Part shown: in pieces, positions 1-64,000 of the stretch | Position numbering within the stretch: position 1 is the stretch's first letter | How the letters are laid out: the number at the start of each line of letters is the position of its first letter | Source: Amphiscolops sp. MND2022 | Lineage: Eukaryota | DNA length: 64,000 nucleotides | Assembly (NCBI GenBank): GCA_964187785.1 | Contig: OZ076409.1 | Location: forward strand, 70,744,001-70,808,000 | Reading direction: 5' to 3' | Made by a program: the position numbers and the translations under genes | Notes under the pieces: model-generated | What the model saw: only the letters and a program-made list of their open reading frames with translations | What the model was told of the DNA's origin: nothing | The model's database searches: none

Positions 1-404
1 TCAAGTGTGTTTTTGAGTATGTTTGTATTACTTTAGAATCAATTAGAGCTTCAAGAAAAGTTTGCCAACGACAAAAACTATGTCGTGATGATTCCGTTAT
101 TAGAATGATAGTTAACAAAAGGTTGATAAAGTTGATTTTTTACATTTCAAATGTGTCCCAAATGCCAGCAAACCTCTTTACCAAACAAATGGTATTGATT
201 GGATTGTATATAACAGCTAATAAAAGTTCAAATTGAATATTACGTTTCATTATGGAAGCTGAAACGTCAAATTATAGTTTAATTAACGTCAACGCCACAT
301 ACTTTACATCAACGCCCACCGTCCGTAGGCATGCCGAGGCATGCCTTTCGACGACGTATACCAAATTCCACCCACACAACACCCTCGAGCGCGGTAGCAG
401 CTAG
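1..404 (+). repeat. Family A unit, partial (3' end)
   Basis: Matches the last ~400 bp of A units such as 11193-11596 and ends in GCAGCTAG. Confidence 0.93.
289..357 (+). promoter_or_regulatory. Universal right-arm core: 2x TCAACGCC + 20-bp palindrome + TTCGACGACGT (putative protein-binding or origin/termination signal; representative of 36 copies)
   Basis: TCAACGCC at 289 and 309, and AGGCATGCC-GA-GGCATGCCT at 327-346. Conserved in all families. The function is inferred. Confidence 0.6.
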
Positions 405-407
405 GTG
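401..407 (+). other. Invariant junction/crossover core CTAGGTG (representative of 36)
   Basis: It is the only sequence shared by all A/A, A/B, B/A, B/B, A/C and C/A junctions (GCTAGGTG in 35, CCTAGGTG at 62900-62907). Confidence 0.9.
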
Positions 408-437
408 CGGGGGGGTAACCCCTACAAAGATATTGGA

Positions 438-461
438 GGATTCGGGTAGGGTCCTGAATCC
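438..461 (+). other. Left-arm hairpin with AGGG-containing loop (representative)
   Basis: GGATTCGGG-TAGGGT-CCTGAATCC. Equivalent stems with different sequence occur in all families. Confidence 0.8.
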
Positions 462-1935
462 GAGTTCAGTGCTGCCAGCTATCGTTAGGGATTTTAGAAA
501 ATTTTGCCGATCTCGTGATCTAACCGTAGGATTTTAAAGTTGGAGCGGCCCCCACCAGATTTTCCAAAGTTATTCGCCCCCCACCGGGTTCCAGCGTGAT
601 TGAAATATTTTGACGGGGTACACGGGCGACCGTTAGGGGTCATTTTGGGGGTAAAATTTATATCCGGTCGCATAACTTTTTTCCTGTTGGTTTAAAACTT
701 TGGGACCCTGCTAAAAGTTTCTTGACCGTGTTGCAGTGGCTCCGGAGGTCCAAACCAAATTTTTCTATCTTGAAGCTATCTCCAAGTACCCCCCCGCCCA
801 AACCGTTATTTTTCCGGAAACGCAGGTTTTTGACCCGGAAGGAGTCGTCTGAGCGCGGGGTCGTTAGGTGATGTATTGGGGACGGCCTTGAGACGAAGCG
901 GGGGACATGTAGTTTGCCGACCCCTGTTTACCCCCCGGACGGGAAATGACCGTTATTTGAGCGGGAAAAATGCCCCCCTCCACGTTTTACCGCTATTTCC
1001 GGTGTGAAGGAGTGGGAGTAGCGCGTCGGGTGTTATATAACAAAAGTAGGTTTAGACAAGGACCTATCGGAAATATGTAGTTTGGGACCCCCTGGACCAA
1101 CCCGTTAGCGGGAAATGGGGCTTCCGCCTCCTTTTTTTACTGCTAAAACCGTAAAATGGGCATTGAGGGGTAAATATCTCGTGAACGCGTGGAGCAATCG
1201 TGTCCATCACTACTACAAGGTTTCATACCCATGATATGGTGCCTTCAGGGGGGCAAACAGATTTCCGCTATCTATCACCGTTACCGACTTGGCCCCCCAG
1301 CCTAACCGCTATGTGACCGGAAATGTCACTTTTTGAGCCCAAAGGGTCGGTCCCAGCCGGGGAACGTTAGGTAACTTATTGTAGTACTCAATGAGACGAG
1401 TTGGGGGATGTAGTTTCAGTCACCCCCCGTTACCCCTTGGGACCGGAAATGACCGTTATGTGGGTAAAATTGCAATTTTTATACTTTTTCAAGTGTATTT
1501 AGGTGCTGAAGGAGTGGTAATAGGTGCTTGGACACTATATGATGTAATGGAGGTCGTGAGGAGAGCATTCGGAAATAACCGTTATGTTGACCCCAAAGTC
1601 CCCCTGGTACCGTTAACGACCGGAAATGGCCAAATTTTGTGTCTATTGGGTATAAATGTTTGGTATTTTATGGATAAAAGTACCTGGAAGGTGTTTTAAA
1701 GGCCTCCAGAAGTGAACATAGTCATGAAACCTTGTGGGGGGTAACGGTATATAGCACCGGAAGTCCAAACCGTTGGTCACAGAATAGGTTTTTTGGTTTC
1801 AAAATGTCTTTAGGCATAGTTTTGTGGGTTGAATCGTCATAATATCAACTAATACGGACTTTTTTCGGAAATAAAATTTTTTCACATTAGTTTCAGGGAC
1901 CTCCAATGCTTCAGTCAACATAACCGTTACATTTT

Positions 1936-1979
1936 GATAGCCTTTCAAGTTGACCTGGTGTCAACTTGGAAGGGCTATC
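1936..1979 (+). other. 44-bp bulged hairpin of A units (representative)
   Basis: GATAGCCTTT-CAAGTTGAC-CTGGT-GTCAACTTG-G-AAGGGCTATC, one per complete A unit. Confidence 0.85.
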
Positions 1980-2394
1980 CTTCTAAAATCGTTAATCAAG
2001 AGTGTTTTTGGGTAGGTATATGTTGCATTAGTACCAATTAGAGCTTCATCAACAGTTTGCCAACGGCAAGAACGATGTCGTGATAATTCCGTTATGAAAA
2101 TATTAGTTAACAAATTGTTTTCAAAGTTGATTTTTTCCATTAAAAATGTGTCCTAATGCCACCAAATTGAATAAAATAATAAATGGTATTGACTAAAACT
2201 AAATAACAATGAAAAAGAAGATCAACATTTTTATTAGGTCTCACAAAGCTGAAACCTCACGTTTTAGTTTAATTAACGTCAACGCCACATACTTTACATC
2301 AACGCCCACCGTCTGTGGGCATGCCGAGGCATGCCCTTCGACGACGTATACCAAACAATCTCCATATCTACACCCTAACCGCGGTAGCAGCTAG

Positions 2395-3704
2395 GTGCCG
2401 GGATTTCTATTCGATAAAGTATGTGGCGCGTGTGGGTAGGGTCCCTGGCGCGCTCTTGGGTATGGTGTTCACCAGCTAGGAAATAGGGGTCGATTTTTCG
2501 GGATCTCGTAAACTAGCCACACGATTTGGCTGAAATTTGGCACACGTACTCCCCTCGGCACGGTGAAGATGATTTCCTACTGACGTTTTTCCCGCAAAAT
2601 TTTTTTTGTTGTCCAAAATAACGGTTTTTGGGGTAAAATTTTGAATTTTTTTTAAATTTTATCTTATATCTCGCCACCGGTTTAGGCTAGCGCTTCAAAA
2701 CCCTGCTAAAGAAAGCTTGCAAACTGTCTCAGGAATGCGGTGTGAAATTTTCAGCTCAATCGGACTTAAACTCGGGGAGATATAGCGTTTTTCCGGAGCG
2801 GGGGGGTTTCATTTTTCTAACGGTCCAGCTTATCTTAGCCATTTTTTCGAAAATGTACTCGCCTAAAGACCTCCCCTGGCCGGTTTTATTCCCAGCAAAA
2901 CCATTTGGCCCTAAATACGGAGTTTCAGCGTTCCAGCATTCCCGGGCGAAAAGTTGTGGGACTTAGAAAAATTCAAAAATTTTCAAAAAAAATTTTTTCC
3001 GTTTTCCGCCCTCCCCCCCTAGGGGAAAAGACCCCCCAACCAGTAATTTGAGTGAATTCATGTGGAAAGGCCATGTTTAGACGAAAAAATTGCCGTTTAG
3101 AACGTCTTTATATCTCAACCTGAACTTGACTTATGAAGCTTTAAAGGTGATGTTTGGACGTGTGAAGCATGTAAAAAAAGGAATTTTTTTGATTTTATTT
3201 CATCAGAAAGTCATTGAATCACACGCTGTGAAGCCCAGAGCGTGGTTTCTAATAGTTTGGTATCGTTTAAACGCATTTTGGTGTCTTTTTACTCTGTTCA
3301 AAAACTTTTCTCCTGAAAATTAATGAATTTTGATTACTTTTCTTACTTTCCATTAATTTTTTTTTTATATTTTTACTTGAAACAGTTGAGTACATTCCAT
3401 CTCCCTTCCCGGGGGAGATGAGAATGTACTCGCAAAAAGCCGCGAACTACGGCCCATACCTTCCCGAGATACGCAGTATAAAGATAACATAATGGTCCAG
3501 ACATTTTAATGGAGTTGTATCTTGGTAATATGTCTGGATTTGCAGAAAAATCAGCACGTGCCATTTTATACCAAGTTGCTCGCAACGACAATTAATTTAA
3601 ATCAACGCCCCCCACAAAAATCAACGCCCCCCGTCCGTGGGCATGCCGAGGCATGCCCTTCGACGACGTGCACCAAAATATGCCCCGAGCGCGTTAGCAG
3701 CTAG
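2395..3704 (+). repeat. Family B unit, subtype B1 (1310 bp)
   Basis: Starts GTGCCGGGATTTC and its interior is unlike A. It is similar to 61618-62904 and 57062-58335 and carries the same right-arm core. Confidence 0.92.
3388..3431 (+). other. 44-bp bulged hairpin of B units (representative)
   Basis: GAGTACATTC-CATCTCCCT-TCCCG-GGGGAGATG-A-GAATGTACTC, one per B unit. Confidence 0.85.
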
Positions 3705-6700
3705 GTGCGGGGGGGAAACCCCTTCCCTTATCTTGGAGGATTCGGGTAGGGTCCTGAATCCGAGTTCAGTGCCGCCAGCTCTCAGTAGAAATCTGGGCAT
3801 TTTTTTGCGATCTCGTGATCTAACCATAGGATTTTAAAGTTGGAGCGGCCCCCACCAGATTTTCCAAAGTTATTCGCCCCCCACCGGGTTCCAGCGTGAT
3901 TGAAATATTTTGACGGGGTACACGGGCGACCGTTAGGGGTCATTTTAGGGGTAAAATTTATATAATGTCGCATAACTTTTTTCCTGTTGGATTAAAACTT
4001 TGGGACTCTGCTAAAAGTTTCTTGACCGTGTTGCAGGGGCCCCGGATTTCCAAACCAAATTTTTCTATCTTGAAGCTATCTCCAAGTACCCCCCCGCTCA
4101 AACCGTTATTTTTCCGGAAACGCCGGTTTTTGACCCGGAAGGAGTCGTCTGAGCGCGGGGTCGTTAGGTGATGTATTGGGGACGGCCTTGAGACGAAGCG
4201 GGGGATATATAGTTTGCCGACCCCAGTTCACCCCCCGCACGGGAAATGACCGTTATATGAGCGGGAAAAATGCCCCCCTCCACGTTTTACCGCTATTTCC
4301 GGTGTGAAGGAGTGGGAGTAGCGCGTCGGGTGTTATATAACAAAAGTAGGTTTAGACAAGGACCTATCGGAAACATGTAGTTTGGGACCCCCTGGACCAA
4401 CCCGTTAGCGGGAAATGGGGCTTCCGCCTCCTTTTTTTACTGCTAAAACCGTAAAATGGGCATTGAGGGGTAAATATCTCGTGAACGCGTGGAGCATCGT
4501 GTCCATCACTACTACAAGGTTTCATACCCATGATATGGTGCCTTCAGGGGGGCAAACAGATTTCCGCTATCTATCACCGTTACCGACTTGGCCCCCCAGC
4601 CTAACCGCTATGTGACCGGAAATGTCACTTTTTGAGCCTAAAGGGTCGGTCCCAGCCGGGGAACGTTAGGTAACTTATTGTAGTACTCAATGAGACGAGT
4701 AGGGGGATACAGTTTCAGTCACCCCCCGTTACCCCTTGGGACCGGAAATGACCGTTATGTGGGTAAAATTGCGATTTTTGTACTTTTTGAAGGGCAATTA
4801 GGTGCGGAAGGAGTGGTAATAGGTGCTTGGACACTATTTGAGGTAAGGGAGGACGTGAGGCGAGCATTCGGAAATAACCGTTATGTTGACCCCAAAGTCC
4901 CCCTGGTACCGTAAACGACCGGAAATGGTCAAATTTTGTGTCTATTGAGTACAAATGTTTGGTGTTTTATGAATAAAAGTACCTATTAGGTGTTTCGACG
5001 GTCTGCAGTAGTGAACATAGTCATGAAACCTTACGGGGGGTAACGGTATATAGCACCGGAAGTCCAAACCGTTGGAGACAGGATAGGTTTTTTGGTTTGA
5101 AAATGTCTTTCGGCGTACTTTTGTTGACTATTATGGACTATTTTGAAAAATTAAAGTTTTTCCATATAGTTTCAGAGACTCCGAAACCTCAACCAACATA
5201 ACCGTTACCTTATGATAGCCTTTCAAGTTGGCCTGGTGTCAACTTGGAGGGGCTATCCTTCAAAAATCGTTAATCAAGTGTGTTTTTGGGTATGTTTGTA
5301 TCAATTTAGAATCAATTAGAGCTTCAAGAAAAGTTTGCCAACGACAAAAACTATGTCGTGATGTTTCCGTTATTAGAATAGTAGTTAACAAACTGTTGAT
5401 AAAGTTGATTTTTTACATTTCGAATGTGTCCTAAAAGCCAGAAAACCTCTTTAACAAACAAATGGTATTGATTGAATAGTATATAACAGGTAATAAAAGT
5501 TCAAATTGGTTATTACGTTTCATTATTGAAGCTAAAACTTCATAACATAGTTTTATTAACGTCAACGCCACATACTTTACATCAACGCCCACCGTCTGTG
5601 GGCATGCCGAGGCATGCCCTTCGACGACGTATACCAAAAACATACCTAACGACGCCCGTACATCCCGGGCTAGGTGCGGGGGGGAAACCCCAACAAAATT
5701 TTTGGAGGATTCGGGTAGGGTCCTGAATCCGAGTTCAGTGCTGCCAGCTTTCGTTAAGAAAATTTGGATAGGATTCGGGATCTCGTGATCTAACCATAGG
5801 ATTTTAAAGTTGGAGCGGCCCCCACCAGATTTTCCGAAAATTAGCGCCCCCCACCGGGTTCCATACCCCGGAAAATTTTTTTCTGGCCACACGGGCGACC
5901 GTTAGGGGGTCATTTTAGGGGTAAAATTCATATTGGGCCACATAACTTTTTTTCTGTTGATTTAAAACTTTGGGACCCTGCTAAAAGTTTCTTGACCGTG
6001 TTGCAGGGGCCCCGGAGGTCTAAACCAAATTTTTCTATCTTGAAGCTATCTCCAAGTACCCCCCCGCCCAAAACGCTATTTTTCCGGAAACGCAGGTTTT
6101 TGACCCGGAAGGAGTCGTCTGAGCGCGGGGTCGTTAGGTGATGTATTGGGGACGGCCTTGAGACGAAGTGGGGGACATGCAGTTTGCCAACCCCAGTTTA
6201 CCCCCCGGACGGGAAGTGACCGTTATATGAGCGGGAAAAATGCCCCCCTCCACGTTTTACCGCTATTTCCGGTGTGAAGGAGTGGGAGTAGCGCGTCGGG
6301 TGCCATATATCAAAAGTAGGTTTAAACAAGGACCTATCGGAAACATGTGGTTTGGGACCCCCTGGACCAACCCGTTAGCGGGAAATGGGGCTTCCGCCTC
6401 CTTTTTTTACGGTTAAAAACGGAAAATGGGCATTGAGGGGTAAATATCTCGTGAACGCGTGGAGCTACGGTGTCCTTCACTACTACAAGGTTTCATACCC
6501 ATGATATGGTGCCTTCAGGGGGGCAAACAGATTTCCGCTATCTATCACCGTTACGGACTTGGCCCCCCAGCCTAACCGTTAAGTGACCGGAAATGTCATA
6601 TTTTGAGCCCAAAGGGTCGGTCTCAGCCAGGGAACGTTAGGTAACTTATTGTAGTACTCATTGAGACGAGTTGGGGGACATAGTTTCAGTCACCCCCCGT

Positions 6701-9700
6701 TACCCCTTAGGACCGGAAATGACCGTTATGTGAGTAAAATTGCCATTTTTGTCCTATTTGAAGGGCATTTATATGCGGAAGGAGTGGTAATAGGTGCTTG
6801 GACACTATATTAGGTAAGGGAGGACGTAAGGCAAGCATTCGGACATAACCGTTATGTTGACCCTAAAGTCCCCCTGGTACCGTAAACGACCGGAAATGGT
6901 CAAATTTTGTGTCTATTGGGTACAAATGTTTGGTATTTTGTAAATAAAAGTATCTATTAGGTGTTTCGACGGTTTGCAGTAGTGAACATAGTCATGAAAC
7001 CTTGTGGGGGGTAACGGTATATAGCACCGGAAATCCGAACCCTTGGAGACAGGATAGGTTTTTTGGTTTTAAAATGTCTTTCGGCGTAGTTTTGTCAACT
7101 ATTATGGACTATTTTTAAAAATTAAAGTTTTTCCATATAGTTTCAGCGACTCCGAAACCTCAACCAACATAACCGTTACCTTATGATAGCCTTTCAAGTT
7201 GGCCTGGTGTCAACTTGGAAGGGCTATCCTTCAAAAATCGTTAATCAAGTGTGTTTTTGGGTATGTTTTTATCATTTTAGAATCAATCAAAGCTCCAAGA
7301 AAAGTTTGCCAACGACAAAAACTATGTCGTGATGATTCCGTTATTAGAATGATGGTTAACAAAATGTTGATAAAGTTGATTTTTTACATTTCAAATGTGT
7401 CCTAAAAGCCAGAAAACCTCTTTACCAAAAAAATGGTATTGATTGAATTGTATATAACAGGTAATAAAAGTTCAAATTGATTATTACGTTTCATTATTCA
7501 AGCTAAAACTTCATAACATAGTTTAATTAACGTCAACGCCACACACTTTACATCAACGCACACCGTCTGTGGGCATGCCGAGGCATGCCCTTCGACGACG
7601 TATACCAAATACATACCCAAACGACGCCCGTACATCCCGGGCTAGGTGCGGGGGGGAAACCCCAACAAAATTTTTGGAGGATTCGGGTAGGGTCCTGAAT
7701 CCGAGTTCAGTGCTGCCAGCTTTCGTTAAGAAAATTTGGATAGGATTCGGGATCTCGTGATCTAACCATAGGATTTTAAAGTTGGAGCGGCCCCCACCAG
7801 ATTTTCCGAAAATTAGCGCCCCCCACCGGGTTCCATACCCCGGAAAATTTTTTTCTGGCCACACGGGCGACCGTTAGGGGGTCATTTTAGGGGTAAAATT
7901 CATATTGGGCCACATAACTTTTTTTCTGTTGATTTAAAACTTTGGGACCCTGCTAAAAGTTTCTTGACCGTGTTGCAGGGGCCCCGGAGGTCCAAACCAA
8001 CTTTTTCTATCTCGAAGCTATCTCCAAGTACCCCCCCGCCCAAAACGTTATTTTTCCGGAAACGCAGGTTTTTGACCCGGAAGGAGTCGTCTGAGCGCGG
8101 GGTCGTTAGGTGATGTATTGGGGACGGCCTTGAGACAAAGCGGGGGATATATAGTTTGCCGACCCCAGTTTACCCCCCGCACGGGAAATGACCGTTATAT
8201 GAGCGGGAAAAATGCCCCCCTCCACGTTTTACCGCTATTTCCGGTGTGAAGGAGTGGGAGTAGCGCGTCGGGTGTTATATAAAAAAAGTAGGTTTAGACA
8301 AAGACCTTTCGGAAACATGTAGTTTGGGACCCCCTGGACCAACCCGTTAGCGGGAAATGGGGCTTCCGCCTCCTTTTTTTACTGCTAAAACCGTAAAATG
8401 GGCATTGAGGGGTAAATATCTCGTGAACGCGTGGAGCAATCGTGTCCATCACTACTACAAGGTTTCATACCCATGATATGGTGCCTTCAGGGGGGCAAAC
8501 AGATTTCCGCTATCTATCACCGTTACCGACTTGGCCCCCCAGCCTAACCGCTATGTGACCGGAAATGTCACTTTTTGAGCCCAAAGGGTCGGTCCCAGCC
8601 GGGGAACGTTAGGTAACTTATTGTAGTACTCAATGAGACGAGTTGGGGGATATAGTTTCAGTCACCCCCCGTTACCCCTTGGGACCGGAAATGACCGTTA
8701 TGTGGGTAAAATTGCTATTTTTATACTTTTTGAAGGGCATTTAGGTGCGGAAGGAGTGGTAATAGGTGCTTGGACACTATATGATGTAAGGGAGGATATG
8801 AGGCGAGCATTCGGAAATAACCGTTATGCTGACCCTAAAGTCCCCCTGGTACCGTAAACGACCGGAAATGGTCAAATTTTGTGTTTATATGGTACAAATG
8901 TTTGGTATTTTGTAGATAAAAGTATCTATTAGGTGTTTCGACGGTCTGCAGTAGTGAACATACTCATGAAACCTTGTGGGGGGTAACGGTATATAGCACC
9001 GGAAGTCCAACCCGTTGGAGTCAGGATAGGCTTTTTGGTTTTAAAATGTCTTTCGGCGTACTTTTGTCGACTATTATGGACAATTTTTAAAAATTAAAGT
9101 TTTTCCATATCGTTTCAGAGACTCCCGGAAACCTCAACCAACATAACCGTTACCTTATGATAGCCTTTCAAGTTGGCCTGGTGTCAACTTGGAAGGGCTA
9201 TCCTTCAAAAATCGTTTATCAAGTGTGTTTTTGGGTATGTTTGTATCATTTTAGGACCAATTAGAGCTTCAAGAAAAGTTTGCCAACGACAAAAACTATG
9301 TGGTGATGATTCCGTTATTAGAATAATAGTTAACAAAATGTTGATAAAGTTGATTTTTTACATTTCAAATATGTCCTAAAAGCCAGAAAACCTCTTTACC
9401 AAACAAATGATATTGATTGAATTGTATATAATAGGTAATAAAAGTTCAAATTGATTATTACGTTTCATTATGGAAGCTAAAACTTCATAACATAGTTTAA
9501 TTAACGTCAACGCCACAAACTTTTTATCAACGCCCACCGTCTGTGGGCATGCCGAGGCATGCCCTTCGACGACGTATACCAATTTCCTTCCCAATCTACA
9601 CCCACCCGCGGTAGCAGCTAGGTGCGGGGGGGTAACCCCAACAAAATTTTTGGAGGATTCGGGTAGGGTCCTGAATCCGAGTTCAGTGCTGCCAGCTTTC

Positions 9701-12700
9701 GTTAAGAAAATTTGGATAGGATTCGGGATCTCGTGATCTAACCATAGGATTTTAAAGTTGGAGCGGCCCCCACCAGATTTTCCGAAAATTAGCGCCCCCC
9801 ACCGGGTTCCATACCCCGGAAAATTTTTTTCTGGCCACACGGGCGACCGTTAGGGGGTCATTTTAGGGGTAAAATTCATATTGGGCCACATAACTTTTTT
9901 TCTGTTGATTTAAAACTTTGGGACCCTGCTAAAAGTTTCTTGACCGTGTTGCAGGGGCCCCGGAGGTCCAAACCAAATTTTTCTATCTTGAAGCTATCTC
10001 CAAGTACCCCCCCGCCCAAACCGTTATTTTTCCGGAAACGCAGGTTTTTGACCCGGAAGGAGTCGTCTGAGCGCGGGGTCGTTAGGTGATGTATTGGGGA
10101 CGGCCTTGAGACGAAGCGGGGGACATGTAGTTTGCCGACCCCAGTTTACCCCCCGGACGGGAAATGACCGTTATTTGAGCGGGAAAAATGCCCCCCTCCA
10201 CGTTTTACCGCTATTTCCGGTGTGAAGGAGTGGGAGTAGCGCGTCGGGTGCCATATATCAAAAGTAGGTTTAGACAAGGATCTATCGGAAACATGTGGTT
10301 TGGGACCCCCTGGACCAACCCGTTAGCAGGAAATGGGGCTTCCGGCCCGTTTTTTTACGGTTAAAAACGGAAAATGGGCATTGAGGGGTAAATATCTCGT
10401 GAACGCGTGGAGCTACGGTGTCCATCACTACTACAAGGTTTCATACCCATGATATGGTGCCTTCAGGGTTGCAAACAGATTTCCGCTATCTATCACCGTT
10501 ACGGACTTGGCCCCCCAGCCTAACCGTTAAGTGACCGGAAATGTCATATTTTGAGCCCAAAGGGTCGGTCTCAGCCAGGGAACGTTAGGTAACTTATTGT
10601 AGTACTCATTGAGACGAGTTGGGGGACATAGTTTCAGTCACCCCCCGTTACCCCTTAGGACCGGAAATGACCGTTAGGTGAGTAAAATTGCCATTTTTGT
10701 CCTATTTGAAGGGCATTTAGATGCGGAAGGAGTGGTAATAGGTGCTTGGACACTATATTAGGTAAGGGAGGACGTGAGGCGAGCATTCGGAAATAACCGT
10801 TATGTTGACCCTAAAGTCCCCCTGGTACCGGAAGTGACCCGTAATGGTCAAATTTTGTGTTCAAAGGGTACAAATTTTTGGTATTTTGTAGATAAAAGTA
10901 TCTATTAGGTGTTTCGACGGTCTGCAGTCGTGAACATAGTCATGAAACCTTGTGGGGGGTAACGGTATATAGCACCGGAAGTCCAAGCCTTTGGAGACAG
11001 GATAAGTTTTTTGGTTTTAAAATGTCTTTCGGCCTACTTTTGTCGACTATTATGGTCTATTTTTGAAAAATAAAGATTTTCCATATAGTTTCAGAGACTC
11101 CGAAACCTCAACCAACAAAACCGTTACCTAATGATAGCCTTTCAAGTTGGCCTGGTGTCAACTTGGAAGGGCTATCCTTCAAAAATCATTAATCAAGTGT
11201 GTTTTTGAGTATGTTTGTATTACTTTAGAATCAATTAGAGCTTCAAGAAAAGTTTGCCAACGACAAAAACTATGTCGTGATGATTCCGGTATTAGAATAA
11301 TAGTTGAGAAAATGTTGATAAATTTGCTTTTTTACATTTCAAATGTGTCCTAAATGCCAGAAAACCTCTTTACCAAACAAATGGTATTGATTGAAATGTA
11401 TATAACAGCTAATAAAAGTTCAAATTGAATATTACATTTCATTTTGGAAGCTGAAACGTCATATTGTAGTTTAATTAACGTCAACGCCACATACTTTACA
11501 TCAACGCCCACCGTCCGTAGGCATGCCGAGGCATGCCTTTCGACGACGTATACCAAATTCCACCCACACAACACCCCCGAGCGCGGTAGCAGCTAGGTGC
11601 GGGGGGGAAACCCCAACAAAATTTTTGGAGGATTCGGGTAGGGTCCTGAATCCGAGTTCAGTGCTGCCAGCTTTCGTTAAGAAAATTTGGATAGGATTCG
11701 GGATCTCGTGATCTAACCATAGGATTTTAAAGTTGGAGCGGCCCCCACCAGATTTTCCGAAAATTAGCGCCCCCCACCGGGTTCCATACCCCGGAAAATT
11801 TTTTTCTGGCCACACGGGCGACCGTTAGGGGGTCATTTTAGGGGTAAAATTCATATTGGGCCACATAACTTTTTTTCTGTTGATTTAAAACTTTGGGACC
11901 CTGCTAAAAGTTTCGTGACCGTGTTGCAGGGGCCCCGGAGGTCCAAACCAAATTTTTCTATCTTGAAGCTATCTCCAAGTACCCCCCCGCCCAAAACGTT
12001 ATTTTTCCGGAAACGCAGGTTTTTGACCCGGAAGGAGTCGTCGGAGCGCGGGGTCGTTAGGTGATGTATTGGGGACGGCCTTGAGACGAAGTGGGGGACA
12101 TGCAGTTTGCCAACCCCAGTTTACCCCCCGGACGGGAAATGACCGTTATATGAGCGGGAAAAATGCCCCCCTCCACGTTTTACCGCTATTTCCGGTGTGA
12201 AGGAGTGGGAGTAGCGCGTCGGGTGCCATATATCAAAAGTAGGTTTAAACAAGGAACTATCGGAAACATGTGGTTTGGGACCCCCTGGACCAACCCGTTA
12301 GCGGGAAATGGGACTTCCGCCTCCTTTTTTTACGGTTAAAAACGGAAAATGGGCATTGAGGGGTAAATATCTCGTGAACGCGTGGAGCTACGGTGTCCTT
12401 CACTACTACAAGGTTTCATACCCATGATATGGTGCCTTCAGGGGGGCAAACAGATTTCCGCTATCTATCACCGTTACGGACTTGGCCCCCCAGCCTAACC
12501 GTTAAGTGACCGGAAATGTCATATTTTGAACCCAAAGGGTCGATCCTAGCCGGGCAACGTTAGGTAACAAATTGTAGTACTCATTGAGACGAGTTGGGGG
12601 ATCTAGTTTCAGTCACCCCCCGTTACCCCTTGAGACCGGAAATGACCGTTATGTGAGTAGAATTGCAATTTTTATACCTTTTGAAGGGCATTTAGGTGCG

Positions 12701-15700
12701 GAAGGAATGGTAATAGGTGCTTGGACACTATATGATGTAATGGAGGTCGTGAGGAGAGCATTCGGAAGTAACCGTTACGTTGACCCCAAAGTCCCCCTGG
12801 TACCGTTAACAACCGGAAATGGCCAAATTTTGTGTTTATAGGGTACAAATGTTTGGTATTTTATGGATAAAAGTACCTGGAAGGTGTTTTAAAGGCCTCC
12901 AGAAGTGAACATAGTCATGAAACTTTGTGGGGGGTAACGGTATATAGCACCGGAAGTCCAAACCGTTAGTTACAGAATAGGTTTTTTGGTTTCAAAATGT
13001 CTTTAGGCGTAGTTTTGTGGGTTGAATCGTCATAATATCAACTAATACGGACTTTTTTCGGAAATAAAATTTTTTCACATTAGTTTCAGGGACCTCCAAT
13101 GTTTCAGTCAACATAACCGTTACATTTTGATAGCCTTTCAAGTTGGCCTGGTGTCAACTTGGAAGGGCTATCCTTCTAAAATCGTTAATCAAGAGTGTTT
13201 TCGGGTAGGTGTATGTTGCATTAGTACCAATTAGAGCTTCATCAACAGTTTGCCAACGGCAAAAACGATGTCGTGATAATTCCGTTATAACAATATTAAT
13301 TAACAAATTGTTTCCAAAGTTGATTTTTTTCCATTCGAAATGTGTCCCAATGCCACCAAATTGAATAAAATAATAAATGGTATTGACTAAAACTAAATAA
13401 CATTGAAAAAGAAGCTCAACATTTTTAATAGGTCTCATTATGGAAGCTGAAACCTCACGTTTTAACTTAATTAACGTCAACGCCACATACTTTACATCAA
13501 CGCCCACCGTCTGTGGGCATGCCGAGGCATGCCCTTCGACGACGTATACCAATTACATATATATCTACACCCACCCGCGGTAGCAGCTAGGTGCGGGGGG
13601 GTAACCCCAACAAAATTTTTGGAGGATTCGGGTAGGGTCCTGAATCCGAGTTCAGTGCTGCCAGCTTTCGTTAAGAAAATTTGGATAGGATTCGGGATCT
13701 CGTGATCTAACCATAGGATTTTAAAGTTGGAGCGGCCCCCACCAGATTTTCCGAAAATTAGCGCCCCCCACCGGGTTCCATACCCCGGAAAATTTTTTTC
13801 TGGCCACACGGGCGACCGTTAGGGGGTCATTTTAGGGGTAAAATTCATATTGGGCCACATAACTTTTTTTCTGTTGATTTAAAACTTTGGGACCCTGCTA
13901 AAAGTTTCTTGACCGTGTTGCAAGGGCTCCGGAGGTCCAAACCAAATTTTTCTAGCTTGAAGCTATCTCCAAGTACCCCCCCGCCCAAAACGTTATTTTT
14001 CCGGAAACGCAGGTTTTTGACCCGGAAGGAGTAGTCGGAGCGCGGGGTCGTTAGGTGATGTATTGGGGACGGCCTTGAGACGAAGTGGGGGACATGCAGT
14101 TTGCCAACCCCAGTTTACCCCCCGGACGGGAAATGACCGTTATATGAGCGGGAAAAATTCCCCCCTCCACGTTTTACCGCTATTTCCGGTGTGAAGGAGT
14201 GGGAGTAGCGCGTCGGGTGCCATATATCAAAAGTAGGTTTAGACAAGGATCTATCGGAAACATGTGGTTTGGGACCCCCTGGACCAACCCGTTAGCAGGA
14301 AATGGGGCTTCCGGCCCGTTTTTTTACGGTTAAAAACGGAAAATGGGAATTGAGGGGTAAATATCTCGTGAACGCGTGGAGCTACGGTGTCCTTCACTAC
14401 TACAAGGTTTCATACCCATGATATGGTGCCTTCAGGGGGGCAAACAGATTTCCGCTATCTGTCACCGTTACGGACTTGGCCCCCCAGCCTAACCGTTAAG
14501 TGACCGGAAATGTCATATTTTGAGCCCAAAGGGTCGGTCTCAGCCAGGGAACGTTAGGTAACTTATTGTAGTACTCATTGAGACGAGTTGGGGGACATAG
14601 TTTCAGTCACCCCCCGTTACCCCTTAGGACCGGAAATGACCGTTATGTGAGTAAAATTGCCATTTTTGTCCTATTTGAAGGGCATTTAGATGCGGAAGGA
14701 GTGGTAATAGGTGCTTGGACACTATATGAGGTAAGGGAGGACGTGAGGCGAGCATTCAGACATAACCGTTATGTTGACCCTAAAGTCCCCCTGGTACCGT
14801 AAACGACCGGAAATGGTCAAATTTTGTGTCTATTGGGTACAAATGTTTGGTATTTTGTAAATAAAAGTATCTATTAGGTGTTTCGACGGTTTGCAGTAGT
14901 GAACATAGTCATGAAACCTTGTGGGGGGTAACGGTATATAGCACCGGAAATCCGAACCGTTGGAGACAAGATAGGTTTTTTGGTTTTAAAATGTCTTTCG
15001 GCGTACTTTTGTCGACTATTATGGACTTTTTTTGGAAAATAAAGTTTTTCCATATAAATTCAGAGACTCCGAAACCTCAACCAACATAACCGTTACCTTA
15101 TGATAGCCTTTCAAGTTGGCCTGGTGTCAACTTGGAAGGGCTATCCTTCAAAAATCGTTAATCAAGTGTGTTTTTGGGTATGTTTTTATCATTTTAGAAT
15201 CAATTAAAGCTCCAAGAAAAGTTTGCCAACGACAAAAACTATGTCGTGATGATTCCGTTATTAGAATGATGGTTAACAAAATGTTGATAAAGTTGATTTT
15301 TTACATTTCAAATGTGTCCTAAAAGCCAGAAAACCTCTTTACCAAAAAAATGGTATTGATTGAATTGTATATAACAGGTAATAAAAGTTCAAATTGATTA
15401 TTACGTTTCATTATTCAAGCTAAAAATTCATAACATAGTTTAATTAACGTCAACGCCACATACTTTACATCAACGCCCACCGTCTGTGGGCATGCCGAGG
15501 CATGCCCTTCGACGACGTATACCAAATACATACCTAACGACGCCCGTACATCCCGGGCTAGGTGCGGGGGGGAAACCCCAACAAAATTTTTGGAGGATTC
15601 GGGTAGGGTCCTGAATCCGAGTTCAGTGCTGCCAGCTTTCGTTAAGAAAATTTGGATAGGATTCGGGATCTCGTGATCTAACCATAGGATTTTAAAGTTG

Positions 15701-18700
15701 GAGCGGCCCCCACCAGATTTTCCGAAAATTAGCGCCCCCCACCGGGTTCCAGCGTGATTGAAATATTTTGACGGGGTACACGGGCGACCGTTAGGGGGTC
15801 ATTTTAGGGGTAAAATTCATATTGGGCCACATAACTTTTTTTCTGTTGATTTAAAACTTTGGGACCCTGCTAAAAGTTTCTTGACCGTGTTGCAAGGGCT
15901 CCGGAGGTCCAAACCAAATTTTTCTAGCTTGAAGCTATCTCCAAGTACCCCCCCGCCCAAAACGTTATTTTTCCGGAAACGCAGGTTTTTGACCCGGAAG
16001 GAGTCGTCTGAGCGCGGGGTCGTTAGGTGATGTATTGGGGACGGCCTTGAGACGAAGCGGGGGACAAGTAGTTTGCCGACCCCAGTTTACCCCCCGGACA
16101 GGAAATGACCGTTATATGAGCGGGAAAAATGCCCCCCTCCACGTTTTACCGCTATTTCCGGTGTGAAGGAGTGGAAGTAGCGCGTCGGGTGCCATATATC
16201 AAAAGTAGGTTTAGACAAGGACCTATCGGAAACATGTGGTTTGGGACCCCCTGGACCAACCCGTTAGCGGGAAATGGGGCTTCCGCCTCCTTTTTTTACT
16301 GCTAAAACCGTAAAATGGGCATTGAGGGGTAAATATCTCGTGAACGCGTGGAGCTACAGTGTCCATCACTACTACAAGGTTTCATACCCATGATATGGTG
16401 CCTTCAGGGGGGCAAACAGATTTCCGCTATCTATCACCGTTACCGACTTGGCCCCCCAGCCTAACCGCTATGTGACCGGAAATGTCACTTTTTGAGCCCA
16501 AAGGGTCGGTCCCAGCCGGGGAACGTTAGGTAACTTATTGTAGTACTCATTGAGACGAGTTGGGGGATATAGTTTCAGTCAACCCCCGTTACCCCTTGGG
16601 ACCGGAAATGACCGTTATGTGGGTAAATTTGCAATTTTTATACTCTTTGAAGTGCATTTAGGTGCGGAAGGAGTGGTAATAGGTGCTTGGACACTATATG
16701 AAGGAAGGGAGGACGTGAGGCGAGCATTTGGAAATAACCGTTATGTTGACCCTAAAGTCCCCCTGGTACCGGAAGTGACCCGTAATGGTCAAATTTTGTG
16801 TTCAAAGGGTACAAATGTTTGGCATTTTGTAGATAAAAGTATCTATTAGGTGTTTCGACGGTCTGCAGTCGTGAACATAGTCATGAAAACTTGTGGGGGG
16901 TAACGGTATATTGCACCGGAAGTCCAAACCTTTGGAGACAGGATAAGTTTTTTGGTTTTAAAATGTCTTTCGGCCTACTTTTGTCGACTATTATGGTCTA
17001 TTTTTCAAAAATAGAGTTTTTCCATATAGTTTCAGAGACTCCGAAACCTCAACCAACATAACCGTTACCTTATGATAGCCTTTCAAGTTGGCCTGGTGTC
17101 AACTTGGAAGGGCTATCCTTCAAAAATCATTAATCAAGTGTTTTTTTGAGTATGTTTGTATTACTTTAGAATCAGTTAGAGCTTCAAGAAAAGTTTGCCA
17201 ACGACAAAAACTATGTCGTGATGATTCCGTTATTAGAATAATGACTAAGAAAATGTTGATAAATTTGATTTTTTACATTTCAAATGTGTCCTAAATGCCA
17301 GAAAACCTCTTTACCAATTAAATGGTATTGAGTGAATTGTATATAACAGCTAATAAAAGTTCAAATTGAATATTACGTTTCATTTTGGAAGCTGAAACGT
17401 CATATTGAAGTTTAATTAACGTCAACGCCACATACTTTACATCAACGCCCACCGTCCGTAGGCATGCCGAGGCATGCCTTTCGACGACGTATACCAAATT
17501 CCACCCACACAACACCCCCGAGCGCGGTAGCAGCTAGGTGCGGGGGGGAAACCCCAACAAAATTTTTGGAGGATTCGGGTAGGGTCCTGAATCCGAGTTC
17601 AGTGCTGCCAGCTTTCGTTAAGAAAATTTGGATAGGATTCGGGATCTCGTGATCTAACCATAGGATTTTAAAGTTGGAGCGGCCCCCACCAGATTTTCCG
17701 AAAATTAGCGCCCCCCACCGGGTTCCATACCCCGGAAAATTTTTTTCTGGCCACACGGGCGACCGTTAGGGGGTCATTTTAGGGGTAAAATTCATATTGG
17801 GCCACATAACTTTTTTTCTGTTGATTTAAAACTTTGGGACCCTGCTAAAAGTTTCTTGACCGTGTTGCAGGGGCCCCGGAGGTCCAAACCAAATTTTTCT
17901 ATCTTGAAGCTATCTCCAAGTACCCCCCCGCCCAAACCGTTATTTTTCCGGAAACGCAGGTTTTTGACCCGGAAGGAGTCGTCTGAGCGCGGGGTCGTTA
18001 GGTGATGTATTGGGGACGGCCTTGAGACGAAGCGGGGGACATGTAGTTTGCCGACCCCAGTTTACCCCCCGGACGGGAAATGACCGTTATTTGAGCGGGG
18101 AAAATGCCCCCCTCCACGTTTTACCGCTATTTCCGGTGTGAAGGAGTGGGAGTAGCGCGTCGGGTGTTATATAACAAAAGTAGGTTTAGACAAGGACCTA
18201 TCGGAAACATGTAGTTTGGGACCCCCTGGACCAACCCGTTAGCGGGAAATGGGGCTTCCGCCTCCTTTTTTTACTGCTAAAACCGTAAAATGGGCATTGA
18301 GGGGTAAATATCTCGTGAACGCGTGGAGCAATCGTGTCCATCACTACTACAAGGTTTCATACCTATGATATGGTGCCTTCAGGGGGGCAAACAGATTTCC
18401 GCTATCTATCGCCGTTACCGACTTGGCCCCCCAGCCTAACCGCTATGTGACCAGAAATGTCACTTTTTGAGCCCAAAGGGTCGGTCCCAGCCGGGGAACG
18501 TTAGGTAACTTATTGTAGTACTCATTGAGACGAGTTGGGGGATATAGTTTCAGTCACCCCCGTTACCCCTTAGGACCGGAAATGACCGTTATGTGGGTAA
18601 AGTTGCAATTTTTGAACTTTTTGAAGGGCATTTAGATGCGGAAGGAGTGGTAATAGGTGCTTGGACACTAAATGAAGGAAGGGAGGACGTGAGGCGAGCA

Positions 18701-21700
18701 TTCGGAAATAACCGTTATGTTGACCCTAAAGTCTCCCTGGTACCGGAAGTGACCGGAAATTGTCAAATTTGGTGTTTTTAGGGTACAAATGTTCGGTGTT
18801 TTATGGATTAAAGTACAGGTTAGGTGTTTTCACGGTCTGCAGTAGTGAACATAGTCATGAAAACTTGTGGGGGGTAACGGTATATAGCACCGGAAGTCCA
18901 AACCGTTGGAGACAGGATAAGTTTTTTGGTTTTAAAATGTCTTTCGGCCTACTTTTGTTGACTATTATGGACTATTTTTGGAAAATAAAGTTTTTCCAAA
19001 TAGTTTCAGAGACTCCGAAACCTCAACCAACATAACCGTTACCTTATTATAGCCTTTCAAGTTGGCCTGGTGTCAACTTGGAAGGGCTATCCTTCAAAAA
19101 TCATTAATCAAGTGTGTTTTTGAATTTGTTTGTATTACTTTAGAATCAATTAGAGCTTCAAGAAAAGATTGCCAACGACAAAAACTATGTCGTTATGATT
19201 CCGTTATTGGAATAATAGTTAACAAAACTATTGATAAAGTTGATTTTTTACATTTTAAATGTGTTCTAAATGCCAGAACACCTCTTTACCAAACAAATGG
19301 AATTGATTGAATTGTATATAGAAGCTAATAAAAGTTCAAATTGAATATTACATTTCATTATGCAAGCTGAAACGTCAAATTATAGTTTAATTAACGTCAA
19401 CGCCACATACTTTACATCAACGCCCACCGTCCGTAGGCATGCCGAGGCATGCCTTTCGACGACGTATACCAAATTCCACCCACACAACACCCTCGAGCGC
19501 GGTAGCAGCTAGGTGCGGGGGGGAAACCCCAACAAAATTTTTGGAGGATTCGGGTAGGGTCCTGAATCCGAGTTCAGTGCTGCCAGCTTTCGTTAAGAAA
19601 ATTTGGATAGGATTCGGGATCTCGTGATCTAACCATAGGATTTTAAAGTTGGAGCGGCCCCCACCAGATTTTCCGAAAATTAGCGCCCCCCACCGGGTTC
19701 CAGCGTGATTGAAATATTTTGACGGGGTACACGGGCGACCGTTAGGGGTCATTTTGGGGGTAAAATTTATATCCGGTCGCATAACTTTTTTCCTGTTGGT
19801 TTAAAACTTTGGGACCCTGCTAAAAGTTTCTTGACCTTGTTGCAGTGGCTCCGGAGGTCCAAACCAAATTTTTCTATCTTGAAGCTATCTCCAAGTACCC
19901 CCCCGCCCAAAACGTTATTTTTCCGGAAACGCAGGTTTTTGACCCGGAAGGAGTCGTCGGAGCGCGGGGTCGTTAGGTGATGTATTGGGGACGGCCTTGA
20001 GACGAAGTGGGGGACATGCAGTTTGCCAACCCCAGTTTACCCCCCGGACGGGAAATGACCGTTATATGAGCGGGAAAAATGCCCCCCTCCACGTTTTACC
20101 GCTATTTCCGGTGTGAAGGAGTGGGAGTAGCGCGTCGGGTGCCATATATCAAAAGTAGGTTTAAACAAGGACCTATCGGAAACATGTGGTTTGGGACCCC
20201 CTGGACCAACCCGTTAGCGGGAAATGGGGCTTCCGCCTCCTTTTTTTACGGTTAAAAACGGAAAATGGGCATTGAGGGGTAAATATCTCGTGAACGCGTG
20301 GAGCTACGGTGTCCTTCACTACTACAAGGTTTCATACCCATGATATGGTGCCTTCAGGGGGGCAAACAGATTTCCGCTATCTATCACCGTTACGGACTTG
20401 GCCCCCCAGCCTAACCGTTAAGTGACCGGAAATGTCATATTTTGAGCCCAAAGGGTCGGTCTCAGCCAGGGAACGTTAGGTAACTTATTGTAGTACTCAT
20501 TGAGACGAGTTGGGGGACATAGTTTCAGTCACCCCCCGTTACCCCTTAGGACCGGAAATGACCGTTATGTGAGTAAAATTGCCATTTTTGTCCTATTTGA
20601 AGGGCATTTAGATGCGGAAGGAGTGGTAATAGGTGCTTGGACACTGTATGATGTAAGGGAGGACGTTAGGCGAGCATTCGGACATAACCGTTATGTTGAC
20701 CCTAAAGTCCCCCTGGTACCGTAAACGACCGGAAATGGTCAAATTTTGTGTCTATTGGGTACAAATGTTGGGTATTTTGTAGATAAAAGTATCTATTAGA
20801 TGTTTCGACGGTCTGCAGTAGTGAACATAGTCATGAAACCTTGTGGGGGGTAACGGTATATAGCACCGGAAGTCCAAACCGTTGGTGACAGGATAGGTTT
20901 TTTGGTTTTAAAACGTCTTTCGGCGTACCTTTGTCGACTATTAAGGACTATTTTTAAAAATTAAAGATTTTCCATATAGTTTCAGAGACTCCGAAACCTC
21001 AACCAACATAACCGTTACCTCATGATAGCCTTTCAAGTTGGCCTGGTGTCAACTTGGAAGGGCTATCCTTCAAAAATCGTCAATCAAGTGTGTTTTTGGG
21101 TATGTTTGTATCATTTTAGAATCAATTAGAGCTTCAAGAAAAGTTTCCCAACGACAAAAACTAATTCGCGAAGATTCCGTTACTAGAATTATAGTTAGCA
21201 AATTGTTGAGAAAAATGTTTTTTTTCCAAATTAAATGTGTCCTAAATGCCAGGAAACCTATTTAACTAACAAATGGTATTGATTGGAATGTATGTAACAG
21301 ATTTATAAAAGTTCAAATTGATTATTAAGTTTCATTATGGAAGCTGAAACGTAATATTTTAGTTTAATTAACGTCAACGCCACATACTTTTTATCAACGC
21401 CCACCGTCTGTGGGCATGCCGAGGCATGCCCTTCGACGACGTATACCAAATACATACCTAACGACGCCCGTACATCCCGGGCTAGGTGCGGGGGGGAAAC
21501 CCCAACAAAATTTTTGGAGGATTCGGGTAGGGTCCTGAATCCGAGTTCAGTGCTGCCAGCTTTCGTTAAGAAAATTTGGATAGGATTCGGGATCTCGTGA
21601 TCTAACCATAGGATTTTAAAGTTGGAGCGGCCCCCACCAGATTTTCCGAAAATTAGCGCCCCCCACCGGGTTCCATACCCCGGAAAATTTTTTTCTGGCC

Positions 21701-24700
21701 ACACGGGCGACCGTTAGGGGGTCATTTTAGGGGTAAAATTCATATTGGGCCACATAACTTTTTTTCTGTTGATTTAAAACTTTGGGACCCTGCTAAAAGT
21801 TTCTTGGCCGTGTTGCAGGGGCCCCGGAGGTCCAAACCAAATTTTTCTATCTTGAAGCTATCTCCAAGTACCCCCCCGCCCAAAACGTTATTTTTCCGGA
21901 AACGCAGGTTTTTGACCCGGAAGGAGTCGTCTGAGCGCGGGGTCGTTAGGTGATGTTTTGGGGACGGCCTTGAGACGAAGCGGGGGACATGTAGTTTGCC
22001 GACCCCTGTTTACCCCCCGGACGGGAAATGACCGTTATTTGAGCGGGAAAAATGCCCCCCTCCACGTTTTACCGCTATTTCCGGTGTGAAGGAGTGGGAG
22101 TAGCGCGTCGGGTGCCATATATCAAAAGTAGGTTTAGACAAGGACCTATCAGAAACATGTGGTTTTGGACCCCCTGGACCAACTCGTTAGCGGGAAATGG
22201 GGCTTCCGCCTCCTTTTTTTACTGCTAAAACCGTAAAATGGGCATTGAGGGGTAAATATCTCGTGAACGCGTGGAGCTACAGTGTCCATCACTACTACAA
22301 GGTTTCATACCCATGATATGGTGCCTTCAGGGGGGCAAACAGATTTCCGCTATCTATCACCGTTACCGACTTGGCCCCCCAGCCTAACCGCTATGTGACC
22401 GGAAATGTCACTTTTTGGGCCCAAAGGGTCGGTCCCAGCCGGGGAACGTTAGGTAACTTATTGTAGTACTCAATGAGACGAGTTGGGGGATATAGTTTCA
22501 GTCACCCCCCGTTACCCCTTAGGACCGGAAATGACCGTTATGTGGGTAAATTGGCATTTTTTGTACTTTTTGAAGGGCATTTAGATGCGGAAGGAGTGGT
22601 AATAGGTGCTTGGACACTATATGAAGGAAGGGAGGACGTGAGGCGAGCATTCGGAAATAACCGTTATGCTGACCCTAAAGTCCCCCTGGTACCGGAAGTG
22701 ACCCGTAATGGTCAAATTCTGTGTTTAAAGGGTACAAATGTTTGGTGTTTTATGGATAACAGTACCTATTAGGTGTTTCGACGGTCTGCAGTCGTGAACA
22801 TAGTCATGAAACCTTGTGGGGGGTAACGGTATATATCACCGAAAGTCCAAACCGTTGGAGACAGGATACGTTTTTTGGTTTTAAAATGTCTTTCGGCCTA
22901 CTTTTGTCGACTATTATGGACTATTTTTGAAAAATAAAGTTTTTCCATATAGTTTCAGAGACTCCGAAACCTCAACCAACATAACCGTTACCTTATGATA
23001 GCCTTTCAAGTTGGCCTGGTGTCAACTTGGAAGGGCTATCCTTCAAAAGTCATTAATCAAGTTTGTTTTTGAGTTTGTTTGTTTTACTTTAGAATCAATT
23101 AGAGCTTCAGGAAAAGTTTGAAAACGATAAAAACTATGTCGTGATGATTCCGTTATTAGAATAATAGTTAAAAAATTTTGATAAAATTGATTTTTTACAT
23201 TTCAAATCTGTCCTAAATGCCAGAAAACCTCTTTACCAAACAAATGGTATTGATTGAATTGTATAAAACAGCTAATAAAAGTTCAAATTGAATATTACGT
23301 TTCATTATGGAAGCTGAAACGTCATATTATAGATTCATTACTGTCAACGCCACATACTTTACATCAACGCCCACCGTCCGTAGGCATGCCGAGGCATGCC
23401 TTTCGACGACGTATACCAAATTCCACCCACACAACACCCCCGAGCGCGGTAGCAGCTAGGTGCGGGGGGGAAACCCCAACAAAATTTTTGGAGGATTCGG
23501 GTAGGGTCCTGAATCCGAGTTCAGTGCTGCCAGCTTTCGTTAAGAAAATTTGGATAGGATTCGGGATCTCGTGATCTAACCATAGGATTTTAAAGTTGGA
23601 GCGGCCCCCACCAGATTTTCCGAAAATTAGCGCCCCCCACCGGGTTCCATACCCCGGAAAATTTTTTTCTGGCCACACGGGCGACCGTTAGGGGGTCATT
23701 TTAGGGGTAAAATTCATATTGGGCCACATAACTTTTTTTCTGTTGATTTAAAACTTTGGGACCCTGCTAAAAGTTTCTTGACCGTGTTGCAGTGGCTCCG
23801 GAGGTCCAAACCAAATTTTTCTATCTCGAAGCTATCTCCAAGTACCCCCCCGCCCAAAACGTTATTTTTCCGGAAACGCAGGTTTTTGACCCGGAAGGAG
23901 TCGTCTGAGCGCGGGGTCGTTAGGTGATGTTTTGGGGACGGCCTTGAGACGAAGTGGGGGACATGTAGTTTGCCGACCCCAGTTTACCCCCCGGACGGGA
24001 AATGACCGTTATATGAGCGGGAAAAATGCCCCCTTCCACGTTTTACCGCTATTTCCGGTGTGAAGGAGTGGGAGTAGCGCGTCGGGTGCCATATATCAAA
24101 AGTAGGTTCAGACAAGGACCTATCGGAAACATGTAGTTTGGGACCCCCTGGACCAACCCGTTAGCGAGAAATGGGGCTTCCGGCCCGTTTTTTTACGGTT
24201 AAAAACGGAAAATGTGCATTGAGGGGTAAATATCTCGTGAACGCGTGGAGCTACGGTGTCCATCACTACTACAAAGTTTCATACCCATGATATGGTGCCT
24301 TCAGGGGGGCAAACAGATTTCCGCTATCTATCACCGTTACGGACTTGGCCACCCAGCCTAACCGCTATGTGACCGGAAATGTCACTTTTTGAGCCCAAAG
24401 GGTCGGTCTCAGCCAGGGAACGTTAGGTAACTTATTGTAGTACTCATTGAGACGAGTTGGGGGATACAGTTTCAGTCACCCCCCGTTACCCCTTGGGACC
24501 GGAAATGACCGTTATGTGGGTAAAATTGCAATTTTTGTGCTTTTTCGAGGGCATTTAGGTGCGGAAGGAGTAGTAATAGGTGCTTGGACACTATATGATG
24601 ATAGGGAGGACGTGAGGCGAGCATTCAAAAATAACCGTTATGTTGACCCCAAAGTCCCCCTGGTACCGGAAGTGACCCGTAACGGTCAAATTTTGTGTTT

Positions 24701-27700
24701 TTAGGGTACAAATGATTAGAATTTTATGGAAAAAAGTACCTGGTCGGTGTTTCAACGGCTTGCAGTAGTGAACATAGTCATGAAACCTTGTGGGGGGTAA
24801 CGGTATATAGCACCGGAAGTCCAAACCGTTGGAGACAGGATAGATATTTTGGTTTTATAATGCCTATAAGCGTACTTTTGTGGGTTGAATCGTTTCAATA
24901 TCGACTAATTTGGATATTTTTTTGACATTGAAGGTTTTTTCAATAGTTTCAGGGACCTCCAATGCTTCAATCAACATAACCGTTACCTTATGATAGCCTT
25001 TCAAGTTGGCCTGGTGTCAACTTGGAAGGGCTATCCTTCGAAAATCGTAATTCAAGTGTGTTTTTGAGTACGTTTTCATTACTTTAATATCAATTAGAGC
25101 CTAATCTTTAGTTTGCCAACGACAAAAACTATGACGTGATGATACCGTTAGTAGAAGAATAGTTAACAATTTGTTGACAAAATTGATTTTTTGCATTTTA
25201 AATGTTTCCTAAATGCCAGGAAAACAATTTATCTAATGAATGGTACTGATTGAACCCAAGTATCATTTGAAAAAAAGTTAAACATTGTTTTTTCGTTTCA
25301 TTATGGAAGCTGAAACCTCACGTTTTAGGTCACTTAACGTCAACGCCACATACTTTACATCAACGCCCACCGTCTGTGGGCATGCCGAGGCATGCCCTTC
25401 GACGACGTATACCAATTACATATATATCTACACCCACCCGCGGTAGCAGCTAGGTGCGGGGGGGAAACCCCAACAAAATTTTTGGAGGATTCGGGTAGGG
25501 TCCTGAATCCGAGTTCAGTGCTGCCAGCTTTCGTTAAGAAAATTTGGATAGGATTCGGGATCTCGTGATCTAACCATAGGATTTTAAAGTTGGAGCGGCC
25601 CCCACCAGATTTTCCGAAAATTAGCGCCCCCCACCGGGTTCCATACCCCGGAAAATTTTTTTCTGGCCACACGGGCGACCGTTAGGGGGTCATTTTAGGG
25701 GTAAAATTCATATTGGGCCACATAACTTTTTTTCTGTTGATTTAAAACTTTGGGACCCTGCTAAAAGTTTCTTGACCGTGTTGCAGGGGCCCCGGAGGTC
25801 CAAACCAAATTTTTCTATCTTGAAGCTATCTCCAAGTACCCCCCCGCCCAAAACGTTATTTTTCCGGAAACGCAGGTTTTTGACCCGGAAGGAGTCGTCG
25901 GAGCGCGGGGTCGTTAGGTGATGTATTGGGGACGGCCCTGAGACGAAGTGGGGGACATGCAGTTTGCCAACCCCAGTTTACCCCCCGGACGGGAAATGAC
26001 CGTTATATGAGCGGGAAAAATGCCCCCCTCCACGTTTTACCGCTATTTCCGGTGTGAAGGAGTGGAAGTAGCGCGTCGGGTGCCATATATCAAAAGTAGG
26101 TTTAGACAAGGACCTATCGGAAACATGTGGTTTGGGACCCCCTGGACCAACCCGTTAGCGGGAAATGGGGCTTCCGCCTCCTTTTTTTACGGTTAAAAAC
26201 GGAAAATGGGCATTGAGGGGTAAATATCTCGTGAACGCGTGGAGCAATCGTGTCCTTCACTACTACAAGGTTTCATACCCATGATATGGTGCCTTCAGGG
26301 GGGCAAACAGATTTCCGCTATCTATCACCGTTACCGACTTGGCCCCCCAGCCTAACCGCTATGTGACCGGAAATGTCACTTTTTAAGCCCAAAGGGTCGG
26401 TCCCAGCCAGGGAACGTTAGGTAACTTATTGTAGTACTCATTGAGACGAGTTGGGGGACATAGTTTCAGTCACCCCCCGTTACCCCTTAGGACCGGAAAT
26501 GACCGTTATGTGGGTAAAGTTGCAATTTTTGTACTTTTTGAAGGGCAATTAGGTGCTGAAGGAGTGGTAATAGGTGCTTGGACACTATATGATGGAAGGG
26601 AGGACGTGAGGCGAGCGTTCGGAAATAACCGTTATGTTGACCCCAAAGTCCCCCTGGTACCGTAAACGACCGGAAATGGTCAAATTTTGTGTCTATTGGG
26701 TACAAATGTTTGGTATTCTGTAAATAAAAGTATCTATTAGGTGTTTCGACGGTTTGCAGTTGTGAACATAGTCATGAAAACTTGTGGGGGGTAACGGTAT
26801 ATAGCACCGGAAATCCGAACCGTTGGAGACAGGATAGGTTTTTTGCTTTCAAAATGCCTATAAGCGTATTTTTGTAGGTTGAATTGTCATAATATTGACT
26901 ATTTTGGATGTTTTTCTGACATTAAATGTATTTCCGATAGTTTCAGGGACCTCCTTTGCTTCAATCAACTTAACCGTTACCTTATGATAGCCTTTCAAGT
27001 TGCCCTCGTGTCAACTTGGAAGGGCTATCCTTCAAAAATCGTGAATCAAGTGTGTTTTTGAGTGAGTTTTTATTACTTTAGTATCAATTAGATCTTAATA
27101 ATCAAATTGTTAACGACAAAAACTATGTCGTGATGATACCGTTAGTAGCAGAATAGTTAACAACTAGTTGATAAAGTTGATTTTTTGCCTTTTAAATGTT
27201 TCCTAGAAGTCAGGAAAACAATTTACCTCATAAATGGTACTGATTGAACCCAAGTAACAGCTGAAAAAAAGTTGAACATTATTTTTTCGTTTCATTATGG
27301 AAGCAAAAACCTCACTTATTAGTTTCATTAACGTCAACGCCACATACTTTACATCAACGCCCACCGTCTGTGGGCATGCCGAGGCATGCCCTTCGACGAC
27401 GTATACCAAATACATACCTAACGACGCCCGTACATCCCGGGCTAGGTGCGGGGGGGTAACCCCAACTTTTTTCTTGGAGGAATCGGGTAGGGTCCTGATT
27501 CCGAGTTCAGTGCCGCCAGCTATCGTTAAAAACCTATACCTTTTAAACCCGATCTCGAGAACTAACCACGCCCCTTCTTTAATTTTTTGGCCCCCACTCA
27601 CTTTTTGATAGTAGATCGCCCCCCACTGGGTTCCAAGTTGGGCAAAAATGGAGGTCATGGGTAACGGGGACCGTTAAGGGGTAACTCAGGGGGTAAAATT

Positions 27701-30700
27701 TATTTTTTGCGTCATATCTTTTCCCCCCGTGGATTTAGCGCTTCCGGTCAGCAGACAAAACCTCATGTACGTGATACGGGGCCTCCATAGGTCCAAACAA
27801 AATTTTTCTATCATGCACCGTTACGGACTTGGCCCCCCGGCCCAACCGTTATTTTACCGGAAATTGCACTTTTTGACCGGGAAGGAGTCGTCTGAGCACG
27901 GAGTCGTTTGGTAATGTTTTGTAGTGTATCTGGAGACGTGTTGGGGGACATGTAGTTTGCCGGCCCCAGTTTACCCCCCGGACGGGAAATGACCGTTATG
28001 TGAGTTTTAAAATTACCCCCCTTCAATTTTCCCCGTTATTTCCGGTGTGAAGGAGTGGGAGTAGCGCGTCGGGTGCCATATATCAAAAGTAGGTTTAGAC
28101 GAGGACCAACCGGAAACATGTGGTTTGGGACCCCCTGACCCAACCCGTTAGCCGTTATAAGGGTGATCGCCTCCTTTTTTTACACTCAAAACCGGAAAAC
28201 GGGTATTGAGGGGTAAATATCTCGTGAACGCGTGGAGCAATCGTGTCCATCACTACTACAAGGTTTCATACCCATGATATGGTGCCTTCAGGGGGGCAAA
28301 CAGATTACCGCTATCTATCACCGTTACGGACTTGGCCCCCCAGCCCAACCGCTATGTGACCGGAAATGTCACTTTTTGAGCCCAAAGGGTCGGTCCCAGC
28401 CTGGGAACGTTAGGTAACTTATTGTAGTACTCATTGAGACGAGTTGGGGGACATAGTTTCAGTCACCCCCCGTTACCCCTTAGGACCGGAAATGACCGTT
28501 ATGTGGGTAAATTGCCATTTTTGTACAATTTGGAGGGCATTTAGATGCGGAAGGAGTGGTAATAGGTGCTTGGACACTATATGATGTAGAAGAGGACGTG
28601 ATGCGAGCATTCGAAACTAACCGTTATGTTGACCCCTAAGTCCCCCTGGTACCGTAAATGACCGGAAATGGTCTAATTTTGTGTTTATTGGGTACAAATG
28701 TTTGGTATTTTATGGATTAAAGTACATGGAAGGTGTTTCAAAGGCCTCCAGAAGTGAACATCGTCATGAAACCTTGTGGGGGGTAACGGTATATAACACC
28801 GGAAGTCCAAACTGTTGGCCACAGAATAGGTTTTTTGGTTTCAAAATGTCTTTAGGCGTAGTTTTATGGGTTGAATCGTCATAATATCAACTATTACGGA
28901 CTTTTTTCGGAAATAAAATTTTTTCACATTAGTTTCAGAGACCTCCAATGCTTCAGTCAACATAACCGTTACATTTTGATAGCCTTTCAAGTTGGCCTGG
29001 TGTCAACTTGGAAGGGCTATCCTTCTAAAATCGTTAATCAAGAGTGTTTTTGGGTAGGTATATGTTGCATTAGTACCAATTAGAGCTTCATCAACAGTTT
29101 GCCAACGGCAAAAACGATGTCGTGATAATTCCGTTATAAGAATATTAATTAACAAATTGTTTACAAAGTTGATTTTTTCCATTCGAAATGTGTCCTAATG
29201 CCACCAAATTGAATAAAATAATAAATGGTATTGACTAAAACTAAATAACATTGAAAAAGAAGATCAACATTTTTAATAGGTCTCATTATGGAAGCTGAAA
29301 CCTCACGTTTTAACTTAATTAACGTCAACGCCACATATTTTTCATCAACGTCCACCGTCTGTGGGCATGCCGAGGCATGCCCTTCGACGACGTATACCAA
29401 ACAAACTCCATATCTACTCCCGATTGCGGTAGCAGCTAGGTGCGGGGGGGTAACCCCTACAAAGATATTGGAGGATTCGGGTAGGGTCCTGAATCCGAGT
29501 TCAGTGCTGCCAGCTATCGTTAGGGATTTTAGAAAATTTTGCCGATCTCGTGATCTAACCGTAGGATTTTAAAGTTGGAGCGGCCCCCACCAGATTTTCC
29601 AAAGTTATTCGCCCCCCACCGGGTTCCAGCGTGATTGAAATATTTTGTCGGGGTACACGGGCGACCGTTAGGGGTCATTTTGGGGGTAAAATTTATATCC
29701 GGTCGCATAACTTTTTTCCTGTTGGTTTAAAACTTTGGGACCCTGCTAAAAGTTTCTTGACCTTGTTGCAGTGGCTCCGGAGGTCCAAACCAAATTTTTC
29801 TATCTTGAAGCTATCTCCAAGTACCCCCCCGCCCAAACCGTTATTTTTCCGGAAACGCAGGTTTTTGACCCGGAAGGAGTCGTCTGAGCGCGGGGTCGTT
29901 AGGTGATGTATTGGGGACGGCCTTGAGACGAAGCGGGGGACATGTAGTTTGCCGACCCCAGTTTACCCCCCGGACGGGAAATGACCGTTATATGAGCGGG
30001 AAAAAAGCCCCCCTCCACGTTTTACCGCTATTTCCGGTGTGAAGGAGTGGGAGTAGCGCGTCGGGTGTTATATAACAAAAGTAGGTTTAGACAAGGACCT
30101 ATCGGAAACATGTAGTTTGGGACCCCCTGGACCAACCCGTTAGCGGGAAATGGGGCTTCCGCCTCCTTTTTTTACTGCTAAAACCGTAAAATGGGCATTG
30201 AGGGGTAAATATCTCGTGAACGCGTGGAGCAATCGTGTCCATCACTACTACAAGGTTTCATACCCATGATATGGTGCCTTCAGGGGGGCAAACAGATTAC
30301 CGCTATCTATCACCGTTACCGACTTGGCCCCCCAGCCTAACCGCTATGTGACCGGAAATTGCACTTTTTGAGCCCAAAGGGTCGATCCTAGCCGGGCAAC
30401 GTTAGGTAACATATTGTGGTACTCATTGAAACGAGTCGGGGGACATAGTTTCAGTCACCCCCCGTTACCCCTTAGGACCGGAAATGACCGTTATGAGGGT
30501 AAAATTGCAATTTTTATACATTTTGAAGGGCATTTAGGTGCGGAAGGAATGGTAATAGGTGCTTGGACACTATATGATGTAATGGAGGTCGTGAGGAGAG
30601 CATTCGGAAGTAACCGTTACGTTGACCCCAAAGTCCCCCTGGTACCGTTAACAACCGGAAATGGCCAAATTTTGTGTTTATAGGGTACAAATGTTTGGTA

Positions 30701-33700
30701 TTTTATGGATAAAAGTACCTGGAAGGTGTTTTAAAGGCCTCCAGAAGTGAACATAGTCATGAAACTTTGTGGGGGGTAACGGTATATAGCACCGGAAGTC
30801 CAAACCGTTAGTTACAGAATAGGTTTTTTGGTTTCAAAATGTCTTTAGGCATAGTTTTGTGGGTTGAATCGTCATAATATCAACTAATACGGACTTTTTT
30901 CGGAAATAAAATTTTTTCACATTAGTTTCAGGGACCTCCAATGCTTCAGTCAACATAACCGTTACATTTTGATAGCCTTTCAAGTTGACCTCGTGTCAAC
31001 TTGGAAGGGCTATCCTTCTAAAATCGTTAATCAAGAGTGTTTTTGGGTAGGTATATGTTGCATTAGTACCAATTAGAGCTTCATCAACAGTTTGCCAACG
31101 GCAAAAACGATGTCGTGATAATTCCGTTATAAAAATATTAGTTAACAAATTGTTTTCAAAGTTGATTTTTTCCATTAAAAATGTGTCCTAATGCCACCAA
31201 ATTGAATAAAATAATAAATGGTATTGACTAAAACTAAATAACAATGAAAAAGAAGATCAACATTTTTATTAGGTCTCATTATGGAAGCTGAAACCTCACG
31301 TTTTAGTTTAATTAACGTCAACGCCACATACTTTACATCAACGCCCACCGTCTGTGGGCATGCCGAGGCATGCCCTTCGACGACGTATACCAAACAACCT
31401 CCATATCTACACCCACCCGCGGTGGCAGCTAGGTGCGGGGGGGTAACCCCTACAAAGATATTGGAGGATTCGGGTAGGGTCCTGAATCCGAGTTCAGTGC
31501 TGCCAGCTATCGTTAAGGGATTTTAGAAAATTTTGCCGATCTCGTGATCTAACCGTAGGATTTTAAAGTTGGAGCGGCCCCCACCAGATTTTCCAAAGTT
31601 ATTCGCCCCCCACCGGGTTCCAGCGTGATTGAAATAATTTGTCGGGGTACACGGGCGACCGTTAGGGGTCATTTTGGGGGTAAAATTTATATCCGGTTGC
31701 ATAACTTTTTTCCTGTTGGTTTAAAACTTTGGGACCCTGCTAAAAGTTTCTTGACCTTGTTGCAGTGGCTCCGGAGGTCCAAACCAAATTTTTCTATCTT
31801 GAAGCTATCTCCAAGTACCCCCCCGCCCAAACCGTTATTTTTCCGGAAACGCAGGTTTTTGACCCGGAAGGAGTCGTCTGAGCGCGGGGTCGTTAGGTGA
31901 TGTATTGGGGACGGCCTTGAGACGAAGCGGGGGACATGTAGTTTGCCGACCCCAGTTCACCCCCCGGACGGGAAATGACCGTTATATGAGCGGAAAAAAT
32001 GCCCCCCTCCACGTTTTACCGCTATTTCCGGTGTGAAGGAGTGGGAGTAGCGCGTCGGGTGTTATATAACAAAAGTAGGTTTAGACAAGGACCTATCGGA
32101 AACATGTAGTTTGGGACCCCCTGGACCAACCCGTTAGCGGGAAATGGGGCTTCCGCCTCCTTTTTTTACTGCTAAAACCGTAAAATGGGCATTGAGGGGT
32201 AAATATCTCGTGAACGCGTGGAGCAATCGTGTCCATCACTACTACAAGGTTTCATACCCATGATATGGTGCCTTCAGGGGGGCAAACAGATTTCCGCTAT
32301 CTATCGCCGTTACCGACTTGGCCCCCCAGCCTAACCGCTATGTGACCGGAAATGTCACTTTTTGAGCCCAAAGGGTCGGTCCCAGCCGGGGAACGTTAGG
32401 TAACTTATTGTAGTACTCAATGAGACGAGTTGGGGGATATAGTTTCAGTCACCCCCCGTTACCCCTTGGGACCGGAAATGACCGTTATGTGGGTAAATTT
32501 GCATTTTTTGTACTTTTTGAAGGGCATTTAGATGCGGAAGGATTGGTAATAGGTGCTTGGACACTATATGAGGTAAGGGAGGACGTGAGGCGAGCATTCG
32601 GAAATAACCGTTATGTTGACCCTAAAGTCTCCCTGGTACCGGAAGTGACCCGTAATGGTCAAATGTCGTGTTTTTAGGGTACAAATGTTCGGTGTTTTAT
32701 GGATTAAAGTACAGGTTAGGTGTTTTCACGGTCTGCAGTAGTGAACATAGTCATGAAACCTTGTGGGGGGTAACGGTATGTAGCACCGGAAGTCCAAACC
32801 GTTGGAGACAGGATAAGTTTTTTGGTTTTAAAATGTCTTTCGGCCTACTTTTGTCGACTATTATGGACTATTTTTGGAAAATAAAGTTTTTCCAAATAGT
32901 TTCAGAGACTCCGAAACCTCAACCAACATAACCGTTACCTTATGATAGCCTTTCAAGTTGGCCTGGTGTCAACTTGGAAGGGCTATCCTTCAAAAATCAT
33001 TAATCAAGTGTGTTTTTGAGTTTGTTTGTATTACTTTAGAATCAATTAGAGCTTCAAGAAAAGATTGCCAACGACAAAAACTATGTCGTGATGATTCCGT
33101 TATTGGAATAATAGTTAACAAAATATTGATAAAGTTGATTTTTTACATTTTAAATGTGTTCTAAATGCCAGAAAACCTCTTTACCAAACAAATGGAAATG
33201 ATTGAATTGTATATAGAAGCTAATAAAAGTTCAAATTGAATATTACATTTCATTATGCAAGCTGAAACTTCAAATTATAGTTTAATTAACGTCAACGCCA
33301 CATACTATACATCAACGCCCACCGTCCGTAGGCATGCCGAGGCATGCCTTTCGACGACGTATACCAAATTCCACCCACACAACACCCTCGAGCGCGGTAG
33401 CAGCTAGGTGCGGGGGGGAAACCCCAACAAAATTTTTGGAGGATTCGGGTAGGGTCCTGAATCCGAGTTCAGTGCTGCCAGCTTTCGTTAAGAAAATTTG
33501 GATAGGATTCGGGATCTCGTGATCTAACCATAGGATTTTAAAGTTGGAGCGGCCCCCACCAGATTTTCCGAAAATTAGCGCCCCCCACCGGGTTCCATAC
33601 CCCGGAAAATTTTTTTCTGGCCACACGGGCGACCGTTAGGGGGTCATTTTAGGGGTAAAATTCATATTGGGCCACATAACTTTTTTTCTGTTGATTTAAA

Positions 33701-35377
33701 ACTTTGGGACCCTGCTAAAAGTTTCTTGACCGTGTTGCAGGGGCCCCGGAGGTCCAAACCAAATTTTTCTATCTTGAAGCTATCTCCAAGTACCCCCCCG
33801 CCCAAAACGTTATTTTTCCGGAAACGCAGGTTTTTGACCCGGAAGGAGTCGTCGGAGCGCGGGGTCGTTAGGTGATGTATTGGGGACGGCCTTGAGACGA
33901 AGTGGGGGACATGCAGTTTGCCAACCCCAGTTTACCCCCCGGACGGGAAATGACCGTTATATGAGCGGGAAAAATGCCCCCCTCCACGTTTTACCGCTAT
34001 TTCCGGTGTGAAGGAGTGGGAGTAGCGCGTCGGGTGCCATATATCAAAAGTAGGTTTAGACAAGGATCTATCGGAAACATGTGGTTTGGGACCCCCTGGA
34101 CCAACCCGTTAGCAGAAAATGGGGCTTCCGGCCCGTTTTTACGGTTAAAAACGGAAAATGGGCATTGAGGGGTAAATATCTCGTGAACGCGTGGTGCTAC
34201 GGTGTCCTTCACTACTACAAGGTTTCATACCCATGATATGGTGCCTTCAGGGGGGCAAACAGATTTCCGCTATCTATCACCGTTACGGACTTGGCCCCCC
34301 AGCCTAACCGTTAAGTGACCGGAAATGTCATATTTTGAGCCCAAAGGGTCGGTCCCAGCCAGGGAACGTTAGGTAACTTATTGTAGTACTCATTGAGACG
34401 AGTTGGGGGACATAGTTTCAGTCACCCCCCGTTACCCCTTAGGACCGGAAATGACCGTTATGTGAGTAAAATTGCCATTTTTGTCCTATTTGAAGGGCAT
34501 TTAGATGCGGAAGGAGTGGTAATAGGTGCTTGGACACTATATGAGGTAAGGGAGGACGTGAGGCGAGCATTCAGACATAACCGTTATGTTGACCCTAAAG
34601 TCCCCTTGGTACCGTAAACGACCGGAAATGGTCAAATTTTGTGTCTATTGGGTACAAATGTTTGGTATTTTGTAAATAAAAGTATCTATTAGGTGTTTCA
34701 ACGGTTTGCAGTAGTGAACATAGTCATGAAACCTTGTGGGGGGTAACGGTATATAGCACCGGAAATCCGAACCGTTGGAGACAGGATAGGTTTTTTGGTT
34801 TTAAAATGTCTTTCGGCGTACTTTTGTCGACTATTATGGACTATTTTTATCAATTAAAGTTTTTCCATATAGTTTCAGAGACTCCGAAACTTCAACCAAC
34901 ATAACCGTTACCTTATGATAGCCTTTCAAGTTGGCCTGGTGTCAACTTGGAAGGGCTATCCTTCTAAAATCGTTAATCAAGAGTGTTTTTGGGTAGGTAT
35001 ATATTGCATTAGTACCAATTAGAGCTTCATCAACAGTGTATCAACGACAAAAACTATGTCGTGATGATTCCGTTATCAGAATAATAGTGAGCTAATTGTT
35101 GACAAAAATAATTTTTTCCATTCAAAATGTGTCCTAAATGCCAGGAAACCTATTTTCCTAAAAAATGGTATTGATTGGAATGTATGTAACCTATTTATAA
35201 AAGTTCAAATTGATTATTACGTTTCATTATGGAAGCTGAAACGTAATATTTCAGTTTAATTAACGTCAACGCCACACACTTTACATCAACGCCCACCGTC
35301 TGTGGGCATGCCGAGGCATGCCCTTCGACGACATATACCAAATACATACCTAACGACGCCCGTACATCCCGGGCTAG
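3705..35377 (+). repeat. Run of 16 family A units (1969-1994 bp each)
   Basis: Each unit starts GTGCGGGGGGG(T/A)AACCCC and they are collinear with a ~1.97-1.99 kb period. The same short shadow ORFs recur at this period. Confidence 0.95.
27446..29439 (+). repeat. Divergent family A unit (A', 1994 bp)
   Basis: Collinear with A, but the first ~750 bp carry many substitutions not seen in other copies. The 3' part matches the long A class. Confidence 0.88.
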
Positions 35378-36662
35378 GTGGCCGTGTCTTTTCGACGTGC
35401 TTTTGCCTTGAGGAGTGGGTAGGGCCCCGCGACGACCTAGAAGAATTGGATGCTCACCGAAACGTGCAGAATTCTACGAGATCTCATAGTTTGAGCCATA
35501 CGATTTTTCTGAAATTTGGCATGTGGCCTGGAATTGGTGAGTAGGTAAAACGTGTAGAAGGTAATTTTTCCCAAATTCCACTGTGAGAGGAGATATGGGC
35601 AAATAACGGACCCAAAAATGGGGAAAATGCACTTTTTTCAAGTTTGTCAGCCAATATCTCATTTCCAGGTGCCCGTAGCGTTCCGCACGTGGACGTCAAT
35701 ATTGCTCAGCGCTGTTGGAAGAGTGCGTGGACAAATTTTGGTTTAAATCGGACTTAAACTTGACGAGAAATTAACGGTTTTTTGGGCGTTTCCGGGGTAA
35801 ATTTTTTAACGGTCCAGCTTATCTTTGCCATTTTTTCGAAAATGTACATGCCTAAAGGCCTCCCCCTGGCCGAATTTACTCCCAGCAAACCCATTTGGCC
35901 CTAAATACGGAGTTTCAGCGTTCCAGCATTCCGGGGCGGAAAGTTGTGGGACTTGGAAAAATTTCAAAATTTTTTCAAAAAATTTTTTTCCCGTTTTCCG
36001 GGCCCCCAATGAAGGGGAACGACCCCCCAACCAGTATTTTGAGTGAATTTATGTGAAAAGACCATGTTTGGAGGAGAAAAATGCCGTTTAGAACGTCTTT
36101 TTATCTTAACTTGACATTGACTTATGACGTTTTGAATGTGATGTTAGCAAATATATGAAGCATGTTAAAAGTTGAAGTTTTGAGTCTTTATCTCATCGGA
36201 AAACCATTGAGATACAAGCAGTTTTGCTGAAAACGATTTTCATTGTAGGTTAGCAGAGTATTAGTACACTTTGATGTCGTTTGAGTATTTTTTTTCTTCT
36301 ATATAATAACTGTTTTTATGTATTTATTCCATTTTATCTCATCTTTTAACTTCAAGCAGTTGAGTACATTTCATCTCCCTTTCGGGGGAGATGAGAATGT
36401 ACTCGCTAAAAACCTAATGCTATGGCGCCAATGTTTGGATGGGAAGTTTTTTATGCTTTGAAAAAAGTTATTTTTACTTACTTGATTTTTTAAAACAATA
36501 ATTAACATGAAGTACATTACTTGCTCCTACTACTACCACCATACATCTCTAACGTCAACGCCCCCTGCTTGCATCAACGCCCCATCGTCCGTGGGCATGC
36601 CGAGGCATGCCCTTCGACGACGTATGCCAAATGCCCAGTGCCACGCAGTCTTTCCCCGCTAG
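35378..36662 (+). repeat. Family B unit, subtype B2a (1285 bp)
   Basis: Starts GTGGCCGTGTCTTTTCG and shares the B central block and the GAGTACATT hairpin. Confidence 0.92.
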
Positions 36663-37930
36663 GTGGCCGTGTCTTTTCGACGTGCTTTTGCATTGAGGAG
36701 TGGGTAGGGCCCCGCGACGACCTAGAAGAATTGGATGCTCACCGAAACGTGCAGAATTCTACGAGATCTCATAGTTTGAGCCATACGATTTTTCTGAAAT
36801 TTGGCATGTGGCCTGGAATTGGTGAGTAGGTAAAACGTGTAGAAGGTAATTTTTCCCAAATTCCACTGTGAGAGGAGATATGGGCAAATAACGGTCCCAA
36901 AAATGGCAAAAATGCACTTTTTTCAACTTTGTCAGCCCATATCTCGTTCCCAGGTGCCCGGAGCGGGACGCGTTAAGCTGATTATAAACTCTAGGGTGTT
37001 GAGGCTGTACGGGGAAGTCAGGCCCGTTCCGATCGGACTTGTAGTCTTGGAGAAATAACGGTATTTTTGGGGAACCTTTTCTAACGGTCCAGCTTATCTT
37101 TGCCATTTTTTCGAAAATGTACTCGCCTAAAGGCCTCCCCCTGGCCGAATTTACTCCCAGCAAAACCATTTGGCCCTAAATACGGAGTTTCAGCGTTCCA
37201 GCATTCCCGGGCGAAAAGTTGTGGGACTTGGAAAATTTTCAAAAATTTTCAAAAATTTTTTTTTCGTTTTCCGGGCCCCCAATGAAGGGGAAACGACCCC
37301 CCAACCAGTATTTTGAGTGAATTCATGTGGAAAGCCCTTGTTTTGACGAGAAAAATACCGTTTAGAACATCTTTTTATCTTGACTCAACGTTGACTTATG
37401 ACGTTTTGAATGTGATGTAAGGATGTAGGAGGCATGTGATAAGTTGATGTTTTGAGTCTTTATCTCATATGAAAGCGGTTGAGATGCAAGCTGTCCTGCT
37501 CAAAACGTCTTTCGTTGTAATTTTCCAGTGCACCAATACCCTTTGGTGTCATATAAACATACTTTTTGTCGATATATTAACAATTTTAATGTATTTATTC
37601 CAATTTTTATTATCTTATAACTCAAAACAGTTGAGTACATTTCATCTCCCTTTCGGGGGAGATGTGAATGTACTCGCTAAAGACCTAGCGCCATGACCAA
37701 AAGTTTGAAACCCACGTTTTTTATCTTCTTACAGACTTGTTTTTGTATTTTTTCGGAATTTTTTAAAAATTAATATACTTGAAATACATTACTTGACTTT
37801 ACTACTACAATCCACCTCCAACGTCAACGCCCCCCTGCTTGCATCAACGCCCGCCGTCCGTAGGCATGCCGAGGCATGCCTTTCGACGACGTATGCCAAA
37901 TACCCAATGCCACGCTGTCATTATCGCTAG
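36663..37930 (+). repeat. Family B unit, subtype B2b (1268 bp)
   Basis: Same left arm as B2a, with a different block at ~36960-37080 and a different 3' third. Confidence 0.92.
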
Positions 37931-39199
37931 GTGGCCGTGTCTTTTCGACGTGCTTTTGCATTGAGGAGTGGGTAGGGCCCCGCGACGACCTAGAAGAATT
38001 GGATGCTCACCGAAACGTGCAGAATTCTACGAGATCTCATAGTTTGAGCCATACGATTTTGCTGAAATTTGGCATGTGGCCTGGAATTGGTGAGTAGGTA
38101 AAACGTGTAGGAGGTGATTTTTCCCAAATTCCACTGTGAGACGAGATATGGGCAAATAACGGTCCCAAAAATGGCAAAAATGCACTTTTTTCAACTTTGT
38201 CAGCCCATATCTCGTTCCCAGGTGCCCGGAGCGGGACGCGTTAAGCTGATTATAAACTCTAGGGTGTTGAGGCTGTACGGGGAAGTCAGGCCCGTTCCGA
38301 TCGGACTTGTAGTCTTGGAGAAATAACGGTATTTTTGGGGAACCTTTTCTAACGGTCCAGCTTATCTTTGCCATTTTTTCGAAAATGTACTCGCCTAAAG
38401 GCCTCCCCCTGGCCGAATTTACTCCCAGCAAAACCATTTGGCCCTAAATACGGAGTTTCAGCGTTCCAGCATTCCCGGGCGAAAAGTTGTGGGACTTGGA
38501 AAATTTTCAAAAATTTTCAAAAAATTTTTTTTTCGTTTTCCGGGCCCCCAATGAAGGGGAAACGACCCCCCAACCAGTATTTTGAGTGAATTCATGTGGA
38601 AAGCCCTTGTTTTGACGAGAAAAATACCGTATAGAACATCTTTTTATCTTGACTCAACGTTGACTTATGACGTTTTGAATGTGATGTAAGGATGTAGGAG
38701 GCATGTGATAAGTTGATGTTTTGAGTCTTTATCTCATATGAAAGCGGTTGAGATGCAAGCTGTCCTGCTCAAAACGTCTTTCGTTGTAATTTTCCAGTGC
38801 ACCAATACCCTTTGGTGTCATATGAACATACTTTTTGTCGATATATTAACAATTTTAATGTATTTATTCCAATTTTTATTATCTTATAACTCAAAACAGT
38901 TGAGTACATTTCATCTCCCTTTCGGGGGAGATGAGAATGTACTCGCTAAAGACCTAGCGCCATGACCAAAAGTTTGAAACCCGCGTTTTTTATCTTCTTA
39001 CAGACTTGTTTTTGTATTTTTTCGGAATTTTTTAAAAATTAATATACTTGAAATACATTACTTGACTTTACTACTACAATCCACCTCCAACGTCAACGCC
39101 CCCCTGCTTGCATCAACGCCCACCGTCCGTGGGCATGCCGAGGCATGCCCTTCGACGACGTATGCCAAATGCCCAGTGCCACGCAGTCATTTTCGCTAG
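37931..39199 (+). repeat. Family B unit, subtype B2b (1269 bp)
   Basis: Near-identical to 36663-37930 except for the terminal palindrome allele and tail. Confidence 0.92.
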
Positions 39200-40479
39200 G
39201 TGGCCGTGTCTTTTCGACGTGCTTTTGCATTGAGGAGTGGGTAGGGCCCCGCGACGACCTAGAAGAATTGGATGCTCACCGAAACGTGCAGAATTCTACG
39301 AGATCTCATAGTTTGAGCCATACGATTTTTCTGAAATTTGGCATGTGGCCTGGAATTGGTGAGTAGGTAAAACGTGTAGAAGGTAATTTTTCCCAAATTC
39401 CACTGTGAGAGGAGATATGGGCAAATAACGGACCCAAAAATGGCAAAAATCCACTTTTTTCAACTTTGTCAGCCAATATCTCTTTTCCAGGTGCCCGTAG
39501 CGTTCCGCACGTGGACATCAATATTGCTCAGCGCTGTTAGAAGAGTGCGTGGACAAATTTTGGTTTAAATCGGACTGAAACTTGGCGAGAAATTAACGGT
39601 TTTTTGGGCGTTTCCGGGGTAAATTTTTTAACGGTCCAGCTTATCTTTGCCATTTTTTCGAAAATGTACATGCCTAAAGGCCTCCCCCTGGCCGAATTTA
39701 CTCCCAGCAAACCCATTTGGCCCTAAATACGGAGTTTCAGCGTTCCAGCATTCCGGGGCGGAAAGTTGTGGGACTTGGAAAAATTTCAAAATTTTTTCAA
39801 AATTTTTTTTCCCGTTTTCCGGGCCCCCAATGAAGGGGAACGACCCCCCAACCAGTATTTTGAGTGAATTCATGTGGAACGCCCATGTTTAGAGGAGAAA
39901 AATGCCGTTTAGCACATCTTTTTATCTTAACTTGACATTGACTTATGACGTTTTGAATGTGATGTTAGGATATATGAAGCATGTTAAAAGTTGAAGTTTT
40001 GAGTCTTTATCTCATCGGAAAACCTTTGAGATACAAGCAGTTTTGCTAAAAACGATTTTCATTGTAGGTTAGCAGAGTATCAGTACACTTTGATGTCATT
40101 TGAGTATTTTTTTTTCTAAATAATAACTGTTTTTATGTATTTATTCCAATTTATTTCATCTTTTAACATCAAGCAGTTGAGTACATTTCATCTCCCTTTC
40201 GGGGGAGATGAGAATGTACTCGCTAAAAACCTAATGCTATGGCGCCAATGTTTGGATGGGAAGTTTTCTATGCTTTGAAAAAAGTTATTTTTAATTATTT
40301 GATTTTTTAAAACAATAATTAACATGAAGTACATTACTTGCTCCTACTACTACCACCATACATCTCTAACGTCAACGCCCCCTGCTTGCATCAACGCCCC
40401 ATCGTCCGTGGGCATGCCGAGGCATGCCCTTCGACGACGTATGCCAAATGCACAGTGCCACGCAGTCTTTCCCCGCTAG
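39200..40479 (+). repeat. Family B unit, subtype B2a (1280 bp)
   Basis: Closely similar to 35378-36662. Confidence 0.92.
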
Positions 40480-41767
40480 GTGGCCGTGTCTTTTCGACGT
40501 GCTTTTGCATTGAGGAGTGGGTAGGGCCCCGCGACGACCTAGAAGAATTGGATGCTCACCGAAACGTGCAGAATTCTACGAGATCTCATAGTTTGAGCCA
40601 TACGATTTTTCTGAAATTTGGCATGTGGCCTGGAATTGGTGAGTAGGTAAAACGTGTAGAAGGTAATTTTTCCCAAATTCCACTGTGAGAGGAGATATGG
40701 GCAAATAACGGACCCAAAAATGGCAAAAATGCACATTTTTCAACTTTGTCAGCCAATATCTCTTTTCCAGGTGCCCGTAGCGTTCCGCACGTAGACATCA
40801 ATATTGCTCAGCGCTGTTGGAGGAGTGAGTGGACAAATTTTGGTTCAAATCGGATTTAAACTTGACGAGAAATTAACGGTTTTTTGGGCGTTTCCGGGGT
40901 AAATTTTTTAACGGTCCAGCTTATCTTTGCCATTTTTTCGAAAATGTACATGCCTAAAGGCCTCCCCCTGGCCGAATTTACTCCCAGCAAACCCATTTGG
41001 CCCTAAATACGGAGTTTCAGCGTTCCAGCATTCCGGGGCGGAAAGTTGTGGGACTTGGAAAAATTTCAAAATTTTTTCAAAATTTTTTTTTCCCGTTTTC
41101 CGGGCCCCCAATGAAGGGGAACGACCCCCCAACCAGTATTTTGAGTGAATTCATGTGGAACGCCCATGTTTGGAGGAGAAAAATGCCGTTTAGCACATCT
41201 TTTTATCTTAACTTGACATTGACTTATGACGTTTTGAATGTGATGTTAGGATATATGAAGCATGTTAAAAGTTGAAGTTTTGAGACTTTATCTCATCGGA
41301 AAACCAACCATTGAGATACAAGCAGTTTTGCTAAAAACGATTTTCATTGTAGGTTAGCAGAGTATTAGTACACTTTGATGTCATTTGAGTATTTTTTTCT
41401 TCTATATAATAACTGTTTTTATGTATTTATTCCAATTTATCTCATCTTTTAACATCAAGCAGTTGAGTACATTTCATCTCCCTTTCGGGGGGGAGATGAG
41501 AATGTACTCGCTAAAAACCCAATGCTATGGCGCCAATGTTTGGATGGGAAGTTTTCTATGCTTTGAAAAAAGTTATTTTTAATTACTTGATTTTTTAAAA
41601 CAATAATTAACATGAAGTACATTACTTGCTCCTACTACTACCACCATACATCTCTAACGTCAACGCCCCCTGCTTGCATCAACGCCCCATCGTCCGTGGG
41701 CATGCCGAGGCATGCCCTTCGACGACGTATGCCAAATGCCCAGTGCCACGCAGTCTTTCCCCGCTAG
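40480..41767 (+). repeat. Family B unit, subtype B2a (1288 bp)
   Basis: Closely similar to 39200-40479 and followed at CTAG|GTG by an A unit. Confidence 0.92.
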
Positions 41768-44700
41768 GTGCGGGGGGGAAACCCCATCCCTTATCTTGGA
41801 GGATTCGGGTAGGGTCCTGAATCCGAGTTCAGTGCCGCCAGCTCTCAGTAGAAATCTGGGAAATTTTTTGCGATCTCGTGATCTAACCATAGGATTTTAA
41901 AGTTGGAGCGGCCCCCACCAGATTTTCCAAAGTTATTCGCCCCCCACCGGGTTCCAGCGTGATTGAAATATTCTGACGGGGTACACGGGCGACCGTTAGG
42001 GGTCATTTTGGGGGTAAAATTTATATCCGGTCGCATAACTTTTTTCCTGTTGGTTTAAAACTTTGGGACCCTGCTAAAAGTTTCTTGACCGTGTTGCAGG
42101 GGCCCCGGAGGTCCAAACCAAATTTTTCTATCTTGAAGCTATCTCCAAGTACCCCCCCGCCCAAAACGTTATTTTTCCGGAAACGCAGGTTTTTGACCCG
42201 GAAGGAGTCGTCGGAGCGCGGGGTCGTTAGGTGATGTATTGGGGACGGCCTTGAGACGAAGCGGGGGACATGTAGTTTGCCGACCCCAGTTTACCCCCCG
42301 GACGGGAAATGACCGTTATTTGAGCGGGAAAAATGCCCCCCTCCACGTTTTACCGCTATTTCCGGTGTGAAGGAGTGGGAGTAGCGCGTCGGGTGCCATA
42401 TATCAAAAGTAGGTTTAGACAAGGATCTATCGGAAACATGTGGTTTGGGACACCCTGGACCAACCCGTTAGCAGGAAATGGGGCTTCCGGCCCGTTTTTT
42501 TACGGTTAAAAACGGAAAATGGGCATTGAGGGGTAAATATCTCGTGAACGCGTGGAGCTACGGTGTCCATCACTACTACAAGGTTTCATACCCATGATAT
42601 GGTGCCTTCAGGGGGGCAAACAGATTTCCGCTATCTATCACCGTTACCGACTTGGCCCCCCAGCCTAACCGCTATGTGACCGGAAATGTCACTTTTTGAG
42701 CCCAAAGGGTCGGTCCCACCCGGGGAACGTTAGGTAACTTATTGTAGTACTCAATGAGACGAGTTGGGGGACATAGTTTCAGTCACCCCCCGTTACCCCT
42801 TGGGACCGGAAATGACCGTTATGTGAGTAAATTTGCCATTTTTGTCCTATTTGAAGGGCATTTAGACGCGGAAGGAGTGGTAACAGGTGCTTGGACACTA
42901 TATGAGGTAAGGGAGGACGTGAGGCGAGCATTCGGACATAACCGTTATGTTGACCCTAAAGTCCCCCTGGTACCGTAAACGACCGGAAATGGTCAAATTT
43001 TGTATTTTTAGGGTACAAATGTTTGGTATTTTATGGAATAAAGTACATGGAAGGTGTTTCAAAGGCATCCAGAAATGAACATAGTCATGAAACCTTGAGG
43101 GGGGTAACGGTATATAACACCGGAAGTCCAAGCCGTTGGACACAGTATAGGTTTTTGGGTTTTAAAATGCTTATGAACGTACATTTGTGGGTTGAATTGT
43201 TCTAATATTGACTATTTTCGATATTTTTTGACATTAAAGGTTTTTCCAATAGTTTCAGGGACCTCCAAAGCTTCAATCAACATAACCTTTACATTATGAT
43301 AGCCTTTCAAGTTGGCCTGGTGTCAACTTGGAAGGGCTATCCTTCACAAATCGTATATCAAGTGTGTTTTTGAGTAGGTTTTTATCACTTTAGTATCAAT
43401 TAGAGCTTAATCATTAGTTTGCCAACGACAAAAACCATGTCGTGATGATTCCGTTAGTAGAAGAATAGTTAACAACTTGTTGACAAAGTTGATTTTTTGC
43501 ATTTAAAATGTTTCCTAAATGCCAGGAAAACGATTTACGTTATAAATGGTACTGATTGACCCAAATAACAGTTAAAAAAAGTTAAACATTATTTTTTCGT
43601 TTCATTATAGAAGCTGAAACCTCACGTTTTAACTTAATTAACGTCAACGCCACATACTTTACATCAACGCCCACCGTCTGTGGGCATGCCGAGGCATGCC
43701 CTTCGACGACGTATACCAAAATCCAATATATCTACACCCACCCGCGGTAGCAGCTAGGTGCGGGGGGGAAACCCCATCCCTTATCTTGGAGGATTCGGGT
43801 AGGGTCCTGAATCCGATTTTAGTTCGCCCAGCTCTCAGTAGAAATCTGGGAAATTTTTTGCGATCTCGTGATCTAACCATAGGATTTTAAAGTTGGAGCG
43901 GCCCCCACCAGATTTTTCAAAGTTATTCGCCCCCCACCGGGTTCCAGCGTGATTGAAATATTTTGTCGGGGTACACGGGCGACCGTTAGGGGTCATTTTA
44001 GGGGTAAAATTTATATCCGGTCGCATAACTTTTTTCCTGTTGGTTTAAAACTTTGGGACCCTGCTAAAAGTTTCTTGACCGTGTTGCGGTGGCTCCGGAG
44101 GTCCAAACCAAATTTTTCTATCTTGAAGCTATCTCCAAGTACCCCCCCGCCCAAACCGTTATTTTTCCGGAAATGCCGGTTTTTGACCCGGAAGGAGTCG
44201 TCTGAGCGCGGGGTCGTTAGGTGATATATTGGGGACGGCTTTGAGACGAAGCGGGGGACATGTAGTTTGCCGACCCCAGTTTACCCCCCGCACGGGAAAT
44301 AACCGTTATTTGAGCGGGAAAAATGCCCCCCTCCACGTTTTACCGCTATTTCCGGTGTGAAGGAGTGGGAGTAGCGCGTCGGGTGTTATATAACAAAAGT
44401 AGGTTTAGACAAGGACCTATCGGAAACATGTAGTTTGGGACCCCCTGGACCAACCCGTTAGCGGGAAATGGGGCTTCCGCCTCCTTTTTTTACTGCTAAA
44501 ACCGTAAAATGGGCATTGAGGGGTAAATATCTCGTGAACGCGTGGAGCTACAGTGTCCATCACTACTACAAGGTTTCATACCCATGATATGGTGCCTTCA
44601 GGGGGGCAAACAGATTTCCGCTATCTATCACCGTTACCGACTTGGCCCCCCAGCCTAACCGCTATGTGACCGGAAATGTCACTTTTTGAGCCCAAAGGGT

Positions 44701-47700
44701 CGGTCCCAGCCGGGGAACGTTAGGTAACTTATTGTAGTACTCAATGAGACGAGTTGGGGGATATAGTTTCAGTCACCCCCCGTTACCCCTTGGGACCGGA
44801 AATGACCGTTATGTGGGTAAAATGGCAATTTTTATACTTTTTCAAGTGTATTTAGGTGCGGAAGGAGTGGTAATAGGTGCTTGGACACCATATGATGTAA
44901 TGGAGGTCGAGAGGAGAGCATTCGGAAGTAACCGTTACGTTGACCCCAAAGTCCTCCTGGTACCGTTAACGAACGGAAATGGCCAAATTTTGTGTTTATA
45001 GGGTACAAATGTTTGGTATTTTATGGATAAAAGTACCTGGAAGGTGTTTTAAAGGCATTCAGAAGTGAACATAGTCATGAAACCTTGTGGGGGGTAACGG
45101 TATATAGCACCGGAAGTCCAAACCGTTGGTTACAGAATAGGTTTTTTGGTTTCAAAATGTCTTTAGGCGTAGTTTTGTGGGTTGAATCGTCATAATATCA
45201 ACTAATACGGACTTTTTTCGGAAATAAAATTTTTTCACATTAGTTTCAGGGACCTCCAATGCTTCAGTCAACATAACCGTTACATTTTGATAGCCTTTCA
45301 AGTTGGCCTGGTGTCAACTTGGAAGGGCTATCCTTCTAAAATCGTTAATCAAGAGTGTTTTCGGGTAGGTATATGTTGCATTAGTACCAATTAGAGCTTC
45401 ATCAACAGTTTGCCAACGGCAAAAACGATGTCGTGATAATTCCGTTATAAGAATATTAGTTAACAAATTGTTTACAAAGTTGATTTTTTCAATGTAAAAT
45501 GTGTCCTGATTCCACCAAATTGAATAAAATAATAAATGGTATTGACTAAAACTAAGTAACAATGAAAAAGAAGATCAACATTTTAATAGGTCTCGTTATG
45601 GAAGCTGAAACGTCATATTGTAGTTTAATTAACGTCAACGCCACATACTTTACATCAACGCCCACCGTCCGTAGGCATGCCGAGGCATGCCTTTCGACGA
45701 CGTATACCAAATTCCACCCACACAACACCCTCGAGCGCGGTAGCAGCTAGGTGCGGGGGGGAAACCCCATCCCTTATCTTGGAGGATTCGGGTAGGGTCC
45801 TGAATCCGAGTTCAGTGCCGCCAGCTCTCAGTAGAAATCTGGGCATTTTTTTGCGATCTCGTGATCTAACCATAGGATTTTAAAGTTGGAGCGGCCCCCA
45901 CCAGATTTTCCAAAGTTATTCGCCCCCCACCGGGTTCCAGCGTGATTGAAATATTTTGACGGGGTACACGGGCGACCGTTAGGGGTCATTTTGGGGGTAA
46001 AATTTATATCCGGTCGCATAACTTTTTTCCTGTTGGATTAAAACTTTGGGACCCTGCTAAAAGTTTCTTGACCGTGTTGCGGGGGCTCCGGAGGTCCAAA
46101 CTAAATTTTTCTATCTTGAAGCTATCTCCAAGTACCCCCCCGCCCAAACCGTTATTTTTCCGGAAACGCAGGTTTTTGACCCGGAAGGAGTCGTCTGAGC
46201 GCGGGGTCGTTAGGTGATGTATTGGGGACGGCCTTGAGACGAAGCGGGGGATATATAGTTTGCCGACCCCAGTTTACCCCCCGGACGGGAAATGACCGTT
46301 ATATGAGCGGGAAAAATGCCCCCCTCCACGTTTTACCGCTATTTCCGGTGTGAAGGAGTGGGAGTAGCGCTTCGGGTGCCATATATCAAAAATAAGTTTA
46401 GACAAGGACCTATCGGAAACATGTAGTTTGGGACCCCCTGGACCAACCCGTTAGCGGGAAATGGGGCTTCCGCCTCCTTTTTTTACTGCTAAAACCGTAA
46501 AATGGGCATTGAGGGGTAAATATCTCGTGAACGCGTGGAGCAATCGTGTCCATCACTACTACAAGGTTTCATACCCATGATATGGTGCCTTCAGGGGGGC
46601 AAACAGATTTCCGCTATCTATCACCGTTACCGACTTGGCCCCCCAGCCTAACCGCTATGTGACCGGAAATGTCACTTTTTGAGCCCAAAGGGTCGGTCCC
46701 AGCCGGGGAACGTTAGGTAACTTATTGTAGTACTCAATGAGACGAGTTGGGGGATATAGTTTCAGTCAACCCCCGTTACCCCTTGGGACCGGAAATGACC
46801 GTTATGTGGGTAAATTTGCAATTTTTATACTCTTTGAAGTGTATTTAGGTGCGGAAGGAGTGGTAATAGGTGCTTGGACACTATATGATGTAATGGAGGT
46901 CGTGAGGAGAGCATTCGGAAATAACCGTTATGTTGACCCCAAAGTCCCCCTGGTACCGTTAACGACCGGAAATGGCCAAATTTTGTGTCTATTGGGTACA
47001 AATGTTTGGTATTTTATGGATAAAAGTACCTGGAAGGTGTTTTAAAGGCCTCCAGAAGTGAACATAGTCATGAAACCTTGTGGGGGGTAACGGTATATAG
47101 CACCGGAAGTCCAAACCGTTGGTCACAGAATAGGTTTTTTGGTTTCAAAATGTCTTTAGGCATAGTTTTGTGGGTTGAATCGTCATAATATCAACTAATA
47201 CTGACTTTTTTCGGAAATAAAATTTTTTCACATTAGTTTCAGGGACCTCCAATGCTTCAGTCAACATAACCGTTACATTTTGATAGCCTTTCAAGTTGAC
47301 CTGGTGTCAACTTGGAAGAGCTATCCTTCTAAAATCGTTAATCAAGAGTGTTTTTGGGTAGGTATATGTTGCATTAGTACCAATTAGAGCTTCATCAACA
47401 GTTTGCCAACGGCAAAAACGATGTCGTGATAATTCCTTTATAAAAATATTAGTTAACAAATTGTTTTCAAAGTTGATTTTTTCCATTAAAAATGTGTCCT
47501 AATGCCACCAAATTGAATAAAATAATAAATGGTATTGACTAAAACTAAATAACAATGAAAAAGAAGATCAACATTTTTATTAGGTCTCATTATGGAAGCT
47601 GAAACCTCACGTTTTAGTTTAATTAACGTCAACGCCACATACTTTACATCAACGCCCACCGTCTGTGGGCATGCCGAGGCATGCCCTTCGACGACGTATA

Positions 47701-50700
47701 CCAAACAACCTCCATATCTACACCCACCCGCGGTAGCAGCTAGGTGCGGGGGGGTAACCCCAACAAATATATTGGAGGATTCGGGTAGGGTCCTGAATCC
47801 GATTTTAACTCTAATAGCTATCGATAGGAAATCGTGCAAAAATTTCGGGATCTCGTGATCTAACCATAGGATTTTAAAGTTGGAGCGGCCCCCACCAGAT
47901 TTTCCAAAGTTATTCGCCCCCCACCGGGTTCCAGCGTGATTGAAATATTTTGACGGGGTACACGGGCGACCGTTAGGGGTCATTTTGGGGGTAAAATTTA
48001 TATCCGGTCGCATAACTTTTTTCCTGTTGGTTTAAAACTTTGGGACCCTGCTAAAAGTTTCTTGACCGTGTTGCAGTGGCTCCGGAGGTCCAAACCAAAT
48101 TTTTCTATCTTGAAGCTATCTCCAAGTACCCCCCCGCTCAAACCGTTATTTTTCCGGAAACGCAGGTTTTTGACCCGGAAGGAGTCGTCTGAGCGCGGGG
48201 TCGTTAGGTGATGTTTTGGGGACGGCCTTGAGACGAAGTGGGGGACATGTAGTTTGCCAACCTCAGTTTACCCCCCGGACGGGAAATGACCGTTATATGA
48301 GCGGGAAAATTGCCCCCCTCCACGTTTAACCGCTATTTCCGGTGTGAAGGAGTGGGAGTAGCGCGTCGGGTGTCATATATCAAAAGTAGGTTTAGACAAG
48401 GACCTATCGGAAACATGTAGTTTGGGACCCCCTGGTCCAACCCGTTAGCGAGAAATGGCGCTTCCGCCTCCTTTTTTTACTGCTAAAACCGTAAAATGGG
48501 CATTGAGGGGTAAATATCTCGTGAACGCGTGGAGCAATCGTGTCCATCACTACTACAAGGTTTCATACCCATGATATGGTGCCTTCAGGGGGACAAACAG
48601 ATTTCCGCTATCTATCACCGTTACCGACTTGGCCCCCCAGCCTAACCGCTATGTGACCGGAAATGTCACTTTTTGAGCCCAAAGGGTCGGTCCCAGCCGG
48701 GGAACGTTAGGAAACTTATTGTAGTACTCAATGAGACGAGTTGGGGGATATAGTTTCAGTCACCCCCCGTTACCCCTTGGGACCGGAAATGACCGTTATG
48801 TGGGTAAAATTGCAATTTTTATACTTTTTCAAGTGTATTTAGGTTGGGAAGGCGTGGTAATAGGTGCTTGGACACTATATGAGGTAAGGGAGGACGTGAG
48901 GCGAGCATTCGGAAATAACCGTTATGTTGACCCTAAAGTCCCCCTGGTACCGTAAACGACCGGAAATGGTCAAATTTTGTGTCTATTGGGTACAAATAAT
49001 TATTATTTTGTAGATAAAAGTTTCTTTTAGGTGTTTCGACGGTCTGCAATAGTGAACATAGTCATGAAACCTTGTGGGGGGTAACGGGGTATATAGCACC
49101 GCAAGTCCAAACCGTTGGACACAGGATAGGTTTTTGGTTTGAAAATGTCTTTCGGCGTACTTTTGTCGACTATTATGGACTATTATTAAAAATTAAAGAT
49201 TTTCCATATAGTTTCAGAGACTCCGAAACCTCAACCAACATAACCGTTACATTTTGATAGCCTTTCAAGTTGGCCTGGTGTCAACTTGGAAGCGCTATCC
49301 TTCTGAAATCGTTAATCAAGAGTGTTTTTGGGTAGGTATATATTGCATTAGTACCAATTAGAGCTTCATCAACAGTGTATCAACGACAAAAACTATGCCG
49401 TCATGATTCCGTTATCAGAATCATAGTGAGCAAATTGTTGAAAAAAATGGTTTTTTCCATACAAAATGTGTCCTAAATGCCAGGAAACCTATTTACCTAA
49501 CAAATGGTATTAATTGGAATGTATGTAACAGAGTTATAAAAGTTCAAATTGAATATTACATTTCATTATGGAAGCTGAAACGTCATATTTTAGTTTAATT
49601 AACGTCCACGCCACATACTTTACATCAACGCCCACCGTCTGTGGGCATGCCGAGGCATGCCCTTCGACGACGTATACCAAATACATACCCAAACGACGCC
49701 CGTACATCCCGGGCTAGGTGCGGGGGGGAAACCCCATCCCTTATCTTGGAGGATTCGGGTAGGGTCCTGAATCCGAGTTCAGTGCCGCCAGCTCTCAGTA
49801 GAAATCTGGGCATTTTTTTGCGATCTCGTGATCTAACCATAGGATTTTAAAGTTGGAGCGGCCCCCACCAGATTTTCCAAAGTTATTCGCCCCCCACCGG
49901 GTTCCAGCGTGATTGAAATATTTTGTCGGGGTACACGGGCGACCGTTAGGGGTCATTTTAGGGGTAAAATTTATAAAAGTTCGCATAACTTTTTTCCTGT
50001 TGGATTAAAACTTTGGGACCCTGCTAAAAGTTTCTTGACCGTGTTGCGGGGGCTCCGGAGGTCCAAACCAAATTTTTCTATCTTGAAGCTATCTCCAAGT
50101 ACCCCCCCGCCCAAACCGTTATTTTTCCGGAAACGCAGGTTTTTGACCCGGAAGGAGTCGTCTGAGCGCGGGGTCGTTAGGTGATGTATTGGGGACGGCC
50201 TTGAGACGAAGCGGGGGATATATAGTTTGCCGACCCCAGTTTACCCCCCGGACGGGAAATGACCGTTATATGAGCGGGAAAAATGCCCCCCTCCACGTTT
50301 TACCGCTATTTCCGGTCTGAAGGAGTGGGAGTAGCGCTTCGGGTGCCATATATCAAAAATAAGTTTAGACAAGGACCTATCGGAAACATGTAGTTTGGGA
50401 CCCCCTGGACCAACCCGTTAGCGGGAAATGGGGCTTCCGCCTCCTTTTTTAACTGCTAAAACCGTAAAATGGGCATTGAGGGGTAAATATCTCGTGAACG
50501 CGTGGAGCAATCGTGTCCATCACTACTACAAGGTTTCATACCCATGATATGGTGCCTTCAGGGGGGCAAACAGATTTCCGCTATCTATCACCGTTACCGA
50601 CTTGGCCCCCCAGCCTAACCGCTATGTGACCGGAAATGTCACTTTTTGAGCCCAAAGGGTCGGTCCCAGCCGGGGAACGTTAGGTAACTTATTGTAGTAC

Positions 50701-51709
50701 TCAATGAGACGAGTTGGGGGATATAGTTTCAGTCAACCCCCGTTACACCTTGGGACCGGAAATGACCGTTATGTGGGTAAATTTGCAATTTTTATACTCT
50801 TTGAAGTGTATTTAGGTGCGGAAGGAGTGGTAATAGGTGCTTGGACACTATATGATGTAATGGAGGTCGTGAGGAGAGCATTCGGAAATAACCGTTATGT
50901 TGACCCCAAAGTCCAACCGGTACCGTTAACGACCGGAAATGGCCAAATTTTGTGTCTATTGGGTACAAATGTTTGGTATTTTATGGACAAAAGTACCTGG
51001 AAGGTGTTTTAAAGGCCTCCAGAAGTGAACATAGTCATGAAACCTTGTGGGGGGTAACGGTATATAGCACCGGAAGTCCAAACTGTTGGTCACAGAATAG
51101 GTTTTTTGGTTTCAAAATGTCTTTAGGCATAGTTTTGTGGGTTGAATCGTCATAATATCAACTAATACGGACTTTTTTCGGAAATAAAATTTTTTCACAT
51201 TAGTTTCAGGGACCTCCAATGCTTCAGTCAACATAACCGTTACATTTTGATAGCCTTTCAAGTTGACCTGGTGTCAACTTGGAAGGGCTATCCTTCTAAA
51301 ATCGTTAATCAAGAGTGTTTTTGGGTAGGTATATGTTGCATTAGTACCAATTAGAGCTTCATCAACAGTTTGCCAACGGCAAAAACGATGTCGTGATAAT
51401 TCCGTTATAAAAATATTAGTTAACAAATTGTTTTCAAAGTTGATTTTTTCCATTAAAAATGTGTCCTAATGCCACCAAATTGAATAAAATAATAAATGGT
51501 ATTGACTAAAGTAAATAACAATGAAAAAGAAGATCAACATTTTTATTAGGTCTCATTATGGAAGCTGAAACCTCACGTTTTAGTTTAATTAACGTCAACG
51601 CCACATACTTTACATCAACGCCCACCGTCTGTGGGCATGCCGAGGCATGCCCTTCGACGACGTATACCAAACAACCTCCATATCTACACCCACCCGCGGT
51701 AGCAGCTAG
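41768..51709 (+). repeat. Run of 5 family A units (1990, 1993, 1993, 1974, 1992 bp)
   Basis: Junctions at 43757, 45750, 47743, 49717 and 51709. Confidence 0.95.
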
Positions 51710-53098
51710 GTGGTTGGGGCGGTCCCCAGAACGCACAAGGAGGCGCGGGGAGGGTCCTGCGCCGACGTAGAATAATTTCATATAATACTAGTATCCTACA
51801 TGGGTGTTTTAGAGGCGATTTTGGAATCTAACCGTAGGATTTGGATAATTTTTTGCATGCGGCCATAACTCGAAATTCCAAGAACTTTTCCCTACTGTCA
51901 TTTTCCCCGCAAATTGTTTTTTGTTGACTTATGGCCGAAAAACCGGAAATAACGTCCTTTTTAGACGTTATATCCGAAGTGTCGTCATAACTTTTTTCCA
52001 GGGCATGCTAGCGTTCTCGTTCACTTTTACACTTAGTTGCAGCATCTCAAAATACAACTGGTGGAAAATTTTGGTTGCATTCGGATCACCCCCCACCGAG
52101 ATAGAAGGGTTCCCCCCTCCAGTTTTACCCCCCAAATTTGCAAAATAGCCAATTTTGAGCATGAAGCCGAGGATTTAGCGTACCCGCACCCTCCTGATGT
52201 TTTGTTGTACGTATTGGGGTCAATCTGACGACATGTGTGGTTTTCACCCCCAACCCCCCCTTGGACCGGAAATGACACTTTTTTGTGTTTTTTGGCCGAA
52301 TTTAGCCGTTTTCATTATTAGGCAGTCGTTTTAGGGGCTCCTAGCAGGATATCGAAATTGAAATACAACCTGATCACAACCCAGTGACAACATGTTGGCC
52401 ACTTGGAGGTATCATCATGACCGGAAGTGCTGTCAACCCCCCTTTTTGTGACCGCTTTTTGACCTTGTGCACCAAAATGCCAACATCTTGAGGCCTAATG
52501 AGGCATTCAAATCTGTACAAAGATAAAATGTTAGACAACCGAAGTCCCGGAAGATCTTTAGCATATACCGGAAGTTACCCCCAATGACCGGAAGTTACCC
52601 AATGTGACCGGAAATGGTCCAAAAATTAATGTAAAGTTGAATTTTTCACTATTTCAAGACCACTTAATTGAAACTTTTCAATCTAAAAACTAGCGTACTG
52701 GCTTGTTTTGCTGAATTTATGGAAATTGATGAGCTCTATCGCCCCCGATAGCCTTCGAAGTTGACCTTGCGTCAACTTTGTAGGCTATCGATAAAGAAAA
52801 ATGAACAACAAAGTACATTGTTGCTCTCGTTTTTTTCCCGTTGTTTTTCCTCAAACATTCTTGAGACATATACATGGCCGTTAGTTGAAATCAATATTTA
52901 GCCCATGTTATAGCTGGAGCAGCGAAGCGTTACACAGACTAGTGTGGTTTTGAAATCACACTATTTAAATTAACAACTGACCGTCTTAGTCAACGCCACA
53001 CATTCATACCAACGCCCACCGTCTGTGGGCATGCCGAGGCATGCCCTTCGACGACGTATGACGAATCCACTCCAACGACACCCGCAGTCCTCAGCTAG
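51710..53098 (+). repeat. Family C unit (1389 bp), single copy in the window
   Basis: Starts GTGGTTGGGGCGG and its interior is unique. It retains the AGGG-loop hairpin, an A-like long hairpin (52746-52790) and the right-arm core. Confidence 0.9.
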
Positions 53099-56000
53099 GT
53101 GCGGGGGGGTAACCCCAACAAAAATTTTGGAGGATTCGGGTAGGGTCCTGAATCCGATTTTGACTCTAATAGCTATCGATAGGAAATCTTGCAAAAATTT
53201 CGGGATCTCGTGATCTAACCATAGGATTTTAAAGTTGGAGCGGCCCCCACCAGATTTTCCAAAATTGATCGCCCCCCACCGGGTTCCATACCCCGGAAAA
53301 TTTTTTTCTGGCCACACGGGCGACCGTTAGGGGGTCATTTTAGGGGTAAAATTCATATTGGGCCACATAACTTTTTTTCTGTTGATTTAAAACTTTGGAA
53401 CCCTGCTAAAAGTTTCTTGACCGTATTGCAAGGGCTCCGGAGGTCCAAACCAAATTTTTCTATCTTGAAGCTATCTCCAAGTACCCCCCCGCTCAAACCG
53501 TTATTTTTCCGGAAACGCAGGTTTTTGACCCGGAAGGAGTCGTCTGAGCGCGGGGTCGTTAGGTGATGTATTGGGGACGGCCTTGAGACGAAGTGGGGGA
53601 CATGTAGTTTGCCAACCTCAGTTTACCCCCCGGACGGGAAATGACCGTTATATGAGCGGCAAAAATGCCCCCCTCCACGTTTTACCGCTTTTTCCGGTGT
53701 GAAGGAGTGGGAGTAGCGCGTCGGGTGCCATTTATCAAAAGTAGGTTTAGACAAGGATCTATCAGAAACATGTGGTTTGGGACCCCCTGGACCAACCCGT
53801 TAGCAGGAAATGGGGCTTCCGGCCCGTTTTTTTACGGTTAAAAACGGAAAATGGGCATTGAGGGGTAAATATCTCTTGAACGCGTGGAGCTACGGTGTCT
53901 TTCACTACTACAAGGTTTCATACCCATGATATGGTGCGTTCAGGGGGGCAAACAGATTTCCGCTATCTATCACCGTTACGGACTTGGCCCCCCCAGCCTA
54001 ACCGCTAAGTGACCGGAAATGTCATATTTTGAGCCCAAAGGGTCGGTCCCAGCCAGGGAACGTTAGGTAACTTATTGTAGTACTCAATGAGACGAGTTGG
54101 GGGACATAGTTTCAGTCACCCCCCGTTACCCCTTGGGACCGGAAATGACCGTTATGTGAGTAAATTTGCCGTTTTTGTCCTACTTGAAGGGCATTTAGAT
54201 GCGGAATGAGTTGTAATAGGTGCTTGGACACTAAATGAAGGAAGGGAGGATATGAGGCGAGCATTCGGAAATAACCGTTATGTTGACCCTAAAGTCCCCC
54301 TGGTACCGTAAACGACCGGAAATGGTCAAATTTTCTGTTTATAGGGTACAAATGTTTGGTATTTTGTAGATAAAAGTATCTATTAGGTGTGTCGACGGTC
54401 TGCAGTAGTGAACATAGTCATGAAACCTTGTGGGGGGTAACGGTATATAGCACCGGAAGTCCAAACCGTTGGAGACAGGATAGGTTTTTTGGTTTTAAAA
54501 TGTCTTTCGGCGTACTTTTGTCGACTATTAAGGACTACTTTTAAAAAATTAAAGTTTTTTCATATAGTTTTGGAGACTCCGAAACCTCAACCAACATAAC
54601 CGTTACCTCATGATAGCCTTTCAAGTTGGCCTGGTGTCAACTTGGAAGGGCTATCCTTCAAAAATCGTCAATCAAGTATGTTTTTGGGTATGTTTGTATC
54701 ATTTTAGAATCAAATAGAGCTTCAAGAAAAGTTTGCCAACGACAAAAACTATGTCGTGATGATTCCGTTATTAGAATAATAGTTAGCAAATTGTTGAGAA
54801 AATTGATTTTTTCCATATAAAATGTGTCCTAAATGCCAGGAAACCTATTTAACTAACAAATGGTATTGATTGGAATGTATGTAACAGATTTATAAAAGTT
54901 CAAATTGAATATTACCTTTCAATATGGAAGCTGAAACGTAATATTTTAGTTTAATTAACGTCAACGCCACACACTTTACATCAACGCCCACCGTCTGTGG
55001 GCATGCCGAGGCATGCCCTTCGACGACGTATGGCAAATCCGTTCTAACGACGCCCGTATATCCCGGGCTAGGTGCGGGGGGGAAACCCCATCCCTTATCT
55101 TGGAGGATTCGGGTAGGGTCCTGAATCCGAGTTCAGTGCCGCCAGCTCTCAGTAGAAATCTGGGAAATTTTTTGCGATCTCGTGATCTAACCATAGGATT
55201 TTAAAGTTGGAGCGGCCCCCACCAGATTTTCCAAAGTTATTCGCCCCCCACCGGGTTCCAGCGTGATTGAAATATTCTGACGGGGTACACGGGCGACCGT
55301 TAGGGGTCATTTTGGGGGTAAAATTTATATCCGGTCGCATAACTTTTTTCCTGTTGGTTTAAAACTTTGGGACCCTGCTAAAAGTTTCTTGACCGTGTTG
55401 CGGGGGCTCCGGAGGTCCAAACCAAATTTTTCTATCTTGAAGCTATCTCCAAGTACCCCCCCGCCCAAACCGTTATTTTTCCGGAAACGCAGGTTTTTGA
55501 CCCGGAAGGAGTCGTCTGAGCGCGGGGTCGTTAGGTGATGTTTTGGGGACAGCCTTGAGACGAAGCGGGGGATAAATAGTTTGCCGACCCCAGTTTACCC
55601 CCCGCACGGGAAATGACCGTTATATGAGCGGGAAAAATGCCCCCCTCCACGTTTTACCGCTATTTCCGGTGTGAAGGAGTGGGAGTAGCGCGTCGGGTGT
55701 TATATAACAAAAGTAGGTTTAGACAAGGACCTATCGGAAACATGTAGTTTGGGACCCCCTGGACCAACCCGTTAGCGGGAAATGGGGCTTCGGCCTCCTT
55801 TTTTTACTGCTAAAACCGTAAAATGGGCATTGAGGGGTAAATATCTCGTGAACGCGTGGAGCAATCGTGTCCATCACTACTACAAGGTTTCATACCCATG
55901 ATATGGTGCCTTCAGGGGGGCAAACAGATTTCCGCTATCTATCACCGTTACCGACTTGGCCCCCCAGCCTAACCGCTATGTGACCGGAATTGTCACTTTT

Positions 56001-57061
56001 TGAGACCAAAGGGTCGGTCCCAGCCGGGGAACGTTAGGTAACTTATTGTAGTACTCAATGAGGCGAGTTGGGGGATATAGTTTCAGTCACCCCCCGTTAC
56101 CCCTTGGGACCGGAAATGACCGTTATGTGGGTAAAATTGCAATTTTTGTACTTTTTGAAGGGCATTTAGGTGCGGAAGGAGTGGTAATAGGTGCTTGGAC
56201 ACTATATGATGTAAGGCAGTTCGTGAGGCGAGCATTCGAAATTAACCGTTATGTTGACCCTAAAGTCCCCCTGGTACCGTAAACGACCGGAAATGGTCAA
56301 ATTTTGTATTTTTAGGGTACAAATGTTTGGTATTTTATGGAATAAAGTACATGGAAGGTGTTTCAAAGGCATCCAGAAATGAACATAGTCATGAAACCTT
56401 GAGGGGGGTAACGGTATATAACACCGGAAGTCCAAGCCGTTGGACACAGTATAGGTTTTTTGGTTTTAAAATGCTTATGAACGTACATTTGTGGGTTGAA
56501 TTGTTCTAATATTGACTTTTTTCGATATTTTTTGACATTAAAGGTTTTTCCAATAGTTTCAGGGACCTCCAAAGCTTCAATCAACATAACCTTTACATTG
56601 TGATAGCCTTTCAAGTTGGCCTGGTGTCAACTTGGAAGGGCTATCCTTCACAAATCGTATATCAAGTGTGTTTTTGAGTAGGTTTTTATCACTTTAGTAT
56701 CAATTAGAGCTTAATCATTAGTTTGCCAACGACAAAAACCATGTCGTGATGATTCCGTTAGTAGAAGAATAGTTAACAACTTGTTGACAAAGTTGATTTT
56801 TTGCATTTAAAATGTTTCCTAAATGCCAGGAAAACGATTTACGTTATAAATGGTACTGATTGACCCAAATAACAGTTAAATAAAGTTAAACATTATTTTT
56901 TCGTTTCATTATAGAAGCTGAAACCTCACGTTTTAACTTAATTAACGTCAACGCCACATACTTTACATCAACGCCCACCGTCTGTGGGCATGCCGAGGCA
57001 TGCCCTTCGACGACGTATACCAAAATCCAATATATCTACACCCGATTGCGGTAGCAGCTAG
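53099..57061 (+). repeat. Two family A units (1973 and 1990 bp)
   Basis: Junctions at 55071 and 57061. Confidence 0.95.
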
Positions 57062-58335
57062 GTGCCGGTGTTTTTTTACACAATGGGGGAAGTTGCGCGG
57101 TTGGGGAGGGTCCCTGACGCGCTTCCGTGGTATCGGGTCTTTCAACCGATGAAAACGACATAAAAAATTGGGATCTCGTAAACTAGCCATACGATTTGGC
57201 TGAAATTTGGCACACGTACCCCCCTCGGCACGGTGAAGATGATTCCCTACTGACGTTTTTCCCGCTAAACATTTTTTGTTGCCCAAAATAACGGTTTTTG
57301 GGGTAAAATTTTCAACTTTTTTTAAATTTCATCTTATATCTCGCCACGGGTACACGCTAGCGCTTCCAAACCTTGCTGACGAAAGTTTGCAAACTGTCTC
57401 AGGAATGCTGTGGGAAATTTTCAGTTCAATCGGACTTAAACTCGAGGAGATATAGCGTTTTTCCGGAGCGGGGGGGTTTCATTTTTCTAACGGTCCAGCT
57501 TATCTTTGCCATTTTTTCGAAAATGCACTCGCCTAAAGGCCTCCCCTGGCCGGTTTTATTCCCAGCAAAACCATTTGGCCCTAAATACGGAGTTTCAGCG
57601 TTCCAGCATTCCCGGGCGAAAAGTTGTGGGACTTAGAATTTTTCAAAAATTTTCAAAAATTTTTTTTTCCGTTATTTGGGCCCCCAAAGTGGGGGAAAAG
57701 ACCCCCCAACCAGTAAAGCAAGTGAATGCATGTGAAAAGCCCTTGTTTAGACGAGAAAAATGCCGTTTAGAACGTCTTTTTATCTTAACTTGACATTGAC
57801 TTTTGTCGTTTTGAAGGTGACCGTTAGATACAGAAAATTGATATATTGAGTATTTATCCCATCTGAAAGCCATTGAGATACAACATGTTTTGCTCAAAAC
57901 GTGTTTCATTGCAGTTCCGCTGTCCATTGACACCCTTTGATGTCTTTTGACGTAATTTTCTTTTCTATAATAACAATTTTTTTGTGTATTTATTCATTTT
58001 TTTCTCATCAAATAACTTGAAACAGTTGAGTACATTCCATCTCCCTTCCCGGGGGAGATGAGAATGTACTCGCTAAAGGTCAGGAACTACGGTCTATATC
58101 TTCCACAACACAAAAGGGATTGCAAATGGTTTCAGTTTGTCGCAGAAAACTTCTTTTTGCCCTCTGTGACTCGACAAAATGAACGTTTCTTACTTACTTT
58201 GAAACTCAGCATACCACAACTCATCTCTAACGTCAGCGCCCCCCTACTTGCATCAACGCCCCCCGTCCGTGGGCATGCCGAGGCATGCCCTTCGACGACG
58301 TATACCAAGATATACATAAGCGCGGTAGCCGCTAG
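57062..58335 (+). repeat. Family B unit, B1-related with distinct ends (1274 bp)
   Basis: The body (~57170-57790) is near-identical to the matching part of 61618-62904. The first ~105 bp and last ~250 bp are different. Confidence 0.9.
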
Positions 58336-60328
58336 GTGCGGGGGGGAAACCCCATCCCTTATCTTGGAGGATTCGGGTAGGGTCCTGAATCCGAGTTCAG
58401 TGCCGCCAGCTCTCAGTAGAAATCTGGGCATTTTTTTGCGATCTCGTGATCTAACCATAGGATTTTAAAGTTGGAGCGGCCCCCACCAGATTTTCCAAAG
58501 TTATTCGCCCCCCACCAGGTTCCAGCGTGATTGAAATATTTTGACGGGGTACACGGGCGACCGTTAGGGGTCATTTTGGGGGTAAAGTTTATATCCGGTC
58601 GCATAACTTTTTTCCTGTTGGATTAAAACTTTGGGACCCTGCTAAAAGTTTCTTGACCGTGTTGCGGGGGCTCCGGAGGTCCAAACCAAATTTTTCTATC
58701 TTTAAGCTATCTCCAAGTACCCCCCCGCCCAAACCGTTATTTTTCCGGAAACGCAGGTTTTTGACCCGGAAGGAGTCGTCAGAGCGCGGGGTCGTTAGGT
58801 GATGTATTGGGGACGGCCTTGAGACGAAGCGGGGGATATATAGTTTGCCGACCCCAGTTTTCCCCCCGGACGGGAAATGACCGTTATATGAGCGGGAAAA
58901 ATGCCCCCCTCCACGTTTTACCGCTATTTCCGGTGTGAAGGAGTGGGAGTAGCGCTTCGGGTGCCATATATCAAAAATAAGTTTAGACAAGGACCTATCG
59001 GAAACATGTAGTTTGGGACCCCCTGGACCAACCCGTTAGCGGGAAATGGGGCTTCCGCCTCCTTTTTTTACTGCTAAAACCATAAAATGGGCATTGAGGG
59101 GTAAATATCTCGTGAACGCGTGGAGCAATCGTGTCCATCACTACTACAAGGTTTCATACCCATGATATGGTGCCTTCAGGGGGGCAAACAGATTTCCGCT
59201 ATCTATCACCGTTACCGACTTGGCCCCCCAGCCTAACCGCTATGTGACCGGAAATGTCACTTTTTGAGCCCAAAGGGTCGGTCCCAGCCGGGGAACGTTA
59301 GGTAACTTATTGTAGTACTCAATGAGACGCGTTGGGGGATATAGTTTCAGTCAACCCCCGTTACCCCTTGGGACCGGAAATGACCGTTATGTGGGTAAAT
59401 TTGCAATTTTTATACTCTTTGAAGTGTATTTAGGTGCGGAAGGAGTGGTAATAGGTGCTTGGACACTATATGATGTAATGGAGGTCGTGAGGAGAGCATT
59501 CGGAAATAACCGTTATGTTGACCTCAAAGTCCCCCTGGTACCGTTAACGACCGGAAATGGCCAAATTTTGTGTCTATTGGGTACAAATGTTTGGTATTTT
59601 ATGGATAAAAGTACCTGGAAGGTGTTTTAAAGGCCTCCAGAAGTGAACATAGTCATGAAACCTTGTGGGGGGTAACGGTATATAGCACCGGAAGTCCAAA
59701 CCGTTGGTCACAGAATAGGTTTTTTGGTTTCAAAATGTCTTTAGGCATAGTTTTGTGGGTTGAATCGTCATAATATCAACTAATACGGACTTTTTTCGGA
59801 AATAAAATTTTTTCACATTAGTTTCAGGGACCTCCAATGCTTCAGTCAACATAACCGTTACATTTTGATAGCCTTTCAAGTTGACCTGGTGTCAACTTGG
59901 AAGGGCTATCCTTCTAAAATCGTTAATCAAGAGTGTTTTTGGGTAGGTATATGTTGCATTAGTACCAATTAGAGCTTCATCAACAGTTTGCCAACGGCAA
60001 AAACGATGTCGTGATAATTCCGTTATAAAAATATTAGTTAACAAATTGTTTTCAAAGTTGATTTTTTCCATTAAAAATGTGTCCTAATGCCACCAAATTG
60101 AATAAAATAATAAATGGTATTGACTAAAACTAAATAACAATGAAAAAGAAGATCAACATTTTTATTAGGTCTCATTATGGAAGCTGAAACCTCACGTTTT
60201 AGTTTAATTAACGTCAACGCCACATACTTTACATCAACGCCCACCGTCTGTGGGCATGCCGAGGCATGCCCTTCGACGACGTATACCAAACAACCTCCAT
60301 ATCTACACCCACCCGCGGTAGCAGCTAG
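58336..60328 (+). repeat. Family A unit (1993 bp)
   Basis: Near-identical to 45751-47743 and 49718-51709. Confidence 0.95.
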
Positions 60329-61617
60329 GTGGCCGGAAATTTTTTTTTTTCATCAAAATCTTTGCCATTGGGGGAGGGGCCCCGGATGGCCAGTAGTACG
60401 GGATAGCTTCCTACCAAATCCAGGCGGAAAAAACGTGATTTTGGAAACTAGCCGTCAGAATTTGCTCAAATTTTGCATACGGCTTCCTATAACAATCCTA
60501 AGAACTAATCCCTACTGGCATTTTGCCCAAAAAACGCAAAAAGTTGGTCAAAATCTTAGTTTTTTGGTCAAAAAATGGCGTTTTTTGGAAAAAAAAATTT
60601 TTCAGAGACAATTACTCGTAACTGGTTCACCCAGCGCAAAAACGCCTAGCTGATTTATTGTTGGGCACTTCATGAGGAGTGCGTATACAAATTTTCGTCC
60701 AGATCGGAAAAAAAATGACTAAGTATTAGCTGGAATTCGGACGCATTTTTTCGCAAATTTTTGAAAACCTAGTCTATCTCTGCCGTTTTTTGCCCAGATT
60801 TTTTTCCAGGTCCTCTCCTAAAGGCCTCCCCTGGCCGGTTTACTTCCCAGAAAAACCAATTGGCCCTAAATACGGAGTTTCAGCGTTCTAGCATTCCCGG
60901 GCGAAAAGATGTGGGACTTAGAAAAAATTCAAAATTTTTCAAAAAATTTTTTTTTCGTTTTCCGGCCCCCCAATGAAGAGGAACGACCCCCCAACGAGGA
61001 TTTTTGGTGAATTCACGTGGAAAGGCCTTGTTTTGTGGAACAAATTGCCGTTTAGAGCAACTTTTTATCTTAACTTGACGTTGACCTCTGTCGTTTTGAA
61101 TTTGATATTAGTATGTGTTGAGCATGTGAAAAGTTGATGATTTCAGTTGTTCTCTCGTGTTCAAGCCATTGAGATACAAGCGGTAGTGATCAAAATGTGA
61201 TTTATCGCAATTTGATGGTGTTTTTGGTGTATTTTGATTCTTTTAAATAAAAAGTTGTTCTTTATATATTTGGTGTAATGATTCAAATGAACAAGAAACA
61301 GTTGAGTACATTTCATCTCCCCCCTTGTGGGGGAGATGAGGATGTACCCGCTAAATGACACGCACAATGGCCCAATTTTATTTTTATGCGACATTTTCTA
61401 GGCTTTTGCGGAAGCCCACTAAAATTTAGACTGGTTTCCTTTTCTTTTACTCCAAAATTTTCCGTACTAACCACCTTACGCACCACCAGCTCAACGTAAC
61501 ATCTGTAACGTCAACGCCACACACTCTCACTAACGCCCACCGTCCGTGGGCATGCCGAGGCATGCCCTTCGACGACGTATGCCAAATAGCGCCACAGGGC
61601 GCAAACATTCCCGCTAG
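60329..61617 (+). repeat. Family B unit, highly divergent subtype B3 (1289 bp)
   Basis: The 5' ~480 bp are unique. It shares the B central block (60817-60919), a GAGTACATT-type hairpin (61304-61349) and the right-arm core. Confidence 0.88.
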
Positions 61618-62904
61618 GTGCCGGGATTTCCATTCGATAAGGAATTCTGCGCGTGTGGGTAGGGCCCCTGGCGCGCTCCTGTGTTTTCGGTTTTCCTACT
61701 CCTAAATAGACCCCCTGAATTCCGGGATCTCCTAAACTAGCCATACGATTTGGCTGAAATTTGGCACACGTACCCCCCTCGGCACGGTGAAGATGATTCC
61801 CTACTGACGTTTTTCCCGCTAAACATTTTTTGTTGACCAAAATAACGGTTTTTAGGGTAAAATTTTCAACTTTTTTTAAATTTCATCTTATATCTCGCCA
61901 CGGGTGCACGCTAGCGCTTCCAAACCTTGCTGACGAAAGTTTGCAAACTGTCTCAGGAAGGCTGTGTGAAATTTTCAGCTCAATCGGACTTAAACTCGAG
62001 GAGATATAGCGTTTTTCCGGAGCGGGGGGGTTTCATCTTTCTAACGGTCCAGCTTATCTTTGCCATTTTTTCGAAAATGCACTCGCCTAAAGGCCTCCCC
62101 TGGCCGGTTTTATTCCCAGCAAAACCATTTGGCCCTAAATACGGAGTTTCAGCGTTCCAGCATTCCCGGGCAAAAAGTTGTGGGACTTAGAAAATTTCAA
62201 AAATTTTCAAAATTTTTTTTTCCGTTATTTGGGCCCCCAAAGTGGGGGAAAAGACCCCCCAACCAGTAAAGCAAGTGAATGCATGTGCAAAGCCCTTGTT
62301 TAGAGGAGAAAAATGCCGTTTAGAACGTCTTTTTATCTTGGCTCAACGTTGACTTATGACGTTTTGAAGGTGATGTTTGGAGGTGTAAAGCACGTGAATA
62401 GTAAACGTTATGAGTATTTATCTGATCTGAAAGCCATTGAGATGCAATATGGTTTGCTCAAAACGTAATTCATTGCAGTTTGGCAATCAATCAACACCCT
62501 TTGTTGTCGTTTGACATACTTTTTTGTTGTTATAATAAAAAATTTTGTGTATTTATTCATTTTTTTCTCATCAAATAACTTGAAACAGTTGAGTACATTC
62601 CATCCCCCCCTTCCGGGGGAGATGAGAATGTACTCGCAAAAAGCACCGAACTACGGCCCTTACCTTCCCGAGCTACGCAGTATAGGGATTACATATTGGT
62701 TCCGACATTTTCATAGAGTTAAATCTTGGTAATCTGTCTGGATATGCAGAAAAATCAGCACGTGCCTTTTAATACCAAGTTGCTTACAACGACAATTATT
62801 TTATATCAACGCCCCCATATTTATCAACGCCCCCCGTCCGTGGGCATGCCGAGGCATGCCCTTCGACGACGTATACCAAGATATGCGTTAACGCGTTAGC
62901 CTAG
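61618..62904 (+). repeat. Family B unit, subtype B1 (1287 bp)
   Basis: Similar to 2395-3704 and ends GCCTAG with the shortest tail. Confidence 0.92.
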
Positions 62905-64000
62905 GTGCGGGGGGGTAACCCCAACAAATATATTGGAGGATTCGGTTAGGGTCCTGAATCCGATTTTAACTCTAATAGCTATCGATAGGAAATCGTGCAA
63001 AAATTTCGGGATCTCGTGATCTAACCATAGGATTTTAAAGTTGGAGCGGCCCCCACCAGATTTTCCAAAGTTATTCGCCCCCCACCGGGTTCCAGCGTGA
63101 TTGAAATATTTTGACGGGGTACACGGGCGACCGTTAGGGGTCATTTTGGGGGTAAAATTTATATCCGGTCGCATAACTTTTTTCCTGTTGGTTTAAAACT
63201 TTGGGACCCTGCTAAAAGTTTCTTGACCGTGTTGCAGTGGCTCCGGAGGTCCAAACCAAATTTTTCTATCTTGAAGCTATCTCCAAGTACCCCCCCGCTC
63301 AAACCGTTATTTTTCCGGAAACGCAGGTTTTTGACCCGGAAGGAGTCGTCTGAGCGCGTGGTCGTTAGGTGATGTTTTGGGGACGGCCTTGAGACGAAGT
63401 GGGGGACATGTAGTTTGCCAACCTCAGTTTACCCCCCGGACGGGAAATGACCGTTATATGAGCGGGAAAATTGCCCCCCTCCACGTTTAACCGCTATTTC
63501 CGGTGTGAAGGAGTGGGAGTAGCGCGTCGGGTGTCATATATCAAAAGTAGGTTTAGACAAGGACCTATCGGAAACATGTAGTTTGGGACCCCCTGGTCCA
63601 ACCCGTTAGCGAGAAATGGCGCTTCCGCCTCCTTTTTTTACTGCTAAAACCGTAAAATGGGCATTGAGGGGTAAATATCTCGTGAACGCGTGGAGCAATC
63701 GTGTCCATCACTACTACAAGGTTTCATACCCATGATATGGTGCCTTCAGGGGGGCAAACAGATTTCCGCTATCTATCACCGTTACCGACTTGGCCCCCCA
63801 GCCTAACCGCTATGTGACCGGAAATGTCACTTTTTGAGCCCAAAGGGTCGGTCCCAGCCGGGGAACGTTAGGAAACTTATTGTAGTACTCAATGAGACGA
63901 GTTGGGGGATATAGTTTCAGTCACCCCCCGTTACCCCTTGGGACCGGAAATGACCGTTATGTGGGTAAAATTGCAATTTTTATACTTTTTCAAGTGTATT
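62905..64000 (+). repeat. Family A unit, partial (5' 1096 bp)
   Basis: Near-identical to the start of 47744-49717. Confidence 0.93.

Follow-up and report, generated by a model that had tools for sequence, protein, structure and literature searches.

We analysed a 64-kb stretch of DNA (C1:70,744,001-70,808,000, hereafter the window) and found that it is, from end to end (positions 1-64,000, plus strand), a segment of a co-oriented array of Helitron-like units of mixed families. The heptamer CTAGGTG occurs 36 times on the plus strand and never on the minus strand, against 3.8 copies expected from base composition, and every copy lies 58-73 nt 3' of one of the 36 copies of a GGCATGCCGAGGCATGCC core. 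At each of these sites, as at positions 401-407, the 3' end of one unit (CTAG) meets the 5' end of the next (GTG), and the joined sequence is also the presumed preferred target. The original observation that families switch at CTAG|GTG, in the same orientation throughout, was confirmed at all 36 plus-strand junctions, and the nine end pairings given as examples all read as quoted.

The 35 full-length units, all in one orientation, comprise 25 of family A (1,969-1,994 bp), nine of family B (1,268-1,310 bp) and one of family C (1,389 bp). Likeness among the three families is mostly limited to the 3' core of about 60-90 bp, and the subtypes B1, B2 and B3 are only partially alike. The window opens with the 3' end of an A unit, terminating in CTAG (1-404), followed by units of the non-autonomous families A (405-2,394) and B1 (2,395-3,704). 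Then come 16 A units with no identical neighbours (3,705-35,377), five B2 units in a row that are 84-98% alike (35,378-41,767), five A units (41,768-51,709), the C unit (51,710-53,098), two A units (53,099-57,061), a B1 unit (57,062-58,335) and an A unit (58,336-60,328) differing by about 1% from the non-adjacent units that start at 45,751 and 49,718. A B3 unit (60,329-61,617), which over nt 109-789 shows 77% likeness to 5' parts of units that encode RepHel, and a B1 unit (61,618-62,904) precede the 5' part of a last A unit (62,905-64,000), the rest of which lies beyond the window. The window contains 12 open reading frames of at least 120 aa, the longest of 175 aa. An Rfam scan of positions 50,000-64,000 gave a single match, far under the gathering score and thus no RNA family, and Tandem Repeats Finder (periods up to 500) returned nothing of relevance in the window.

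The units begin with GTG and end with CT(A/G)G. All 36 3' ends in the window read CTAG, and solo copies elsewhere end in CTAG or CTGG, with one ending in CTTG (the copy in L037, which has a stretch resembling its own target). The single 7-bp core first proposed therefore describes the window; beyond it the junction widens to CT(A/G)G|GTG, with CTNG|DT at copies that stand alone. About 40-55 nt upstream of the 3' end lies an invariant palindrome, R-GGCATGCC-GA-GGCATGCC-Y (36 copies; for example 327-346), whose flanking pair covaries: 28 G-C and eight A-T pairs among the 36 in the window, and 135 G-C and 37 A-T among 172 distinct contexts, with no mismatch in either set. A hairpin about 40 nt from the 5' end (for example 438-461) combines a conserved loop, (T/G)AGGG(T/C/A), with family-specific stems in 21 arm classes. 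Cognate arms fold at -8.3 kcal/mol and mismatched arms at -5.6 kcal/mol, and none of 10,000 permutations was as low. Many tails show little or no 3' hairpin, a feature that HLE1 elements carry about 10 nt before the end; of the 27 tail classes, 12 fold better than shuffles at z < -1. Copying of the tail from the upstream neighbour was considered and rejected, as only three of 20 adjacent pairs share a tail class (7.1 expected).

Genome-wide, the target of these elements reads CTNG|DT. CTNG precedes 815 of 817 A heads; the other two are truncated or nested at non-CTNG sites. Within the window, no unit is truncated. CTNG also precedes all eight of the heads that were located in solo copies or where an array begins (nine were looked for; the head of the solo copy L025 was searched for and not found), and T occupies position +2 in 33 of 34 non-array right flanks. 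Flanks consist of other units or unrelated DNA, and no insertion into telomeric repeats was seen. Two sets of empty sites were informative. In the first, two of four paralogs read CTTG|GTGAACC and the other two CTTA|GTG; in the second, all ten read CTTG|GTCC. Insertion is thus precise at CTTG|GT in both sets, without duplication or loss, and solo copies and empty sites together point to precise insertion at a mimic of the junction. For solo copy L027 the paralogs end before the junction and none is informative. A distant relative in an unrelated organism is preceded by CTAG|GT and CTGG|GT in two different flanks, and at L196 the head motif is present with no CTNG seen upstream. Within the elements, CTNGDT was observed 87 times on the plus strand (144 expected) and 145 times on the minus strand (155 expected), counts which indicate that elements avoid the site on the transposed strand.

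The modules were described as non-coding, which is accurate for the window and fails for the train as a whole, as coding units lie 175 kb upstream and 209 kb downstream. The search for a long unit with the same arms that encodes Rep and helicase succeeded within the same array, where some coding units bear A- or B-type heads and the tail of the window units. The unit at C1:71,016,846-71,028,894 starts with a B1-type head, encodes a 2,349-aa RepHel at 71,019,362-71,026,408 and finishes with the exact core and CTAG; nt 1-742 of B1 are 72% alike to its 5' end. The unit at C1:70,548,465-70,568,671 starts with an A-related head, ends with GCGGTAGCAGCTAG and contains both a 2,207-aa RepHel and a GIY-YIG open reading frame; its 5' part is 80% alike to A over 939 nt. 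These coding relatives are no more than 72-80% alike to A and B and need not belong to the very family that mobilises them, and none of the seven coding units compared is a partner for C.

Domain matches indicate that the RepHel open reading frames (2,200-2,550 aa) encode an HUH-Y2 Rep, a Pif1 helicase and a GIY-YIG nuclease. The Rep matches Pfam Helitron_like_N (3.9e-10), its motifs 1-3 align to Helraiser, and F-T-T, EFQ..N..H.H.L.W and Y282/Y286 are invariant in eight of eight proteins. A structure model of the Rep (pLDDT 85) matches the Helraiser structure 7LCC with Z 14.2 (rmsd 3.8, 221 aligned residues; the next match scored 6.1), and with a Foldseek E value of 3.8e-5. The helicase lies in the same open reading frame (PF05970, 7.7e-12), is also found in 17 of 19 relatives, and has Pif1 helicases as its top PDB sequence matches. 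GIY-YIG is carried by 29 of 37 long matches and is missing or separate in some members, as at 70.564 Mb, where it forms its own open reading frame; the relative P0035 has an OTU domain. A conserved Cys-rich accessory gene may encode an OB-fold-like protein, which we treat as a lead only: its model (pLDDT 43) gave no fold match at E 1e-3, and most of its top-ranking matches were RPA/Teb1-type OB folds. The Rep query returned four matches at 100% identity, on four contigs. The lineage comprises 534 representatives at 50% clustering and E values up to 1e-10, though other Helitrons may be among them. None of 51 pattern matches in viral contigs was confirmed.

These coding units support the HUH rolling-circle transposase originally named as a candidate enzyme. 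The other candidate, an integron- or Crypton-like tyrosine recombinase stacking circular cassettes at the 7-bp core, would fit the precise, duplication-free and oriented junctions and the covarying hairpins. All long end-sharing coding units examined nonetheless encode RepHel, and Pfam gave no recombinase family in any of them. At L034 the left flank retains the CTTG of the target whereas the right end retains the CTGG of the element, and depletion of the site affects just one of the two strands, both as for a single-strand HUH enzyme. We consider a tyrosine recombinase extremely improbable.

The array on C1 extends over roughly six million bases. It was sampled at points from 70.456 to 75.40 Mb, on the plus strand, and its Rep matches reach 76.46 Mb; all 35 between 70.56 and 76.46 Mb are on the plus strand, 28 of them in open frames of at least 2,200 aa. 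About 97% of one tail class adjoins the head of another unit, and tails of this class followed by GTG(G/C) number 1,281. Among 153 units we counted 23 body families, one of which accounts for 24 units, grouped about its coding elements at 73.68-73.74 Mb. Comparable arrays are found at several sites and run along either strand. At C1:24.011-24.017 Mb, two identical units are spaced by 3,071-3,072 bp. We regard an assembly artefact as having next to no probability. Contigs of one low-depth run reach 13 of 30 bins, with no single contig crossing the whole stretch; the units nevertheless differ by 1-20% in a non-repeating order, like arrays stand in several places on both strands, and collapse or duplication errors cannot make ends that empty sites verify.

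Adjacent A units are never identical (minimum divergence 4.1%; none of 20 adjacent A-A pairs below 4%), and the closest A pairs (0.6-1%) are all non-adjacent; the figures are 9.3% for adjacent and 10.1% for non-adjacent pairs. This order weighs against rolling-circle concatemers or products of 3'-end bypass, in which long multi-unit strands are copied and inserted at once. Tandem Helitron insertions and circular intermediates are reported in the accessible text of PMC5148889 and PMC4778049, the identical pair at 24.01 Mb is of the kind expected, and multi-unit transfer could explain shared local order. Concatemers of one circle would, however, yield identical neighbours, and bypass would copy a mixed order, never create it. 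We judge this origin very unlikely for the arrays.

The A bodies are mosaics of one another, the nearest relative changing from block to block. Tail class tracks the final 400 nt of a body (12.4 versus 18.1% divergence) and does not track its first 500 nt (10.0 versus 9.5%), and a few tail types are shared by unrelated bodies. Recombination therefore also reshuffles the units. The junctions are as precise as first described, but exchange is not confined to the 7-bp core, because the A bodies are mosaic and some tail types sit on unrelated bodies. Such features would suit a complex satellite, in which the same elements follow the CTNG|DT rule with no preference for junctions, chance tandems are amplified by unequal crossing-over and gene conversion, and dispersed copies are lost to selection. 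The block-wise switching of A bodies, the link of tail class to the last 400 rather than the first 500 nt, and the local clustering of families all favour this account. Turnover of that sort homogenises, however, and would break coding units of 12-20 kb, whereas here identical neighbours are lacking, the closest pairs are non-adjacent, the 23 families coexist in 153 units, and Rep families 31-100% alike are interleaved and mostly intact. Many separate arrays, even ones of only about eight units, share the mixed order. We therefore think a satellite origin unlikely.

We consider it probable that the modules belong, as non-autonomous elements, to a divergent Helitron-like lineage (Rep-Pif1-GIY-YIG), that coding elements of those arrays mobilise them in trans, and that they insert preferentially at existing junctions. 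RepHel units, solo copies and empty sites all support the original idea that a trans-acting enzyme assembled the array one unit at a time, using the end of a unit already in place. Judging from the biochemistry of Helraiser and IS91, the Y2 Rep would nick 3' of CTNG, the helicase would peel off the plus strand, and the joined ends would close a circle at CTAG|GTG, which would then open again and be linked to a target that had itself been cut 3' of CTNG. As such a target is shaped like the circle junction, each array junction would be an ideal one, and as insertion there would leave two intact junctions and a fixed orientation, arrays could lengthen one unit at a time, drawing on a mixed pool. 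The 6-nt rule alone is too weak to explain the concentration, because ordinary DNA has about 4.8 sites of this type per kb. Probably the palindrome and hairpins that the units share attract the transposase to existing ends, perhaps with the fused GIY-YIG as an aid; this is the least certain step. Homologous exchange among related units would then shuffle bodies and tails. The ends, their hairpins, insertion at CTNG|DT without duplication or loss and avoidance of internal sites can be read from the sequence, while from the distribution and order of the units we infer that existing ends are actively targeted. Mosaic A bodies and local family clusters, such as the run of five B2 units, are also predicted by unequal exchange.

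A broader proposal, which we find about as easy to doubt as to believe, is that a widespread, undescribed rolling-circle lineage (Rep-Pif1-GIY-YIG plus the Cys-rich OB-like gene) with IS91-like specificity homes actively to the joined ends of its kin, and so builds multi-megabase, strand-polarised safe havens holding dozens of intact families at about 30% protein identity, possibly as a chromosome domain of which a centromere would be one example. Helitrons have been described as A|T or T|T inserters of low specificity; a defined 6-nt target equal to the element's own end junction links them to the behaviour of bacterial IS91 and provides a simple way of building giant ordered arrays while sparing host genes. 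The enzyme is probably an active, natural HUH transposase with a programmable junction, and could be used for biochemistry without reconstruction because coding copies that look intact are numerous in the genome. Array order would be a record of insertion history and direct test material for self-targeting. The lineage escapes tools that seek TC...CTRR or terminal repeats, and the 'unclassified' clusters of HELIANO might include members. We found no published description of the lineage or of such arrays in a search that did not extend to Repbase Reports, supplements or most subscription journals.

Among known systems, HLE1 elements such as Helraiser (PDB 7LCC) share the HUH Y2 Rep fused to Pif1, a CT(A/G)G 3' end (CTRR type), the lack of target duplication, non-autonomous derivatives with common ends and, as a lead only, an OB-fold-like accessory gene. 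They differ in having a 5' TC rather than GTG and an A|T rather than a CTNG|DT target, and the elements studied here add a C-terminal GIY-YIG nuclease (HLE1 end and target rules from the accessible text of PMC11417382 and PMC4778049). By profile comparison with Helraiser, our Rep scores E 0.13 and a canonical Helitron of the same genome 2e-120. HLE2 elements (Helitron2 or Helentron) share a long transposase of 2,200-2,800 aa with added domains and hairpins near both ends, and one HLE2 family has captured a GIY-YIG (accessible text of PMC11417382); their T|T(C) target is absent here. DUF6570 was found in none of 19 relatives at E 1e-3 and is absent from P0001 at E 0.01, and neither these relatives nor P0001 has an AP endonuclease. 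In a Rep tree with few references, long branches and no outgroup, 21 members stand opposite one HLE1-like and three HLE2-like references (G000) across a 100/99 branch, the HLE2 label of the latter (L163-L165) being our own assignment. Replitrons have a Y1 Rep with no known helicase, in contrast to the Y2 and Pif1 seen here.

The HLE Paramecium, described as a divergent third HLE clade (PMC13085455), are likewise target-specific, absolutely biased in orientation and clustered in chromosome regions of their own. Their proposed target is telomeric CCC(C/A)AA repeats, with repeats between copies (PMC13085455), whereas here other units or unrelated DNA flank the elements; the words GIY-YIG and CTAG are absent from the main text of PMC13085455. 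The telomeric HeT-A, TART and TAHRE arrays of Drosophila are likewise mixed-family, head-to-tail and co-oriented trains (PMC13534243, accessible text), but consist of retrotransposons at chromosome ends, unlike the interstitial DNA elements with exact ends described here.

The IS91 family (IS91, IS801, IS1294) differs in being bacterial and is not known to have a fused helicase like that of RepHel. Its transposase is a small, stand-alone Y2 protein. Shared features are HUH Y2 rolling-circle chemistry, the absence of duplication and palindromes that are subterminal at both ends (accessible text of PMC13181058, which makes no mention of mixed-family arrays). As a likeness in way of working only, both use a tetranucleotide target beside the start end that resembles the termination site: in IS91 the target CTTG resembles the element's own termination site, CTCG (accessible text of PMC13181058).

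We identified CTAGGTG 36 times on the + strand of the window and never on the - strand, against an expectation of 3.8 from base composition. These sites bound 35 complete units, 25 of family A, nine of family B and one of family C, and the three families have little in common apart from a conserved palindromic sequence near the 3' end (the core). The array of dissimilar modules joined at CTAGGTG in the original prediction is a real feature, and all nine of its pairings of right ends with left ends held when the window sequence was read again. In a table pooling the window with the loci then in hand, up to eight classes of head (5' end) follow a single class of tail (3' end). Information at pooled junctions peaks at CT-G|GTG, letters that belonged to the search pattern, and adjacent positions are far less conserved. 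Window A units have an internal periodicity of ~500 bp (69% alike; nt ~386-570 and ~890-1070), and three to four copies of this repeat occur in a 2.8-kb family and an A-related coding unit.

The window corresponds to C1:70,744,001-70,808,000 of the Amphiscolops assembly. Spaced samples of contig C1 contain + strand units at 70.456, 70.50, 70.54-70.72, 70.83-71.37, 72.2, 72.9, 73.7 and 75.4 Mb, and these sampled stretches define the putative extent of the array. Units are absent from the samples at 70.24, 70.44 and 76.52 Mb, and some opposite-strand insertions are present in the sampled region. The 1.07-Gb genome contains 4,998 exact cores, across many arrays and on both strands. Among 153 units from the fetched stretches, including a few merged units left unsplit by the delimiting pattern, there are 23 5'-body families, and the core is present in 122. 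Back-to-back arrays of opposite polarity occur at C2:102.0-103.9 Mb and C3:2.5-3.7 Mb, with Rep (HUH-Y2 domain) matches on the - strand lower down and on the + strand higher up in each cluster, and a short + array and a - array abut at their tails at C1:23,975,300-23,981,700 (L029). Canonical HLE1-like and HLE2-like Helitrons are also found in the genome (L162-L165) and appear dispersed, outside these arrays.

A 13.7-kb array unit at C1:24.0 Mb has a reading frame of 2,377 aa in which Helitron_like_N, PIF1 and GIY-YIG domains occur together; its Rep has 129 matches genome-wide. Between C1 70.56 and 76.46 Mb there are 35 of these matches, every one on the + strand and 31-88% alike to the query, and 28 of them sit in frames at least 2,200 aa long. 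Two coding units link directly to the window. The first (12,049 bp) has a B1-type head (72% over ~750 nt) and ends in the exact core and CTAG; the second (~20.2 kb) ends in GCGGTAGCAGCTAG, and its head is related to A (80% over 939 nt) and 96% alike to the 2.8-kb family over 1,566 nt. B3 shows 77% likeness to the heads of further coding units, and family C has no match beyond ~100 nt to any of the seven coding units compared. The Rep motifs and two tyrosines are invariant in eight family representatives, and structure comparison of the predicted Rep model gave a match to Helraiser alone. Coding units have a second gene, and distant relatives retain it (HH probability 96% to L196, 40% to L175); as a lead only, from a low recognition score and a poor model, its product looks like an OB-fold single-strand binder. 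One group of coding units carries an SGNH/GDSL-like ORF (L031:5362-6027, - strand; L103:7173-7829). In the family at C1:70,557,384-70,564,599, GIY-YIG occupies a 204-aa frame of its own that overlaps slightly, for which programmed frameshift, a split gene and mutation are alternatives. The coding unit at C1:73,737,316 has two successive B-like 5' regions ~860 nt apart, possibly a truncated unit ahead of the true head.

In 172 contexts the base pair that closes the palindromic core always covaries (135 G-C, 37 A-T). The 5' hairpin keeps its loop and differs in its stems across 21 classes, with cognate arms at -8.3 versus -5.6 kcal/mol for mismatched arms (0 of 10,000 permutations), and the hairpin in the last 40 nt is variable. 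The core (window 2317-2336 and other copies) can also be read as two adjacent RRRCATGYYY-like decamers, which we take to be close, with one mismatch, to the p53-family binding consensus; besides forming a hairpin, it could be a candidate host transcription-factor site.

The solo copy (isolated unit outside arrays) L034 sits at CTTG|GTG; of its four paralogs, two read CTTG|GTGAACC and two CTTA|GTGAACC, duplication is absent, and the filled allele has four extra letters ~8 nt upstream. For solo L037, the empty site is CTTG|GTCC in 10 of 10 paralogs. CTNG precedes all eight heads found, of nine looked for, at solo copies or array starts, two of these flanks being possible tails of uncharacterised families. 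Before 817 A heads the letters are CTAG in 806, CTGG, CTTG or CTCG in nine and other in two. On the right, 34 copies of one tail class without GNG next (two rows having one flank in common) show G 17, A 13 and T 4 at +1 and T at +2 in 33; another 1,281 copies are followed by GTG(G/C), with GTG(A/T) and G(A/C/G)G outside this count. Together, the left and right flank letters point to CTNG|DT as the insertion target, with ~97% of this tail class's ends adjoining another head. This is so although 46 kb of sequence outside arrays has CTNGDT at a density of 4.8 per kb; within 12 representative, partly non-independent units the site is depleted on the + strand only (87 versus 144 expected; - strand, 145 versus 155). 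The solo B2-type L037 (5850-5870; C1:37.448 Mb) ends in CTTG after a stretch like the final 11 nt of the target and unlike the usual B2 tail; this end was possibly templated by the target. At L154 (C1:71.099 Mb) the head of one A unit comes after an internal CTTG of a second A, ~100 nt inside it, and at L157 (C1:76.095 Mb) the large array carries, at CTCG, an A inserted in the opposite orientation.

We consider it probable that the arrays grew by self-targeted insertion. No two neighbouring A units in the window are identical, and neighbours are not clearly more alike than units farther apart (divergence 9.3% versus 10.1%), evidence against both concatemers and recent tandem duplication. A bodies are mosaic, unrelated bodies share some tails and families form local clusters; homologous exchange therefore contributes. 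That the arrays were instead amplified passively seems unlikely.

A profile search beyond this genome gave 1,186 representatives with E values of 1e-3 or lower, of which 534 reach 1e-10 and 195 reach 1e-30; Styela clava is the only named host among the relatives found. Of the relatives scanned, 16 of 19 have GIY-YIG, as do 29 of 37 long profile matches. The one informative pair among 35 metagenome loci, L174 and L175, is 99.8% identical from the boundary in different flanks (CTAG|GTAGAA versus CTGG|GTAGAA); L178 also starts with GTAGAA, and L196 and L197 have the head motif GGGAGGGTCCC without clear CTNG. Arrays were not seen in these 35 loci, which are short contigs. A 134-bp inverted repeat pair just 3' of the RepHel of one relative in a metagenome contig (L180:5781-12864) is probably an unrelated inserted element. 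In a Rep tree with few references and long branches, a 100/99 branch parts 21 members from one HLE1-like and three HLE2-like references.

Excerpts of PMC11417382 give end and target rules for HLE1 and HLE2, describe one HLE2 family that combines GIY-YIG with T|T sites, and list at least four clusters as unclassified; a third, telomere-targeted clade is described from Paramecium (excerpt of PMC13085455). Parts of other papers report, for Helraiser, circles joined as CTAG|TC and insertion at A|T (PMC4778049), cite tandem Helitrons in plants and animals as well as self-insertions (PMC5148889), and note Helitrons within centromere arrays (bioRxiv 10.64898/2026.09.17.752431). In the article texts searched we found no description of the lineage, of CTNG|DT as its target or of megabase arrays of mixed families. 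The present lineage has neither the defining ends nor the defining targets of HLE1 or HLE2; despite this, it is a Helitron-like element. IS91 has the target CTTG and the termination site CTCG (PMC13181058, in part), and the CTNG|DT target is IS91-like and mimics the elements' own junction. We conclude that the window belongs to a train of units, several megabases long, from a divergent Helitron-like lineage whose IS91-like target mimics the junction.

Follow-up and report, generated by a model that had tools for sequence, protein, structure and literature searches.

The 64,000-nt stretch of DNA analysed here, referred to throughout as the window, consists of repeated units whose right arms share a pair of direct repeats and a palindrome. 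It raises the question of what these arms do and how units of different families come to be joined end to end. An earlier note had likened the arm to a Rep-binding, rolling-circle origin with iterons, a palindrome under selection for its symmetry, and a fixed cut site. We find that units are exchanged at a short core outside the palindrome, and that the arm is better described as one end of a mobile unit.

The array and its unit families

The window is a single head-to-tail array with 36 junctions and 35 complete units, all in the same orientation, and with a partial A unit at each of its ends. Its main parts are as follows.

1–64000, + strand: head-to-tail array with no coding capacity found (repeat and junction mapping, ORF list, Pfam)
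405–2394, + strand: example of an A unit, with CCGTTA/TAACGG boxes at a ~161-bp period
2395–3704, + strand: example of a B unit, subfamily B1 (family assignment, junction mapping)
35378–41767, + strand: five B2 units in a row (junction mapping)
51710–53098, + strand: the only C unit (family assignment, junction mapping)

The complete units comprise 25 of family A (~1.97 kb), nine of family B (~1.28 kb) and one of family C (1.39 kb); they are non-coding, range from 1.3 to 2.0 kb in length, and are 79–99% identical among A units and 63–99% among B units. The families, whose interiors had been said not to align, are distant relatives: the first ~280–390 nt of the units align weakly between A, B and C, and nhmmer comparisons give E values of 4e-6 for A versus B1, 3e-5 for A versus C, and 5e-22 for B versus C. 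The A units are internal mosaics, and unit interiors contain invariant runs of 19 and 18 nt in family A and one of 29 nt in family B. The A unit at 27446–29439 is far more diverged than the others (79–87% identity to other A units, 180 private variants) and is probably a separate subfamily. In the run of A units at 5674–27445 there is one common head haplotype, yet the tails and interiors differ. Adjacent near-identical units occur twice (V21/V22 and V23/V24, 98–99%), unit age shows no trend from one end of the array to the other (Spearman -0.08), and CpG is not depleted in the window (observed/expected 0.92–1.1).

The 64-kb window has no long ORF, those present being short, and the seven ORFs tested of the 12 longest stop-to-stop ORFs match no Pfam family; no transposase or recombinase gene is seen within it. 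Rfam returns no match over the window at the gathering threshold (three sub-threshold matches within 2150–3900 were rejected), and ARAGORN finds no tRNA genes. A hammerhead-core motif was dropped as it is not consistent from unit to unit.

All A units contain CCGTTA/TAACGG boxes, which may resemble Myb sites, with 12 occurrences in the unit at 405–2394 where 1.5 are expected. The 11 sites kept in at least 13/25 A units sit on a 161.5-bp period (R 0.90; 0/1000 random placements), which is close to a nucleosome repeat, and an old ~500-bp internal duplication may contribute to this phasing. Boxes with the sequence ACCGGAA(G/A)T, presumably similar to ETS sites, are repeated in the A and C interiors (e.g. 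52417–52615).

The right arm and its palindrome

The right arm is exemplified by the copy nearest the start of the window, in which the following elements are seen.

289–296, + strand: distal TCAACGCC direct repeat; both repeats are exact in 30/36 arms
309–316, + strand: proximal TCAACGCC direct repeat, 10–11 nt upstream of the palindrome
327–346, no strand assigned: 20-bp palindrome R-GGCATGCC-GA-GGCATGCC-Y, each arm self-palindromic, with a 19/20 match to the p53 consensus
320–353, no strand assigned: extended dyad, with CGTC (320–323) and GACG (350–353) around the 20-mer and 3-nt unpaired gaps; invariant

The 18-bp palindrome core, GGCATGCC-GA-GGCATGCC, is exact in 36/36 copies, all on the + strand (shuffled sequences average 0.09 matches with 3 mismatches allowed), and the TTCGACGACGT located 3' of it is exact in 35/36. 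The motif described in the earlier note is thus real and its coordinates hold, and the view of the arm as a conserved terminal cis-element of mobile units stands; it forms the right end of the units. The TCAACGCC boxes do occur as pairs at the positions reported for them (289/309, 3602/3621, 36555/36574), but not every pair is intact; their spacing is 20, 19 or 18 bp in 29, 6 and 1 copies, respectively, and the spacer, previously called freely varying, is nearly fixed inside family A.

The outer pair of the palindrome is G..C in 28/36 copies and A..T in 8/36 (at 327, 11519, 17460, 19435, 23382, 33330, 37862 and 45673), and single-sided changes are seen in none, as had been reported. The argument built on this pattern, that selection acts on the symmetry, is not supported by a closer count of events. 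In the extended dyad, 12 of the 13 possible pairs are invariant and one changes on both sides, among 15 arms picked to cover the families (12 of them distinct). The seven A-family carriers of A..T have one common arm-and-tail haplotype, and the metagenome contig L001, described below, is identical at 51/51 positions to the A form with A..T, so that only one to three events lie behind the pattern; the carrier in a B unit has ~40 bp around the palindrome in common with the A haplotype. Template-directed correction of a palindrome could give a double-sided change without selection. Within families the best interior runs are at least as well conserved as the palindrome, which is the longest invariant run in neither A nor B; it is distinguished by its survival across families.

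Both outer-pair alleles match 19/20 positions of the p53 consensus with a spacer of 0, in 36/36 copies, the consensus being two RRRCWWGYYY decamers separated by 0–13 bp as given in PMC3485254. No other p53-like site with two or fewer mismatches is present in the 64 kb, and a palindrome would fit the consensus this well about 1 time in 4000 by our own, post hoc arithmetic. The palindrome arms are invariant and each is self-palindromic, a property that a hairpin does not require and that counts toward a double-stranded site, so a double-stranded site read by its sequence fits better than a hairpin read by its structure. The sequence suggests a protein site for a dimer or tetramer rather than a nick site, and its reader may be a p53-family protein or the transposase. 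The likeness to the p53 response elements described in transposons (EnSpm-N6_DR, PMC3485254) is in the two decamers and the spacer of 0, with 19/20 positions matched by both alleles here; the sites here are candidates, and differ in occupying a fixed subterminal place in every family.

Exchange of units at the junction core, and the left-arm hairpin

The junction between two units, the left end of the downstream unit and the interior palindromes are represented by the following.

358–400, + strand: variable tail, 28–43 nt from TTCGACGACGT to CTAG; it travels with the upstream unit, and only some tails fold
401–407, + strand: invariant junction core CTAGGTG, the unit exchange point (CGAGGTG in L001), from junction alignment and linkage
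438–461, + strand: left-arm hairpin, a family-specific covarying stem with the 6-nt loop KAGGGN closed by GG/CC (stem alignment)
509–534, + strand: second conserved left-end box, GATCTCG...A.CC...GATTT, weakly common to A, B, C and L001
1936–1979, no strand assigned: long imperfect interior palindrome of A, with a C counterpart at 52746–52790 (sequence comparison)
3388–3431, no strand assigned: long imperfect interior palindrome of B, bulged by one base and present in 9/9 B units and L001

The core CTAGGTG is invariant in 36/36 junctions and absent elsewhere in the window. It sits 39–54 nt downstream of the palindrome, the distance being variable, and the intervening tail belongs to the upstream unit at every junction; of the 24 distinct tails, only four reach a folding z of -2.4 or lower. 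Directly after the core the family (A, B or C) switches at 10/36 junctions, comprising 9/34 between complete units and the last junction. Where one A unit follows another, linkage between the tail and the head of the next unit is at chance level (r2 0.049 against a null of 0.053, p 0.44; 20 adjacent pairs), whereas linkage in family A persists across the palindrome (r2 0.147, p 0.003) and is kept at 18/19 interior cuts of A, the lone exception having only 3 x 4 sites. In 13 unit pairs with at least 96.5% identity a near-identical neighbour is shared in none (the best is 93.9%, among available neighbours), and there is no higher-order repeat, near-identical units being found beside unlike neighbours. 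Linkage that is lost at the core and kept elsewhere, together with the unlike neighbours of near-identical units, places the exchange of single units in the 7-bp core and not in the longer shared arm; the exchange point lies outside the palindrome. The fixed cut site proposed in the earlier note therefore has a counterpart in a fixed exchange point, but this is CTAGGTG, at a variable distance past the palindrome.

Adjacent A units have correlated heads (r2 0.197, p 0.005), which suggests local bursts or local conversion. No terminal inverted repeat (TIR) was found in the units and no dyad around the core, inverted repeats flanking it having a mean of 3.0/11 matches. Neither an array end nor an empty site is present within the 64-kb window, and CTAGGTG could thus equally be a target that was duplicated or the overlap of a recombinase.

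The hairpin that is conserved by structure is in the left arm, beyond the coordinates given in the earlier note, and not in the right palindrome. It is located 37–61 nt inside the left end, and the stem folds in A, C, L001 and most B units, with only five pairs in B2. Six of its 11 pairs are changed on both sides among 10 distinct arms, and the covariation score of 0.384 compares with 0.219 in shuffled alignments, a test that is inflated by the relatedness of the arms, and with at most 0.222 in slid controls. A compensated stem change is also seen in the A unit at junction 15.

In the interior of every family there is a single long imperfect palindrome, 255–420 nt from the right end (566–607 in L001), and these are of two types, one with the one-base bulge in B and L001 and another in A and C. 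In three hairpins, mismatch sites on the + strand are G.T rather than A.C by 10 to 3, a bias that is weak (two-sided binomial about 0.09, our own arithmetic) and gives a weak hint that the + strand folds. There is no deamination-type strand bias in rare variants (C>T 15, G>A 28).

This layout is real outside the window, as it recurs in L001 and in the sequencing run X1. A metagenome scan with the extended dyad gave one contig, L001 (1172 bp), with a B-like interior (68–78% identity, up to 82% in short patches), a right arm with one exact TCAACGCC, the core CGAGGTG, and beyond it a further unit that has the left hairpin. Of sequencing runs, one of low depth, X1, is listed as containing the sequence, with no RNA run listed; X1 has A- and B-like pieces; its contigs cover 24/30 bins, with one contig spanning a junction and two tail types absent from the window. 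None of the X1 loose ends listed has a non-element flank; at those matching window positions 2355 and 390, one tail forms a clean stem of 6 bp just ahead of where the junction is expected. Viral contigs gave 0 matches to four patterns, phage and plasmid collections gave no match by blastn, and prokaryote genomes gave 0 matches to the extended dyad; seven prokaryote matches to the bare palindrome, none with the core or the left hairpin, were taken as chance. The gene-less array, the lack of prokaryote or virus matches and the undepleted CpG suggest that the host is a eukaryote, perhaps an invertebrate. The papers searched do not describe any array in which several families meet at a single fixed core, although the unit families may already have entries in Repbase or in paper supplements.

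Candidate mechanisms and their meaning

We consider the chances about even that the units are non-autonomous, non-canonical rolling-circle transposons (HUH-type, Helitron-like) of a probably eukaryotic genome that insert into existing head-to-tail junctions. This reading builds on the unit boundaries, invariant core, single-unit shuffling, covarying left-arm hairpin and lack of ORFs described above. A transposase with its gene elsewhere would make a nick in the + strand between the CTAG and GTG of the core (CTAG/GTG), one unit would be peeled off as a circle, 5'-GTG...CTAG-3', and the circle would be rejoined at another CTAG/GTG because each junction in the chromosome has the sequence of the circle junction at which these enzymes cut; a chromosomal junction that is a ready substrate would explain the mixed arrays. 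The right arm would be the 3' (termination) end, in which the palindrome and the two TCAACGCC boxes would serve to bring in the transposase or a host factor, perhaps a p53-family protein. A rolling-circle enzyme, as invoked in the earlier note, is thus our leading guess as well, separated from the plasmid-type origin to which it had been tied.

The units resemble canonical Helitrons (HLE1; Helraiser/Helibat) in that all units have CTAG at the 3' end, as Helitrons do, and in having no TIR, a subterminal palindrome, one orientation, no ORF and head-to-tail junctions; the canonical 3' CTRR is present as CTAG at 36/36 junctions of the window. PMC5876387 describes head-to-tail junctions and arrays of Helitrons, as well as the precise cleavage by Helraiser of its own top-strand junctions. 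The third-clade Helitrons of Paramecium, in the account of PMC13085455, have a CCAA end and a telomeric target, so other termini and strict targets exist; they share with the units non-canonical termini, strict target and orientation, and many ORF-less copies. The likeness is one of layout, and the target there is the telomeric repeat whereas here it is the element's own junction.

Several features depart from the Helitron pattern. The 5' end is GTG and not TC (36/36), with no TC on the - strand either, L001 reads CGAG and not CTRR, and the palindrome, with its invariant arms, is 39–54 nt from CTAG, compared to the 16–20 nt palindrome about 11 nt from the 3' end of canonical Helitrons (PMC4067079). 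The units are also unlike HLE1 in having a covarying hairpin at the 5' end and several families mixed at one junction. By the definitions in PMC4067079 and PMC11417382, a canonical Helitron (HLE1) was rejected on the 5' TC and the hairpin distance, and a Helentron/Helitron2 (HLE2) on the sub-terminal inverted repeats and the T-T site: the best local score for such repeats was 5–8 in nine units, at unshared places, and the junctions read CTAGGTG. Non-autonomous HLE2 elements (HINE, DINE-1) are similar in that both ends are structured, and differ in that the units have no matching 5' sub-terminal inverted repeat and no T-T junction. The palindrome of mite HINEs is 38–60 bp from the 3' end (PMC4067079), and the internal ~165-bp periodicity of the units recalls the 166-bp minisatellite reported for Heli2Xen (PMC12001565). 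The units may work like Helitrons without being classed as Helitrons. Multimers of the KolobokP type (PMC9587614) were rejected, the units being without long direct repeats or TIRs.

The foremost rival, though an unlikely one, is a Crypton-like tyrosine recombinase acting on double-stranded unit circles, with crossover within the 7-bp overlap CTAGGTG and with the TCAACGCC pair and palindrome as arm-type or accessory sites. Seven bp is within the 6–8 bp overlap of such recombinases, and the strict core identity in the array and the linkage loss at the core fit. Cryptons, as described in PMC3212892, have no TIRs, many have 4–6 bp terminal direct repeats, and circles have been proposed for them, and some CryptonV families are target-specific (PMC8869645). 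The 7-bp core that the units share would be compatible with a short terminal direct repeat. Unlike Crypton/CryptonV, the units have no dyad around the core, the 11–13 bp inverted repeats being absent (mean 3.0/11 matches), and no partner recombinase gene is seen in the window. Animal Cryptons, moreover, are reported in PMC3212892 as lacking terminal repeats, and double-stranded recombination needs no hairpin that is conserved by structure and biased to the + strand.

A bolder proposal, which we likewise regard as improbable, is that the units belong to a class of eukaryotic DNA elements that target themselves and have not been described before. Any family member would be inserted by a non-canonical HUH transposase into any existing head-to-tail junction, building integron-like mixed arrays, and the conserved p53-family site and phased boxes in each unit would give host control or a chromosomal role.

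A target-specific DDE transposon similar to Dada is less probable than the Crypton-like rival. In this case CTAGGTG would be a 6–7 bp target-site duplication, remade at each insertion so that families stack; PMC3706591 describes Dada elements as free of TIRs, with 6–7 bp duplications, and reports two families in tandem with a single duplication between their copies. The small-RNA gene target of these elements is not found in the window (Rfam 0, ARAGORN 0), however, the units have no sub-terminal inverted repeat in common at a constant distance from the core, and the tandems described in PMC3706591 are short and not arrays of at least 36.

The plasmid- or virus-type double-strand origin, with iterons, a cruciform and a nick in the hairpin, and with the array as a rolling-circle concatemer, is very unlikely. 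Two direct repeats spaced by about two turns of the helix beside a perfect dyad are in its favour, the repeats next to the palindrome being both exact in 30/36 arms, as are the adjacent near-identical units V21/V22 and V23/V24. In pMV158-type origins the nick is inside the hairpin (PMC10288648), whereas the exchange point here is outside the dyad by 39–54 nt and at a variable distance, with linkage kept across the dyad. Mixed families are not expected from a concatemer of one circle, one direct repeat is degenerate in L001, and the viral, phage and plasmid collections contain no match; the iteron, hairpin and nick layout of the earlier note is therefore set aside. A passive complex satellite, which unequal crossing-over and gene conversion would maintain while the arm persisted as a binding site for a host protein, is the least credible, as the mosaic A interiors, the correlation of neighbouring heads (r2 0.197, p 0.005) and the CCGTTA boxes at their nucleosome-like 161-bp period would suit it, but homology-driven exchange is expected in the ~60-bp shared arm and not in a 7-bp core, and near-identical units have unlike neighbours with no higher-order repeat. 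The probability that is left goes to further routes, an RNA intermediate being one example.

Arrays of tandem transposons are generally interpreted as concatemers of one family or as satellites in decay. In the window, exchange at a single 7-bp site has stacked several families, and the array thus grows by targeted insertion; the arm is a real and informative terminal element, and the joining of several families at one fixed core is without an account in the literature searched. If the enzyme is an HUH protein, as in the preferred rolling-circle reading, the units would represent a Helitron-like lineage that has new ends and targets junctions, and annotation tools based on TC/CTRR ends or on TIRs would miss such elements. 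The presence of a near-consensus candidate p53 site in every family and in L001, the interior of which is only 68–78% alike, points to a connection of element mobility with a host stress factor that can be tested directly.

Follow-up and report, generated by a model that had tools for sequence, protein, structure and literature searches.

The window, i.e., the whole 64-kb stretch of DNA analysed here (forward strand, C1:70,744,001-70,808,000, of the 1.07 Gb genome G000), harbors a head-to-tail array in which 36 junctions delimit 35 complete units, each either about 1.27–1.39 kb or about 1.98 kb long (Table 1). The sequence at all 36 junctions is CTAG|GTG, behind which comes the loop motif of a hairpin located in the left arm of the unit. 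The ORFs of the window are short and its array units are ORF-less; scans of the 64 kb for tRNA genes and for Rfam families (at gathering score), the latter proposed in the first-pass annotation of this DNA, returned no match. On the sequence evidence, the units of the window are non-autonomous members of a Helitron-like group with the hairpin as their left-end mark, since the same ends and hairpin flank units encoding RepHel proteins (see below) and the first 789 bp of the B1 unit are 96% identical to the 5' end of a RepHel-coding unit at C1:74.14 Mb.

Table 1. Array units and end features of the window (positions are counted from its first nucleotide)
Feature	Position	Strand	Remarks
Two short direct repeats TCAACGCC[C]AC	289-298 and 309-319 (part 289..319)	+	Right arm of the preceding unit
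Right-arm hairpin, core GGCATGCC-GA-GGCATGCC at 328-345	320..357	+	Flanking pair varies A-T/G-C
Junction: 3' CTAG of one unit and 5' GTG of the next	401..407	+	Putative nick site and preferred target
Small first hairpin GGGG-GTAA-CCCC, family A	411..422	+	Variable; missing in about half of families
Conserved left-arm hairpin	438..461	+	Loop TAGGGT 447-452; closing pairs G-C, G-C, G-C/G.T; outer stem family-specific
Whole array	405..62904	+	35 complete units, 6 left-end clusters, all +, neighbours never identical
Family A unit, non-autonomous, ~1.98 kb	405..2394	+	25 whole copies in the window, mosaic
B1 unit, non-autonomous	2395..3704	+	Hairpin 2426-2453
A' unit	27446..29439	+	Hairpin 27479-27502; compensatory T-A to A-T change
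Five B2 units	35378..41767	+	Loop retained, stem weak; hairpin 35415-35430 and four more
C unit	51710..53098	+	Hairpin 51742-51763
B-type unit	57062..58335	+	Hairpin 57095-57122
B3 unit	60329..61617	+	Hairpin 60364-60390
B1-like unit	61618..62904	+	

The ends of the units are sharply defined. The 3' end is CTAG in 218, CTGG in seven and CTTG in one of 226 cases; the 5' end is GTG in 38 of 38 families, a set that was itself chosen on GTG, and the boundaries of solo copies are confirmed by empty sites. The right-arm hairpin folds with a z of -4.3 relative to shuffles, its core occurs in 4,998 exact copies in the genome, and the palindrome is present at 224 of 267 sampled junctions and absent at the remaining 43. 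It is situated 44–59 nt upstream of the 3' end, and the small stems nearer to that end, where HLE1 elements have a hairpin at 10-15 nt, are variable. Several right-arm types without the GGCATGCC palindrome (L043-L044, L061-L062, L140-L143) are mostly grouped in sub-arrays of their own, and at L049:445-540 the right arm is tandemly duplicated directly before the junction. The search for asymmetric terminal inverted repeats (ATIRs) was negative in the units compared: the longest inverted match averages 4.9 nt between cognate ends vs. 5.3 nt between swapped ends, and 8 nt is reached by one unit of 74.

The lengths of the non-autonomous units (the window together with L001-L082) fall into narrow classes of about 1.03-1.07, 1.27-1.39 and 1.97-2.02 kb, which hold even across families that resemble each other little internally; circles or chromatin may impose a limit on size. 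Many units also carry, at about +100 to +230, a conserved GATTTGGCTGAAATTTGGCAC-like block (e.g., 2520-2545 in the window), which is also found in L108:80-312. This block, which follows the hairpin, presumably resembles the core of the insect HINE/DINE-1 elements.

The left-arm hairpin

The first-pass annotation had described the hairpin as conserved in structure, loop and position but not in stem sequence, and this description is borne out within the window and beyond it. The hairpin is present at 36 of 36 left ends of the window, the family A version (438-461) being represented there by 24 exact copies, and one copy (62905) bears a G>T change in the stem. The individual hairpins that had been spelled out for A, A', B1, B2, B3, C and the unit at 57062 are all found where they had been placed, as is the compensatory T-A to A-T change between A and A'. 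Outside the window, left ends were sampled blind to the hairpin by means of the right-arm palindrome, as it occurs in the window and in other stretches of the genome: behind 226 of 235 right arms stands YT[ATG]G|GTG, and the loop motif is present at 220 of these 226 junctions. The left ends thus collected form 40 clusters at 80% identity, of which 38 carry the hairpin; one of the two hairpin-less clusters represents the host flank behind a solo copy. Being more universal than the right-arm palindrome, the left hairpin behaves as would be expected of an essential origin.

The loop is TAGGGT in 15 of the 38 families, GAGGGT in seven, TAGGGC in six, GAGGGG in four and of other types in six, and it is closed by two G-C pairs followed by G-C or G.T; the 5' stem arms of the same families comprise 15 types with a mean identity of 41%. 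Within the units, the hairpin spans +33 to +60, and the A of the loop resides at +44 in 33 of the 36 window junctions (at +42, +46 and +47 once each), so that the constancy of position claimed earlier stands, the range given for the loop (+41 to +46) being about one base off. Genome-wide, CTAG|GTG followed by the loop yields 4,246 matches, and a control pattern yields three.

Pairing is retained in spite of the divergence of the stem sequence. The cognate arms fold at -8.45 kcal/mol vs. -5.66 kcal/mol after the 3' arm is swapped between families, i.e., the swap costs about 2.8 kcal/mol (38 families, 20,000 permutations, p<=5e-5), and, when the outer stem alone is swapped, 34 of 38 families have a cognate arm that does better than the median of the swapped ones. 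The larger alignment that had been proposed as a check of covariation comprises 38 ungapped rows (37 families, the one without a single-locus reference being left out, plus A'). Its covariation score is 0.368, a value reached by none of 500 shuffles, vs. 0.199 for shuffled rows (slid registers score 0.13-0.225), and 70% of its cells are paired vs. 57% after shuffling; since the families are related, the pair counts do not represent independent events. The comparison with shuffled controls, proposed likewise, went partly in favor of the hairpin: z is below -2 in 25 of 38 families, with a median of only -2.2, and in B2, a common family, the hairpin folds no better than shuffles (z +0.70). A covariance model of the hairpin, also among the proposed checks, recovers 36 of 36 window copies as well as a metagenome contig considered below, and finds no match in 16 loci of HLE1 and HLE2 elements of the same genome. 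The hairpin is a real, structurally conserved left-end motif whose stem sequence varies by family.

The two strands are not equivalent in this respect. In 34 of 38 families, folding is better on the + strand and, over the whole hairpin, G.T pairs number 36 on the + strand vs. two on the - strand; in the outer stem, there are 14 such pairs in 12 families vs. two in one family, the composition of the arms being similar. Hence, the earlier statement that the wobbles work only on the + strand holds as a preference, with two pairs going the other way. The smaller hairpin preceding the main one is found in family A as described, but as a general feature it fails, reaching -2 kcal/mol or better in 20 of 38 families, and the argument built on its GNRA loops finds no support, with GNRA occurring in one family of 38, family A. 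A G-quadruplex reading of the G-rich left arm was considered and rejected, four G3 units being possible in just eight of 38 families.

RepHel-coding units and target sites

The ends found in the window also flank units of 12-25 kb that encode RepHels of 2,100-2,600 aa composed of an HUH-Y2 Rep, a Pif1 helicase and, usually, a C-terminal GIY-YIG domain. One of them, P0001, a frame of 2,373 aa in a long unit of another array, displays the Helitron_like_N, PIF1 and GIY-YIG domains together with the HUH motif, the YxxxY motif and Walker A; its C-terminal GIY-YIG is slightly below the Pfam cut-off, and 14 of 17 relatives have the domain at E<=0.01. The Rep region of P0001 has 135 matches in the genome (31-100% identity), many of them with intact frames of 2,100-2,600 aa, and the matches cluster at C1:70.6-76.5 Mb, C2:102.1-103.9 Mb and C3:2.4-3.9 Mb, where the stretches sampled proved to be array. 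The helicase matches Helraiser at 2.4e-6, whereas a profile search of PDB sequences reached the tyrosine region of Helraiser with an E of just 0.41; for the Rep region, an AlphaFold model has a mean pLDDT of 68.

The hairpin was encountered at the nearest upstream junction in 20 of 20 chosen RepHel elements, 1.2-12 kb before the ORF (one of these hairpins scores only 17.8 bits and follows ATAT), and in one of two elements added later; no hairpin was found within 15 kb upstream of the RepHel at C3:3.79 Mb. Some autonomous units measure 20-24 kb, with 9-11 kb from the left end to the ORF (C1:70.54-70.57, C7:65.24-65.27 and C1:73.90-73.92 Mb). A presumed single unit of 14,944 bp was rejected as such, as it consists of a 13,675 bp autonomous element and a B unit. 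Most RepHels are followed downstream by accessory ORFs of 320-470 aa (e.g., L044:5929-7077, +) without a Pfam match, whose neighbours according to a language model are the OB-fold ssDNA-binding proteins POT1, CTC1 and MEIOB (score 0.93, a score of low recognition value); a second ORF of about 220 aa is also present.

The first-pass annotation had assumed that the + strand functions single-stranded, as an ssDNA intermediate or RNA, and had likened the loop to the subterminal hairpins bound by HUH transposases. The likeness proved apt, the elements themselves encoding an HUH-Y2 RepHel on the + strand. Together with the G.T bias, this supports the ssDNA/HUH reading in substance, as far as sequences can tell; the RNA half of the assumption found no such backing, given the single GNRA family and the negative Rfam scan.

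Relatives are also encoded in seven metagenome loci, and among the five inspected, the loop is present only in L108. There, the same loop is mounted on a new perfect stem (z -4.1), and the hairpin, absent from the set from which the covariance model was built, is the best match of the model among 20 further sources (37.2 bits), accompanied by a RepHel at most 47% identical to the sampled ones. Flanking homology places the loop at about +45, the contig beginning inside the left arm, upstream of which the junction would lie. The viral contigs searched contained no relative, and the contigs of one sequencing run contained only further variants. A profile of 18 Rep regions retrieved 484 proteins (clusters at 50% identity) at E<=1e-30.

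Insertion sites in host DNA were deduced from the flanks. On the left, CTNG is found in seven of eight flanks not selected on the target (four CTTG, one each of CTCG, CTGG and CTAG), the exception being ATAT; on the right, T is the second base behind the 3' end in 11 of 12 host flanks (one degenerate end was left out). The resulting consensus, CTNG|NT, is similar to the elements' own junction, CTAG|GT; among the left ends of family A, AG precedes 806 of 817. Since the left-flank tetranucleotide in four solo copies is unlike the 3' terminus of the element itself, the flank is not a duplication, and a target-site duplication was rejected. Empty sites, in which CTTG is joined directly to the right flank, were seen in six of six paralogues examined (of 40 listed) for L037, in two of three for L036 and in one for L130. 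The elements insert precisely and without duplication after CTNG, mostly before NT; the cut could fall at CTN^G instead of CTNG^. No filled/empty pair was found at any array junction; hence, the targeting of junctions is judged from the host-site consensus and the array order.

The number of 134 genomic matches to CTTG|GTG plus loop is inflated: a single dispersed repeat accounts for 50 of the 100 listed, and CTTG is internal to it, since its copies share the upstream sequence. Being chosen on CTTG, such sites were kept out of the left-flank count. The repeat in question (L137-L139) is unrelated, dispersed, about 4.7 kb long and contains the loose junction pattern internally. In a dispersed composite (L120, L121, L124, L126-L128), a repeated unit includes a left end that has the hairpin and comes after CTTG; a satellite with a period of about 172 bp follows.

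Formation of the arrays and the systematic position of the group

None of five arrays contains identical neighbours. The order of families is no more clumped than after shuffling in two of them and is clumped in the other three (24/34 vs. 17.8 shuffled in the window, 28/84 vs. 11.4 and 2/15 vs. 0.4). The nearest relative of a family A unit is adjacent in two of 25 cases, and the A units are mosaic (r 0.13 from one end of a unit to the other; 0.26, a weak linkage, across junctions); the arrays are thus shaped by block duplication, read-through or recombination as well. Families are already mixed in small dispersed arrays beginning at a host CTTG. Two oppositely oriented arrays meet at L015-L017 (C1:23.975-23.99 Mb). 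The order within arrays fits repeated single insertions accompanied by recombination, not plain concatemers, and is compatible with the read-through of blocks.

As to affiliation, the elements have the attributes of the Helitron superfamily, i.e., a RepHel with an HUH motif, two tyrosines and a downstream Pif1 helicase, together with the absence of target-site duplications and terminal inverted repeats. Their 3' CTRR (CTAG or CTGG in 225 of 226 ends) is that of HLE1, but they start with GTG instead of TC, and the target after CTNG corresponds neither to the A|T of HLE1 nor to the T|T/C of HLE2. From the HLE2 characters, they possess the 5' hairpin, although an internal one not built from the terminus, and lack ATIRs of 8-16 bp. 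Their identity to HLE1 and HLE2 amounts to 17-21%, that between HLE1 and HLE2 being 21-25%. The Rep, helicase and combined trees (FastTree support 1.0; 28 vs. 37 sequences, with 35 other HLE sequences in the comparison with HLE2; unrooted) split the group from HLE1 plus HLE2, leaving the RepHels outside both clades; in these trees, the genome itself is the source of all HLE1 sequences, only two or three in number, and long branches may have had an effect. The genome also contains ordinary HLE1 and DUF6570-positive HLE2 elements (L083-L098), dispersed and without the hairpin. Judging from these comparisons, the group is probably an undescribed Helitron clade with IS91-like targeting. It could be among the unclassified elements of HELIANO, where nine subgroups and "at least four additional clusters" are described (PMC11417382).

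We are fairly confident that the hairpin represents the left-end motif of a divergent Helitron-like clade and, likely, an ssDNA origin signal that the HUH RepHel would read via the GGG loop and that would direct excision and insertion at CTRG|GTG; we infer both the binding by the transposase and the targeting of junctions. The transposase would nick the + strand at CTNG^GTG, using the loop about 44 nt downstream as a binding landmark and leaving the stem free to drift. The + strand would be peeled off as far as the CTRG of the unit and closed into a circle with a CTAG|GTG-plus-hairpin joint, as in Helraiser, for which transposition of the + strand only, via circles with an RTS-LTS joint, is described (PMC5876387). 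Helraiser is also reported to need its left end and to tolerate a stem swap, not a loop change, in its 3' hairpin (PMC4778049). The circle would integrate where a site resembles its joint; existing joints, combining a perfect core with a resident hairpin, would be the best targets, so that autonomous and non-autonomous families would be stacked in one orientation, and recombination between homologous units would afterwards reshuffle the arrays. With less assurance, though still leaning towards it, we propose that the 484 clusters represent an unnamed, widespread, major RepHel-GIY-YIG clade outside HLE1 and HLE2, which has IS91-like specificity and whose transposase reads the hairpin with the GGG loop and enters the clade's own CTRG|GTG joints; dozens of autonomous and non-autonomous families would thereby have built common arrays of one orientation, perhaps megabases in size, that serve as safe landing sites of their own making.

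An origin role of the hairpin would also be in line with another way of building arrays, namely via rolling-circle concatemers, multi-unit read-through at the 3' end and unequal exchange, with CTNG reduced to a loose host preference. The clumped families of three arrays, the mosaic A units with linkage across junctions and the variable right arms speak for such a way, as do the reports that Helraiser can bypass its own 3' end and that Helitrons form tandem arrays (PMC4778049; PMC5876387, PMC12001565). Concatemers would, however, produce the identical neighbours that are missing from all five arrays, unrelated families alternate, even the small arrays at a host CTTG mix families, and host targets mimic the junction on both of its sides; accordingly, we regard this scenario as rather unlikely.

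The elements may also be viewed as a branch of HLE2 (Helitron2/Helentron) that evolves fast, and the hairpin as the known 5' hairpin of Helitron2, in which compensatory changes have been described (PMC3627910). This view, which draws on the OTU domain of some relatives, the CTAG ends of proto-Helentrons (PMC11417382) and a tree that is unrooted with a long branch, seems improbable in the light of several differences: DUF6570 is absent from all relatives scanned vs. its presence in eight of nine HLE2-type ORFs of the same genome; motif II reads E[FY]Q-x-GN-x-H-x-H in 95 of the best 150 of the 484 proteins, and EFQxRG in none of the 150; neither ATIRs nor a T|T target are found; the hairpin begins about 33 nt inside and does not include the terminus; and the split has a UFBoot of 100 and a branch length of 1.4 (IQ-TREE, 30-sequence subset, shortened search, unrooted). 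It is even harder to believe that the hairpin acts in RNA, as part of the 5' leader of the element or of a small RNA, or within a G-quadruplex. G.T pairs would suit RNA equally well as G.U, the loop in family A is GNRA-type and the left arm is G-rich, but beyond the scarcity of GNRA loops and G3 runs and the lack of an Rfam match, the distance of the motif to the DNA joint of an HUH element is fixed, and the motif is retained in ORF-less units.

If the preferred reading, i.e., an origin hairpin coupled to targeting of the elements' own joints, is true, a Helitron group that has a definite origin signal and a target given by sequence escapes the tools based on ends (TC...CTRR, ATIR), and large transposon arrays can arise by a direct route, via self-targeting and not via concatemers. 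Since many frames are intact, short oligonucleotides and the natural variants of the stem would allow the choice of origin and target by Helitron transposases to be tested; genome engineers would also be interested in a eukaryotic HUH transposase that prefers certain sites and moves 12-25 kb. The group, which occupies thousands of head-to-tail positions in the genome, is apparently undescribed: a full-text literature search, conducted mostly at the level of titles and abstracts and not extending to subscription journals, Repbase and Dfam, found no description of GTG...CTRG Helitrons with the hairpin or with junction targeting, and PMC6431247 and PMC13286980 add nothing on such ends. Helitron2-type 5' hairpins with compensatory changes (see above) and tandem Helitron arrays (PMC5876387, PMC12001565, PMC13404089, PMC5148889) are already known.

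Among the known systems, HLE1, including Helraiser, shares with the group the HUH-Y2 Rep fused to Pif1, the 3' CTRR, the lack of target duplication, a presumed + strand polarity, a hairpin whose loop seems to outweigh its stem and, as a lead only, an OB-fold-like accessory ORF downstream. The group differs by its 5' GTG instead of TC, the target CTNG|NT instead of A|T and the C-terminal GIY-YIG; its conserved hairpin is at the left end, with none clearly conserved 10-12 nt from the 3' end, and the Rep and helicase of HLE1 are about 18-19% identical to its own. HLE2 (Helitron2, Helentron, proto-Helentron) resembles it in the 5' hairpin with compensatory changes and in the length of the transposase, which sometimes includes OTU, and a captured GIY-YIG is on record for one HLE2 family (PMC11417382); here, in contrast, no DUF6570, ATIR, T|T target or AP endonuclease is seen, motif II is different and the branch is separate.

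A clade of Paramecium Helitrons, compared by its description, is likewise situated outside HLE1 and HLE2, inserts in a single orientation and has ORF-less derivatives, but it ends with CCAA, targets telomeric repeats ending with CCAA instead of its own junctions, and GIY-YIG is not mentioned in the main text of its report (PMC13085455). Replitrons, too, are HUH transposons of eukaryotes that have hairpins and short ends resembling direct repeats; their Rep is, however, of the Y1 type without a helicase (PMC10288648), whereas the group combines Y2 with Pif1 and its 4-nt "repeat" is part of the target. The IS91 family (IS91, IS801, IS1294), likened here by target logic only, is bacterial and small, and has no helicase fused to its transposase, in contrast to the Pif1 fusion of the group. 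At the same time, it shares with the group Y2 HUH rolling-circle transposition, subterminal palindromes in the origin, insertion without duplication and a tetranucleotide target on the 5' side of the origin end, CTTG, that is similar to the cleavage site at the terminus, CTCG at terIS (PMC13181058).

Follow-up and report, generated by a model that had tools for sequence, protein, structure and literature searches.

The window analysed here, a 64,000-nucleotide stretch (C1:70744001-70808000) of a 1.07 Gb eukaryotic assembly, belongs to a new-looking variant of Helitron-like transposons with a real, conserved hairpin module of predicted function. Its units are non-autonomous Helitron-like elements of the form 5'-GTG…CTRG-3', and each of the 35 complete units contains exactly one such hairpin, as the first-pass annotation had proposed; 26 of these hairpins are A-type (the single family C unit included) and nine are B-type. 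That annotation had staked its claim of a functional signal on two things, a same-shape hairpin in the other families carrying the 3' core and a substitution rate in the hairpin below that of its flanks. Both were found, the former as same-sized hairpins of unrelated sequence in 13/13 passenger families and the latter in column counts and subfamily identities, and the hairpin is therefore likely a conserved functional signal.

Arrays, element ends and autonomous partners

The 35 units are arranged head to tail and comprise 25 of family A (~1.98 kb), nine of family B (~1.28-1.3 kb) and one of family C (F2; 1389 bp). All finish with a common core palindrome and the CTAG/GTG junction (Table 1). 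The longest ORF returned by an ORF scan of the window is <=181 aa.

Table 1. Features located in the window, with positions counted from its first nucleotide
Feature	Position	Strand	Remarks
Window as a piece of a mixed head-to-tail array	1..64000	+	array also contains autonomous elements
Family A non-autonomous unit, 5'-GTG to CTAG-3'	405..2394	+	ends fixed by array edges
5'-subterminal hairpin around GGG(T/C)AGGG(T/C)CC motif	438..461	+	present where units start; also in a distant metagenomic relative
A-type hairpin	1936..1979	+	~19 bp, one extra 3' base (register ambiguous), 5-nt loop; 25 family-A copies
3'-subterminal core palindrome	2310..2343	+	two short direct repeats before it; 4962 exact pattern matches genome-wide
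Unit junction CTAG/GTG	2391..2397	+	3' end of one element is the target of the next
Family B non-autonomous unit	2395..3704	+	~1.3 kb
B-type hairpin	3388..3431	+	10 bp + 3' bulge + 9 bp, 5-nt loop; 9 copies
B-type variant (B2)	36362..36404	+	4-nt loop; bulged G or shifted register
Family C (F2) unit	51710..53098	+	1389 bp
Unit C hairpin, A-type sequence	52746..52790	+	symmetrical 20+5+20, T:T mismatch, no bulge
B-type variant (B3)	61304..61349	+	longer inner stem, outer-stem mismatches

The array to which the window belongs extends over about 6 Mb of C1 (~70.455-76.487 Mb; both edges read, interior sampled), and four samples flanking it contained zero junctions. Smaller arrays on C1, C2, C4, C5, C6, C7, C8 and C10 likewise consist of mixed families of GTG…CTRG elements in a single orientation. 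Segmentation of ~0.86 Mb of fetched sequence yielded 353 units, of which 339 are passengers and 14 autonomous; together they make up 17 families. Genome-wide, the core pattern has 4962 exact matches and the hairpin patterns have 1758 (A-type) and 2541 (B-type), with 0 matches for the reversed controls.

Plain tandem duplication was rejected as the origin of the window array, since adjacent A units (mean identity 0.906, maximum 0.957, n=20) are no closer to each other than other A pairs (mean 0.898, maximum 0.997, n=305). Units stack at junctions in mixed family order and are recombinant mosaics, the first crossovers between unit pairs falling mostly in the 5' module; the mosaic structure is also visible when window positions 405-1500 are compared with other units. 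Family A carries an old internal duplication (unit nt 383-566 and 886-1066, 69% identity) and, at window positions 600-1930, is dense in the repeated short motifs CCGTTA, ACCGGAA and TGTAGTTT, which we take to resemble MYB-, ETS- and ZNF143-type sites.

The 3' termini of the 353 segmented units read CTAG (337), CTGG (15) or TTAG (1), counts that are partly built into the segmentation rule. The right edges of arrays and solo copies are independent of that rule, and there the closing CTAG or CTGG of the last unit gives way to unrelated DNA. Where arrays or solo copies begin, a host CTNG precedes the first GT(G) in 9/9 readable edges (CTTG 4, CTAG 2, CTGG 2, CTCG 1), a count that leaves out the unreadable 5' end C1:421001, the edges C1:23959001 (plus strand) and C1:3590001, where the first junctions look like unit ends, and position 5184 of C1:11615001, a regex match without unit homology. 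As first insertions lie 3' of a host CTNG, each element recreates its own target, and because it ends in this CTNG-type target, arrays could grow at their junctions. Targeting by the four bases alone was rejected, given that 2800 internal CTAG/CTGG sites go with only three odd-length passenger-family units. Since neighbours are no more alike than other units and internal CTRG sites are almost uninterrupted, more than four bases would direct insertion, and we infer that it occurs preferentially at existing junctions, guided by something beyond the tetranucleotide. The 3'-subterminal core palindrome is likely a terminator or a Rep-binding site. The 5'-subterminal hairpin motif is retained in a distant relative with 26% protein identity (L141:58-82).

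A genome search with Helitron domains revealed many open frames of 2.3-2.5 kaa inside the passenger arrays, with the orientation of the passengers. The autonomous elements obtained by segmentation measure 12-17 kb. Their RepHel ORFs are 2345-2603 aa long. Pfam scans matched PF14214 (Helitron_like_N) and PF05970 (PIF1) in 6/6 long ORFs and a C-terminal GIY-YIG domain in 5/6, one of these matches scoring under the curated cut-off. The HUH-Rep motifs could be aligned, with two extra residues before the HUH motif, and comparison with the Helraiser structure 7lcc gave a match in the helicase only (E 1.4e-5). The autonomous elements encode a divergent HUH-Rep and Pif1 helicase, mostly with a C-terminal GIY-YIG domain. 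Many intact RepHel ORFs of 2.3-2.6 kaa, again mostly with GIY-YIG, are found in the C1 array (~70.455-76.487 Mb) and in the smaller arrays.

A second ORF (ORF2; 280-390 aa) is present in 11/14 autonomous units; the four copies scanned gave zero Pfam matches. By its resemblance to Atlas entries it is likely an OB-fold ssDNA-binding-like protein, an assignment that serves as a lead. The copies at L049:6223-7389 (-) and L143:11089-12231 appear OB-fold/POT1/MEIOB-like by Atlas features and contain a Cys cluster. Some F5 elements have an extra ORF upstream of RepHel (L048:3783-4658, minus strand), for which Pfam gave a weak DUF459 match alone and whose motifs presumably recall an SGNH/GDSL hydrolase.

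Passengers and autonomous elements have up to 770-900 bp at the 5' end in common, up to 97.8% identical; in the first family B unit (2395..3704), nt 338-756 of the 5' module are 79% identical to an autonomous element. The 3' 150 bp of the passengers are common to F11, F13 and F15 and are weakly shared with most F5. Among public proteins we found 48 homologs, down to 24% identity, several of them with GIY-YIG or OTU domains. The homologs, too, have the two extra residues before the HUH motif, and in a quick tree they group on a long branch apart from the canonical-motif Helitrons of this genome, a separation that holds against three canonical-motif rows, with no named reference Helitrons in the tree. 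Seven rows of this tree were cut by a fallback rule or have no clear HUH anchor; one row, L121, was probably cut wrongly, and part of the rows from this genome are left out. In one distant metagenomic relative the 5' hairpin motif is retained, and a bulged hairpin of 46 nt comes after an ORF2 homolog (E 8e-10). Viral contigs yielded no relative of the Rep region. The packaging site suggested by the first-pass annotation finds no support, the 10 ORFs scanned giving zero capsid-like Pfam matches.

Conservation and geometry of the hairpin

All five hairpins first described from the window were recovered at their positions, and each folds far better than its dinucleotide shuffles (RNA z -3.6 to -6.8; <=1/200 shuffles as good). 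They end ~260-415 bp before the junction, in agreement with the ~250-420 bp originally given, and the plus strand folds about as well as the minus strand. Their description as conserved islands also held: in 26 A units (25 in the window and one running past its end) 3/44 hairpin columns are variable, compared with 73/152 and 58/152 in the two flanks and 116/903 in the 5' body. Pairwise comparison of dereplicated subfamilies gave identities of 0.80-0.87 for the hairpin, against 0.28-0.73 for the flanking bins; the 5' arm served as the anchor of these comparisons and is therefore favoured by them. The best matches between a hairpin and the rest of its own unit are 7-11 nt long, none of them at the termini. 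Rfam gave 0 matches in the window at the gathering score.

The A and B hairpins are unrelated in sequence, and B parses as 10+9+5+9+1+10, both as initially reported. The 44-bp geometry thought to be shared by the two fits B; in A the position of the bulge is ambiguous, the minimum free energy (MFE) fold placing it at 11+8, and lengths (~39-50 nt) and loops (3-7 nt) vary among units. The bulged base, once described as a purine, can be A, G, T or C. Scoring the bulge in every copy, as had been recommended, showed that the extra 3' base is kept in 215/224 B-type and 71/92 A-type units but is lost from the A-type family F2 (absent in 21/21) and the B-type family F6 (absent in 9/9 matched). The hairpin of unit C had been listed as a variant of the same geometry with a sequence of its own; it aligns as A-type and has a symmetrical, unbulged stem. 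Preservation of pairing in the variants stood for B2, with its shorter loop, and for the longer inner stem of B3, but not for the outer stem of B3, which has mismatches. A bulge is thus common but dispensable, and a strict shared geometry is not the rule.

Sequence-tolerant recognition, another part of the original proposal, fits poorly with these stems: 9/20 and 8/19 pairs never change within the two types, so that the arms are conserved in sequence and not just in shape, while the loops are variable and the stem centre is tolerant. Cells with intact pairing make up 93.7% and 94.4%, and double changes occur at 4 pairs in each type. Of 500 shuffles, 0 and 1 attained the covariation score of the two types, with relatedness uncontrolled, and the number of pairs with double changes was equalled by 34 and 31 of 500 shuffles, i.e., it is not clearly above chance. 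Covariation is present in these hairpin types and is modest.

Beyond the window, a typed stem lies within 1.1 kb of the 3' end in 338/339 passenger units. In each of the 13 passenger families, one stand-out hairpin of 40-50 nt beats every shuffle (a single representative of each family was set against 5-12 shuffles), the family-best local DNA fold ranging from -12.6 to -19.5 kcal/mol and the second-best from -6.8 to -10.6. F9 had been considered a hairpin-less family, a view overturned by energy-based folding; among six solo copies, one is without a strong hairpin (-9.0). The stems fall into five unrelated sequence types (A, B, D, E and F). Hairpin type and 3' end class vary independently, B occurring with five different 3' ends, and the distance from hairpin to 3' end ranges from ~250 to 1025 bp.

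Hairpins of types A and B are absent from the 14 autonomous units; apparent autonomous elements ending in the same core plus a B hairpin were an artefact of missed F5 junctions. The autonomous units bear other, more bulged hairpin types, some of which lie 225-730 bp short of the end. Repeated bulged hairpins (types G, H, I and K; periods of 52-77 bp, ~290 bp for K) form clusters downstream of stop codons and close to the 3' end in non-coding parts of F5 (L036-L037, L049-L050 and L093-L094) and F15 (L090-L091). Type G shows paired changes, and Rfam returned zero matches at E 1 in the six autonomous-element loci scanned.

Possible roles of the hairpin

The consulted portion of the Helraiser study (PMC5876387) describes transposition of the plus strand and inactivity of unprimed ssDNA circles, and leaves minus-strand priming open. 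Bulged hairpins in ssDNA serve as recognition signals for the HUH enzymes of REP/IS608 systems, according to the part of PMC8266576 consulted, and rolling-circle plasmids convert ssDNA at single-strand origins (sso) with host enzymes, according to that of PMC5714925. As the displaced plus strand is the element's own ssDNA state, these precedents lead us to favour, tentatively and with somewhat less than even confidence, a cis-acting plus-strand fold in the ssDNA intermediate that serves second-strand priming or protein loading. Rep would nick after CTNG at the 5' end of the element, the plus strand would be peeled off, and CTRG would be joined to GTG to form a circle, which could then be transferred into another CTNG site, preferably at an existing junction. 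The internal stem would fold in the displaced plus strand, offer a candidate loading point for priming or for ssDNA-binding proteins, and so help convert the peeled-off circle to double-stranded DNA.

A benefit in cis is the simplest reading of the retention of one stem in every one of these non-coding passenger families, which are otherwise unrelated, and the independence of hairpin type from end type argues against a helper-specific Rep site. In favour of a plus-strand fold, G.T exceeds A.C on the plus strand by 77 to 17 cells, and singleton substitutions (C>T 92 and A>G 60 versus G>A 94 and T>C 88) show no excess of G.T-making changes; the OB-fold likeness of ORF2, a lead, also speaks for it. 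By distinct positions, however, the excess is slight (12 to 9), and a fixed-register count for B gave 2 to 8. The absence of types A and B from autonomous units, the variable distance to the 3' end, the about equal folding of both strands, the number of doubly changed pairs and the solo copy with no strong hairpin count against this reading, and our literature search returned no earlier example of a Helitron with a eukaryotic sso. A broader proposal, in which an undescribed clade with Rep-Pif1-GIY-YIG and OB-fold proteins stacks through IS91-style CTNG targeting and the interchangeable hairpin is a eukaryotic single-strand origin, is doubtful as a whole.

An RNA product or a protein site would account just as well for the strong sequence conservation within a type. 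Ranked close behind the plus-strand DNA fold is a possible, if rather uncertain, role as an RNA stem-loop in a transcript from the shared 5' module, either as a small-RNA precursor or as a 3'-end, termination or export element. Conserved arms with variable loops and a tolerant stem centre would suit such a product, as would the tolerance of G.U-type pairs. In autonomous elements, moreover, hairpins often lie close after a stop codon (~7 nt in F13, ~58 nt in F15 and 35-133 nt in F5), and in the distant relative L143 one follows the ORF2 homolog by ~50 nt. Typed hairpins are skewed toward the stop, with 71/33/23/4 in successive quartiles of the stop-to-next-start interval, although these counts are non-independent. 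Stems of ~20 bp are short for Drosha/Dicer substrates, and a canonical pre-miRNA has a basal stem below a ~22 bp duplex. A Drosha-type precursor finds no support in the predicted structures, as no stable lower stem appears in 5 plus-strand folds. Poly(A) signals near the hairpins are inconsistent in spacing, Rfam matches are lacking in the regions scanned, and the arms have weak local matches alone in the 14 autonomous units, with no near-perfect complement there. A trans-acting small RNA, furthermore, would not need to persist in every family, and since no ORF in the passenger representatives exceeds 118 aa there would be no mRNA to regulate.

Could the stems be neutral relics, that is, inverted repeats made by template switching in the course of rolling-circle copying that persist through shielding by pairing and arm-to-arm correction? 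Quasi-palindrome correction can make double changes in one step and could thus have yielded those observed here, and the tandem 52-77 bp units in which the hairpins of autonomous elements sit would be in keeping with such an origin. We nevertheless consider it unlikely. A-type arms persist at 0.83-0.87 identity where the flanks are near alignment noise (0.28-0.6), and there is exactly one stand-out stem in each of the 13 families. Correction should also erase the bulge, yet 286/316 units keep it; because indels are rare, this last point weighs only weakly against a relic.

It is similarly improbable that the palindrome is a double-stranded inverted site for a dimeric protein of the host or the element, with the hairpin as a by-product of symmetry. 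About half of the pairs never vary, as might be expected of a binding site, and a motif resembling the A 5' arm occurs alone in F13 (L045:1477-1524) and F11 (L047:2236-2290), 408-447 bp from the end, where it scores weakly (24-26 of 40-46) and the full hairpin is absent. However, the spacer between the half-sites varies with matched expansions of C/G runs, stems lengthen by paired changes at the foot, and five unrelated sequences occupy the same slot. The attC-like site proposed in the first-pass annotation, which would swap unit halves by site-specific recombination and for which bulged stems and mosaic units might speak, is very improbable: first crossovers fall near the hairpin (~100 bp) in 15/635 B-family and 0/197 A-family pairs, as scored by the first switch per pair only, two families have dispensed with the bulge, mobilisation is the work of an HUH-helicase, and the GTT and AAC triplets in A are ordered opposite to those of attC cores.

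Relation to known systems

The step from ssDNA to a dsDNA circle, left open in the consulted portion of the Helraiser work (PMC5876387), now has a candidate signal that can be deleted and swapped. It is unusual for a eukaryotic rolling-circle element to have a four-base target resembling that of IS91 and to restore this target itself. The system has produced a stack of ~6 Mb and ~5000 core-bearing units genome-wide, with intact ORFs of 2.3-2.6 kaa. Self-stacking may be regarded as a safe-harbour strategy and as a natural model for targeted HUH insertion.

Our literature search, the scope of which stopped short of Repbase, the HELIANO supplements and subscription journals, retrieved no GTG…CTRG elements inserted after CTNG in mixed multi-megabase stacks, and no internal one-per-element hairpin in Helitrons. 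In the portions consulted, the descriptions of Helitron1/HLE1 (PMC11417382, PMC5876387) agree with the present elements in the HUH-Rep and Pif1 domains in one ORF, the 3' CTRR, the subterminal palindrome and the non-autonomous derivatives; an RPA-like gene downstream, comparable to the ORF2 lead, and tandem arrays of Helitrons have also been described. Unlike HLE1 (PMC11417382, portion consulted), the elements begin with GTG rather than TC and insert after CTNG rather than between A and T. They also differ in that the core palindrome ends ~50 nt before the end, the protein carries GIY-YIG at its C terminus and two additional residues ahead of the HUH motif, mixed families stack at junctions, and an extra internal hairpin of 40-50 nt is present. 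HELIANO's unclassified clusters may include the present clade.

Likenesses to Helitron2/Helentron/HLE2, again as far as the consulted portions go, are the hairpins near both ends, an added endonuclease domain and, in some relatives, OTU (PMC11417382, PMC3627910, PMC5148889). Sphagnum HelenSM92, an HLE2 element, has GIY-YIG but also TIRs and TT sites (PMC5148889, portion consulted). The present elements, in contrast, have no T/T target and end in CTRG. At E 0.01, neither DUF6570 nor an APE endonuclease was among the Pfam matches, DUF6570 being perhaps outside the Pfam copy used.

The IS91 family consists of small bacterial HUH transposases without a helicase. In the consulted portion of PMC13181058, IS91-like elements move by HUH rolling-circle transposition into an end-adjacent tetranucleotide target (CTTG, GTTC or CTCG), and have a similar tetranucleotide at the other end and subterminal imperfect palindromes. 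The elements described here are eukaryotic, 12-17 kb long when autonomous and strongly junction-preferring, and their Rep is fused to a Pif1 helicase and GIY-YIG; they share the target logic of IS91 but are no members of that family. Bulged ssDNA hairpins act as cis signals in REP/TnpA(REP), IS608, plasmid sso and phage ssi, according to the consulted parts of PMC8266576 and PMC5714925. The present stem differs from these in lying 250-1025 bp inside the element, with no conserved guide tetranucleotide at its foot and with a dispensable bulge.

Targeted Helitrons in Paramecium, GIY-YIG in one HLE2 family and Helitron tandem arrays were thus already known from the portions of the literature consulted. 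The third-clade Helitrons of Paramecium (PMC13085455) and the centromeric Helitrons of Meloidogyne (PMC13404089), compared by description from the consulted parts of these reports, show targeted insertion, strict orientation or clustering. Those elements are tied to telomeric or centromeric repeats, whereas the elements of the present arrays stack on each other's ends.
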